Shown here piece by piece: positions 1 through 32,000 of a stretch of DNA of 32,000 nt. The notes under the pieces were generated by a model. It worked only from the letters and a program-made list of their open reading frames with translations. It made no database searches and was not told the origin of the DNA. Positions within the stretch are counted from its first letter, which is position 1; the number at the start of each line of letters is the position of its first letter. A program made the translations under genes and the position numbers. Origin of the DNA: Geotalea uraniireducens Rf4 (GTDB lineage: Bacteria; Desulfobacterota; Desulfuromonadia; Geobacterales; Geobacteraceae); contig NC_009483.1 of assembly GCF_000016745.1 (NCBI RefSeq), positions 1,170,001-1,202,000 of the forward strand, given 5' to 3'.

Positions 1-1059
1 TATCTGCGCTTCTCCGTCACTAACATCGATAAGGCCGGGAAATTCTCCATCTACGGTTATGGCAGGGGGGCGCAGGACTTCACCAACGGTGAAGGGCTGA
101 ATGGTCGCCTCTATTACCTTTATGGCGACTATCGCGATCTGTTCGACAAGGTCGACCTGAAAATAGGTCGCCAGTTTGTCAACCTCGCAGCAGGAAGCGC
201 CATTATCGACGGCGCCCAGGTTGACCTGAAAAATATCGGCCCGGTAGCATTCACCGTATTGGGCGGCCGGGATGTCGTTTTCGGGCTGAACGGCGAGATC
301 GGCGACGCCACCAACACGATTCTCGGCCTTGGCGCCTATCTGACCGGCTTCTCGAAGACCGATGCAGAAGTGAGCTGGTTCCGCAAATGGGACGGAGGCG
401 ATGTGGCACGTGACATCATCGGGCTTGCGGCCAAGCAGTACCTGTTGAACAACGTCAAGGTCTACGGCAATGCCAGGTATGACATTACCGCGGAAACATT
501 CAACGAGGTTCAGGGCGGGTTGAAATACTATCCGACATCGAACCTGATCTTTACCGGAGAGTACTACCAGAGCTACGCAACCTTCGACACCACGTCCATA
601 TACTCTGTTTTTGCCGTCAACAAGTATAGTGAAGGGGTGTTCCGGGCCGATTACATCTTCAACGACATGGTGTCGGTCAATGCCGGCTACAATCGGCAGG
701 GTTACGGAGAAGGTGCAGCTGCAAACGTTTATCACGCAGGAATCGGTGTTCGTCCCATCGAGCCCATCAAGCTGAATGTGGAATACGACAACCGAACCGG
801 CTACTACGGCAGCACAAGCGGCGTATTGGCTGACGTGGCCTACGACATCAACAAGGCATCCCAGGTCGCAGGCGGCATCACCTATGACGTTTACCAGCGT
901 GACGCGCTCACCGGCGACGAGATTGCTCGCAGATACTGGTTGGGCGGCAAATACAAGCTGGCCAGCAATATGGCAGTGTCCGGCCGCATCCAGGACGACG
1001 TCAATGCGCGTTTCAGCCGTAACGTCTCCGGGCGCGTGACGTTCGATTACGATTTCTAG
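1..1059 (+). CDS. Porin-like outer-membrane beta-barrel protein of porin-cytochrome module 1 (5' end outside window)
   Basis: Frame 1 is open from base 1 (YLRFSVTNIDKAGKFSIYGYGRG...). It is colinear and homologous with the complete 405-aa paralog at 5299..6516 (shared GRLYYLYGDYRDLFDK, VSWFRKWD, YSVFAVN). Alternating beta-strand pattern; C-terminal ...TFDYDF beta-signal; followed by multihaem cytochrome genes. The track start at 259 is internal. Confidence 0.8.
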   Translation, partial: YLRFSVTNIDKAGKFSIYGYGRGAQDFTNGEGLNGRLYYLYGDYRDLFDKVDLKIGRQFVNLAAGSAIIDGAQVDLKNIGPVAFTVLGGRDVVFGLNGEIGDATNTILGLGAYLTGFSKTDAEVSWFRKWDGGDVARDIIGLAAKQYLLNNVKVYGNARYDITAETFNEVQGGLKYYPTSNLIFTGEYYQSYATFDTTSIYSVFAVNKYSEGVFRADYIFNDMVSVNAGYNRQGYGEGAAANVYHAGIGVRPIEPIKLNVEYDNRTGYYGSTSGVLADVAYDINKASQVAGGITYDVYQRDALTGDEIARRYWLGGKYKLASNMAVSGRIQDDVNARFSRNVSGRVTFDYDF

Positions 1060-1074
1060 AAAGGGGGTGCTACT

Positions 1075-1776
1075 GTGAAGAAATTGTTGTTTGTTTGTAT
1101 GCTTCTGTTGATGTCTGCCTTGTATGTCACGCAGGCTACGGCTCAGAAACAGCCACACAAGGAATACGCCGAATCGAAGCTTTCCGAGTGCAACAGCTGC
1201 CACAAGGCTGAAGGTATAGCGCCCAACCATGACAGTGACTGGGTTCGCAGCCACCGTTCCTTGGCAAGCAAGGCGGGTAACAACTGCGCCGAGTGCCATA
1301 ATCAGTCCTTCTGTCTCGATTGTCACAAGGGGGGCGGAATAAATGCCGATCTTTCCACGGCCACCTTCGGGCGGGACTATATTCCCAAAAGCCACCGGAG
1401 CGATTTTGTCACCATCCATCCGATCAAGGCCCTGGACAATCCGCAGACCTGTTACCGTTGCCATGACCAGAAATACTGCACCGCGTGCCATGACCGTTTC
1501 CCGAAAGGAAAGCTGCGGATCAAGTCGCACCTGATGAGCGGTCCTGATCACCAGGTATACAGGTTTGCCGTAAACGAGCATGCAACCGAGGCGCGGAGGA
1601 ACCTGCAATCCTGCCAGACCTGCCATCCGGACGGGGATGTCTGCATCCAGTGCCATAGCGCAAAGACAAGCGGCGCCAATCCGCATCCGCGCAACTGGAA
1701 AGACATCAGCGGCAATTACAAGGATAAGGCGGGTACCAGGATTTGTCTTAAATGCCACCTGCCCGGAACTATTTAA
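1075..1776 (+). CDS. Periplasmic octahaem c-type cytochrome (Pcc module 1)
   Basis: GTG start 7 nt after an AAGGGGG RBS. Sec-type signal peptide (MKKLLFVCMLLLMSALYVTQATA). Eight CXXCH motifs in 233 aa. Paralog of 6532..7311, with the same GTG-start and RBS arrangement. Confidence 0.88.
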   Translation: MKKLLFVCMLLLMSALYVTQATAQKQPHKEYAESKLSECNSCHKAEGIAPNHDSDWVRSHRSLASKAGNNCAECHNQSFCLDCHKGGGINADLSTATFGRDYIPKSHRSDFVTIHPIKALDNPQTCYRCHDQKYCTACHDRFPKGKLRIKSHLMSGPDHQVYRFAVNEHATEARRNLQSCQTCHPDGDVCIQCHSAKTSGANPHPRNWKDISGNYKDKAGTRICLKCHLPGTI

Positions 1777-1808
1777 TTGAGTCAACTACCAACGAAGGAG
1801 GATTCAGC

Positions 1809-3539
1809 ATGAGTAGAAAAGTATTCAAGTATTCAGCAGTGATTGCTTCGCTTCTGTTAACGGCAGTCTTCGCCGGCTGCGGCACCAGCAACAAGGAGGG
1901 GAGCGACCCATCAGCAGTGGCTGATGTGCCCAAGGTCTCCGAGTCCGCCTGTGCCCAGTGCCATGGGGCTTCCGTCGATCATGTGACAGGCGACAATATT
2001 TACAAAGATTACATTGCCTCTTCGCATTTTACCAATAACTTCCGCCTCGTGGGATGCCAAGACTGCCATGGTGGCGGCTCACAGCACAACGGGGTCGGTC
2101 CTCTTCCCTATCCCGATCCCTCCGCAGCGGGTAAATGTTTCGACTGCCACAAACCTGCTTTCCTCGGCAACTACGAGGCTACCAAAGTGGCAACTGCCGT
2201 TGAGAAAGCCCACTTTTACAACATGACCGCCTCGCAGCTCGATCCGGACAATTTTGCCCCGGCCATGTATGTTAGCGCCAATTACCAGAAGTCCTGCACC
2301 AGTTGTCACGACCCCCATAAGGGCAACAACGGCGTCGGCCAGGAGCACAAGGATTGGGCAGAATCGGGCCACGGCAAAGTGGACAGCCCTGCCTGGGCTG
2401 ACGAGGATTTCAAAGAGAACGCCTCCTGTATCCGCTGCCACACTGCGACAGGCTACATTGACTATGTAAGCTCGGGATATACGCTCCCGACCACTACTTG
2501 GGCAAAAGCCGGCGATACAACCCGCGAAGTCATTACCTGCAAGGCTTGCCACACCGACTACAACTTTAAGAACAGAGTCCGAAACGCAGGCGCCTATACA
2601 GCTCCGTACAACAGCGGCAAGAACCCGAAGGCTTTTCCCAATGTTGGCGCCTCCAACCTGTGCAACGCTTGTCATGCCGGGCGTGAAAGCGGCGATACGG
2701 TTAAAGGCTTGACCTCCTTTACCAACACGAGCTTCAAGAATTCCCATTACCTGGCTGCTTCTGGGGTATTTTACGGTCAGGCCGGCTTCCAGTATTACAC
2801 TTCTAATGTGAAGTATGATACGGGATATAATACCGGCAAGAAGGATACTGCCACGACATTTGCTGCAACCTGGAACCATGGCAAAATTGGTGTGAATAAT
2901 TTCAACAACAGCGGCTCTTCCGGCCAGTGTGTTGGCTGTCACTTCGGTAACGGAGGGATATATGCCAATTATTCATCCCATACTCTATCAGCTGTCAATG
3001 TCGCTCACAGCACGGGCGCAACCGGCTGCTACGGATGTCATTCCAGTGAAGATATCTCAACCTTGGTCGAGGAAGAAAAAGCTCTATTTGATCGCGGGAT
3101 GGATTTCTTCAACTTCACACTCGCCCAGAATAATATTTTCTACACCACTAGCTACCCGTACTTCATGACATCGGCGGGCGGTACTACGGCAATCAAAAAC
3201 TGGACATATGCTGCAACTGTGCCTGTCGGTCCGGCAACAGGAAACGGTGCGAACAACATGGGCGCTGCCTTCAACTATAATCTCCTTTTGAAAGAAAAAG
3301 GCGCCCACGTCCATAACCGTTCTTATGCCCGTCGGTTGATTTTCGACTCCATACAGTACCAGCAGAAAGGGGCAGTTACCTACTCAACTTCCACTGGAAG
3401 CATAGGTGGCGTAACAGATCCCAACAACCAGGTTTCCTTCACGGCTTATTCTACGGCACAACCTACCGGTACGATCAGCATTACAGGTCTTAAGGGATGG
3501 TTGCTGAGAAGCTCGGGTGGAAAATACTACAGGCGTTAG
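1809..3539 (+). CDS. Outer-surface lipoprotein multihaem c-type cytochrome, 9 CXXCH (Pcc module 1)
   Basis: ATG at 1809 preceded by GGAGG (1796-1800). Lipoprotein signal with lipobox FAGC (MSRKVFKYSAVIASLLLTAVFAGCG). Nine CXXCH motifs. Paralog of 9201..10805 (shared NNMGAAFNYNLL, RLIFDSI). The track start at 1752 overlaps the upstream gene and lacks a signal peptide. Confidence 0.88.
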   Translation: MSRKVFKYSAVIASLLLTAVFAGCGTSNKEGSDPSAVADVPKVSESACAQCHGASVDHVTGDNIYKDYIASSHFTNNFRLVGCQDCHGGGSQHNGVGPLPYPDPSAAGKCFDCHKPAFLGNYEATKVATAVEKAHFYNMTASQLDPDNFAPAMYVSANYQKSCTSCHDPHKGNNGVGQEHKDWAESGHGKVDSPAWADEDFKENASCIRCHTATGYIDYVSSGYTLPTTTWAKAGDTTREVITCKACHTDYNFKNRVRNAGAYTAPYNSGKNPKAFPNVGASNLCNACHAGRESGDTVKGLTSFTNTSFKNSHYLAASGVFYGQAGFQYYTSNVKYDTGYNTGKKDTATTFAATWNHGKIGVNNFNNSGSSGQCVGCHFGNGGIYANYSSHTLSAVNVAHSTGATGCYGCHSSEDISTLVEEEKALFDRGMDFFNFTLAQNNIFYTTSYPYFMTSAGGTTAIKNWTYAATVPVGPATGNGANNMGAAFNYNLLLKEKGAHVHNRSYARRLIFDSIQYQQKGAVTYSTSTGSIGGVTDPNNQVSFTAYSTAQPTGTISITGLKGWLLRSSGGKYYRR

Positions 3540-3562
3540 TTTTCGAATTGTTCTGACATTAA

Positions 3563-3592
3563 GCCCCGTCTCGCAAGAGGCGGGGCTTTTTT
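3563..3592 (+). terminator. Rho-independent terminator ending Pcc module 1
   Basis: 10-bp GC-rich stem gccccgtctc/gaggcggggc (one G-U pair), GCAA loop, then six T. It lies 24 nt after the stop at 3539. Confidence 0.85.
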
Positions 3593-3671
3593 GTGGTGCG
3601 ATAGCTTGTGTCTGCTAGAATCAAATTACATGGGGACCATTAAGTTGATTTGTAGCCGGAATCCTAAGCCT

Positions 3672-4790
3672 ATGAAACTGCGTTTCGACAAAATTCGCAT
3701 GCTGACGATCTGCGTCGGCTTGTCCGTCCTGGCGCACCTCCTGCTGCTCTTTCCGTTGGGGAAACTCGGCAGCTACAATTTCGCCAGGCCGGTCAACCCG
3801 CTCCAGGCTGTCATGGTGGACTTGGCGCGAACTGGCGATGATGTCGTGGCTGACAAGGAATCTGGCCACACCAGTGACACCGCCAGTGCGGCAGGAGATG
3901 CGGAAGATGAGTCAAGCCATGTCCCAATGGGTGGAGAGTCATTTGATGCGCCGCTGCAAGAAGGGCGTTGGGCTGTGCCTGTAACGGCGGCGGACGAAAA
4001 TGTACCGGGCACGGACAAGGCCGACTCTCTGCAGAACAATGTGTCGAATAGTGAGACGACACCCGCGGCATCACGGAAAAATTCGCCTGTATATGTGATT
4101 CAGCCACCGTTGAGAACCGCGAGCGAGTTCCTGGCAACGGAACGGGAAAAGCTTACCTACCAGATAAGCATGTTCGGTCTCCCGGTAGGGATTGCCGAAC
4201 TGGAGGCGAAAAACGAGCGCGGGGAGGTGAGAATCACGCTGAAGGTCAAGTCAAACTCCGTCCTCTCCAGCCTTTACCCCGTGGACGATCTCGTCGAGAC
4301 GCGGCATATCGGCGGCAATTTCATCCTCACCAGGATCAGGCAGCAGGAAGGATCTTTCAGGAGCGACAGGGGGTTCACCATCATGCTGCGGGAAAAGAAA
4401 GTGTTCTGGATCGACCGCCTCAAGAACCGCAGCACTACGGAACCGATTCCGAACGGCGAGGTGCTGGACATCATTTCCGGGCTTTATTATTTGAGAAACC
4501 GGCCGTTGCAGGTCGGCAAGACCGAGCTGCTCCAGGTTTTCGACAGCGATACCTATACCCCATTACCTGTCGAGGTCCTGCGGCGGGAACAGGTGCGGCT
4601 TCCGGGATTCAGGAAAGCCGACACCATAGTGATCAAGCCGCTCCTGAAGACCGACGGCATATTCAAGAGGACCGGCGATGTGACGATCTGGCTGACCGAT
4701 GACGACTTCAGGGCGCCGGTGAAGGTGGAGACACAGGTACCCCTCGGCAAGGTGACGGCGGAACTGCTGTCGGCGGAGACCCAGCGCTGA
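3672..4790 (+). CDS. Membrane-anchored DUF3108-like protein
   Basis: Start chosen at ATG 3672 (MKLRFDKIRMLTICVGLSVLAHLLLLFPL, one N-terminal TM helix). The track TTG at 3591 lies inside the upstream terminator; ATG 3630 is also possible. An acidic low-complexity linker is followed by a C-terminal ~220 aa that matches my memory of DUF3108 (LSGLYYLR..., TIWLTDDDFRAPVKVE..PLGKVTAEL). Confidence 0.6.
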   Translation: MKLRFDKIRMLTICVGLSVLAHLLLLFPLGKLGSYNFARPVNPLQAVMVDLARTGDDVVADKESGHTSDTASAAGDAEDESSHVPMGGESFDAPLQEGRWAVPVTAADENVPGTDKADSLQNNVSNSETTPAASRKNSPVYVIQPPLRTASEFLATEREKLTYQISMFGLPVGIAELEAKNERGEVRITLKVKSNSVLSSLYPVDDLVETRHIGGNFILTRIRQQEGSFRSDRGFTIMLREKKVFWIDRLKNRSTTEPIPNGEVLDIISGLYYLRNRPLQVGKTELLQVFDSDTYTPLPVEVLRREQVRLPGFRKADTIVIKPLLKTDGIFKRTGDVTIWLTDDDFRAPVKVETQVPLGKVTAELLSAETQR

Positions 4791-4888
4791 TTTGGCGGAA
4801 GCCCTGGAGCCTTTCTTGTGGTGCGCAGGTGGCAGCGCTTCATCGATAAACCAAATAAATATAACGACAATTCTATTGTGCGAGTAAA

Positions 4889-4917
4889 AGCCTCGGGGAG
4901 CACCCCGGGGCTTTTTT
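4889..4917. terminator. Rho-independent terminator after the DUF3108 gene (T-run on plus, weaker T-run on minus)
   Basis: Stem agcctcgggg/ccccggggct (one G-U pair), AGCA loop, then TTTTTT on the plus strand. On the minus strand the same hairpin is followed by CTTTTA. Confidence 0.75.
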
Positions 4918-5113
4918 ATTCCAATTCCAAATCAAGGCGCTATCTTCGTTGGCTCGTCTTCGGCTCCTCAACGTACTATCTGTACGCCTTCGTCGCCTCA
5001 CTCCTCGCCGCCTTGATTTCATCCTTGATTTGAAATTGGAATTATCTGGCGACGGTAACGGTCAAGCCGTTCTGTGCCTGCCGGGCGAAAAAAAATGCTG
5101 ATTGAGTGGATAT

Positions 5114-5141
5114 TTGAACAAAGGGTGGTACATTCTATATT
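5114..5141 (+). promoter_or_regulatory. Candidate sigma70-type promoter for Pcc module 2
   Basis: TTGAAC (5114-5119), 16-nt spacer, TATATT (5136-5141), about 155 nt upstream of ATG 5299, in an AT-rich patch. A TTGATC-N17-TAGAAT match lies on the opposite strand (5160-5132), so chance matches are plausible. Confidence 0.3.
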
Positions 5142-5298
5142 TGTAATTAAACGCGATCAATAATGTGCTGAAGATGTTGCCGGAATAACTGGTAGAGGCG
5201 GTGTCGGCTCAGAAAGTTTTCTTGTTGAGGAGGTAGAGGCATGATGCCGAAAGTCACGTAGTTCAGTTGCAATAAAATCAAGAAAGGAGGTCCATTGA

Positions 5299-6516
5299 AT
5301 GGGAATCAAAGGGGTATTACGCTTGCTTTTGTTTGTATTTCTGCTGTCCGCTACAAGCGGGTGGGCGGCAGATATCCATGGCAAAAGTTCAACTCAGTTG
5401 CTCTGGTTCAACGATTTTTACAATGGTCGCCAGATCGAATTGGGTGAGTACCTGCAATTTTCTGTGACCAAGCTTGACAAGGACGGCAAATTTAACATCT
5501 ACGGTTACGGCAGGGGCACCCAGGACCTGACCAACGGTGAAGGTCTGAACGGACGTCTTTACTACCTCTATGGCGATTACCGCGATCTTTTTGACAAGCT
5601 CGATGTCAAGCTGGGCCGTCAGTTCGTCAATCTGTCCGCAGGAACCACCATCATCGACGGCGGCCAGGCGGACCTGAAAAACATCGGTCCTGTGGCATTT
5701 ACCGTCTTGGGTGGCCGTGACGTGGTTTTCGGGATCGATGGCGAACTAAGCCGCGACGGAAATTATGCCTTGGGGATGGCGGCCTATCTGACCGGCTTCA
5801 GGAAAACCGACCTGGACGTCAGCTGGTTCCGCAAGTGGGACGAGGGGGATGTCTCCCGCGACATCGTCGGGGGCTCATTCAAGCAATACCTTTTGGACAG
5901 CGTCAAACTTTACAGCAATGCCCGCTACGACCTGACAAGCGAGGTTTTTAACGAAGTGCTTGCGGGAATCAAGTACTTTCCCACGGCCAACCTCGTCCTG
6001 ACCGGTGAATGGTTCCAGAGTTACCCCACCTTCGATACAACCAGCATTTATTCGGTCTTTGCGGTCAACCGCTACCAGGAAGGTGTGGTCCGGGCCGACT
6101 ATACGATCAATGAAAACATAGCAGTCAATGCCGGATACAGCCGGCAGGACTACGGAGAGGACGGGACCGCAGATGTTTATGAAGCGGGCTGCACTCTGCG
6201 GCCGATCAACACCTTGACGATCGGGCTTGCCTACGACCGTCACGAGGGGTATGGCGGCCACCTGGACGGCGGGACCTTTGATGTGACCTGGGACGCCACG
6301 AAGGAACTGATGCTCGCAGGGGGGCTTACCGTTGACGCTTACAACAGGGATTTCTTCCCGACCGTGTCCGGCGACGAGATTGCCCAGAAATACTGGCTGG
6401 GCGCCAAATACAGAATGGGGAGGAACATGGCGGCTTCCCTGCGGATAGAAGACGACGTGAACGTTACTTACAACAGCAACGTTCAGGGACGCTTTGTTTT
6501 TGACTACAGTTTTTAG
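5299..6516 (+). CDS. Porin-like outer-membrane beta-barrel protein (Pcc module 2)
   Basis: AAAGGAGG RBS (5283-5290). Signal peptide MGIKGVLRLLLFVFLLSATSGWA. 405 aa with alternating beta pattern and C-terminal FVFDYSF. Paralog of 1..1059. Immediately followed by cytochrome genes. Confidence 0.85.
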   Translation: MGIKGVLRLLLFVFLLSATSGWAADIHGKSSTQLLWFNDFYNGRQIELGEYLQFSVTKLDKDGKFNIYGYGRGTQDLTNGEGLNGRLYYLYGDYRDLFDKLDVKLGRQFVNLSAGTTIIDGGQADLKNIGPVAFTVLGGRDVVFGIDGELSRDGNYALGMAAYLTGFRKTDLDVSWFRKWDEGDVSRDIVGGSFKQYLLDSVKLYSNARYDLTSEVFNEVLAGIKYFPTANLVLTGEWFQSYPTFDTTSIYSVFAVNRYQEGVVRADYTINENIAVNAGYSRQDYGEDGTADVYEAGCTLRPINTLTIGLAYDRHEGYGGHLDGGTFDVTWDATKELMLAGGLTVDAYNRDFFPTVSGDEIAQKYWLGAKYRMGRNMAASLRIEDDVNVTYNSNVQGRFVFDYSF

Positions 6517-6531
6517 AAAGGGGGTGCAGTT

Positions 6532-7311
6532 GTGAAAAGATTGCTGATTGTTTTTATGATTTTCTCCTTCTCAGCCGTATATGTGCAGCTGGCTGTCGCC
6601 CAGAAGGAATCCCACAAGGATTACGCTGCCATGAAAATTCCCGAATGCAACAGTTGTCACAAGTCGGAGGGGATCGCCCTCAATCATGACGTCGACTGGG
6701 TCAGGGGCCATCGGGTCCTGGCGAGCAGAGGCGGCGCAAATTGCAATCAGTGCCATGACCAGGCCTATTGCCTCGACTGCCATTCCGGCGGCGGCATCAA
6801 TGCGGACCTGCAAACTCAGAACTACCGGAGGGATTACATCCCCAAGAGCCATCGCAGCGACTTCCTGGAGATTCATCCCATCAAGGCATTGGACAACCCA
6901 CAGACCTGCACCCGTTGCCATGATCAGAAATACTGCACCCAGTGCCATTCCCAGTTCCGGGGCACGGATCTGCAGTTCCTCTCCCATCGGCGCCAGTTTC
7001 GGGATATTTCACTCTCCAGCGTTGGTCCCAAACACGAAATTTTCAACCCTACGCAATGTCAGACCTGCCATCCCGGTGGCATCCTCCCCAGCCACAAGTG
7101 GGCGGGTGACCATGCCACCGAGGCGCGGCGCAACCTGCAGTCATGCCAGACCTGCCACGGTGACGGCGACGTCTGCCTGAAGTGCCACAGCGCCCGACAG
7201 AATTCGGGATTGCGGGTAAACCCCCATCCGCGTAACTGGGGTTCGATCAAGGGGAATCTTAAGGACAAGAGTAATGGCAGAAGCTGCATCAGATGCCACG
7301 ATAGTTTCTAA
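6532..7311 (+). CDS. Periplasmic nonahaem c-type cytochrome (Pcc module 2)
   Basis: GTG start after an AAGGGGG RBS, as in module 1. Signal peptide present. Nine CXXCH motifs. Colinear with 1075..1776 except for an inserted segment carrying an extra CQTCH. Confidence 0.88.
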   Translation: MKRLLIVFMIFSFSAVYVQLAVAQKESHKDYAAMKIPECNSCHKSEGIALNHDVDWVRGHRVLASRGGANCNQCHDQAYCLDCHSGGGINADLQTQNYRRDYIPKSHRSDFLEIHPIKALDNPQTCTRCHDQKYCTQCHSQFRGTDLQFLSHRRQFRDISLSSVGPKHEIFNPTQCQTCHPGGILPSHKWAGDHATEARRNLQSCQTCHGDGDVCLKCHSARQNSGLRVNPHPRNWGSIKGNLKDKSNGRSCIRCHDSF

Positions 7312-7336
7312 TCAATTCTGAAAGGAGGAAGTTTAC

Positions 7337-9124
7337 ATGTGTAGAAACATCCTGTTAAGATCTATGGCACTGACGTCCTTCCTGCTTGCCGGGCTGCTCG
7401 GCGGTTGTGGAGGAAATGGCGGTACCGCGGCGCCCACCGCGGCAAAAGTGCAGAAAGGGGACCCGGCTATTGCGGGCGCCGCGGGGTTTGTCGGTTCCGA
7501 GAAATGCCAGCCTTGTCATCCCAAACACTTTGTCGGCTGGTCGAACACGTTGCACAACAAGCCCCTTAAATACTTTTCCGAGCTGGGGAGCAGTATCCTC
7601 GTCAATGATCGTGATGGCAACGGCGTCAACGATTTCGCGGACAACCTGAATTTCAACAACTTCTCCAGTAACGGCAAAAGCCTCTCGGCAGGAGTTCCCG
7701 ACCTCAAGGACAACACGGGGAAACTCTACGCGAACCCCTTCAACTCCCGGAAGCCGAAAGCCCCGATCCTCTCCGCTTCCGGCGGCAAGTTCTTCATCCA
7801 GATCGGTACAACCAACTATGAAATCCAGCGGACCCAGGGAGGGAACGGTTACTGGAAGCAGCGATATCAGACAAAGATCGGCAACGCCTATTATGTGACC
7901 CCGGTCCAGTACAACGAATTTTCCAAACGGTACTCTCCATACAATGATAGTAACTGGTACTCCGCCGGATCGAGCGCGTTCTTCAGCGACGCTTACGGGA
8001 GCGATACCTTGGTGCAGGCGGTTGCCAAGAAGATGGTCATCTCTGCCGCGGGTCCCGCCTCGTCAAGCTGGGACAACAGGTGCGCCGGTTGCCACCAGAC
8101 CGGTCTGACCGCCGAATTCAAGACGTACAGCTCCTCCGCCGGGAGGAGGTCGGAAGTCGTTGCCGGCTACGTGGAAGTGAACATCGGTTGCGAGGCATGT
8201 CACGGGCCCGGCTCCGTTCACACGGTATCCCAGAAGGCCTCTGACATTATCAATCCGCAGAAACTTTTAGCTAAAGACAAGAGTGGTCTGTTGCTGGCAA
8301 ACGAAGTCTGCGGCAAGTGCCATGCCCGGACGGAAGGGTTTGCCCGTTTCAGCAGCTCCTTCGGCAGGGTGCAACAGCCGGTCGAGGCGCCTTCGAAACG
8401 AGGCGCTGATGCGACGAAAGCGGTATTCCCGCAGGTAGGCCAGAGCCTCGTCGGATTCTTCGAGTCCCACCCGGGAGTTTGGGGAACCGTAACGCTGACC
8501 GGCGCTTACGGAACCGATCCGGTTACCGGAACGTCCCAGATGAACAACTTCCCGGTTTATGCCGCTTCACGGCAGCACCACCAGCAGTGGATGGATGCGG
8601 AGCAGGGTGCTCATGGCCCGGATAAACAGCACGGCAGCGGCCTCACCTGCTGGAGTTGCCATGATCCCCATTCAACCGCCAAGCCGCACATGATCAGGGC
8701 AAGCATCAACGGCCAGCCGACCGACGCCCACGACAACACCCTTTGCCTGGCGTGCCATAACGCAGATGCCGGCTTCACCGGCGCGGACAACATGGAAAAG
8801 GTGAAGAAGCACGTCGCCGCCTACATCGGCGAGGCGAAGGCCGCCAAGATAACCGCCGCCAACTACCTGAAACCGGTCAAGCCGCTGACTCTTGGTAGAT
8901 ATACGTCGGCCAACTACGGCTTCAACTCCTATCGCAACGGCGAGTGCGTGAGCTGTCACATGCCGTATACTGCGTCATCAAGCGGGATACTGTTTAATGA
9001 CAACATGTCGTATAAGCAGGGGGATATCCGCAACCACACGATGAAAACCTTGCTGACAACGCCGGGGGCGTCCGGGACGAATAACGGACCGTCGTCCTGC
9101 TCCGGCTGCCATGCGATACCTTGA
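7337..9124 (+). CDS. Lipoprotein octahaem c-type cytochrome (module 2, no counterpart in module 1)
   Basis: AAAGGAGGA RBS (7321-7329). Lipobox LGGC (MCRNILLRSMALTSFLLAGLLGGCG). Eight CXXCH motifs, including CEACHGPGSVH. No obvious similarity to 1809..3539. Confidence 0.85.
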   Translation: MCRNILLRSMALTSFLLAGLLGGCGGNGGTAAPTAAKVQKGDPAIAGAAGFVGSEKCQPCHPKHFVGWSNTLHNKPLKYFSELGSSILVNDRDGNGVNDFADNLNFNNFSSNGKSLSAGVPDLKDNTGKLYANPFNSRKPKAPILSASGGKFFIQIGTTNYEIQRTQGGNGYWKQRYQTKIGNAYYVTPVQYNEFSKRYSPYNDSNWYSAGSSAFFSDAYGSDTLVQAVAKKMVISAAGPASSSWDNRCAGCHQTGLTAEFKTYSSSAGRRSEVVAGYVEVNIGCEACHGPGSVHTVSQKASDIINPQKLLAKDKSGLLLANEVCGKCHARTEGFARFSSSFGRVQQPVEAPSKRGADATKAVFPQVGQSLVGFFESHPGVWGTVTLTGAYGTDPVTGTSQMNNFPVYAASRQHHQQWMDAEQGAHGPDKQHGSGLTCWSCHDPHSTAKPHMIRASINGQPTDAHDNTLCLACHNADAGFTGADNMEKVKKHVAAYIGEAKAAKITAANYLKPVKPLTLGRYTSANYGFNSYRNGECVSCHMPYTASSSGILFNDNMSYKQGDIRNHTMKTLLTTPGASGTNNGPSSCSGCHAIP

Positions 9125-9200
9125 TGTCCCGGCATGAGGCTGTCAAAAGGGGGGTGTCAGTGCACCCCCCGATCACACGTTAACAAGGAGGAAACAATAC

Positions 9201-10805
9201 ATGCGCGGAAAGATCTTCTTAAGTATAGCAGCGCTGTCGGCCTTCCTGCTCGCCTCGCTCCTCGGAGGTTGCGGATCCGGCAAGAAGGAAGGGGCGGCTG
9301 ACCCGACCACAACGGCGGTCAGGGTCGACAACAGCAACTGTACGAACGCTTGCCATGCGTCGGCTATTGATCCTGAAACCGGGGCAAAGATAGTAGACGA
9401 ATGGAATGCTTCTACCCACGCAACTGGCGCCGTCCTGATCGACTGCCAGTCTTGCCACGGCGGCGGCAGCACCCACTTCGGTGTCGGGCCGATCCCCCAT
9501 CAGAACCCGGACGCGGACCTTGTCTGCTCCTCGAACAGCTGTCATCCTGCTCTCGGCTTCCCCCACACGCCGAATATCACCCCGGCCATGCTGGCGTCGG
9601 CGATCATCTGGGACAACATGTCGAGCGCCGGCTATGTGACCTCGCAGAACACCGGCAAGTGCCGCACCTGCCATAACCCCCACAACAACACGGTGCTGCA
9701 GGAAAACATGGACTGGGGTAACTCCCGCCACGGCAGAAAGGACGGCGCCGCCTGGATTCATTATGACTTCAAGGCGCGGGCCAACTGCAACCGGTGCCAC
9801 ACCACCACCGGCCACATCAAGTACGTGACGTCCAAGGACCAGAGCGCTTGGGCGGCTCCCAACTCTGCGGACAAGACCAAGGAAGTCCTCCGCTGTGACG
9901 GCTGTCACAAGGATTACAACTTCGGTCCCGACAATACCCGCAACTACGGGCCGGTTACCATGGATTACACCGATAACATCTTCACCTATCCTGACGCCGG
10001 CATCTCCAACCTCTGCATCGAGTGCCACGCGGGGAGGGAGACCGGCGACACCATCAAGAACGCCAATCAAACCGGTACCACCTTCCGGAATTTCTCCAGC
10101 ACCGGTTTCGTCAACTCCCACTACCTGACCGCCGGGGCGACGATCTTCACCAAGTCGGGGTATGAGTATACCGGCCTTATCTATACCGATCCTCCAGCCT
10201 ATTTGCACAAGGATATCGGCAGGGCCGGCACCGGTATTCCCAATACGACATCGGGACCGTGCTCCGGTTGCCACATGACATCGCCGAGTCCTTCCGATGC
10301 CTTACGCGGGCATTCCCATACCTTCCGTCCTGAAACCAGCACTGTTTGCTTTAGTTGCCACGCTGGACCAACGTTTGCGGACATCACGGCAGTGCCGGAG
10401 ACAGGGTTCCTGGCGGCGCTTGCTGCCCTCAATGTCGAGCTGGCAGTGAACCCGTTCCGCAAGATGTTCTGGGCCGACAAAAACCCCTACTTCTTCACCG
10501 ACGCCACCTTCAGCACCGCTTTGAGGTCGTGGCATTCGGTCGGCGGTCCCGTGACCGACAAGACCGCCAGCGGCAAGAACAACATGGGCGCCGCCTTCAA
10601 CTACAATCTGCTCGTGCATGACCCGGGCGCCTTTGCTCACAATTCGACCTACGTCAAACGGCTCATCTTCGATTCCATCGACTGGCTTGATGACAATATC
10701 CTGTCGAACAATTCCGTCGTCGCCACCATCAACGGCCTTACCGGCCTTACGGCTCAACAAAAGGCCGATGCCATTGCCTACCTTAATGCGGGTGTGCGAC
10801 CATAG
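9201..10805 (+). CDS. Lipoprotein multihaem c-type cytochrome, 7 CXXCH plus CX3CH and CX4CH (module 2; paralog of 1809..3539)
   Basis: AAGGAGG RBS. Lipobox LGGC. Seven canonical CXXCH, plus CTNACH and CSSNSCH at positions that hold canonical motifs in the paralog. Shared C-terminal block NNMGAAFNYNLL...RLIFDSI. Confidence 0.85.
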   Translation: MRGKIFLSIAALSAFLLASLLGGCGSGKKEGAADPTTTAVRVDNSNCTNACHASAIDPETGAKIVDEWNASTHATGAVLIDCQSCHGGGSTHFGVGPIPHQNPDADLVCSSNSCHPALGFPHTPNITPAMLASAIIWDNMSSAGYVTSQNTGKCRTCHNPHNNTVLQENMDWGNSRHGRKDGAAWIHYDFKARANCNRCHTTTGHIKYVTSKDQSAWAAPNSADKTKEVLRCDGCHKDYNFGPDNTRNYGPVTMDYTDNIFTYPDAGISNLCIECHAGRETGDTIKNANQTGTTFRNFSSTGFVNSHYLTAGATIFTKSGYEYTGLIYTDPPAYLHKDIGRAGTGIPNTTSGPCSGCHMTSPSPSDALRGHSHTFRPETSTVCFSCHAGPTFADITAVPETGFLAALAALNVELAVNPFRKMFWADKNPYFFTDATFSTALRSWHSVGGPVTDKTASGKNNMGAAFNYNLLVHDPGAFAHNSTYVKRLIFDSIDWLDDNILSNNSVVATINGLTGLTAQQKADAIAYLNAGVRP

Positions 10806-10839
10806 GGTAGCCGACTGATTTTTATGGTTTTTTTGATAG

Positions 10840-10869
10840 AAAAGGCTCTGGATGCTTCCGGGGCCTTTT
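10840..10869 (+). terminator. Probable terminator after Pcc module 2
   Basis: 12-bp stem aaaaggctctgg/ccggggcctttt with two G-U pairs and a 6-nt loop, followed by a T-rich CTTCGTT. Weaker than the other terminators. Confidence 0.45.
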
Positions 10870-10945
10870 CTTCGTTGATTTCTTCTTCATCTGGAAACTC
10901 GCCTGAAGGCAACACAAAAAGCTTCCATTCTGCTATACTGGCAGC

Positions 10946-11521
10946 ATGAAAATCATCGTATTCCTTTTGATAGTTATTTTGCTGACAGCGACGACAGCCT
11001 TTGCCGCAGATCTGGGAACGCCGCTCCTGTCGGAGAGTCTGGCGACGCGCAAGTTCTTCGACCCGGACCGGTTGCTCACTACAGGGGGGGTGAAATACAG
11101 AGGGCTGGAAGGTGTTACCATCGAACCTCAGATCGGGGTCGGCTATACGGCTCGGGAGCGGGATATCAAGGGAGGATTCGAAGAGTCGATCCACAAGGTG
11201 CACGCCCTTGCGGGCGGCAAGATCGATCTTGCCAAGACGTTATACTTTTCCGGCGCAGCAAAAGTTCCGGTTTATACCTACGGGCTTACCGACAGCAGCA
11301 CCAGCTTCGTTTCCCCCCAAGTCCCTGCGTCGCGCCATGAATACGATTTTACGCGCCTGTCGCCGAGCACGCTTTCATGGACCGGAGAAGTAGGGTTACA
11401 TCTCGGGCTGGGGGCGGATTTGACCATCTATTACGACCAGAACCTGTTCAACAGTTACCAGCCCGGTATGACCCAGCCGGAGGAGCGCTTCGGTACGCGG
11501 ATTATCTTCAGGTTCAAGTAA
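10946..11521 (+). CDS. Small secreted, beta-strand-rich protein (possible small outer-membrane beta-barrel)
   Basis: Clear signal peptide MKIIVFLLIVILLTATTAFA/AD. 191 aa with alternating hydrophobic pattern, ending RIIFRFK. No recognisable family. No SD; a TATACT hexamer ends 6 nt before the ATG. Confidence 0.6.
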   Translation: MKIIVFLLIVILLTATTAFAADLGTPLLSESLATRKFFDPDRLLTTGGVKYRGLEGVTIEPQIGVGYTARERDIKGGFEESIHKVHALAGGKIDLAKTLYFSGAAKVPVYTYGLTDSSTSFVSPQVPASRHEYDFTRLSPSTLSWTGEVGLHLGLGADLTIYYDQNLFNSYQPGMTQPEERFGTRIIFRFK

Positions 11522-11819
11522 TCCCGAGCCCAAGCGCCTAAGATGTGTGGTATTGCCACTTTCTGTACAAAGTACGCTTAGAACGGCTTAATAGTGTCAC
11601 GTTTTGCAACATTAACGACGTGTATGTGCTCAATTCTGTGACGAATTTGTATTTTCACATAAAAATCCCCCCGAATGCTTCTGACGCAACCATGATTCCG
11701 AATCCTTCCCAACGGTTTTTCATCCCGACTCCTAACCAGCTTGAAATACTGAAAACCAGGCATTATTGATTGTGTCGCGACGATGTTGTATTCATCTTTT
11801 AAGAACGTTGTTTTTTTAG

Positions 11820-11835
11820 TGGCATGTTTCATGCT
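11820..11835 (+). promoter_or_regulatory. Candidate sigma54 (-24/-12) promoter
   Basis: TGGCATGtttcATGCT versus consensus TGGCACG-N4-TTGCW, with exact GG-N10-GC spacing. It lies 85 nt upstream of ATG 11921 in an otherwise ORF-poor, AT-rich ~400-bp spacer. Confidence 0.35.
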
Positions 11836-11920
11836 GTATGGGTAGCCGTGCCCCAGGATTATCCCGGTGAACTAATCGCCGAAATTCCTTGGTTCATCAG
11901 TGGGAGATGGAGGAGAAATA

Positions 11921-12103
11921 ATGACGCGTCCAGCTGCAGAAAGGCCCTTGAATCCGCATTCCGAGCAGAACGGTTGGAAGAAGACGCTTTCTGAAACGCT
12001 GTCGGCCATAAACATTATTCCCGAAAAATTCAACGGCAGGATTGTGATTTCCTTTAAGGACGGCGGTGTCAGCTACCTGGAAAAATCAGAAACATTCAAG
12101 TAA
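11921..12103 (+). CDS. YezD/DUF2292-like small protein (60 aa)
   Basis: ATG 11921 preceded by GGAGGAG. The C-terminal FNGRIVISFKDGGVSYLEKSETFK resembles the G-x-V-x-I-x-x-x-DG-x-V-x-x-x-E motif I remember for DUF2292. The track GTG start at 11900 is less likely. Confidence 0.5.
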   Translation: MTRPAAERPLNPHSEQNGWKKTLSETLSAINIIPEKFNGRIVISFKDGGVSYLEKSETFK

Positions 12104-12182
12104 ATCCCAAAGATCTCAGTTTATTCGGTAGTGTCCGTTAGAAAATTGCACTGACACTCCAACCATAAAAACAAGCACATTA

Positions 12183-12288
12183 CCCTCCCCCAACCCCTCC
12201 CATCAAGGGAGGGGAGCTTTAAAGTCCCCTCGCCCCTTGTGGACCCAAATTGCGGGCCTAAAGGAGAGGGCTAGGGTGAGGGGGGAAG
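12183..12288. repeat. REP-like palindromic intergenic repeat (C-rich/G-rich hairpin family)
   Basis: Hairpin cccctccc-atcaa-gggagggg (12194-12214). Outer cccctcgccc...gggtgagggg. Contains GGACCCAAATTGCGGGCCTAAAGG (12241-12264), which recurs 22/24 at 17397-17420. Confidence 0.75.
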
Positions 12289-12302
12289 TGAAAAGAGGTG
12301 AA

Positions 12303-12476
12303 ATGATGGCCCGGGTAACATGCGCAATCTGTGATGAAGAGGCTGATTCAGACGATTATCGAGTAAAATGTTGCACGGAATGCGGCTCATGGTTCTGTTA
12401 CAGGCATCTTGGGCAATACAAATCACAATGTACATTATGTGGAATCTATTCACTTAAAAACCTCTATGGCCGGTGA
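12303..12476 (+). CDS. Cys-rich 57-aa mini-protein (putative cross-braced zinc finger)
   Basis: AGAGGTG RBS then ATG 12303. Pattern CxxC-x13-CCxxC-x4-C-x2-H-x8-CxxC (MMARVTCAICDEE...CCTECGSWFCYRH...CTLCG). Visibly lower GC than its neighbours. The track start at 12237 lies in the repeat. Confidence 0.45.
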   Translation: MMARVTCAICDEEADSDDYRVKCCTECGSWFCYRHLGQYKSQCTLCGIYSLKNLYGR

Positions 12477-12539
12477 TGCCGTCCGGCGGGACAGCGTGGT
12501 CATAAAGCATGGAGGAGATTTGGATACGGAGGTTTTGTC

Positions 12540-12947
12540 ATGAAGCTGTGTTTTCCCGTGGTAACCGACGAAGGAATGGAAAGCAATATCTACGGCCATT
12601 TCGCTTCGGCGCCGATGTTTGTGATCGTTGACACCCTGACCCGGCAGAGTACCGTCATCGCCAATTGCGATCCGGGCAACCCGTATGGCGGCTGCAGTCC
12701 GTTCAGCGCCCTCAACGGCCGGCAGCTGGACGGTATCATCGTCGGCGGCATCGGCGACGAGTCGGTGCGGGTGATGAACATGTGCGGGTTCAAGGTCTTC
12801 CAGGCGCATTCTTCGGCCGTTACCGAGAATCTCGCGCTGTTTGAAAAGAATCTGCTGCAGGAGGTGACTGTCCAGCAGAGCTATCTGGAAGGAAGATGTT
12901 CCGACGGTGGGGGCGAGCACACGTGCAGCCACAGCCACTGTAACTAG
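12540..12947 (+). CDS. NifX/NifB-type (dinitrogenase FeMo-cofactor-binding fold) domain protein with Cys/His-rich tail
   Basis: ACGGAGG RBS. MKLCFPVVTDEG..SNIYGHFASAPMFVIVD....LDGIIVGGIGDESVRVMNMCGFKVF matches the HFG...iG..a...L...GI pattern of this domain. The tail reads CSDGGGEHTCSHSHCN. Confidence 0.65.
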   Translation: MKLCFPVVTDEGMESNIYGHFASAPMFVIVDTLTRQSTVIANCDPGNPYGGCSPFSALNGRQLDGIIVGGIGDESVRVMNMCGFKVFQAHSSAVTENLALFEKNLLQEVTVQQSYLEGRCSDGGGEHTCSHSHCN

Positions 12948-12969
12948 TGCCATGTAACACTTATTTTTG

Positions 12970-13060
12970 CGGATAACCCCTCTAAATCTCCCCTTATCTA
13001 AGAGGAGACTTCAAGGCTTCCCCCCTTAGGTAAGGGGGGACTGAGGGGGGTTAGATTCAG
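12970..13060. repeat. REP-like palindromic repeat (CCCCCC..GGGGGG hairpin family)
   Basis: Hairpin ccccccttaggtaagggggg (13020-13039) plus flanking ctcccctt..aagaggag. Same flavour as 17380-17398, 20843-20863 and 20911-20929. Confidence 0.7.
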
Positions 13061-13140
13061 ATGTTACAGTGTACTAGTTTTCTTTAGAATACTGAATAAT
13101 CAGGCGCTTACTTCGTCCTCTGCCAAAGGCAGACTTAACG

Positions 13141-13187
13141 AAACCCGCATTGATACCGGACTGCCCGGTATTGGTGCGGGTTTTTTG
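13141..13187 (+). terminator. Rho-independent terminator after the NifX-like gene
   Basis: Long hairpin aaacccgca...ataccgg-actgc-ccggtat...tgcgggttt followed by TTTTTT (13181-13186). Confidence 0.8.
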
Positions 13188-13240
13188 TTGCCGTCAATCC
13201 GGTTTAATCAACGGTCAGGAAAACAAGGGGTAGCAGAATC

Positions 13241-14263
13241 ATGATGAAAGAAATACCGGTCCAGGAAGCTGTCGGCAGAGTTCTTTTCCACGATATCACC
13301 CGGATCGTGCCGGGGGAATTTGACGGCCGGGCCTTCAAAAAGGGGCATATCATCGAGGAAAGCGATGTCGCCAAACTGCTGAAACTCGGCAAGGACAACA
13401 TCTACATCCTCGATCTGGAAGAGGGGTTCGTTCACGAGAACGAGTCTGCGCTGAGGATTGCCAAGGCGGCGATCGGCGAGGGAATCCAGTTCAGCGAGCC
13501 GGTGGAGGGAAAGGTAACCATGTCGTCGATCACCAGGGGACTGCTCAAGGTGAACGTGGCTGCCCTGGACCGGATCAACGCGATCGACGAAATCGTGCTT
13601 GCGACGCTGCACACCAACCAGGAAGTGCTTCCACGCAAACAGATCGCCGGAACACGCATAATCCCCCTCTTTACCGAAGAGGACAACATCCACGAGGTCG
13701 AGATGATCTGCCGGGAGCACTACCCGGTCATTACGGTCAAACCGTTCAGGTCCCTGAAGGTCGGTCTGGTGACCACCGGGAACGAGGTCTTTCACGGCCG
13801 GATCGAGGACAAGTTCGGACCGGTGGTCAGGGGCAAGGTCGAAGAACTGGGGAGCACGGTGCTGCGGCAGATCCTCGTGTCGGACAACGTTCCCATGACG
13901 GTCAAGGCGATCCGTGACCTCATTGACGAGGGAGCCGAGATGATTGTTGCTACGGGCGGCATGTCGGTGGACCCCGACGACCGGACACCGGCCAGCATTC
14001 GCGCCGCCGGCGGGAGAGTGGTCACCTACGGCTCCCCCACCTTTCCGGGCGCCATGTTCATGCTGGCCTACATCGGCGACGTTCCGGTCATCGGGCTGCC
14101 GGGGTGCGCCATGTACCGCAAGGCCACGGTCTTCGACCTGATCGTTCCCAGGATACTCGCGGGAGAAACGGTGACCAGGGCGGATTTCACCGGACTGGGG
14201 CACGGCGGTTTCTGCTCCGGGTGCATCGAATGCCGCTATCCTAACTGTGGCTTCGGCAAGTAA
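13241..14263 (+). CDS. Molybdopterin-binding (MoaB/MogA/MoeA-type MoCF domain) protein with C-terminal CX2CX2CX4C tail
   Basis: 340 aa. LKVGLVTTGNEVFHGRIEDKFGPVV....MIVATGGMSVDPDDRTP...GSPTFPGAMFMLAYIG..PVIGLPGCAMY is the classic MoCF-biosynthesis-domain signature. Ends GGFCSGCIECRYPNCGFGK. Confidence 0.7.
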   Translation: MMKEIPVQEAVGRVLFHDITRIVPGEFDGRAFKKGHIIEESDVAKLLKLGKDNIYILDLEEGFVHENESALRIAKAAIGEGIQFSEPVEGKVTMSSITRGLLKVNVAALDRINAIDEIVLATLHTNQEVLPRKQIAGTRIIPLFTEEDNIHEVEMICREHYPVITVKPFRSLKVGLVTTGNEVFHGRIEDKFGPVVRGKVEELGSTVLRQILVSDNVPMTVKAIRDLIDEGAEMIVATGGMSVDPDDRTPASIRAAGGRVVTYGSPTFPGAMFMLAYIGDVPVIGLPGCAMYRKATVFDLIVPRILAGETVTRADFTGLGHGGFCSGCIECRYPNCGFGK

Positions 14264-14275
14264 TTGTCTGCAAAC

Positions 14276-14450
14276 CTCACCACGGAGACACAGAGACACG
14301 GAGGAAAAACCCGGCAATAAACCTCGGTCACGCAAAGCCGCAAAGGCGCAAAGAAAAAACAACCCAAAAGTCTTTAAAGATTTTGGGCTTAACCCAAGAA
14401 ACAGGTTTAAGGTTTTGCCTTTCTCCGTGCTTCCGTGTCTCCGTGGTGGG
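14276..14450. repeat. 175-bp palindromic intergenic element (CCACGGAGACAC family)
   Basis: 28-nt arms ctcaccacggagacacagagacacggag (14276-14303) and ctccgtgcttccgtgtctccgtggtggg (14423-14450) match 24/28. Central palindrome cccaaaagtctttaaagattttggg (14363-14387). Produces spurious ORFs on both strands. Confidence 0.8.
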
Positions 14451-14515
14451 TTGAAGTTTTGAGTCATGGATTAACCGGGCTTTCGCCCCGTTAAATTTCA
14501 AAGGAGGAAAATAAT

Positions 14516-17311
14516 ATGATTAAGAAGGTTATGGTCGTCAACGGCATCGAAAGAACGCTGATCGTTGACCAGGAAGCGCTCCTGTCGGACGTGCTGCGCA
14601 AGCAGCTCCATCTGACCGGAACCAAAGTCGGCTGCGGCACCGGCCAGTGCGGCGCGTGCAACGTGATCATGGACGGCAAGCTGGTCCGCTCGTGCGTGGT
14701 GAAGATGAAAAAGGTGGAAAACCTGGCCAAGATCACCACGATCGAAGGGATCGGTACTCCTCTCAACCTTCATCCGATCCAGAAGGCATTCATCTTCCAC
14801 GGCGCCCTGCAGTGTGGCTTCTGCACCCCTGGCTTCATCGTCTCCACCAAAGCGCTGCTCGACGAGAACCCAAACCCTACCCGCGAGGACGTGCGCGACT
14901 GGTTCCAGAAGTACCGCAACGCCTGCCGCTGCACCGGTTACAGCATGATCGTCGACGCGGTGATGGACGCCGCCAAGGTGATGCGCGGCGAGATCTCCGA
15001 TCAGGCCATCGAGTTCAAGACCCCGGCCGACGGTAAGATCTACGGCTCCCGCTTCCCCAGGCCTACCTCCGTGGCAAAGGTCACCGGTCTCTGGGATTTC
15101 GGCGACGACATGGGCACCCAGCTCCCCGAAGGGACCCTGCAGTGCGCACTGGTGCAGCCTGAAGTTTCCCACGCCATCATCAAGGGCATCGACACCTCCG
15201 AGGCGGAGAAGATGCCCGGCGTCTTCAAGGTCGTTACCCACAAGGACGTCAAAGGGAAAAACCGCATTACCGGCCTGATCACCTTCCCGACCAACAAGGG
15301 TGACGGCTGGGATCGCCCGATTCTGAATGACGAGAAGATCTTCCAGTACGGCGACGTTGTTGCCATCGTCTGCGCCGATACCCTGGAAAACGCCAAGGCA
15401 GCGGCGAAAATGGTCAAGGTCGATCTGGAAGTGCTGCCGGCCTACATGAACGCACCGGCCGCCATGGCAGAGGACGCCATCGAGATCCATCCCGGCACGC
15501 CGAACGTCTATTACGAGTGCACCCTCAACAAGGGGGAGGACACCAAGCCGATCATGGCGAAGGCTGCCCATGTGGTCGAGGGGGAGTACTACCTCCAGCG
15601 TCAACCCCATATGCCGATCGAGCCCGATGTCGGCTTCGCCTACATCGATGACCTGAAGCGGGTGGTGATCCACTCGAAATCGATCGCCATCCATCTGCAC
15701 CTTTACATGATCGCCCCGGGCCTGGGCGTTGAACCGCACGAAATCGTGGTGGTCCAGAACCCCACCGGCGCCACCTTCGGCTACAAGTTCAGCCCGACCC
15801 TGGAGGCGCTGGTCGGCGCAGCGGCCATGGCAACCGGCCGCCCCTGTTTCCTCGGCTACGACTGGTACCAGCAGCAGACCTACACCGGCAAACGCTCGCC
15901 GATGTGGTTCAAGATCAAGATGGGCGCCGACCAGGACGGCAAGCTCCTTGCCATGGAAACCGACTGGAGCTGCGACCACGGTCCCTACTCCGAGTTCGGC
16001 GACCTGGTAACCACGCGCGGCGCACAGTTCACCGGCGCAGGGTACGACATCAAGAACATCCGCGGCGTAGGCCGCACCGTCTGCACCAACCATGGTTGGG
16101 GCTCCGCCTTCCGCGCCTACGGCTCTCCCCAGAGCTTCTTCGCCTCCGAGTCCCTCATGGATGAACTGGCCAAGAAGATGGGTGTCGACCCGTTCGAACT
16201 CCGTTACAAGAACATCTACCGTCCCGGCGCCACCACGCCGACCGGACAGACCCCGGAAGTCTTCTGCTTCGAGGAGCTGTTCGACCTCATGCGTCCCAAG
16301 TACCAGGACGCCCTGTTGCGCGCCAAGAACGGCTCCACCGAAACCAAGAAACGTGGCGTCGGCGTTTCTCTCGGCGTGTACGGCTGCGGTCTCGACGGTC
16401 CGGACACCTCGAGTGCCTGGGTTGAACTGAACCCGGACGGGAGCGTCACCGTCGGCAATGCCTGGCAGGACCATGGCCAGGGGTCTGACGGCGGGACTGT
16501 CACCTTCGCCCACAACACCCTGCGTCCTCTCGGCCTGAAAGCGGATCAGATCCGTCTCAGCATGAACGACACGAGCCTCCACCCGAACTCCGGCCCCTCC
16601 GGCGGGAGCCGCCAGAACGTGGTCACCGGGAACGCGATCCATGCGGCTTGCGTCCTGCTGCTCGATGCCCTGCGCAAGGCGGACGGCACCTACCGCACCT
16701 ACGACGAAATGGTAAAGGAAGGCAAATCGGTCAAGTACGAAGGGAGCTGGACCACCCCGAGCACCCACATGGACGACAACATGCAGGGTGCGCCGTTCTG
16801 CATCTACATGTACGCCCTCTTCATGTCCGAGGTGGAAGTTGACGTCACCACCGGCAAGACGACCGTGCTGAAGATGACCTACGCAGGCGACAACGGCACC
16901 ATCACCAACCGGCTTACAGTCGACGGACAGGTGTACGGCGGTCTGGTCCAGGGTGTAGGTCTTGCCCTGACCGAAGACTTCGAAGACCTGAAGAAGCACA
17001 CCACCCTGATCGGTTCCGGCTTCCCGTTCATCAAGGACGTTCCCGACGACATGGAGCTGATCTACACCGAGTATCCGCGCAAAGACGGCGCCTTCGGTCA
17101 GGCCGGTGTAGGCGAGGGGCCGCTGACAGCCCCGCACGCCTCCATCATCAATGCCATCGACAGTGCCTGCGGCGTGCGCATCAGGTCCATCCCGGCATAT
17201 CCGGCCAAGGTCCTGGCTGCACTGAAGTCGGAAAAGAAGGCCTTCGACGTCAGCGATGCCGTGGCAGGCGGTTACATGTCACAGGGTGGCATCGAAACAT
17301 TGAAGAAGTAA
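14516..17311 (+). CDS. mop: Molybdenum aldehyde oxidoreductase, xanthine-oxidase family, D. gigas Mop type (2x[2Fe-2S] + MCD-binding domains in one chain)
   Basis: AAAGGAGGA RBS. The N-terminus MIKKVMVVNGIERTLIVDQEALLSDVLRKQLHLTGTKVGCGTGQCGACNV closely resembles my memory of the D. gigas MOP N-terminus. Second cluster motifs CGFCTPGF and CRCTGY. Mo-domain motifs GATFGYK and QAGVGEGP (catalytic Glu). 931 aa. Confidence 0.9.
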   Translation: MIKKVMVVNGIERTLIVDQEALLSDVLRKQLHLTGTKVGCGTGQCGACNVIMDGKLVRSCVVKMKKVENLAKITTIEGIGTPLNLHPIQKAFIFHGALQCGFCTPGFIVSTKALLDENPNPTREDVRDWFQKYRNACRCTGYSMIVDAVMDAAKVMRGEISDQAIEFKTPADGKIYGSRFPRPTSVAKVTGLWDFGDDMGTQLPEGTLQCALVQPEVSHAIIKGIDTSEAEKMPGVFKVVTHKDVKGKNRITGLITFPTNKGDGWDRPILNDEKIFQYGDVVAIVCADTLENAKAAAKMVKVDLEVLPAYMNAPAAMAEDAIEIHPGTPNVYYECTLNKGEDTKPIMAKAAHVVEGEYYLQRQPHMPIEPDVGFAYIDDLKRVVIHSKSIAIHLHLYMIAPGLGVEPHEIVVVQNPTGATFGYKFSPTLEALVGAAAMATGRPCFLGYDWYQQQTYTGKRSPMWFKIKMGADQDGKLLAMETDWSCDHGPYSEFGDLVTTRGAQFTGAGYDIKNIRGVGRTVCTNHGWGSAFRAYGSPQSFFASESLMDELAKKMGVDPFELRYKNIYRPGATTPTGQTPEVFCFEELFDLMRPKYQDALLRAKNGSTETKKRGVGVSLGVYGCGLDGPDTSSAWVELNPDGSVTVGNAWQDHGQGSDGGTVTFAHNTLRPLGLKADQIRLSMNDTSLHPNSGPSGGSRQNVVTGNAIHAACVLLLDALRKADGTYRTYDEMVKEGKSVKYEGSWTTPSTHMDDNMQGAPFCIYMYALFMSEVEVDVTTGKTTVLKMTYAGDNGTITNRLTVDGQVYGGLVQGVGLALTEDFEDLKKHTTLIGSGFPFIKDVPDDMELIYTEYPRKDGAFGQAGVGEGPLTAPHASIINAIDSACGVRIRSIPAYPAKVLAALKSEKKAFDVSDAVAGGYMSQGGIETLKK

Positions 17312-17333
17312 GCTGAAGCGGTTGCGACACGGA

Positions 17334-17365
17334 GGCGAATGCGGCGCTCAAGTGCCGCGTTCGCC
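17334..17365 (+). terminator. Stem-loop after mop (weak terminator or mRNA-stabilising hairpin)
   Basis: 12-bp stem ggcgaatgcggc/gccgcgttcgcc (one G-U pair), 8-nt loop, followed only by CTAGTTTCTT. Confidence 0.4.
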
Positions 17366-17377
17366 CTAGTTTCTTGA

Positions 17378-17485
17378 TTCCCCCCTTTGAGAAAGGGGAC
17401 CCAAACTTCGGGCCTAAAGGGCTAGCGGGGATTTGCTTCGGTCATTGGAAATCCCCCTCAATCCCCCTTTCTCAAAGGGGGACTT
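17378..17485. repeat. REP-like palindromic repeat (CCCCCTTT..AAAGGGG family)
   Basis: cccccctttgagaaagggg (17380-17398), the GGACCCAAACTTCGGGCCTAAAGG core (17397-17420), ggaaatccccctcaatccccctttctcaaaggggg (17458-17481). Confidence 0.8.
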
Positions 17486-17509
17486 AACAGCCAATGGTGG
17501 TTATACGTC

Positions 17510-19825
17510 ATGGAACAGAACAAACTGCGGGAATGGGAATACAAATGTATCCAGGAAGAACCTCCCCAATGCACGGCAGGCTGCCCCATCCATGTGGATG
17601 CCCGGCTTTTTGTCAAGCAGGCCGGCCAGGGGGACTGGGAAGCTGCCCTGAAAACACTGGCTAAGACCATGCCGTTTCCAAAGATACTCGGCCGCGTCTG
17701 TGACCATCCGTGCGAACCGGCATGCAAGCGGGGTGAGGCCGGTGAACCGATCGCCATCGGCGCACTGGAGAGGGCCTGTGTCGAAACTGCGCAGGAGAAG
17801 GTCAAGGCGGTAATGCTGCCCCGGAAGGACAAGAGGGTTGCCGTCATCGGCAGCGGCCTGAGCAGCCTGACGGTAGCCTGGGACCTGCTCCGCAAAGGAT
17901 ACAGAATAACCGTTTTTGAACCGGGGGAAAGACTTGGCGGCACCCTCTGGGAGTTTCCCGAAACCATCCTGCCGCCTGATGTCATTACTGAGGAATTATC
18001 GCTTTTGGAGAGCCTTGGCGCTGTAATCACCCTCTCTGCCCAGGTGGCGCGGGACGATTTCATTGCCGGCATCCATGGAGAATTCGACGCTGTTTTTGTC
18101 GGCCTGGCTGTGGCTGATTTGAACCTGCATGACCTGGAGCTTGAACCCCTCACTCTGGCCACCAGCCGGAAGGGACTGTTTGCCGGCGGAGCCTGCAGGA
18201 AGGACGGCCGACTGTCTCCGATCACCGAGGCATTTGAAGGGCGCCGCGCCGCGACCTCCATAGATCGATACGTGATGAACGTCTCCATGGATAGCGGCCG
18301 GGAAAATGAAGGACCGTTCGTCACCAGGCTCTACACCAATGTCGAGGGGCTCGAACCCCTTCCGCGGCTTACCCCGGCCGACCCGAACTCCGGTTATTCC
18401 ACCGACGAGGCTATCCGGGAAGCGGAGCGTTGCATCCAGTGCGAGTGCATGGAGTGCGTCAAGGTCTGCCTTTACCTGGAGCGCTACAAGGGGTATCCGA
18501 AGAAGTATGCCCGGCAGGTCTTCAACAACGAGCGGGTCATCTATGGCGCGGCCCGTACGAAGAACCAGTTCGTCAATTCCTGCAGCACCTGCGGTCTCTG
18601 CGAGACCGTTTGTCCGAACGATTTCTTCATGGGGGACCTCTGCCTGCAGGCGCGCAGGACCATGAACGAGCAGAAATTGATGCCCCCTTCCTTCCACGAG
18701 TTTGCCCTTAAGGACATGGCCCACGGCAACGGAGAGCGCTTTGCCCTCTGCAGCCACGAGCCGGGTCGGCAGGAGAGCGCCTGGCTGTACTTCCCGAGCT
18801 GCCAGCTCTGCGCCACCTCACCCGGCGAGGTGCTTTCCTCGTACCGCCACCTGCGGGAAAGGCTTTCAGGAGGGGTCGGGATCATGCTCCGCTGCTGCGG
18901 CGCTCCCGCATTCTGGGCGGGGCGCGACGACCTGTTCCGGGAATCGCTGGATACGGTCCGCAACGAATGGGAACGCCTTGGGCGGCCACGGGTCGTCACC
19001 GCCTGTTCCACCTGCCGGAGCATCTTTCAGGATCACCTTCCCGAGATGGAGTCCGTCTCCCTCTGGAAGGTCATCGAGGAGACCGGGCTTCCCGGCGGGG
19101 AAGGGCCCAGTCCCGCAATCGTCGGAGGGACAACCGTTGCCGTTGCCGACCCCTGCATCACTCGTAACGATCCTGAGACACAGGGAAGTGTACGGCGGAT
19201 CGTGCAGTCGCTGGGGATCAGTATCGAAGAGCTCCCCTTGAGCGGCGAGAAGCCCGAGTGCTGCGGATACGGCGGGCTCATGTACAACGCCAATCCCGGC
19301 CTCGCCCGTGATGTGATCGCCCATCGGGCAACGGTGAGCGACAACGACTACCTGGCCTACTGCGCCATGTGCCGCGATAATTTCGCCGCTGCCGGAAAGA
19401 GGGTCAGTCACCTCATCGAGCTCCTCTTTCCCACCGCCCCTGGTGGGGACCCGGCGGCCCGCGGCTGGATATCCTGGTCCGAGCGCAGGACGAACCGCGC
19501 CAAGGTTCGGGAAGGGATACTCCGGGAGCTCGGCGGGAAGGGAGAAGGAATGGTCGAGGATTACGAGGGCATAGTGCTTCGGATGGCCCCGGAGGTGCGC
19601 AAAAGGATCGACGAACGGCGGATTCTGGAGGACGACCTGCGCCGGGTGATCGATCACGCCGAGCGTACCGGAAAACGGCTGGAAAACCTCCGGACCGGGT
19701 GCTACCGGGCCTACTGCCAGACGGAAAACGTGACCTTCTGGGTGGACTATACCCCCGGAGAAGAAGGGTTCACGGTCCATAACGCTTACTGCCATCGCAT
19801 GAAAATCGTGGGGGTCAAGCAATGA
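17510..19825 (+). CDS. Fused oxidoreductase: GltD-like FAD/NAD(P) module + 2x[4Fe-4S] ferredoxin + two CCG (HdrD/GlpC-like) domains + unknown C-terminal domain
   Basis: 771 aa. CPIHVDARLF...RVCDHPCEPACKR and KRVAVIGSGLSSLTVAWDLLRKGYRITVFE (GltD-like). CIQCECMECVKVC...CSTCGLCETVCP (dicluster). Two CCG motifs (MLRCCGAP, KPECCGYGG). Confidence 0.75.
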   Translation: MEQNKLREWEYKCIQEEPPQCTAGCPIHVDARLFVKQAGQGDWEAALKTLAKTMPFPKILGRVCDHPCEPACKRGEAGEPIAIGALERACVETAQEKVKAVMLPRKDKRVAVIGSGLSSLTVAWDLLRKGYRITVFEPGERLGGTLWEFPETILPPDVITEELSLLESLGAVITLSAQVARDDFIAGIHGEFDAVFVGLAVADLNLHDLELEPLTLATSRKGLFAGGACRKDGRLSPITEAFEGRRAATSIDRYVMNVSMDSGRENEGPFVTRLYTNVEGLEPLPRLTPADPNSGYSTDEAIREAERCIQCECMECVKVCLYLERYKGYPKKYARQVFNNERVIYGAARTKNQFVNSCSTCGLCETVCPNDFFMGDLCLQARRTMNEQKLMPPSFHEFALKDMAHGNGERFALCSHEPGRQESAWLYFPSCQLCATSPGEVLSSYRHLRERLSGGVGIMLRCCGAPAFWAGRDDLFRESLDTVRNEWERLGRPRVVTACSTCRSIFQDHLPEMESVSLWKVIEETGLPGGEGPSPAIVGGTTVAVADPCITRNDPETQGSVRRIVQSLGISIEELPLSGEKPECCGYGGLMYNANPGLARDVIAHRATVSDNDYLAYCAMCRDNFAAAGKRVSHLIELLFPTAPGGDPAARGWISWSERRTNRAKVREGILRELGGKGEGMVEDYEGIVLRMAPEVRKRIDERRILEDDLRRVIDHAERTGKRLENLRTGCYRAYCQTENVTFWVDYTPGEEGFTVHNAYCHRMKIVGVKQ

Positions 19826-20025
19826 ACCTGTCGGAAGAGGCAAAGGGGTGGAGTTGCACTGCCTGCGGGAAACCGCTCGAAGTGGTCAAGGTGAGCTTTA
19901 CCTACATGAAAGGGAACTTTGAGGTCGACCTTCCAGCCTGCAGCGGCTGTGGTCTCGTCCTCGTCTCCGAGGAGCTGGCGACCGGAAAGATGGCCGATGC
20001 GGAGAGAATCCTGGAGGACAAGTAG
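19822..20025 (+). CDS. 67-aa zinc-ribbon mini-protein, translationally coupled to the fused oxidoreductase
   Basis: ATGA start/stop overlap at 19822-19825. Two CxxC pairs (CTACG, CSGCG). Position matches a small redox protein I recall in the D. vulgaris mop neighbourhood (memory only). Confidence 0.6.
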   Translation: MNLSEEAKGWSCTACGKPLEVVKVSFTYMKGNFEVDLPACSGCGLVLVSEELATGKMADAERILEDK

Positions 20026-20090
20026 GGGCGGACGGCGTCCGCCCTATTCCTGGCGCATGGTCGCAATTCCGGGCGCATGCCATGCGCCCC
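20025..20090. repeat. Short palindromic repeats (GGGGCGGAC hairpin; GGGCGCATG/CATGCGCCC palindrome)
   Basis: ggggcggac-ggc-gtccgccc (20025-20045). gggcgcatg-c-catgcgccc (20071-20089), with a partial extra copy ggcgcatgg at 20052-20060. Confidence 0.65.
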
Positions 20091-20105
20091 TACGGACAGG
20101 TCGGC

Positions 20106-20819
20106 ATGTTTAATGTTGAAATACCACCGTCGTCCCCGTATGAATCGCCCCTCTTGCGCGCGGTAACCGGCACGACGATCCGGCCTGGCGGGCTCGCGCT
20201 GACCGAGCGGGGAATCGCATTGTGCCGCTTCCCCTCCGGCGCACGGCTGCTTGACGTGGGGTGCGGCGCTGGCGCAACCGTGGAGCATCTGCGCAGCCGG
20301 TACGGTTTTGCCGCCGCTGGTGTCGATATCTCCCGGAAGCTCATCGCGGAAGGGCTGCTCCGGAACCCGGCGCTGCCGCTGGCAGAGGGTGCGGCGGAAG
20401 CGCTTCCCCTTGACGCGGCGGCTCTGGACGGCGTCCTGTGCGAGTGCGTCCTCTCCCTCCTGGCCGAGCCGCGCCGGGCGCTGGAGCAGTTCCATCGGGT
20501 GCTGCGCCCCGACGGCTACCTGATCCTGAGCGATATGTATGACCGCAACCCGGCGGGGGGGACGCAGCTGCACGAAGTTTCATCGGAAGGCTCCCCTCTG
20601 GGGGAAGTTGCGCGCGACACGCTGGAAAGCCTCTTGACCGGAAGCGGTTTTGCCACTTGCTTCTGGGAGGACCACACCCCCCTCCTGAAGGAGTTGGCCG
20701 CTCGCCTTGTGCTGGCTTACGGTTCCCTGGAGGGGCTTTGGTGCCCGGCTGGCGGCGCCGGATGCGCGGGGGCACGGCCGGGCTACTATCTGCTCGTAGC
20801 CCGAAAAAAACCTGATTAG
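20106..20819 (+). CDS. Class I SAM-dependent methyltransferase
   Basis: Motif I LLDVGCGAGAT; post-I acidic GVDIS; LRPDGYLILSD. Start set at ATG 20106 because the track ATG 20082 lies inside the palindromic repeat. Weak RBS. Confidence 0.7.
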   Translation: MFNVEIPPSSPYESPLLRAVTGTTIRPGGLALTERGIALCRFPSGARLLDVGCGAGATVEHLRSRYGFAAAGVDISRKLIAEGLLRNPALPLAEGAAEALPLDAAALDGVLCECVLSLLAEPRRALEQFHRVLRPDGYLILSDMYDRNPAGGTQLHEVSSEGSPLGEVARDTLESLLTGSGFATCFWEDHTPLLKELAARLVLAYGSLEGLWCPAGGAGCAGARPGYYLLVARKKPD

Positions 20820-20958
20820 TACTAAATCTTCCGTAGAAGTTACCCCCCTTTGAGAAAGGGGGGCAAGGGGGGATTTTCCTGGCTGCGATGAAAGGCAAAT
20901 CCCCCTAAATCCCCCTTTCATAAAGGGGGACTTGGTCTTTCGGAAGATTGGTACTAAT
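20815..20958. repeat. 144-bp composite palindromic repeat (CCCCCCTTT..AAAGGGGGG family) closed by an outer inverted repeat
   Basis: Outer arms attagtactaaatcttccg (20815-20833) and cggaagattggtactaat (20941-20958). Inner hairpins at 20843-20863 and 20911-20929. Confidence 0.8.
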
Positions 20959-20986
20959 CGAAAAAAACAATGATGGAGACTGAACC

Positions 20987-21430
20987 ATGGACCAGACCTT
21001 GTTGATGCGCATGATGGAATTGTCCTATAACGGTTATTACTGCAGCCAGATCCTGGTCATCCTGGCCCTGGAGGCCCAGGGGAAGAGCAACCCCGACCTG
21101 ATCCGGGCGATGGGGGGATTGGCCAACGGCTGCGGTTTTGCCGGCGGACCCTGCGGCACCCTGACCGGAGCCGCCTGCCTGCTCAGCCTCTATGCCGGCA
21201 AGGGGACCGACGAGGAATACGAGGACGAGCGCCTCAAGTACATGCTTCAGGACCTTGGGGAGTGGTTTTCCCAAACCTATGGAAGCCGGTACGGAGACGT
21301 CACCTGCGAGTCGATCGTCGGGGACCGGACCGAAATCCGCCAGCGTTGCGGAGCCATCGTAGCCGAAACCTACGCCAAGGTGATGGAACTGTTGACCGCC
21401 AGCGGCTACGACGTTACGGCCGGGAAATAA
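20987..21430 (+). CDS. C_GCAxxG_C_C family protein
   Basis: 147 aa with the family layout: C (YYCSQ), G-x-CGxxxGA (GGPCGTLTGAACLL), C (VTCES), C (RQRCGA). Confidence 0.7.
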   Translation: MDQTLLMRMMELSYNGYYCSQILVILALEAQGKSNPDLIRAMGGLANGCGFAGGPCGTLTGAACLLSLYAGKGTDEEYEDERLKYMLQDLGEWFSQTYGSRYGDVTCESIVGDRTEIRQRCGAIVAETYAKVMELLTASGYDVTAGK

Positions 21431-21465
21431 GGGACTTGGAACTTATCGATATACCGTTTTTCAAT

Positions 21466-21556
21466 GTAGGGGCGAAGCAAAAGCCCCACCTGCTTCACCC
21501 TATTTGCCACGGAGATCAAAGGCGGGCGAAGCAGATGAAACGTGCTTCGCCCCTAC
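21466..21556. repeat. Palindromic repeat (GTAGGGGCGAAGCA family), two tandem hairpins
   Basis: Perfect 14-nt inverted repeat gtaggggcgaagca (21466-21479) and tgcttcgcccctac (21543-21556). Internal partner copies ctgcttcaccc and ggcgggcgaagcag. Confidence 0.75.
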
Positions 21557-21589
21557 TCGGGTGCCGACTCGAATCCGGAGGTGACTGAA

Positions 21590-22966
21590 ATGAATAATTG
21601 CAACAGGACCGTCAGCACGGCCACCGAGAGCCTCTGTCCCAGCTGCCTGGCGCGGATTCCCGCCGAGCGGCAGCAGCATGGGGACGATGTCGTCCTGGTG
21701 AAACGCTGCCCGGAGCATGGTGAATTCCGCTCCCTCGTCTGGCGGGGGGAGCCGTCTCTCTCCGGCTGGTCGCGACCGAAAAAAACCGTTCGCATCGGCG
21801 GCCACCTGGGAGGGGAGACGCGCGGCTGCCCTTTCGACTGCGGCATCTGCGCCGGGCACCGGCAGCAGTCGTGCACTGTCCTCATCGAAGTGACCGAGCG
21901 CTGCAACCTGGCCTGTCCTTACTGTTTCGCAGCTGCCGGTCGGCAGGAAGTGCACGACCCGCCGCTGGCGGTTATCGCAGAACGTCTCCGCGCTGCCATG
22001 CAGGCGAGCGGTCCGCACAACATCGTCCAGCTCTCCGGCGGCGAGCCGACGGTCCGTGACGACCTGCCGGCCATTATCACTCTGGGGCGCGAGCTGGGAT
22101 TCCCCTTCATCCAGCTGAACAGCAACGGCGTGCGGTTGGCCGCCGACCCGGAATATGCCGGGGAACTGAAGCGAGCCGGTCTCTTTTCCGTCTTCCTCCA
22201 GTTCGACGGTACGGAAGACCGGATCTACCGGGCGATCCGCGGGCGTTCCCTGCTCGCGGAAAAACTGCGGGCCATCGAGCACTGCGCCGCCAACGGCCTC
22301 GGTGTGGTCCTCGTCCCGACCATCGTACCGGGGGTTAATACCGGGAATATCGGCGCCATCCTGATGCAGGCCCTGGAACTGGCGCCGGCTGTCAGGGGTG
22401 TCCATTTTCAGCCCGTAGCCTATTTCGGCCGTCACCCCGAGCCCCCTGTCAGCGAGGACCGTATCACACTTCCCGACCTGATGACGGCCATCGAGGACCA
22501 GACCGACGGCCTCATGAAGATGGAGCATTTTCGCCCACCGGGATGCGAGCATCCGCTCTGCTCGTTCCACGGCAACTTCCTCCGTCTACCCGACGGCGGA
22601 ATCCAGCCCCTGACCAGCCATACGCCGGCCGGTTGCTGCGGGGCGAGCGAGCTGGCAAATGAGGGAACCGGCCGGGCGGTCTCCTTCGTAGCCCGCCAAT
22701 GGGCTGCTCCCGCTTTGGCAGAAGGTGGTCCGGCCGGTGCCGACGGTGCGCTCAGCCTGGACCTCTTCCTTGAAAACCACCGGACCAACACCTTCGCCGT
22801 TTCCGCCATGGCCTTCCAGGATGTCTGGAACCTGGATCTGGAACGGGTGCAGGAGTGCTGCATCCACGTGGCCGCCCCGGACGGCCGGATGATCCCGTTC
22901 TGCCTCTACAATCTGACCTCCGCCGAGGGAATACCGCTGTACCGGAACAGGACGCGATGCCGTTAA
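21590..22966 (+). CDS. Radical SAM enzyme with N-terminal Cys-rich (zinc-ribbon-like) segment
   Basis: GGAGGTG RBS then ATG 21590. N-terminal CPSCL...CPEHG. CX3CX2C cluster motif in EVTERCNLACPYCFA. GGEPT SAM-binding motif (QLSGGEPTVRDD). 458 aa. Confidence 0.8.
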   Translation: MNNCNRTVSTATESLCPSCLARIPAERQQHGDDVVLVKRCPEHGEFRSLVWRGEPSLSGWSRPKKTVRIGGHLGGETRGCPFDCGICAGHRQQSCTVLIEVTERCNLACPYCFAAAGRQEVHDPPLAVIAERLRAAMQASGPHNIVQLSGGEPTVRDDLPAIITLGRELGFPFIQLNSNGVRLAADPEYAGELKRAGLFSVFLQFDGTEDRIYRAIRGRSLLAEKLRAIEHCAANGLGVVLVPTIVPGVNTGNIGAILMQALELAPAVRGVHFQPVAYFGRHPEPPVSEDRITLPDLMTAIEDQTDGLMKMEHFRPPGCEHPLCSFHGNFLRLPDGGIQPLTSHTPAGCCGASELANEGTGRAVSFVARQWAAPALAEGGPAGADGALSLDLFLENHRTNTFAVSAMAFQDVWNLDLERVQECCIHVAAPDGRMIPFCLYNLTSAEGIPLYRNRTRCR

Positions 22967-24285
22967 CCCCGCTGGAACCATGGATAAAGAGTAAAATCGG
23001 CCTGGCAGCGACGGAGCCGTTGACCCGGCCCCTCCTGGAAGGCTACCAGCTGCGGAAGCTGCGGGAGACCATGGCGCATGCCCGACGCCACAGCCCCTTC
23101 TACCGGAAACACCTGCAAGGGTGCGGCGAGCCCGACTCTCTGGAGGAGGTGGCCCTACTTCCCTTTACCTCTCCGGCGGACGTCCAGGAGGATGACCTGC
23201 GCTTTCTCTGCGTCTCCCGGGCCGAGGTGGCCCGGGTGGTGACCCTCCGGAGCTCGGGGACCACGGCGCCTGCCAAGCGGCTCCATTTCACAGCGGCAGA
23301 CCTGGAACTGACCGTGAATTTCTTTCACCACGGCATGTCTACCATGGTGCAACCGGGACAGCGGGTGCTCATCCTCATGCCCGGCGAGTTGCCCGGCAGC
23401 GTCGGCGACCAGCTGGTCAAGGGGCTCAGACGCCTGGAGGTGGAGGGGATCGTGCACGGCCTGGTGCATGATGCCGAGGAGGTACTACACTCCATCGAGA
23501 CCCTGGAAATCGACTGCCTGGTAGGGATTCCGGTCCAGGTGCTGGCCCTGGCCAGGCACCCGGCGGCCACTGCGCTGCCGCCGAACCGGCTGAAAAGCGT
23601 GCTCCTGAGCGCCGACTACGTCCCGGCGGCCATTGTCCTTGAGGTGAGCGCTGTCTGGGGAGCTGCGGTGTACAACCACTACGGGATGACCGAGATGGGG
23701 CTAGGCGGCGGGGTTGAATGCAGCCGGCGTTGCGGCTATCACCTGCGGGAGGCCGACCTTTACGTCGAAGTTGTCGACCCTGAGAGCGGCCGGCCGCTCC
23801 CCGACGGCGAACGGGGAGAGGTTGTTTTCACCACGCTGACCCGCTGGGGAATGCCGCTCATCCGCTACCGAACCGGCGACCTGGCGCGCTTCCTGCCGGA
23901 GCCCTGTTCCTGCGGTACGGTGCTGCGCCGCCTGGAACGGGCCAGGGGGAGACTGGCCGGTACGGTGCGCCTGAGTAACGGTGGGGCGCTCGACATCACC
24001 GACCTGGACGAGGCGCTCTTTCCCCTGCCGCTTCTCCTCGATTACCAGGCCGTGTTGAGCGAAGACGACGGCAGGGACGTCCTGGACGTAACCATCAAGA
24101 CGACAGCGACGGATAATGGGGAGGCTTCCCACCAGGTGCTCCGGGCGCTGTTTGATGTGCCGGCGGTGCGGGCGGCCGTGGCGGATGGGAGCCTCACCCT
24201 GAGAGCCGCCGGTCATGGCGCATTCATAACAACTGGAAGCATCAAGAGAACGGTCCTTGACCGGAGAAAGGAGCATATATGTTGA
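22957..24285 (+). CDS. PaaK/F390-synthetase-like adenylate-forming (AMP-dependent) ligase
   Basis: ATG 22957 overlaps the radical SAM stop (22964-22966). Motifs RSSGTTAPAKR (P-loop SSGTTG-like), NHYGMTEMG, YRTGDLA. N-terminal LEGYQLRKLRETMAHARRHSPFYRKHL is typical of PaaK-like ligases. Confidence 0.8.
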   Translation: MPLTPLEPWIKSKIGLAATEPLTRPLLEGYQLRKLRETMAHARRHSPFYRKHLQGCGEPDSLEEVALLPFTSPADVQEDDLRFLCVSRAEVARVVTLRSSGTTAPAKRLHFTAADLELTVNFFHHGMSTMVQPGQRVLILMPGELPGSVGDQLVKGLRRLEVEGIVHGLVHDAEEVLHSIETLEIDCLVGIPVQVLALARHPAATALPPNRLKSVLLSADYVPAAIVLEVSAVWGAAVYNHYGMTEMGLGGGVECSRRCGYHLREADLYVEVVDPESGRPLPDGERGEVVFTTLTRWGMPLIRYRTGDLARFLPEPCSCGTVLRRLERARGRLAGTVRLSNGGALDITDLDEALFPLPLLLDYQAVLSEDDGRDVLDVTIKTTATDNGEASHQVLRALFDVPAVRAAVADGSLTLRAAGHGAFITTGSIKRTVLDRRKEHIC

Positions 24286-25334
24286 TTTCCTGGGCAGCAG
24301 ATACGATCTGTCCGGTGCTGGAGCGGGGGGAGGAGCTGGTGCTGGCGACGGTGATCAGCAAGTCCGGCTCGGCCCCTTGTCTGGCGGGCTCGAAGATGAT
24401 CGTCCATGGGGACGAAACCTCCGTCGGCACCATCGGCGGCGGGGCGCTGGAGGCGGAAGGGCAGAAAAGGGCCGGTGACGTCTTCAGGAGCGGCGTTTCG
24501 CAGATATTCACCTTCGACCTTTCCGGCCGGGACGCGGCCAGCATGTCGATGATCTGCGGCGGGCGGGTGGAGATATTCCTGGAGCTGATCGACGCCGATC
24601 CGGCCAATCTGCAGGTGTTCCGGGGACTGCGCGATGCGCTGCAAACCGGGGAGAAATGTTTCATTGTCACCGACCTGGGCGAGGTCGGGGCCGATATCCG
24701 GAGGATCAACCGCTGCCTGGTCAGACAAGACGGAACGGTTACCGGGGTGTTCAATCACCCTGAGCCGTGGCTCGCTACCCTGGCGGAACAGGCGCACCGA
24801 TCGACCTACCCGGTACTCACCACCCTGGAACGGCGCCGGTTCCTCGTCGAACGCTGCTATACCCCGAGCACCGTCTACATCTTCGGCGCCGGCCATGTCT
24901 CCCAGCATGTGGCGGAGCTTGCCGGCAAGATCGCTTTTCAGACCTTTGTACTGGACGACCGGGAGGAATTCGCCAACCGGGAACGTTTCGCGACCGCAAG
25001 CGAGGTGCGGGTCATCGACTCGTTCGCCGACTGTTTCAGCGGCCTGGAGGTGGGGGGAGACAGCTACGTTGTCATCGTTACCAGGGGGCACGCCCACGAC
25101 AAGGTTGTCCTGGAACAGGCCCTCCAGACCGGCGCGGGCTATATCGGCATGCTCGGCAGCCGGAAGAAAAGCGCGGAAATCCGCAAGGCGCTCCTGGCCG
25201 AAGGGTTCGGCGAGGAGGAGGTCGGTCGGTTCCGCTGCCCGATCGGGCTGGATATCGGCGCCGAAACCACGGCTGAGATTGCCGTCAGCATCGTGGCGGA
25301 ATTGATCCAGGCCAGAGCCGAAAGAGGAGAATAA
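24279..25334 (+). CDS. XdhC/CoxF-family molybdenum-cofactor insertion chaperone
   Basis: Overlaps the previous stop by 7 nt. N-terminal XdhC_CoxI-like VLATVISKSGSAP...GTIGGG. Rossmann part VYIFGAGHVSQHV...VVIVTRGHAHD...YIGMLGSRKK...CPIGLDIGAETTAEIAVSI. Confidence 0.85.
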   Translation: MLISWAADTICPVLERGEELVLATVISKSGSAPCLAGSKMIVHGDETSVGTIGGGALEAEGQKRAGDVFRSGVSQIFTFDLSGRDAASMSMICGGRVEIFLELIDADPANLQVFRGLRDALQTGEKCFIVTDLGEVGADIRRINRCLVRQDGTVTGVFNHPEPWLATLAEQAHRSTYPVLTTLERRRFLVERCYTPSTVYIFGAGHVSQHVAELAGKIAFQTFVLDDREEFANRERFATASEVRVIDSFADCFSGLEVGGDSYVVIVTRGHAHDKVVLEQALQTGAGYIGMLGSRKKSAEIRKALLAEGFGEEEVGRFRCPIGLDIGAETTAEIAVSIVAELIQARAERGE

Positions 25335-26456
25335 ATGGCCGGTAACGTGGCGGCAATTGTGCTCGCAGCAGGGTTTTCCTCACGGATGGGAGAGTTCAAA
25401 CCGCTCCTCCCGCTCGGCGAAGCCATGGTCCTGGAACGGGTCGTTACCCTTTTTCAAGGAGCCGGAATAGGGGATGTGCGGGTCGTTGTCGGTCACCGGG
25501 CGGTGGAACTGGAACCCATCGTGTCACGGCTCGGCGCACGCGTTATTGCCAATCCCCATTACCGGGACGGCATGTTTACCTCCGTGGCGGCAGGCGTGGC
25601 GACGGTCGGGGAGGAGGTGGACGCCTTCTTCGTGCTCCCTATGGACGTGCCGCTGGTGAGGGGGGCAACCATCCGGCGTCTCCTTGACGCGTACCGGCAG
25701 GAGCCGTGCGACGTCATCTATCCCCGATTCCTGAGTCAGCGGGGACATCCGCCGCTCATCGCCGGCAGGCGCGCCCCGGAGATTGCCGGCTGGCAGGATA
25801 CGGGCGGACTCAGGGCGGTCCTGGCGCAGTGGGACCCCGGTGCCCGGGATGTGGACGTGGCGGATGAGCTCATCCTCTGGGACATGGACACGCCCGACGA
25901 TTATCTGCTCCTGCAGAGAAAGGCCGATCGGCTGGAGATCCCGACCGAAGAGGAATGCCTGGTGCTCCTGGAAAGGGTGTTGCGCGTCGACGACCGGATC
26001 ATCCGCCATGGCAAGGCAGTGGCGGACGTGGCCGTGCTGCTGGGGACGGCGCTGAATCGGGCAGGCTGCGGCCTGGATATTTCCCTCCTGACAGCGGCCG
26101 GCCTGCTGCACGACCTTGCCAGGAGGGAACCGGACCATGCGCGGATCGGGGCACGCCTTCTGCGAGACATGGGGTATGGTGCGGTGGCCGAACTGGTCGC
26201 CGTCCACATGGATATGTCCGTAACCGAAGGGGAACCGGTCGCTGCCGGAGAGGTGATCCATCTGGCGGACAAACTGGTCCAGGGGGAGCGGCGTGTCTCT
26301 GTGACGGAACGATTCCGCGCCGCGGTGGAACGCCATGCCCACGATCCCGCAATCCTCGGCAGGGTTGCAACCCGGCTGAAAACCGCCATGACCATCCAAC
26401 AGCGCCTGGAAGCCATACTGGGGCGTTCACTGACGGAGATAACGGATACCTTATGA
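25335..26456 (+). CDS. MobA/MocA-like molybdenum-cofactor nucleotidyltransferase fused to a C-terminal HD domain
   Basis: Starts directly after the xdhC stop. AAIVLAAGFSSRMGEFKPLLPLG...FFVLPMDVPLV (MobA-like NTP transferase). C-terminal half has RHGKAVA...AAGLLHDLAR...VHMD (HD phosphohydrolase-type). Confidence 0.8.
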   Translation: MAGNVAAIVLAAGFSSRMGEFKPLLPLGEAMVLERVVTLFQGAGIGDVRVVVGHRAVELEPIVSRLGARVIANPHYRDGMFTSVAAGVATVGEEVDAFFVLPMDVPLVRGATIRRLLDAYRQEPCDVIYPRFLSQRGHPPLIAGRRAPEIAGWQDTGGLRAVLAQWDPGARDVDVADELILWDMDTPDDYLLLQRKADRLEIPTEEECLVLLERVLRVDDRIIRHGKAVADVAVLLGTALNRAGCGLDISLLTAAGLLHDLARREPDHARIGARLLRDMGYGAVAELVAVHMDMSVTEGEPVAAGEVIHLADKLVQGERRVSVTERFRAAVERHAHDPAILGRVATRLKTAMTIQQRLEAILGRSLTEITDTL

Positions 26457-27178
26457 ACAATAACCGGGACAACTCTCGCACTAACACCATCTATCTCCTG
26501 CGGCACGGTGATCTCCGGCAGGATGGGGTCAAGCGCTACATCGGCCAGGCGGACCTTCCGCTCAACGCATCCGGCCGGGCCCAGGCATTGAACTGGCAGC
26601 AGGAACTGGCCCATATTCCCCTGCGCCGCATCTTCTGCAGCGACCTCAGCCGCTCCTATGAAACTGCCTGCCTCATAGCGGAGGGGAGAAGCGAATCGGT
26701 CCAGCCGTTCCCCAAGTTGAGGGAAATCAACCTGGGGGCGTGGGACGGCCAGTCGGTAGATGACGTGCGCCGGTTCTATCCGGGCGAATACGAGAAACGC
26801 GGCGCCGATATGGTTTACTATCGTCCCCCTGCAGGAGAATGTTTTGCCGACGTGGCGGCTCGGGTTATACCGCTGTTCGAGGAGATAGTGCGCAGCGCAT
26901 CCGGCAATATGCTGATTGTCGGTCATTCAGGTGTGAACAAGGTCATCCTCTGTCATATCCTTGGTATGCCATTGGAGAATCTCTTTCGCATGCGGCAGGA
27001 GTATGGCTGCCTGAATGTCATTGAATGCGGCATGGGTTCCGTGCAGCTGTGCGGAATGAATATCCTGCCGGTTAAAGGGCGCTTTCGGATGGAAATGGAA
27101 CAAGCCGTTGTCAAACCCCAATGCGGCCCCTTTCAACTGCCGGTTTCAGGATTAAAAAACCCGCTGAATCTTTCATGA
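26453..27178 (+). CDS. Histidine phosphatase family protein (CobC/PGAM-like)
   Basis: ATGA overlap with the upstream stop. IYLLRHGD (RHG motif), SDLSRSYETA, MLIVGHSGVNKVIL (second catalytic His). The track ORF from 25955 is an out-of-gene 5' extension in the same frame. Confidence 0.8.
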   Translation: MNNNRDNSRTNTIYLLRHGDLRQDGVKRYIGQADLPLNASGRAQALNWQQELAHIPLRRIFCSDLSRSYETACLIAEGRSESVQPFPKLREINLGAWDGQSVDDVRRFYPGEYEKRGADMVYYRPPAGECFADVAARVIPLFEEIVRSASGNMLIVGHSGVNKVILCHILGMPLENLFRMRQEYGCLNVIECGMGSVQLCGMNILPVKGRFRMEMEQAVVKPQCGPFQLPVSGLKNPLNLS

Positions 27179-27193
27179 AGATTAGCGGGTTTT
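27156..27193. terminator. Bidirectional terminator at the convergence of the mop gene string and the minus-strand island
   Basis: 16 bp of pairing, aaaacccgct(g)aatctt / aagattagcgggtttt, with loop TCATG. TTTT on plus; TTTTTTAAT on minus. Overlaps the stop at 27176-27178. Confidence 0.8.
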
Positions 27194-27200
27194 GGACTCA

Positions 27201-27452
27201 TTAGGCAGCGGGCTTCAATTCCTCGCGAATCACCTGCCGCAAAATATCCGCCAGCGATTTGTCCTGGTGAATGTATTCCTTCAGAACCTGGTTGATCATG
27301 GTCTGGTAGTTGCCGCCCCCCTGCTTGTCGGCCTTTGCCCTGAACCAGTCGAGAACTTCGTTGTCCAGACGGATGGTTATGCGGGACTTGCCCGGTTCGG
27401 GCTGAACCACGGCACCACGCTTCCCCTTGCCGAAATCATATTCCTTCTTCAT
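27201..27452 (-). CDS. brnA: BrnA-family antitoxin (RHH/CopG-like)
   Basis: 83 aa. SRITIRLDNEVLDWFRAKADKQGGGYQTMINQVLKEYI-type signature (here GGGNYQTMINQVLKEYI). Overlaps the 3' end of the brnT-like gene by 17 nt. Confidence 0.8.
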   Translation of the reverse strand: MKKEYDFGKGKRGAVVQPEPGKSRITIRLDNEVLDWFRAKADKQGGGNYQTMINQVLKEYIHQDKSLADILRQVIREELKPAA

Positions 27453-27711
27453 AGGTCTGCCTCTCTTTCTTCGTGGCCTTCCGGGCCGAGATGATTCTTA
27501 TGACATCCGCGACACGGCTTGCATGAATGACAACGAGTATTTTCAGCGTAAAGTCCATGCCGATGGTGATGAAACGACATTCACCTTCGGCATCTTGGTC
27601 TTCGACGGTTATGGCCAGTTCGTCTTCGAATACGCCAACGGCATCGGCAAAATCCACGCCGTGCTTTTTACGATTCAATGCTGCCTTGTCCGGGTCCCAT
27701 TCGAATTTCAT
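27436..27711 (-). CDS. brnT: BrnT-family toxin (DUF497 ribonuclease)
   Basis: MKFEWDPDKAALNRKKHGVDFADAVGVFED...IISARKATKKE is the DUF497/BrnT signature. ATG 27711 preferred over the track GTG 27726, which abuts a promoter-like element. Confidence 0.8.
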   Translation of the reverse strand: MKFEWDPDKAALNRKKHGVDFADAVGVFEDELAITVEDQDAEGECRFITIGMDFTLKILVVIHASRVADVIRIISARKATKKERQTYEEGI

Positions 27712-27717
27712 GATTTC

Positions 27718-27745
27718 ATTGTGCACACTGTATGTACATTGTCAA
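27718..27745 (-). promoter_or_regulatory. Candidate promoter for brnTA (would give a leaderless or near-leaderless mRNA)
   Basis: Minus strand TTGACA (27745-27740), 16 nt, CACAAT (27723-27718), then 6 nt to ATG 27711. Confidence 0.35.
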
Positions 27746-27749
27746 GTAT

Positions 27750-27771
27750 AAAAAAGCAGCTGCCATGCTGC
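27750..27771 (-). terminator. Small terminator after the 118-aa gene
   Basis: Minus strand gcagc-atggca-gctgc followed by TTTTTT. Only a 5-bp stem. Confidence 0.4.
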
Positions 27772-27822
27772 AATAGAGAACGACCCCTTAATACTACCTT
27801 GGACGAACAAGGGTGAACGGAA

Positions 27823-28179
27823 TTAGTGTTTTGTGTCGGAAGCTTTCTTGCCATCCAGCGTGCGGACATCGTACGCGGCAGGCTGCATGGTAACGCCAAA
27901 GATCCTGCGCAGGTTGCTGTTGACGGTATCGATCAAGATATCGAATTCATCAAGGGTATTCACAGTGCCGCGCATCACTTTTTCTTTCAGTCCATTATCG
28001 CGCTGGACAAAGTGCGCCCACTCAATCGAACCGTCTACTTTTTTCTTCGCCAGAAGTTTGTATATGCCAACCTGCGGGATGTGCGGAGTGGCCCATCCAG
28101 CGAAGATCTCTTCGCCTTCCTCTAAGTTCATCACGGCCATTTGGGAGAGGTTGTTTTTGCGAAGGCGCTCAGGGCTCAT
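27823..28179 (-). CDS. Hypothetical 118-aa protein, translationally coupled to the DUF1016 nuclease gene
   Basis: ATG 28179 lies 10 nt after GGAG and overlaps the upstream stop (28169-28171) by 11 nt; ATG 28188 is an alternative. No motif recognised (…IFAGWATPHIPQVGIYKLLAKKKVDGSIEWAHFVQRDNG…). Confidence 0.5.
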   Translation of the reverse strand: MSPERLRKNNLSQMAVMNLEEGEEIFAGWATPHIPQVGIYKLLAKKKVDGSIEWAHFVQRDNGLKEKVMRGTVNTLDEFDILIDTVNSNLRRIFGVTMQPAAYDVRTLDGKKASDTKH

Positions 28180-29332
28180 CGTCACCATTCTCCACTTCGT
28201 TTTGCAGTTCCGCCTCGATCTGCTCAATGGTCGGCAGCGCCGATTTCAGGCTTTCCGGTAAGGCGCGGGTCAGTTCGTAGTCCGAGACACCGATCGGTTT
28301 GTTTATGTCACGCAGGGCATATTCGGCCAGTATCCGGTCCTTGGTCTGGCAGAGAATCAAGCCGATGGTGGGCTGATCGGTGTCGTGCTTCAGTTTGTCG
28401 TCCACCACGGAGCAGTAGAAGTTCATCTTCCCGGCATATTCCGGTTTGAAATCCCCCTTCTTCAGTTCAATCACCACAAAACATCTCAGCCTCAGGTGAT
28501 AAAACAGGAGGTCGATGTAAAAGTCCTTGTCGCTGACCTCCAGGTGATACTGACGTCCGACAAAGGCAAAACCCTGGCCGAGCTCCAGCAGAAATTTTTC
28601 CAGATGGCGGACAAGCCCGGTTTCCAGCTCCCGCTCGTGAAACGGCTCTTCCAGGGTAAGGAAGTCGAAGATGTATGGGTCCTTTAGCAGCTGCCGGGCC
28701 AGGTCGGATTGTGGGGAGGGCAAGCGCTGTCCGAAGTTGGTGACCGCCGCTCCCTGACGTTCGTGGGCATTGCTTTTGATCATTTCCCCGAGCATGTCGC
28801 GGCTCCAGCCGTGCTCGATGGTCTGCTGTATGTACCAAAGGCGGGTTGACAGGTTCTTCACCTTTTCCATAAGCAGGATGTTATGGCCCCATGGAATTTT
28901 TGCAACAAGCTGTTGCAAATTTGCAGAGAGATCATTGATCGGTAATTGTGCCACGGGATGTGGCCCTTTTCCCATCTCTATCATTTCAGCAATAATCTGC
29001 TGATCCATTGGGGATGATTTTAATTTTGCCACAGCCTGTGGCAAAATTGCAGCTTGGGCATATTCCCGATAAAGTGCGATCATCCGGCCGATGTTGCGTT
29101 TTGAGAAGCCTTTGACTTCTGGCATATCATTGCGGATGTCTTTCGCCAGACGCGGGATGACCGCTGTTCCCCAGCCTTCCATCTCCTGCTTTTCAGATAC
29201 CATGCGGCCAACATCCAAGTACATCAGGATCATTTCCGCATTGGCGGAGAGGGTGGCTTTTACCTGTGCCTGCCGGATGCGGGCCTTGATGTCGCCCAGC
29301 AGATCGGTGTAGAGAGTCAAATCAGTGGTCAA
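28169..29332 (-). CDS. DUF1016 / YhcG-family PD-(D/E)XK nuclease-like protein
   Basis: TTG start 7 nt after AGGAG. 387 aa. WGHNILLMEKV...WYIQQTIEHGWSRDML and the C-terminal nuclease core ...FAFVGRQYHLEV..DFYIDLLFYHLRLRCFVVIELKKGDFKPEYAGKMNFY (D...E-L-K) are typical of YhcG. Confidence 0.8.
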   Translation of the reverse strand: MTTDLTLYTDLLGDIKARIRQAQVKATLSANAEMILMYLDVGRMVSEKQEMEGWGTAVIPRLAKDIRNDMPEVKGFSKRNIGRMIALYREYAQAAILPQAVAKLKSSPMDQQIIAEMIEMGKGPHPVAQLPINDLSANLQQLVAKIPWGHNILLMEKVKNLSTRLWYIQQTIEHGWSRDMLGEMIKSNAHERQGAAVTNFGQRLPSPQSDLARQLLKDPYIFDFLTLEEPFHERELETGLVRHLEKFLLELGQGFAFVGRQYHLEVSDKDFYIDLLFYHLRLRCFVVIELKKGDFKPEYAGKMNFYCSVVDDKLKHDTDQPTIGLILCQTKDRILAEYALRDINKPIGVSDYELTRALPESLKSALPTIEQIEAELQNEVENGDDEP

Positions 29333-29403
29333 TGCTGTACTCCTAATTGCATTATTGGTTGCCTACCGAAACCAACCCCGACAATGGCCTTGTTGCAGCC
29401 GAG

Positions 29404-29460
29404 GAATAGTGAATAGTGAATTTCCTCATTCTCGATTTATTGACGTTCAATTCACTATTC
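29404..29460. promoter_or_regulatory. Operator-like inverted repeat upstream of the DUF1016 operon
   Basis: GAATAGTGAATAGTGAATT (29404-29422, overlapping tandem) faces AATTCACTATTC (29449-29460). The 26-nt spacer contains TTGACG. A further AATTCACTATT copy sits at 29698-29708. Confidence 0.35.
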
Positions 29461-29469
29461 TCCATTCTT

Positions 29470-29694
29470 AATCAGCGTTGTCCGGTTTGGTTTTTGCTTA
29501 CGTCCCGTAGGGACAGAATACTGGTAGCCGGGGAATTCATTCCCCGGTCATCCAGGCGAAATATCATCACGTCACGTACGTGACGTGGGGAAATATAGCA
29601 TCTCATCCGGGGGATGAATCCCCCGGCTACATTCGAACGCCCCTAATGGGGCTTAACAACCTTGATGCACAAACCAAACCGGACAACGCTGATT
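29470..29694. repeat. 225-bp nested palindromic element (MITE-like or structured RNA)
   Basis: 28-nt terminal inverted repeats at 29470-29497 and 29667-29694 (27/28). Symmetric inner hairpins at 29502-29514, 29525-29547, 29607-29629 and 29639-29652. Perfect 20-nt central palindrome cacgtcacgtacgtgacgtg (29568-29587). Confidence 0.8.
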
Positions 29695-29818
29695 CTTAAT
29701 TCACTATTTTGTCGGTCGTCGGCGATCTGCTCGTCAAGCAGAGGGAGCACGGATAGGATTTTTCGGGGGTATGGTCCACTAGATTACCACCTTTTTGTCA
29801 ATGTGTAGACGCGGCACT

Positions 29819-29891
29819 GTTAATATCCGCTGTTAATATCGCCACTGTTAATATCTTCGACACGGTTAATATCTTCGACACGGTTAATATC
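29819..29891. repeat. Five direct GTTAATATC repeats (iteron-like)
   Basis: Copies at 29819, 29832, 29847, 29865 and 29883 (start-to-start spacing 13, 15, 18, 18). The last two are an 18-bp tandem cgacacggttaatatctt / cgacacggttaatatctc. The last copy overlaps the stop codon of the JetD-like gene. Confidence 0.85.
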
Positions 29892-30879
29892 TCTTAAGCC
29901 TCCGGTACCCGGCCCACTCCTGGGAAACCCGGAGATGCTGCAAAAAAATCCCTGGCAACTCGTTCAGATCAGCCTTCCGTATCAAATCAGTGGCTCCAGG
30001 CGAAAGCACACCGCCTGTCTTCGACTCGGCAAATTTCCCACACTCAAGGATGAGGCGGTACAGACGAACCTCCAACTCCAGCTCTCTGCCGGCAGCCGAA
30101 AACTTTCGGGCACCCCGGGCGGCAATCTCCAAACCTTCGTGGTCAGCGTCGCCAAAATACAGAATCCGTGAATGCCCGAACTCTTCCATGATCGGCAAAA
30201 TCCCCTCAACAACCGAGGCAAAACCATTGCCGCGGCCATACACGACAAACCCCCATATACCGGCTTCACGGTTGAACCTCTTCACCACATCATAGGTTGT
30301 CGAGTTCTCAATACATACTCCGGGCAGCTTCTCACTTCCCAGAGGGCCTCGTTCCCAAGCGGCCGGCTCCGGCACATAGTAGCAAGACAGGGCGTCGAGG
30401 GTAATCAGACTGGACTTGAACGCCTGCGCGCCGATCAGGGCATCCAGCATCTTTTCGTCGCCGAAGATCTCCAGCGATCGCTCCCTGACAGGAACCGAGT
30501 CCCGGATAAAGTTTCGGGTTTCCTTGAGCCACTTGTCAATCTTCAGCCATGGAGAGTCGGCAAGCTCTTTCTTCGAAGAGAGAAAGCTAAGCTCAGGAGA
30601 CCAGATGACATGCTCGGCGTATTGTCTTACAACCTTGGTCCGCGGGCGATTGATCCATTTCGGCAAGTGGGGCAGCGCGCTACGATCCCAGCTGGTTGTC
30701 ATCCTGGGGAACTCGATGAACTCCGCATCTTTGATAGCATCAAGCATACTGCGCAACAAGGTCCTCTGTTCTCCTGGAGGAACAGTAGCCACTTCCGACA
30801 AAATCATCCATATCTTGTCCAACATTGTCTTGCCGTAGGGAAGGGCTTCCAGCAATCGGCCGGTCTCAGGACGTTGCAT
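29884..30879 (-). CDS. JetD-like (DUF2220-type) Toprim protein
   Basis: ATG 30879 lies 5 nt after GGGAGG and overlaps the end of the upstream ATPase gene. GVCIENSTTY (Toprim Glu, ~30307-30309) and RILYFGDADHEGLEIA (DxD, 30142-30150) match the JetD/topo-VI-A-like Toprim pattern. RERSLEIFGDEKMLDAL resembles the conserved JetD linker. 331 aa, somewhat short for JetD. Confidence 0.55.
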   Translation of the reverse strand: MQRPETGRLLEALPYGKTMLDKIWMILSEVATVPPGEQRTLLRSMLDAIKDAEFIEFPRMTTSWDRSALPHLPKWINRPRTKVVRQYAEHVIWSPELSFLSSKKELADSPWLKIDKWLKETRNFIRDSVPVRERSLEIFGDEKMLDALIGAQAFKSSLITLDALSCYYVPEPAAWERGPLGSEKLPGVCIENSTTYDVVKRFNREAGIWGFVVYGRGNGFASVVEGILPIMEEFGHSRILYFGDADHEGLEIAARGARKFSAAGRELELEVRLYRLILECGKFAESKTGGVLSPGATDLIRKADLNELPGIFLQHLRVSQEWAGYRRLKRY

Positions 30880-32000
30880 GTGGGACCTCCCGCGAAATCT
30901 CAAGTGTCGCTATTTCCCCCTCGTTGTAAACCGTCTTTTCGTACCTGACGATAGGCTTGCCGGTGCTTTTGATGATGCCGTCCGTGCCGCCTTTCCTGAT
31001 CATGATGTTAAGCGGAAACAGCCGGCGGATATCTTCGTTTTCGGTCGGAGTGCAAGCGACTATTTGAACGCCGTATTGACGCGTCAGGGCTATTACCAGA
31101 CGAATGAAATCGATGTTGGTACATGACCCAAAGGGGTTGTCGAGCAGCATTACGTTGCCACCCTGGCCGTCGACCGACAGCAGGTTGCATATAGCCAGGT
31201 AAAAAAGCACTGCCCCGGACAGCCTTTCTCCGCCGGACCAGGCGTTTAGGCCGGTCGGGTGCTCTATCCCCTTGTAGACTGTCGTGGGCGAAGTGTCCGG
31301 TTTGAGCGTCTCGATGATATAAGCCTTACCGAGAACGGCTGACAGGGCGGTATGGATTATCTCGTCTCCAGCGGGGAGGACTCCGGGTATCTGCGAGATC
31401 ATGGTTACCGTATCGGCAATCGCCTGCCGTGAGGTATCGCTATCGATTTCGATGCGGGTCCGGAACTGGATGAATGGTTTGCCGGACCACTCTGCCCAGA
31501 TACCACCGAGAGCCGGTACCTTGCTGCGGGTGGCGAGTTTGCTGAGATACCCGAAAGCCTTCTTGACGTCCAGCACGACCTGCTCGACAACCTTCTGCTC
31601 GTTTCTCTCATGCTGGCTCAGTTCAAATTTCAACGACTCTATGGCGTTGTGGATCCTGTCAAGGAAACCCGTCACGTCTTCCTTCAGCACTCCACCGGAC
31701 CTGCGCTGCTCTTCCTTGATCAGCGAGCCCATGGAGGCGATCGGCGCGCACAGGTCCTGATCCAGAAGCTCGGCGAGATCAATGTTGAGAGCGCCCAGGT
31801 CACGACCCAGTGAGTCCCGCTCTGTCGACGCCAGCTTCTCCGCCTTTTTAGCGGCAGCGAGGTCCTGCTGTGCTTCCTGGAAATTCGCGTAGGGAGCGCA
31901 GACCTCATCCGCCACCTGGAGGTCCGAAGCAAGAGTAGAAAGCAACTGGACCTGGTACTCGGCACTTGCCAGATCAGCCGCTCTGTTGGCTACGGCCTCG
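30866..32000 (-). CDS. SMC/MukB-like ABC ATPase, C-terminal coiled-coil and head (JetC-like); 5' end outside window
   Basis: The frame stays open to base 32000 (EAVANRAADLASAEYQVQ precedes the track TTG). Long heptad-like coiled-coil segment. Signature-like AWSGGERLSGAV; Walker B VMLLDNPFG; MukB-like tail YGVQIVACTPTENEDI. Confidence 0.55.
   Translation of the reverse strand, partial: EAVANRAADLASAEYQVQLLSTLASDLQVADEVCAPYANFQEAQQDLAAAKKAEKLASTERDSLGRDLGALNIDLAELLDQDLCAPIASMGSLIKEEQRRSGGVLKEDVTGFLDRIHNAIESLKFELSQHERNEQKVVEQVVLDVKKAFGYLSKLATRSKVPALGGIWAEWSGKPFIQFRTRIEIDSDTSRQAIADTVTMISQIPGVLPAGDEIIHTALSAVLGKAYIIETLKPDTSPTTVYKGIEHPTGLNAWSGGERLSGAVLFYLAICNLLSVDGQGGNVMLLDNPFGSCTNIDFIRLVIALTRQYGVQIVACTPTENEDIRRLFPLNIMIRKGGTDGIIKSTGKPIVRYEKTVYNEGEIATLEISREVPHATS

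Follow-up and report, generated by a model that had tools for sequence, protein, structure and literature searches.

A Geobacterales copy of the conserved mop operon in Geotalea uraniireducens, with a portable core of five genes

Gene content of the mop region

We analyzed a 32,000-nt stretch of the Geotalea uraniireducens Rf4 genome (contig NC_009483.1, positions 1,170,001 to 1,202,000), referred to here as the window. The ORF check detected 11 co-directional ORFs with no internal stops on the plus strand at 13241-27178 (Table 1). Their coordinates bear out the eleven-gene string and the close junctions given in a preliminary description made from the letters alone: a 10-nt overlap at 22957/22966, a 7-nt overlap at 24279/24285, abutting genes at 25334/25335 and an ATGA overlap at 26453/26456. 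An additional ATGA overlap (19822/19825), absent from that list, links the Fe-S/CCG gene to the mini-protein gene. Profile searches of each protein agreed with all of the domain calls, in order MoCF_biosynth; Mop; Fer4_20/FAD/Fer4/CCG; DUF7479 Zn ribbon; class I methyltransferase; C_GCAxxG_C_C; radical SAM; PaaK-like AMP-binding; XdhC; NTP_transf_3 with HD; and His_Phos.

Table 1. Features of the mop region in window coordinates
Feature	Position	Strand	Match or basis
Moco-II RNA motif, candidate cis-regulatory leader	13100..13148	+	RF01713, 57.2 bits (gathering score 35), full-length match
MoCF-domain protein, 340 aa	13241..14263	+	PF00994 at residues 176-305
Mop, Desulfovibrio gigas-type molybdopterin-dependent aldehyde oxidoreductase	14516..17311	+	NF045668, 1665.8 bits (cut-off 1100)
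Terminator-like hairpin, 14-bp stem, 10 G-C pairs	17334..17365	+	Consensus scan only; such sites not enriched over shuffles
Flavin/Fe-S/CCG oxidoreductase	17510..19825	+	NF045663, 1044.6 bits (cut-off 530)
DVU_1557-family/DUF7479 mini-protein, 67 aa	19822..20025	+	NF045645, 95.3 bits (cut-off 60)
DVU_1556-family class I SAM methyltransferase	20082..20819	+	NF045667, 246 bits (cut-off 155)
DVU_1555-family C_GCAxxG_C_C protein, five conserved Cys	20987..21430	+	NF045669, 179.3 bits (cut-off 103)
TrsS, Tes/GDGT-MAS-related radical SAM	21590..22966	+	NF045646, 662.7 bits (cut-off 490)
DVU_1553-family PaaK-like adenylate-forming ligase	22957..24285	+	NF045666, 477.9 bits (cut-off 300)
XdhC-family aldehyde oxidoreductase maturation factor (Moco chaperone)	24279..25334	+	NF045664, 423.3 bits (cut-off 350)
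DVU_1551-family MocA-like NTP transferase fused to HD phosphohydrolase domain	25335..26456	+	NF045665, 447.9 bits (cut-off 315)
CobC-like histidine phosphatase, final gene of the string	26453..27178	+	TIGR03162 alpha-ribazole phosphatase, 161.9 bits (cut-off 162.9)

Nine of the 11 proteins exceed the curated cut-offs of NCBIfam equivalog models (pterin_aldehy, diclust_near_Sec, DVU_1557, DVU_1556, DVU_1555, TrsS, DVU_1553, XdhC_rel_AOR and DVU_1551; NF045645, NF045646 and NF045663-NF045669), the exceptions being the phosphatase and the MoCF-domain protein, which passes the cut-off of no NCBIfam model. The gene set had been called uncharacterised, but it is catalogued to this extent by NCBI curators, and the family names DVU_1551/1553/1555/1556/1557, given in the preliminary description, proved to be real models with the window proteins above their cut-offs. 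The model names, taken from locus tags, imply the D. vulgaris Hildenborough cluster DVU_1551-DVU_1559, and the window region is the Geobacter-type (Geobacterales) copy of a widely conserved, already catalogued mop operon. Its gene order is that of D. gigas, Nitratidesulfovibrio termitidis and dozens of other genomes; its own traits are the Geobacterales/Desulfuromonadales-type genome, a Cys-form TrsS, a separate DUF7479 gene and the Moco-II leader. The radical SAM/ligase pair matched no characterised pathway in the profile searches, and an experimentally assigned function was not found for the accessory families in the available literature. TrsS is listed among selenoproteins in a review (PMC13188914), with attribution to Haft & Tolstoy 2025.

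Transcription of the unit probably begins ahead of the first gene, at the Moco-II RNA located about 90 nt before it. Moco-II was also detected 5' of the MoCF gene in L004, L005 and L007, and in L002 the Moco riboswitch RF01055 takes its place. The MoCF-domain protein consists of an unassigned N-terminal half, a MoaB/MogA/MoeA-type molybdopterin-binding domain and a C-terminal Cys cluster (C289, C325, C328, C331 and C336, invariant in the alignment); its gene lies 5' of mop in 23 of 48 Mop loci and is also found in D. gigas. Mop has two [2Fe-2S] domains and the domains that bind molybdopterin cytosine dinucleotide (MCD), lacks a flavin domain, matches PDB 1SIJ/1VLB with 1387 bits over residues 1-904 and carries a 27-aa C-terminal extension past the family model. 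The hairpin directly 3' of mop is a possible attenuator or boundary between two units. A recombination breakpoint relative to L001 lies immediately 3' of this hairpin.

Distribution across genomes and layers of the operon

The order Mop, Fe-S/CCG, DUF7479, methyltransferase, C_GCAxxG, TrsS, ligase is common to dozens of genomes in at least six phyla (Desulfobacterota, Bacillota, Chloroflexota, Nitrospirota, Campylobacterota, Alphaproteobacteria); the arrangement is far from chance. The full set is also present in D. gigas, next to mop, in N. termitidis and in an Acidobacteriota genome. Co-conservation of the accessory genes with mop, on which the preliminary description depended, was confirmed by a Mop orthologue in 52 of the 64 TrsS loci with at least 7 kb of upstream sequence. 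In the reverse test, TrsS was detected beside five of six metagenomic Mop orthologues with enough flank and beside none of 24 distant xanthine-oxidase-family paralogues. Of the 61 loci with full coverage, 53 encode TrsS together with its four core partners. One Mop locus, L092, has the Fe-S/CCG, DUF7479 and C_GCAxxG genes, with TrsS, ligase and methyltransferase absent within 10 kb; this gene content counts against the role proposed below for the third layer.

The portable core is not specific to Mop: it also adjoins AFOR-family (tungsten-type AOR) enzymes in L036, L049, L068, L077 and G. metallireducens GS-15, and DMSO-reductase-family (FdhA-like) enzymes in L039 and L068. Nor do the five genes previously grouped as tailoring enzymes form one unit. 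The phosphatase goes with MocA-HD and XdhC, and these in turn with Mop; the companion of the methyltransferase, C_GCAxxG_C_C protein, TrsS and ligase is the Zn-ribbon mini-protein. By comparative genomics the operon consists of three layers: an MCD layer, the Fe-S/CCG oxidoreductase and a portable five-gene core.

The assignment of the first layer (Moco-II leader, MoCF protein, Mop, XdhC, MocA-HD and CobC-like phosphatase) to MCD synthesis and insertion is well supported, since the distribution of XdhC (38/48 Mop loci versus 1/8 Mop-less loci), MocA-HD (37/48 versus 1/8) and the phosphatase (33/48 versus 1/8, and also D. gigas) follows Mop, and Moco-II or Moco riboswitch leaders precede the operon in the window and its relatives. 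As in canonical MCD maturation by MocA and an XdhC/PaoD-type chaperone (E. coli PaoABC, R. capsulatus XDH), the operon encodes an XdhC-family protein and a MocA-like NTP_transf_3 domain. In contrast to it, the window MocA carries a fused HD phosphohydrolase domain and falls short of the MocA equivalog cut-off (TIGR03310, 126.7 bits versus 186), and the CobC-like phosphatase and the Cys-cluster MoCF protein have no counterpart in the studied systems.

The Fe-S/CCG oxidoreductase, the second layer, combines a GltD-like Fer4_20 and one dinucleotide-binding domain, a 2x[4Fe-4S] domain, two HdrD/HdrB-type CCG motifs and a C-terminal domain of about 90 aa, with the Cys ligand sets conserved in the alignment. 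It shares with the HdrD, DsrK, GlpC and TfrB relatives (CCG fused to GltD-like modules) both CCG motifs with the full Cys pattern, the ferredoxin-like domain and the GltD-type N-terminus, and differs from them by a single detectable Rossmann-type domain and by the unique 90-aa domain plus DUF7479 module at its C-terminal end. Among the 64 TrsS loci, 52 have both Mop and the full-length Fe-S/CCG protein, 10 have neither, two have Fe-S/CCG alone and none has Mop alone. Mop itself is flavin-free, and the search for its physiological partner is a long-standing one (PMC10223205). This strict co-occurrence, together with the absence of flavin from Mop, suggests the oxidoreductase as a candidate dedicated redox partner, which would give Mop the flavin and the electron outlet.

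Proteins of the portable core

The third layer, comprising DUF7479, methyltransferase, C_GCAxxG_C_C protein, TrsS and ligase, appears to be a portable cassette. The TrsS start is most likely ATG 21590 rather than GTG 21542, because the family model alignment begins at residue 27 of the GTG ORF. TrsS scores 359.7 bits against the Tes model, under its cut-off of 450, and 297 bits (phmmer) against PDB 7TOL, the archaeal tetraether lipid synthase MJ0619 (Tes/GDGT-MAS), over residues 11-323 and 401-443. Both proteins have an N-terminal rubredoxin-like ribbon, the CX3CX2C radical SAM motif, auxiliary-cluster cysteines and a C-terminal CCIH...FC motif; every GDGT-MAS cluster ligand is kept in TrsS, whereas the lipid-binding segment is exchanged for a Cys/Sec-containing insert (residues 324-400, unaligned) with conserved PPG[C/U]E..LCSF and CC motifs. 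The genomic context also differs, being pterin enzymes and not lipid synthesis. The window protein is the Cys form. Other species have Sec at the Cys319 position, and in L073 and L076 an in-frame TGA aligns with it.

The methyltransferase has only generic similarity to solved methyltransferases, and the structure-sequence search found no solved-structure relative of the C_GCAxxG_C_C protein. The ligase scores far under the cut-offs of the PaaK models; its best solved relative is the phenylacetate-CoA ligase 2Y27 (E = 4e-34).

The DUF7479 mini-protein is a rubredoxin-like ribbon with two CxxC motifs and a C-terminal helix ending in -LEDK. This terminus was detected in all 43 aligned sequences (the window and 42 locus orthologues) and in 105 of 150 cluster representatives of the global set, about 130 of which end in a hydrophobic residue, Glu, a variable residue and Lys. 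The domain occupies the extreme C-terminus in every one of these 150 representatives, and occurs free, fused to the 90-aa domain or fused to CCG or full Fe-S/CCG proteins. The upstream oxidoreductase carries it fused in N. termitidis and the Acidobacteriota genome and is followed by a separate gene in the window; the fusion survey detected none to TrsS, ligase or methyltransferase, a result that counts against the role proposed below.

Possible role of the core and alternative explanations

The cassette may attach to enzymes yielding very low-potential electrons (Mop, tungsten-type AOR, FdhA-like), leave the pterin unremodelled and serve the electron-acceptor side, with the DUF7479 module as its focus. 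The ligase would adenylate or acylate the free DUF7479 tail (...E..LEDK-COOH), TrsS would functionalise it by radical chemistry and the methyltransferase would cap it, with the C_GCAxxG_C_C protein as a thiol or redox relay. This would yield a redox group bound to the protein, to be handled by the CCG site, which is of the heterodisulfide-reductase type. We propose action on or with the tail with low confidence, and the three-layer explanation as a whole, including the acceptor-side role, remains tentative.

The preliminary description suggested a small-molecule or cofactor tailoring pathway; for Mop this would mean that its pterin/MCD is covalently altered by the accessory enzymes, through adenylation, radical chemistry, methylation and dephosphorylation. 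The tight co-conservation with mop and the interleaving of cofactor genes with accessory genes are in favor of it, as is the former annotation of MJ0619, the closest relative of TrsS, as a pterin dimethyltransferase, a name that JGI still gives to several TrsS homologues. However, later work established MJ0619 as a lipid synthase (PDB 7TOL; PMC9433317), the same core accompanies bis-MPT/W or bis-MGD enzymes rather than MCD ones, and the phosphatase segregates with MocA and XdhC, away from the radical SAM set. Such tailoring is very improbable, because D. gigas carries the full set beside mop and yet its native Mop at 1.28 Å has normal MCD with clearly resolved pterin rings (PMC10223205). It is unlikely that the core instead serves the Mo/W centre, by inserting or mending a labile ligand (terminal sulfido, possibly selenido) or by another step of its assembly, with TrsS Cys/Sec319 and the C_GCAxxG_C_C protein passing sulfur or selenium. 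XdhC and a cysteine desulfurase already explain sulfuration in the studied systems, the methyltransferase and adenylating ligase lack an obvious role in such a scheme, and the invariant DUF7479 tail is left unexplained. However, the presence of the core with three unrelated pterin-enzyme families suits metal-site maturation equally well, and Mop, AFOR and FdhA-like families each include terminal-sulfido members (review PMC13653126). Moco genes and Moco-responsive RNA leaders surround the core; a cysteine-desulfurase-like class-V aminotransferase is found in seven loci, lying within the cluster directly 5' of TrsS in the four Sporomusa loci, and a rhodanese follows a TrsS paralogue in P. propionicus. 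D. gigas Mop was isolated mostly with three oxygen ligands at Mo, which would suit the loss of a labile ligand, but no unusual ligand is reported in the native structures and an oxo is described where the sulfido would be (PMC10223205).

Small-molecule metabolism is a less probable explanation still: Mop or AOR would make a carboxylic acid, the PaaK-like ligase would activate it, and TrsS and the methyltransferase would modify it, resulting in catabolism or in a diffusible thiol/redox metabolite reduced by the CCG enzyme. CCG domains are typical of disulfide-reducing enzymes (HdrB/HdrD), consistent with this scheme. The ligase belongs to an aryl/alkyl-acid-activating family and its gene directly adjoins the AFOR gene in L049 and L077, and an Fe-type alcohol dehydrogenase is found near 15 loci and an NAD-dependent aldehyde dehydrogenase near five. 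On the other hand, the conserved neighbourhood lacks CoA-dependent downstream enzymes, the core is also found with FdhA-like enzymes, the leader of the window operon is Moco-related and not substrate-responsive, and the obligate Zn-ribbon protein with its invariant C-terminus is left unexplained. Radical SAM and ArsM pairs produce organoarsenicals, and the radical SAM enzyme and methyltransferase could act on arsenic, selenium or similar, for instance shielding arsenite-sensitive pterin enzymes. ArsM-type models are among the weak secondary NCBIfam matches of the methyltransferase, TrsS is a selenoprotein in some species, and the P. propionicus paralogue has an ArsR-type regulator and an SBF/Acr3-like transporter in its vicinity. 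We consider this highly improbable: the match to solved ArsM is negligible (E ~8e-4, short stretch), generic methyltransferases match best, and arsenic-resistance genes are absent from the window and the conserved neighbourhood.

For the acceptor-side proposal, LysW-type amino-group carriers and lipoyl or biotinyl swinging arms are an analogy only: the points in common are a small Zn-ribbon protein or domain, a free, strongly conserved acidic C-terminal tail and an ATP-dependent ligase encoded nearby, and LipA acting on octanoyl-lysine is likewise a radical SAM enzyme with auxiliary clusters beside a tethered-chemistry protein. They differ in that the window ligase is PaaK-like and not of the ATP-grasp or LplA/BirA type, profile and fold searches found no sequence or fold relationship, and modification of DUF7479 is a prediction. 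Against tail modification, the fold search found no carrier-protein or RiPP-recognition analogue, and the tail, a helix in the AlphaFold model (pLDDT 84-89), could be a mere docking helix. In a conservative version of the proposal, DUF7479 would be a rubredoxin-like carrier, with a tail that serves solely for docking to TrsS and the CCG enzyme. The AOR-linked versions of the core have no CCG domains, and the CCG site is therefore not obligatory to core function.

Gene families of the mop operon

We detected eleven plus-strand ORFs in one uninterrupted, co-directional string, as the preliminary description had it for the string and its junctions, and Pfam confirmed every one of its domain calls. 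NCBIfam equivalog models with curated cut-offs were applied to the operon proteins, and nine of them exceeded the cut-offs (table). These include the DVU_15xx families, whose names in the preliminary description prove to be those of real NCBIfam models. The neighbourhood had been called uncharacterised; it is already curated, and the operon is a further member of a catalogued neighbourhood. From the model names and the congener N. termitidis we infer the same mop neighbourhood in D. vulgaris Hildenborough itself. For the radical SAM gene trsS the ATG is the probable start. The longer ORF, which opens with the GTG at 21542, is matched by the family model only from its residue 27.

A table in a 2026 review (PMC13188914) lists TrsS (NF045646) as a selenoprotein family from Haft & Tolstoy 2025. 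Experimental work on the accessory genes was not found in the literature searched, outside the reach of which lies Haft & Tolstoy 2025 (mSystems 10:e0141724). Searches for the locus tags DVU1551-1559 gave only two mentions of DVU1559, both unrelated, and no article dealing with the accessory genes came up when aldehyde oxidoreductase was combined with radical SAM, XdhC and C_GCAxxG_C_C.

Features of the mop operon and its flanks, with family models and scores
Feature	Position	Model	Bits (cut-off)	Remark
Upstream flank	1075-10805
Moco-II RNA	13100-13148 (+)	RF01713	57.2 (gathering score 35)	about 90 nt 5' of the MoCF gene
Operon	13241-27178 (+)			eleven genes
MoCF protein	13241-14263 (+)
Molybdopterin-dependent aldehyde oxidoreductase (Mop)		NF045668	1666 (1100)
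C-terminal extension of Mop	17231-17311			27 aa
Hairpin	17334-17365			strong, 14-bp stem, directly 3' of mop
Recombination breakpoint	17334-17509			mop/Fe-S-CCG spacer
Pyridine nucleotide-disulfide oxidoreductase/dicluster-binding protein 'diclust_near_Sec' (Fe-S/CCG protein)		NF045663	1045 (530)
Junction, Fe-S/CCG gene to mini-protein gene	19822/19825			fifth overlap, ATGA
DVU_1557 family redox protein (DUF7479 mini-protein)		NF045645	95 (60)
DVU_1556 family methyltransferase		NF045667	246 (155)
DVU_1555 family C-GCAxxG-C-C protein		NF045669	179 (103)
Radical SAM (seleno)protein TrsS	probable start 21590	NF045646	663 (490)	ATG
TrsS Cys319 codon	about 22544-22546
Junction	22957/22966			10-nt overlap
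DVU_1553 family AMP-dependent ligase		NF045666	478 (300)
Junction	24279/24285			7-nt overlap
XdhC family aldehyde oxidoreductase maturation factor		NF045664	423 (350)
Junction	25334/25335			0 nt, abutting
DVU_1551 family NTP transferase (MocA-HD)		NF045665	448 (315)
Junction	26453/26456			4-nt overlap
Phosphatase	26453-27178 (+)
Downstream flank	27200-32000

Co-conservation with mop and the genes that track it

The central idea of a functional tie between the accessory genes and mop holds. These genes are co-conserved with mop in scans from TrsS to Mop and from Mop to TrsS. In the genome scan, for which a TrsS alignment served as query, relatives turned up in at least 591 species-level genomes; 80 loci were retained. 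The gene order Mop, Fe-S/CCG, DUF7479, methyltransferase, C_GCAxxG_C_C protein (C_GCAxxG), TrsS, ligase is repeated across several phyla, being found in Desulfobacterota, Bacillota, Chloroflexota, Nitrospirota, Campylobacterota and Alphaproteobacteria. Among the 64 TrsS loci whose upstream sequence extends over 7 kb or more, a Mop orthologue was detected in 52, all 52 with a full-length Fe-S/CCG protein; the remaining loci had neither (10) or Fe-S/CCG alone (2), and none had Mop alone. All four core partners of TrsS were present in 53/61 fully covered loci. In the reverse test, a metagenome scan seeded with Mop (orthologues at 55% identity or more, with at least 9 kb downstream), TrsS was found for 5/6 Mop orthologues, and module genes were near 0/24 distant xanthine-oxidase-family paralogues of the same scan. 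The full set is also present in D. gigas, N. termitidis and one Acidobacteriota genome.

In the sample, one locus breaks the rule that TrsS accompanies Mop, the metagenome contig Ga0074199_1000043 (L092; L numbers are handles for compared loci): its Mop orthologue (61% identity) has Fe-S/CCG, DUF7479 and C_GCAxxG after it, but TrsS, ligase and methyltransferase are all absent within 10 kb. Four human-gut metagenome contigs (L090, L091, L098, L099) carry Mop orthologues of 55-57% identity, so the system also occurs in gut anaerobes. L090 and L091 have the full accessory set downstream of Mop, and in all four contigs XdhC, MocA-HD and the phosphatase lie upstream on the opposite strand.

The XdhC, MocA-HD and phosphatase genes were detected in 38, 37 and 33 of 48 Mop loci, and each in one of eight Mop-less loci. 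They track Mop and are part of the molybdopterin cytosine dinucleotide (MCD) layer, not of the radical SAM set. The proposed set of five tailoring genes stands as far as the methyltransferase, C_GCAxxG, radical SAM and ligase genes are concerned, which occur together, but the phosphatase falls in the Mop/XdhC/MocA-HD layer. We regard this layer, with its Moco-II leader and MoCF protein, as an ordinary MCD supply and insertion system to which three unexplained extras are added: an HD domain, a CobC-like phosphatase and a MoCF protein bearing a Cys cluster. The MocA model TIGR03310 scored 126.7 bits on the window MocA-HD, below its cut-off of 186.45. Although plainly a relative, the domain is fused to HD and placed in the separate family NF045665. 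The last gene of the operon scored 161.9 bits against the alpha-ribazole phosphatase CobC model TIGR03162 (cut-off 162.9), and its neighbours are MocA-HD and XdhC, not cobalamin genes. No NCBIfam model matched the MoCF protein above cut-off. It has invariant C-terminal cysteines (C289, C325, C328, C331, C336; motif GHGGxCxxCxxCxYPxCxFGK), an arrangement which suggests a metal or Fe-S site. YqeB, YqeC and SelD, of selenium-dependent molybdenum hydroxylase maturation, had no match among the operon proteins or recurrent neighbours.

For some 40 years Mop of the D. gigas type has served in research as the structural prototype for the family of xanthine oxidase. The window Mop matched PDB 1SIJ/1VLB with 1387 bits over residues 1-904, including two [2Fe-2S] and both Moco-binding domains, and domain and structure-sequence searches found no flavin (FAD) domain in it. 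The family model has 905 positions, and the C-terminus of the window protein runs 27 aa past the end of the model; crystallised enzymes are 907 aa long. Only the enzymes of D. gigas and D. desulfuricans have MCD demonstrated as their cofactor, and for the physiological electron acceptor and role of Mop the arguments still come from in-vitro reconstitution with flavodoxin (PMC10223205). The operon supplies a concrete and testable candidate for the missing flavin partner in the Fe-S/CCG flavoprotein, which is never separated from mop and is the best candidate so far for the electron outlet.

A portable radical SAM core and its possible function

DUF7479, methyltransferase, C_GCAxxG, TrsS and ligase are one portable core. 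The core adjoins tungsten-type aldehyde:ferredoxin oxidoreductases (AOR), with an Fe-S subunit and MoeA, in L036, L049, L068, L077 and Geobacter metallireducens GS-15, and DMSO-reductase-family enzymes in L039 and L068. In these loci the large Fe-S/CCG protein is absent, and DUF7479 is joined to a 90-aa domain, a homologue of the Fe-S/CCG C-terminal domain. The five-gene radical SAM cassette, present in at least 591 species-level genomes, connects three classes of pterin enzymes; it is a selenoprotein system in some species, and its tractable hosts are D. gigas, G. metallireducens, Sporomusa, Clostridium and probably D. vulgaris.

The G. metallireducens locus (L084, CP000148.1 2011000-2031482) offers the AOR-linked version in a genetically tractable model organism. 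Its genes for AFOR, Fe-S subunit, MoeA, the DUF7479 fusion (160 aa), methyltransferase and TrsS form one string, from which those for ligase and C_GCAxxG diverge. A class-V aminotransferase (cysteine-desulfurase-like) gene is recurrent (L033, L037, L040, L041, L065, L020, L007), and in the four Sporomusa loci (L033, L037, L040, L041) it sits within the cluster directly 5' of TrsS. The ligase shares only the superfamily level with PaaK phenylacetate-CoA ligase, the models TIGR02155 and NF041878 giving 116.7 bits (cut-off 646) and 143.8 bits (cut-off 700). The C_GCAxxG_C_C protein had no match in the solved-structure search.

The Tes model NF045702 scored 359.7 bits on TrsS (cut-off 450), over model positions 2-323 of 486. 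TrsS resembles GDGT-MAS (PDB 7TOL) in its N-terminal rubredoxin-like ribbon, CX3CX2C radical SAM motif and auxiliary-cluster cysteines; C16/C19/C40, C80/C84/C87/C95 and C105/C109/C112 are invariant and C423/C424/C438 are conserved at 85-96%. TrsS differs from GDGT-MAS in having a conserved PPG-C-E..LCSF...CC insert in place of the lipid-binding segment, residues 324-400 being unaligned. The first Cys of the insert is encoded by TGA in two Desulfobacteraceae genomes (L073, L076), and the alignment identifies this Cys319 position of the PPG-C-E motif as the selenocysteine (Sec) site of TrsS, the window carrying the Cys form. Among the module proteins of the 80 loci, an in-frame TGA within the protein body was aligned only to TrsS Cys319, except for an isolated one in the Fe-S/CCG gene of L014, the remaining TGA codons being near termini, in that single locus or at gapped positions.

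Close TrsS paralogues outside the mop context were observed in three loci. In Pelobacter propionicus (L083, CP000482) a DUF5714 fusion is followed by rhodanese, methyltransferase and CGGC protein genes, with ArsR-type, NifU and CbiA-like genes nearby; in L075 a DUF5714 fusion lies beside CbiMNQ transporters, and in L051 the paralogue is fused to a CobW GTPase. Compared by hhalign with a Zn ribbon plus C_GCAxxG-like domain, DUF5714 gave E = 0.008 at a probability of 5%.

DUF7479 has four invariant Cys in rubredoxin-like CxxCG knuckles and ends in ...E..LEDK in all 43 aligned sequences (the window and 42 locus orthologues). The family has 158 members at E <= 0.001 among 1.84 billion cluster representatives, and the domain is at the extreme C-terminus in every case. 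LEDK is the C-terminus in 105 of the best 150 representatives, and about 130 of these 150 end in hydrophobic-Glu-variable-Lys. Wherever DUF7479 is part of a fusion, its partner is the 90-aa domain, a CCG protein or a full Fe-S/CCG protein. AlphaFold modelled the 90-aa-domain/DUF7479 fusion with confidence (pLDDT 87.7), showing an alpha/beta domain, the ribbon and a terminal helix; a fold search against PDB gave nothing at E <= 0.001 and only a weak RelE-like similarity, and therefore does not support a PqqD/RRE-like or LysW-like fold.

Carrier or scaffold proteins have a free, invariant C-terminus as their hallmark. With low confidence, we suggest that the core works on the electron-acceptor side and is centred on DUF7479. 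It is rather doubtful, though conceivable, that the -LEDK tail is the attachment or maturation site of a new protein-bound, lipoyl-like redox group built by the ligase, TrsS and the methyltransferase. The PaaK-like ligase would acylate or adenylate the tail, the Tes-like radical SAM (seleno)enzyme TrsS would form a C-S or C-C bond, and the methyltransferase would complete the group. As a swinging arm of the lipoyl type, the group would bring electrons of very low potential from Mo/W enzymes that oxidise aldehydes or formate to an HdrD-like site. The tail could equally be a docking element, judging from the same conservation. A LysW-type carrier was rejected: only NF045645 was matched, there is no significant PDB fold match and the ligase is PaaK-like, not of the ATP-grasp LysX type, so that the likeness to LysW is one of functional analogy only. 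A peptide-derived cofactor cassette of the PQQ or mycofactocin type was also rejected, as the PqqE and MftC models gave 46-55 bits, far under their cut-offs, DUF7479 often occurs as C-terminal domain in an enzyme of 700-900 aa, and no PqqD-like fold was matched.

The main rival to a role of the core on the electron-acceptor side is maturation of a metal site, with a labile ligand such as sulfido or selenido as an example; second among the rivals is a small-molecule pathway. Tailoring of the pterin, under the cofactor-tailoring reading of the preliminary description, is weakened and now unlikely. Native Mop of D. gigas, at 1.28 Å, has a well-defined MCD, the Mo being coordinated by two dithiolene sulfurs and three oxygen ligands (PMC10223205), although D. 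gigas carries the full accessory set beside mop, and the core also serves enzymes using other pterin cofactor forms. Metalloid processing is unlikely too; an ArsM-like reading of the methyltransferase was dropped, only generic class I similarity having been found. The chemistry of the core, once worked out, could reveal a new maturation step of Mo/W enzymes or a new protein-bound cofactor, and may also explain any difficulty in making active recombinant enzymes of the Mop type.

Leader, borders and flanks

The Moco-II RNA was also detected 5' of the operon in L004, L005 and L007, the last with two copies, and in L002 the Moco riboswitch RF01055 takes its place before the operon and recurs after the phosphatase gene. 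Sigma-70 promoter and terminator scans gave counts not above shuffled expectation, so that single sites are no more than suggestive. Compared with L001, the closest genome locus, the DNA is 96-97% identical over 13095-17365 and 68-83% identical from 17510 on; this sharp drop marks a recombination breakpoint right after the hairpin. The leader-MoCF-mop unit therefore has a recent history separate from that of the downstream genes. Among TrsS homologues, those of Geobacteraceae and Desulfuromonadales are closest.

In the upstream flank, several genes for multihaem c-type cytochromes follow one another, and a DUF3108 protein is encoded there as well. The downstream flank is lower in GC (about 50%) and has a YhcG/DUF1016 PDDEXK nuclease gene and, on the minus strand, a weak JetD_C-like ORF.

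Follow-up and report, generated by a model that had tools for sequence, protein, structure and literature searches.

At one edge of a 32,000-nucleotide stretch of the Geotalea uraniireducens Rf4 genome (the window), a coiled-coil ATPase gene overlaps the gene of a Toprim protein, and in the ATPase the Walker B Asp is followed by Asn in place of the usual Glu. The question that this locus raises is whether it is an undescribed SMC-Toprim system, a damaged gene or a member of a known defence class, and by what route such a motor would use ATP. The type III Wadjet class, to which the evidence below points, is reportedly that of Doron et al. 2018. What is known of the Wadjet mechanism has so far come from types I and II, in which JetC depends on the Walker B Glu, and type III is assumed to work alike. 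Type III has been termed 'largely uncharacterized' (10.1101/2025.03.10.642339), and the only member in which restriction of small circular plasmids, dependent on JetC and JetD, is known is that of B. thuringiensis, an operon that restricts plasmids in B. subtilis (10.1101/2022.10.04.510915).

Composition and class of the operon

A sequence-only reading of the window had described an ATPase gene ending in a coiled coil, AWSGGERLSG and VMLLDNPFG, followed by an overlapping gene for a 331-aa protein with ENSTTY and YFGDADHEG, and it had expected that JetA- and JetB-like genes would lie beyond position 32000. Translation gave all of these motifs where they had been located, and extension of the DNA past the window edge, to which the jetC ORF (30866-31999, reverse strand) runs open, yielded a jetABCD operon. 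For the extended DNA (L002), the coordinate plus 25999 equals the window coordinate; values above 32000 in the list that follows are extrapolated in this way and lie outside the window.

29884..30879, reverse strand: jetD (type III), 331 aa, CAP + Toprim nuclease; ATG at 30879, stop at 29884-29886
30142..30150, reverse strand: Toprim D244-A-D246 (YFGDADHEG); Y241, F242, G243, D244, D246 and G249 invariant in 21/21 homologs
30304..30309, reverse strand: Toprim Glu191-Asn192 (CIENSTTY), invariant in 21/21 diverse JetD3 homologs
30866..32000, reverse strand: C-terminal head of jetC (type III), 377 codons inside the window (ORF list and PADLOC)
31049..31066, reverse strand: H-loop region of JetC, Q1393-IVAC-T1398, with Thr at the SMC His position (alignment)
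31136-31138, reverse strand: Walker B Asn1369 in VMLLDNPFG (translation)
31139-31141, reverse strand: Walker B Asp1368 in VMLLDNPFG (translation)
31226..31237, reverse strand: ABC signature S1336-G-G-E1339 (WSGGER) of JetC (alignment)
34613-34618 (extrapolated), reverse strand: Glu210-Gly211 codons of JetC
up to 35242 (extrapolated; L002 4867-9243), reverse strand: full jetC, 1458 aa
35235-35984 (extrapolated; L002 9236-9985), reverse strand: gene at the jetB position, 249 aa
35981-37531 (extrapolated; L002 9982-11532), reverse strand: jetA, 516 aa

The operon thus reads jetA-jetB-jetC-jetD, four overlapping genes on the same strand (516, 249, 1458 and 339/331 aa, with the ORFs followed past the window edge), in which the start region of jetD lies over the jetC stop by 14 nt. 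The four ORFs are all unbroken and are coupled by their overlaps. GC at the locus falls to 0.49-0.57 from about 0.62-0.67, and JetD was found in 1 of the 40 relatives searched (and in none of the 5 from its own genus); the operon sits in a low-GC accessory or defence island of a Geobacter-type genome. The genes for an HTH-M78 peptidase and for YhcG were weighed as dedicated regulators or partners of the operon and set aside, as none of 80 related loci has a counterpart.

PADLOC models were used to assign the class. The JetC3 model PDLC00579 matched the full JetC at 2.5e-67 over residues 4-1417 of 1458 (2.3e-16 with the C-terminal piece alone), and the significant matches of JetC were to JetC3 models only. 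JetA was matched by JetA3 (PDLC00567, 3.3e-19, residues 165-456) and JetD by JetD3 (PDLC00594, 4.2e-53), as against 2.4e-5 or weaker for JetD with the JetD1 models. The pairing of a Wadjet SMC ATPase with a JetD Toprim protein, proposed from the letters of the window, is borne out by the JetC3 and JetD3 values. No PADLOC match to JetC1, JetA1 or JetB1 (DUF4194) was found at the operon, so that it does not fall into type I. Also, the LmuB models reached JetC at 1.7e-4 and 7.7e-4, in the coiled-coil region with no matched stretch, no LmuA-like gene is present among the operon genes, and PDLC00582 run on the genome returned coiled-coil noise only. MukB had no NCBIfam or Pfam match to JetC; a separate canonical SMC is present in the same genome (TIGR02168, 1104 bits).

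JetB had to be identified by other means, as the protein of this locus has no HMM match in PADLOC, Pfam or NCBIfam, and hhalign of its family against C. perfringens JetB3 was not significant. Its conservation is poor (one invariant column in 29 sequences). A gene at the jetB position, between jetA and jetC, is syntenic in 57/57 type III loci, as are the JetA homologs (57/57), and the JetB counterparts at related loci match JetB3 weakly. The AF2 model of JetB (pLDDT 79.6) has MukE and ScpB as its top folds (probability up to 0.99, TM 0.38-0.51). By synteny, the weak counterpart matches and the modelled fold, the product is identified as a predicted MukE-like tandem winged-helix KITE.

In Pfam, the nuclease matched JetD_C at 1e-4 and 22.1 bits (cut-off 22). 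The AF2 model of JetD (pLDDT 92.8) has topoisomerase VI-A (probability 1.00), Spo11 and the Toprim domains of DnaG and Topo II as its top PDB folds. The Toprim acidic residues are conserved: E191, D244 and D246 do not vary among the 21 diverse homologs, nor do Q320/E321. It may be noted that mutation of the Toprim Glu abolishes restriction in both E. coli JetD (E248A) and B. thuringiensis JetD (E298A); we take Glu191 to be the putative counterpart of these residues by its place in the ENS motif.

The locus is therefore very probably a complete anti-plasmid operon of type III Wadjet (JetABCD-III), intact and with a class-wide Asp-Asn, whose 3' end lies in the window, and as such it bears on the plasmid transformation of Geobacter-type strains. 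The proposal that it might be a divergent subtype or an undescribed SMC-Toprim system gave way when PADLOC put JetA, JetC and JetD in type III. A new system or a new Wadjet subtype could draw on the low type III scores of the clade (JetC3 2.5e-67 here against up to 1e-270 elsewhere), on a JetB that matches no model and on Pfam and NCBIfam, which recognize none of JetA, JetB and JetC. But JetC follows JetC3 end to end and matches JetC3 models only, JetA3 and JetD3 match too, and the locus agrees with 57 other type III loci in gene order, gene sizes and every head motif, so we give such novelty very little probability. The system is an already known one, present here in an ordinary copy. Because JetA and JetB match the type III models weakly or not at all, the Geobacterales clade is, as judged by these profiles, a divergent type III branch.

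Walker B and the other head motifs of JetC

The window segment 31130-31150, read on the reverse strand, translates to MLLDNPF. The two residues, numbered D269 and N270 in the 359-aa TTG ORF, are D1368 and N1369 in the full protein. The observation that Asn and not Glu follows the Walker B Asp was thus correct, and no alternative Walker B with D-E was seen in the JetC alignments. As an atypical feature of the locus, which it had been taken for, the Asp-Asn pair did not stand, since type III motors normally have it. D-N-P is invariant in 36/36 close homologs and in 151/151 representatives of <50% mutual identity, a set that scores as JetC3 up to 1e-270 in PADLOC. On anchoring the search to JetD, so that type III JetCs were found without the use of a JetC sequence, 57 of 58 had D-N and the remaining one, from a single MAG, had D-D. 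Asp-Asn is also present in two Bacillota type III operons that match other PADLOC sub-models, and carriers of the Asn span Desulfuromonadota, Actinomycetota, Pseudomonadota, Verrucomicrobiota and Bacillota. Among the more than 200 type III motors examined, a single one is without this Asn. The pattern hhhhD-N-[PT], taken together with an invariant Glu in the N-head, is a class hallmark derived here and absent from the published definition, and a literature search found no report of the Asn, or of a missing catalytic Glu, in Wadjet.

The type I JetCs recovered by the same JetD search (PDLC00519, 1.9e-127) read MDEAFSKL, with Asp-Glu in the same alignment columns, and MukB LFLDEAARLD aligns with the type III Walker B in hhalign. 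A shifted register, in which D-N-P would pair with the D-loop D-A-P of canonical SMC, was rejected because the Asp comes right after a hydrophobic strand and because alignment with type I and with MukB gives one and the same Walker B register.

The remaining ATP-binding motifs are in place. Walker A residues N41, G44 and K45 are invariant in 155/155 type III N-heads, and the signature, which aligns with MukB STGE, has its Ser in 151/151 and its second Gly in 148/151. By the evidence of these alignments, Asp-Asn is kept under purifying selection beside Walker A and signature motifs that are intact, and the Asn is a strictly conserved trait of the type III JetC class, neither a peculiarity of the locus nor a lesion. 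The reading that a decaying or inactivated gene has had its Glu mutated to Asn has the substitution on its side and nothing beyond it; given the four intact and coupled ORFs, the conservation of the Asn across phyla and the full length kept by close JetC relatives at 47-95% identity, we find it hardly credible.

The D-loop is non-canonical, P-[FI]-G-x-[CA]-[ST] as against [AV]-D-A-[AP]-L-D in SMC, with P1370 in 151/151 and G1372 in 148/151. In the H-loop region the Q is found in 150/151 and the T in 142/151; a missing H-loop His was considered as a second type III oddity and rejected, as MukB (QLIIAAPEN) is also without the His.

In a loop of the N-head ('xEGG'), Glu210 is present in 155/155 type III N-heads and the following Gly in 148/155, and the Glu is also found in Bacillota JetC3. 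Glu210 and Walker B Asp1368 are the only invariant acidic head residues of type III JetC, and because of this Glu210 is a candidate for a relocated catalytic residue (general base), a role that we consider plausible though somewhat short of even. The invariance of Glu210 may be a new observation. The alignment of type III with type I N-heads by hhalign (95% probability) has a gap opposite Glu210, the one with MukB (N-head 38%, which is low; C-head <1%) has the motifs in register, and the one with canonical SMC is unreliable around the Q-loop. The JetC head halves, searched against PDB chains by sequence and by profile, returned no JetC, MukB or SMC structure, and only Walker A matched ABC ATPases.

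ATP use by an Asp-Asn motor

By analogy with types I and II, JetC dimers would be closed by the kleisin JetA, which would be decorated by the MukE-like KITE JetB, and the three would together make up an SMC motor; once loaded onto DNA, it would permit the CAP-Toprim nuclease JetD to cleave small DNA circles. In type I, JetC(E1022Q) is dead as an ATPase and does not support cleavage, and because of this a JetC head without the Walker B Glu might hydrolyse ATP very poorly. The reading that we prefer is that JetC would still turn over ATP via a rearranged active site, for which Glu210 is the leading general-base candidate. More specifically, the general base may have moved from Walker B +1 to Glu210, on an N-lobe loop that would correspond to the Q-loop, and the complex would be fully active in ATP hydrolysis and loop extrusion, with a catalytic geometry undescribed for SMC or ABC ATPases; we put this forward tentatively and with some doubt. 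If true, the relocated-base geometry might resist inhibitors or regulation aimed at canonical heads.

Type III JetC may on the other hand be a hydrolysis-poor switch that binds ATP, whereby ATP engages the heads and clamps DNA while turnover is very slow or absent, and plasmids would be recognized without sustained loop extrusion, or in one or a few ATP cycles, as has been proposed for Lamassu LmuB. The loss of the general base to Asn in every type III JetC examined but one (an Asp, in one MAG) fits with this, as does the loss of both ATPase and cleavage in the equivalent type I E-to-Q mutant, and binding and engagement should be retained with Walker A and the signature intact. LmuB generally has a natural Walker B E-to-Q, and its hydrolysis is maybe low or absent (PMC10586767). 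Yet type III keeps everything that belongs to a full SMC motor, namely very long coiled coils, a kleisin and a KITE, the invariant Glu210 could rescue catalysis, and the authors of the type II study expect extrusion-cleavage to be conserved in all Wadjet types. The nuclease also speaks against such a switch, as in Verrucomicrobiota the JetD3 subfamily also serves type I motors with Asp-Glu, a pairing that may itself be a new observation. A switch of this kind is possible, but we think it less likely than not. It would be far less probable that the catalytic residue is given in trans by JetA, JetB, JetD or the partner head, with hydrolysis gated by assembly or DNA: the strictly conserved non-canonical D-loop would fit an altered dimer interface, but no candidate donor residue was found, JetA and JetB are poorly conserved, and JetD is an unlikely donor since JetD3 also serves Asp-Glu motors.

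Either type III Wadjet takes a different route of ATP hydrolysis, with Glu210 as the candidate, or it senses plasmids without fast ATP turnover, and either outcome would say something about the coupling of ATP to DNA extrusion in SMC motors.

Comparison with known SMC systems

MukBEF is a chromosome-organising complex and not a defence system. MukB (1486 aa) and JetC (1458 aa) are of similar length, the fold of JetB is MukE-like, and the MukB motifs are in register with those of type III (STGE/SGGE, LFLDE/LLLDN and QLIIAAP/QLIYTTG). MukB has Asp-Glu, however, and in the low-confidence alignment a Tyr opposite the type III Glu210; also MukBEF is without a nuclease partner, whereas here the operon includes a translationally coupled gene for a Toprim nuclease. 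LmuB, of about 650 aa, is Rad50-like, and its partners are LmuA effectors, not a kleisin, a KITE and a Toprim nuclease. It provides the precedent for a defence SMC-like ATPase that is naturally without the Walker B Glu, by E-to-Q (PMC10586767), except that the substitution is Gln in LmuB and Asn in type III JetC.

Type I Wadjet (E. coli GF4-3, P. aeruginosa JetABCD, C. glutamicum MksBEFG) has the same parts, namely a kleisin, a KITE, an SMC ATPase and a CAP-Toprim nuclease, and its extrusion-cleavage logic is presumably shared with type III. Its JetC is of about 1100-1150 aa with Asp-Glu, as opposed to 1458 aa with Asp-Asn here, and does not have the 'EGxxG' loop segment of type III. With the type III class, on the other hand, the locus has in common the four-gene operon, a JetC of ~1450 aa that matches JetC3 end to end, JetD3, JetA3, a MukE-like JetB, the Walker B Asp-Asn-Pro and the N-head 'EG' loop. 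It differs from the two Bacillota type III operons examined in gene order, which is jetABCD here and has jetD first there, and from other members in the H-loop region, which reads 'A[CFY]TP' here and 'YTTG' in most type III members.

Type III Wadjet operon at the window edge

ORF reading of the window (G000:C1:1170001-1202000 of a complete 5.14 Mb genome) gave two overlapping ORFs on the − strand at 29884-32000. The first of these, the jetC ORF (30866-31999, −), has no boundary within the window on its upstream side; towards its end come a coiled-coil-like stretch, AWSGGERLSG and, 27 residues on, VMLLDNPFG. Positions 31130-31150 (−) translate to MLLDNPF, which places the Asp codon at 31139-31141 and the Asn codon at 31136-31138. 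The jetD ORF (−) has its ATG at 30879 and its stop at 29884-29886, overlaps the jetC ORF by 14 nt, and its 331-aa product contains both CIENSTTY and YFGDADHEG. Every detail of the sequence-only reading, i.e. the end of an SMC ATPase with a signature-like motif, an Asp-Asn Walker B and an overlapping 331-aa Toprim gene, was thus borne out. The JetA/JetB-like genes that it placed past 32000 were found on extension into L002 (genome stretch 1196000-1214000; L002 coordinate + 25999 = window coordinate), where four co-oriented − strand genes each overlap the next.

Genes of the operon and its surroundings
L002 9982-11532, −, jetA, 516 aa
L002 9236-9985, −, jetB, 249 aa
L002 4867-9243, −, jetC, 1458 aa
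L002 3885-4904, −, jetD, 339 aa from TTG, 331 aa from ATG
L002 11843-13000 (extrapolated window 37842-38999), −, HTH_3 + M78/ImmA-IrrE peptidase gene, 385 aa, PADLOC PD-Lambda-2_B 7.1e-34
Window 27823-29332, −, YhcG/DUF1016 PDDEXK nuclease (387 aa; Pfam 2.2e-69; PADLOC candidate PDC-S02 3.8e-149) and overlapping ORF
Window 27201-27726, −, BrnT/BrnA overlapping toxin-antitoxin pair

PADLOC matched JetA to JetA3 (3.3e-19), JetC end to end to JetC3 (PDLC00579, 2.5e-67, residues 4-1417; all significant matches are to JetC3 models) and JetD to JetD3 (PDLC00594, 4.2e-53). Pfam returned a threshold-level JetD_C match alone for the operon and NCBIfam nothing useful for its proteins; the 249-aa protein matched no model in the PADLOC, Pfam and NCBIfam searches. 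It is nevertheless JetB, the KITE subunit, because jetA and jetC flank a homolog, as iterative search showed, in 57/57 related type III loci, distant counterparts reach JetB3 models, weakly, in 3 of 6 cases, and 8 of the top 10 PDB matches of its AF2 model (pLDDT 79.6) are MukE, with ScpB matched as well. The best PDB match of the JetD model (pLDDT 92.8) is the topoisomerase VI A subunit, followed by Spo11 and other Toprim domains. The Toprim acidic residues, whose conservation mattered to the sequence-only reading, are kept in 21 of 21 diverse homologs (E191, D244, D246), as are N192, Q320 and E321. The four genes make up a complete type III Wadjet operon; with JetA3, JetC3 and JetD3 matches in it, the earlier assignment to Wadjet stands and the suggestion of a new system or subtype does not hold. 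The locus itself adds one more such operon, and the interest sits at the level of the class.

From window 27000 on, in the stretch that contains the operon, GC is 0.49-0.57 (0.62-0.67 before), with the toxin-antitoxin pair (BrnT 96 aa, PF04365, 1.6e-27; BrnA 83 aa, PF14384, 7.9e-14) downstream at the left edge of this low-GC island. Between that pair and jetD stand the YhcG/DUF1016 gene and its overlapping ORF (134 aa from TTG), for which no family match was found. The HTH_3/M78 gene is immediately upstream of jetA. None of the YhcG, BrnT/BrnA and HTH_3/M78 genes adjoins the operon in 80 related loci, and the last is therefore probably a separate island gene, not a Wadjet regulator. A search for JetD was positive in 1 of 40 relatives and in 0 of 5 same-genus genomes. 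Geobacter and Desulfuromonadales MAGs carry the closest homologs, and the setting as a whole is consistent with a defence island gained by horizontal transfer. Reported for this window, too, are a nested palindrome of 225 bp (29470-29694) and, at 29819-29891, five GTTAATATC direct repeats that abut the jetD stop.

Asp-Asn Walker B across type III JetC

A word-indexed search found LDNPFG invariant in 36/36 proteins, some of them from Streptomyces and 25% identical. A full HMMER scan of the JetC head domain alone against 1.84 billion cluster representatives gave 447 matches, of which the best 150 (all <50% mutually identical, mostly ~1450 aa) were aligned; in these the Walker B D, N and P are each conserved in 151/151. 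Six of the most distant HMMER matches have PADLOC JetC3 scores up to 1e-270. To avoid circularity, a 21-sequence JetD alignment was used to collect 80 loci from reference genomes (Geobacterales, Verrucomicrobiota, Actinomycetes, Alpha- and Betaproteobacteria, Xanthomonas), and the gene upstream of jetD was read in 72 of them. Among 58 long JetCs, 57 have Asp-Asn and one Asp-Asp. In 13 short JetCs (1130-1196 aa where full length; one ends at a contig end) the motif is MDEAFSKL, with Asp-Glu in the same alignment columns; PADLOC types these as I (JetC1 1.9e-127, accompanied by JetA1 + JetB1). One further locus, L050, has an unalignable 579-aa ORF. LFLDEAARLD of E. coli MukB aligns to the same columns. 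Since the type I JetCs show the canonical Asp-Glu in these columns, the Walker B register is correct, and the Asp-then-Asn of the sequence-only reading holds. The Asp-Asp case, L051 (Rhizobiales bacterium 64-17 MAG), reads FLMLDDTYGMS, against FLMLDNTYGMS in L052-L055, to which it is nearly identical; either a variant that is tolerated or a fault in the assembly could account for it.

Bacillota were absent from the JetD-anchored sample, and two plasmid-borne operons, from Pontibacillus and Clostridium perfringens (pJFP838A), were therefore added. Both have the gene order jetD-jetA-jetB-jetC and match PADLOC sub-models that other sequences here reach weakly (JetC3 3.5e-111 in C. perfringens and 1.2e-86 in Pontibacillus; JetB3 3e-88 and JetD3 1e-99 in C. 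perfringens). Their Walker B motifs are ILADNPFG and LIMDNPFA. Asp-Asn is thus a class-wide hallmark of type III JetC and nothing peculiar to the G. uraniireducens locus; what is added here is a non-circular, JetD-anchored demonstration with type I as internal control, covering both main type III branches. The Pontibacillus JetC (NZ_CP062975.1, L087 12526-17643) has 1705 aa, ~250 aa above the usual, and PADLOC models align to it in two separated stretches, e.g. 1-554 and 1359-1665, suggesting that the coiled-coil or hinge region carries an insertion.

Remaining active site and Glu210

Walker A (N41-x-x-G44-K45-[ST]) is invariant in 155/155 and the signature Ser in 151/151, so ATP binding and head engagement should be intact in type III JetC. 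The D-loop is non-canonical yet conserved (P-[FI]-G-x-[CA]-[ST]). A conserved Thr (142/151) replaces His at the H-loop position, to which we give no weight as a type III oddity because MukB (QLIIAAPEN) likewise lacks the His. Only two acidic head residues are strictly invariant across type III, Asp1368 of Walker B and Glu210 (155/155). The latter lies in an N-terminal head loop (consensus M-N-x-x-E-G-G; SINGDEGD and KLNKDEGM in the two Bacillota JetCs) that directly precedes the helix running into the coiled coil, a position which we take to be that of the Q-loop 'QG' in SMC and Rad50 heads. Opposite this loop MukB has 'SLYGG' in a low-confidence alignment, type I JetC aligns with a deletion, and the canonical SMC of the same genome aligns unreliably. 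Judged by conservation, Glu210 alone qualifies as an invariant candidate for a catalytic residue that has moved; a role as general base, with Asn1369 coordinating Mg2+ or water, would fit the pattern. The motor may thus hydrolyse ATP by an altered route or slowly, as the sequence-only reading proposed.

Hybrid operons and comparison with known systems

Thirteen Verrucomicrobiota operons are hybrids of JetA1 + JetB1 + JetC1 with a type III-family JetD (PDLC00594 1.3e-59; JetD1 4e-6 only).

Hybrid operons
L033 4124-10744, PADLOC JetC1 1.9e-127, Walker B Asp-Glu
L017, L028, L035, L039, L041, L042, L045, L061, L062, L066, L067, L079, further hybrid operons

PDLC00594 is also the best model for the G. 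uraniireducens JetD; one nuclease subfamily is thus paired with a canonical Asp-Glu motor and with Asp-Asn motors. This suggests that nuclease modules are exchanged between Wadjet types, and, as the same subfamily serves both motors, mildly favours an equivalent activating event from the Asp-Asn motor.

The B. thuringiensis operon, named as type III representative (10.1101/2025.03.10.642339), blocks plasmid transformation in B. subtilis in a manner dependent on the JetD Toprim Glu (10.1101/2022.10.04.510915). As of March 2025 Wadjet-III was 'largely uncharacterized', with extrusion-cleavage assumed for it too (10.1101/2025.03.10.642339). We found no report of the JetC3 Asn in the literature searched, a scope that leaves out most subscription journals. 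In type I, JetC(E1022Q) shows no ATP hydrolysis, no DNA cleavage and no plasmid loss (10.1101/2022.10.04.510915). LmuB of Lamassu, a defence SMC-like ATPase whose Walker B naturally carries E-to-Q, provides a precedent (PMC10586767).
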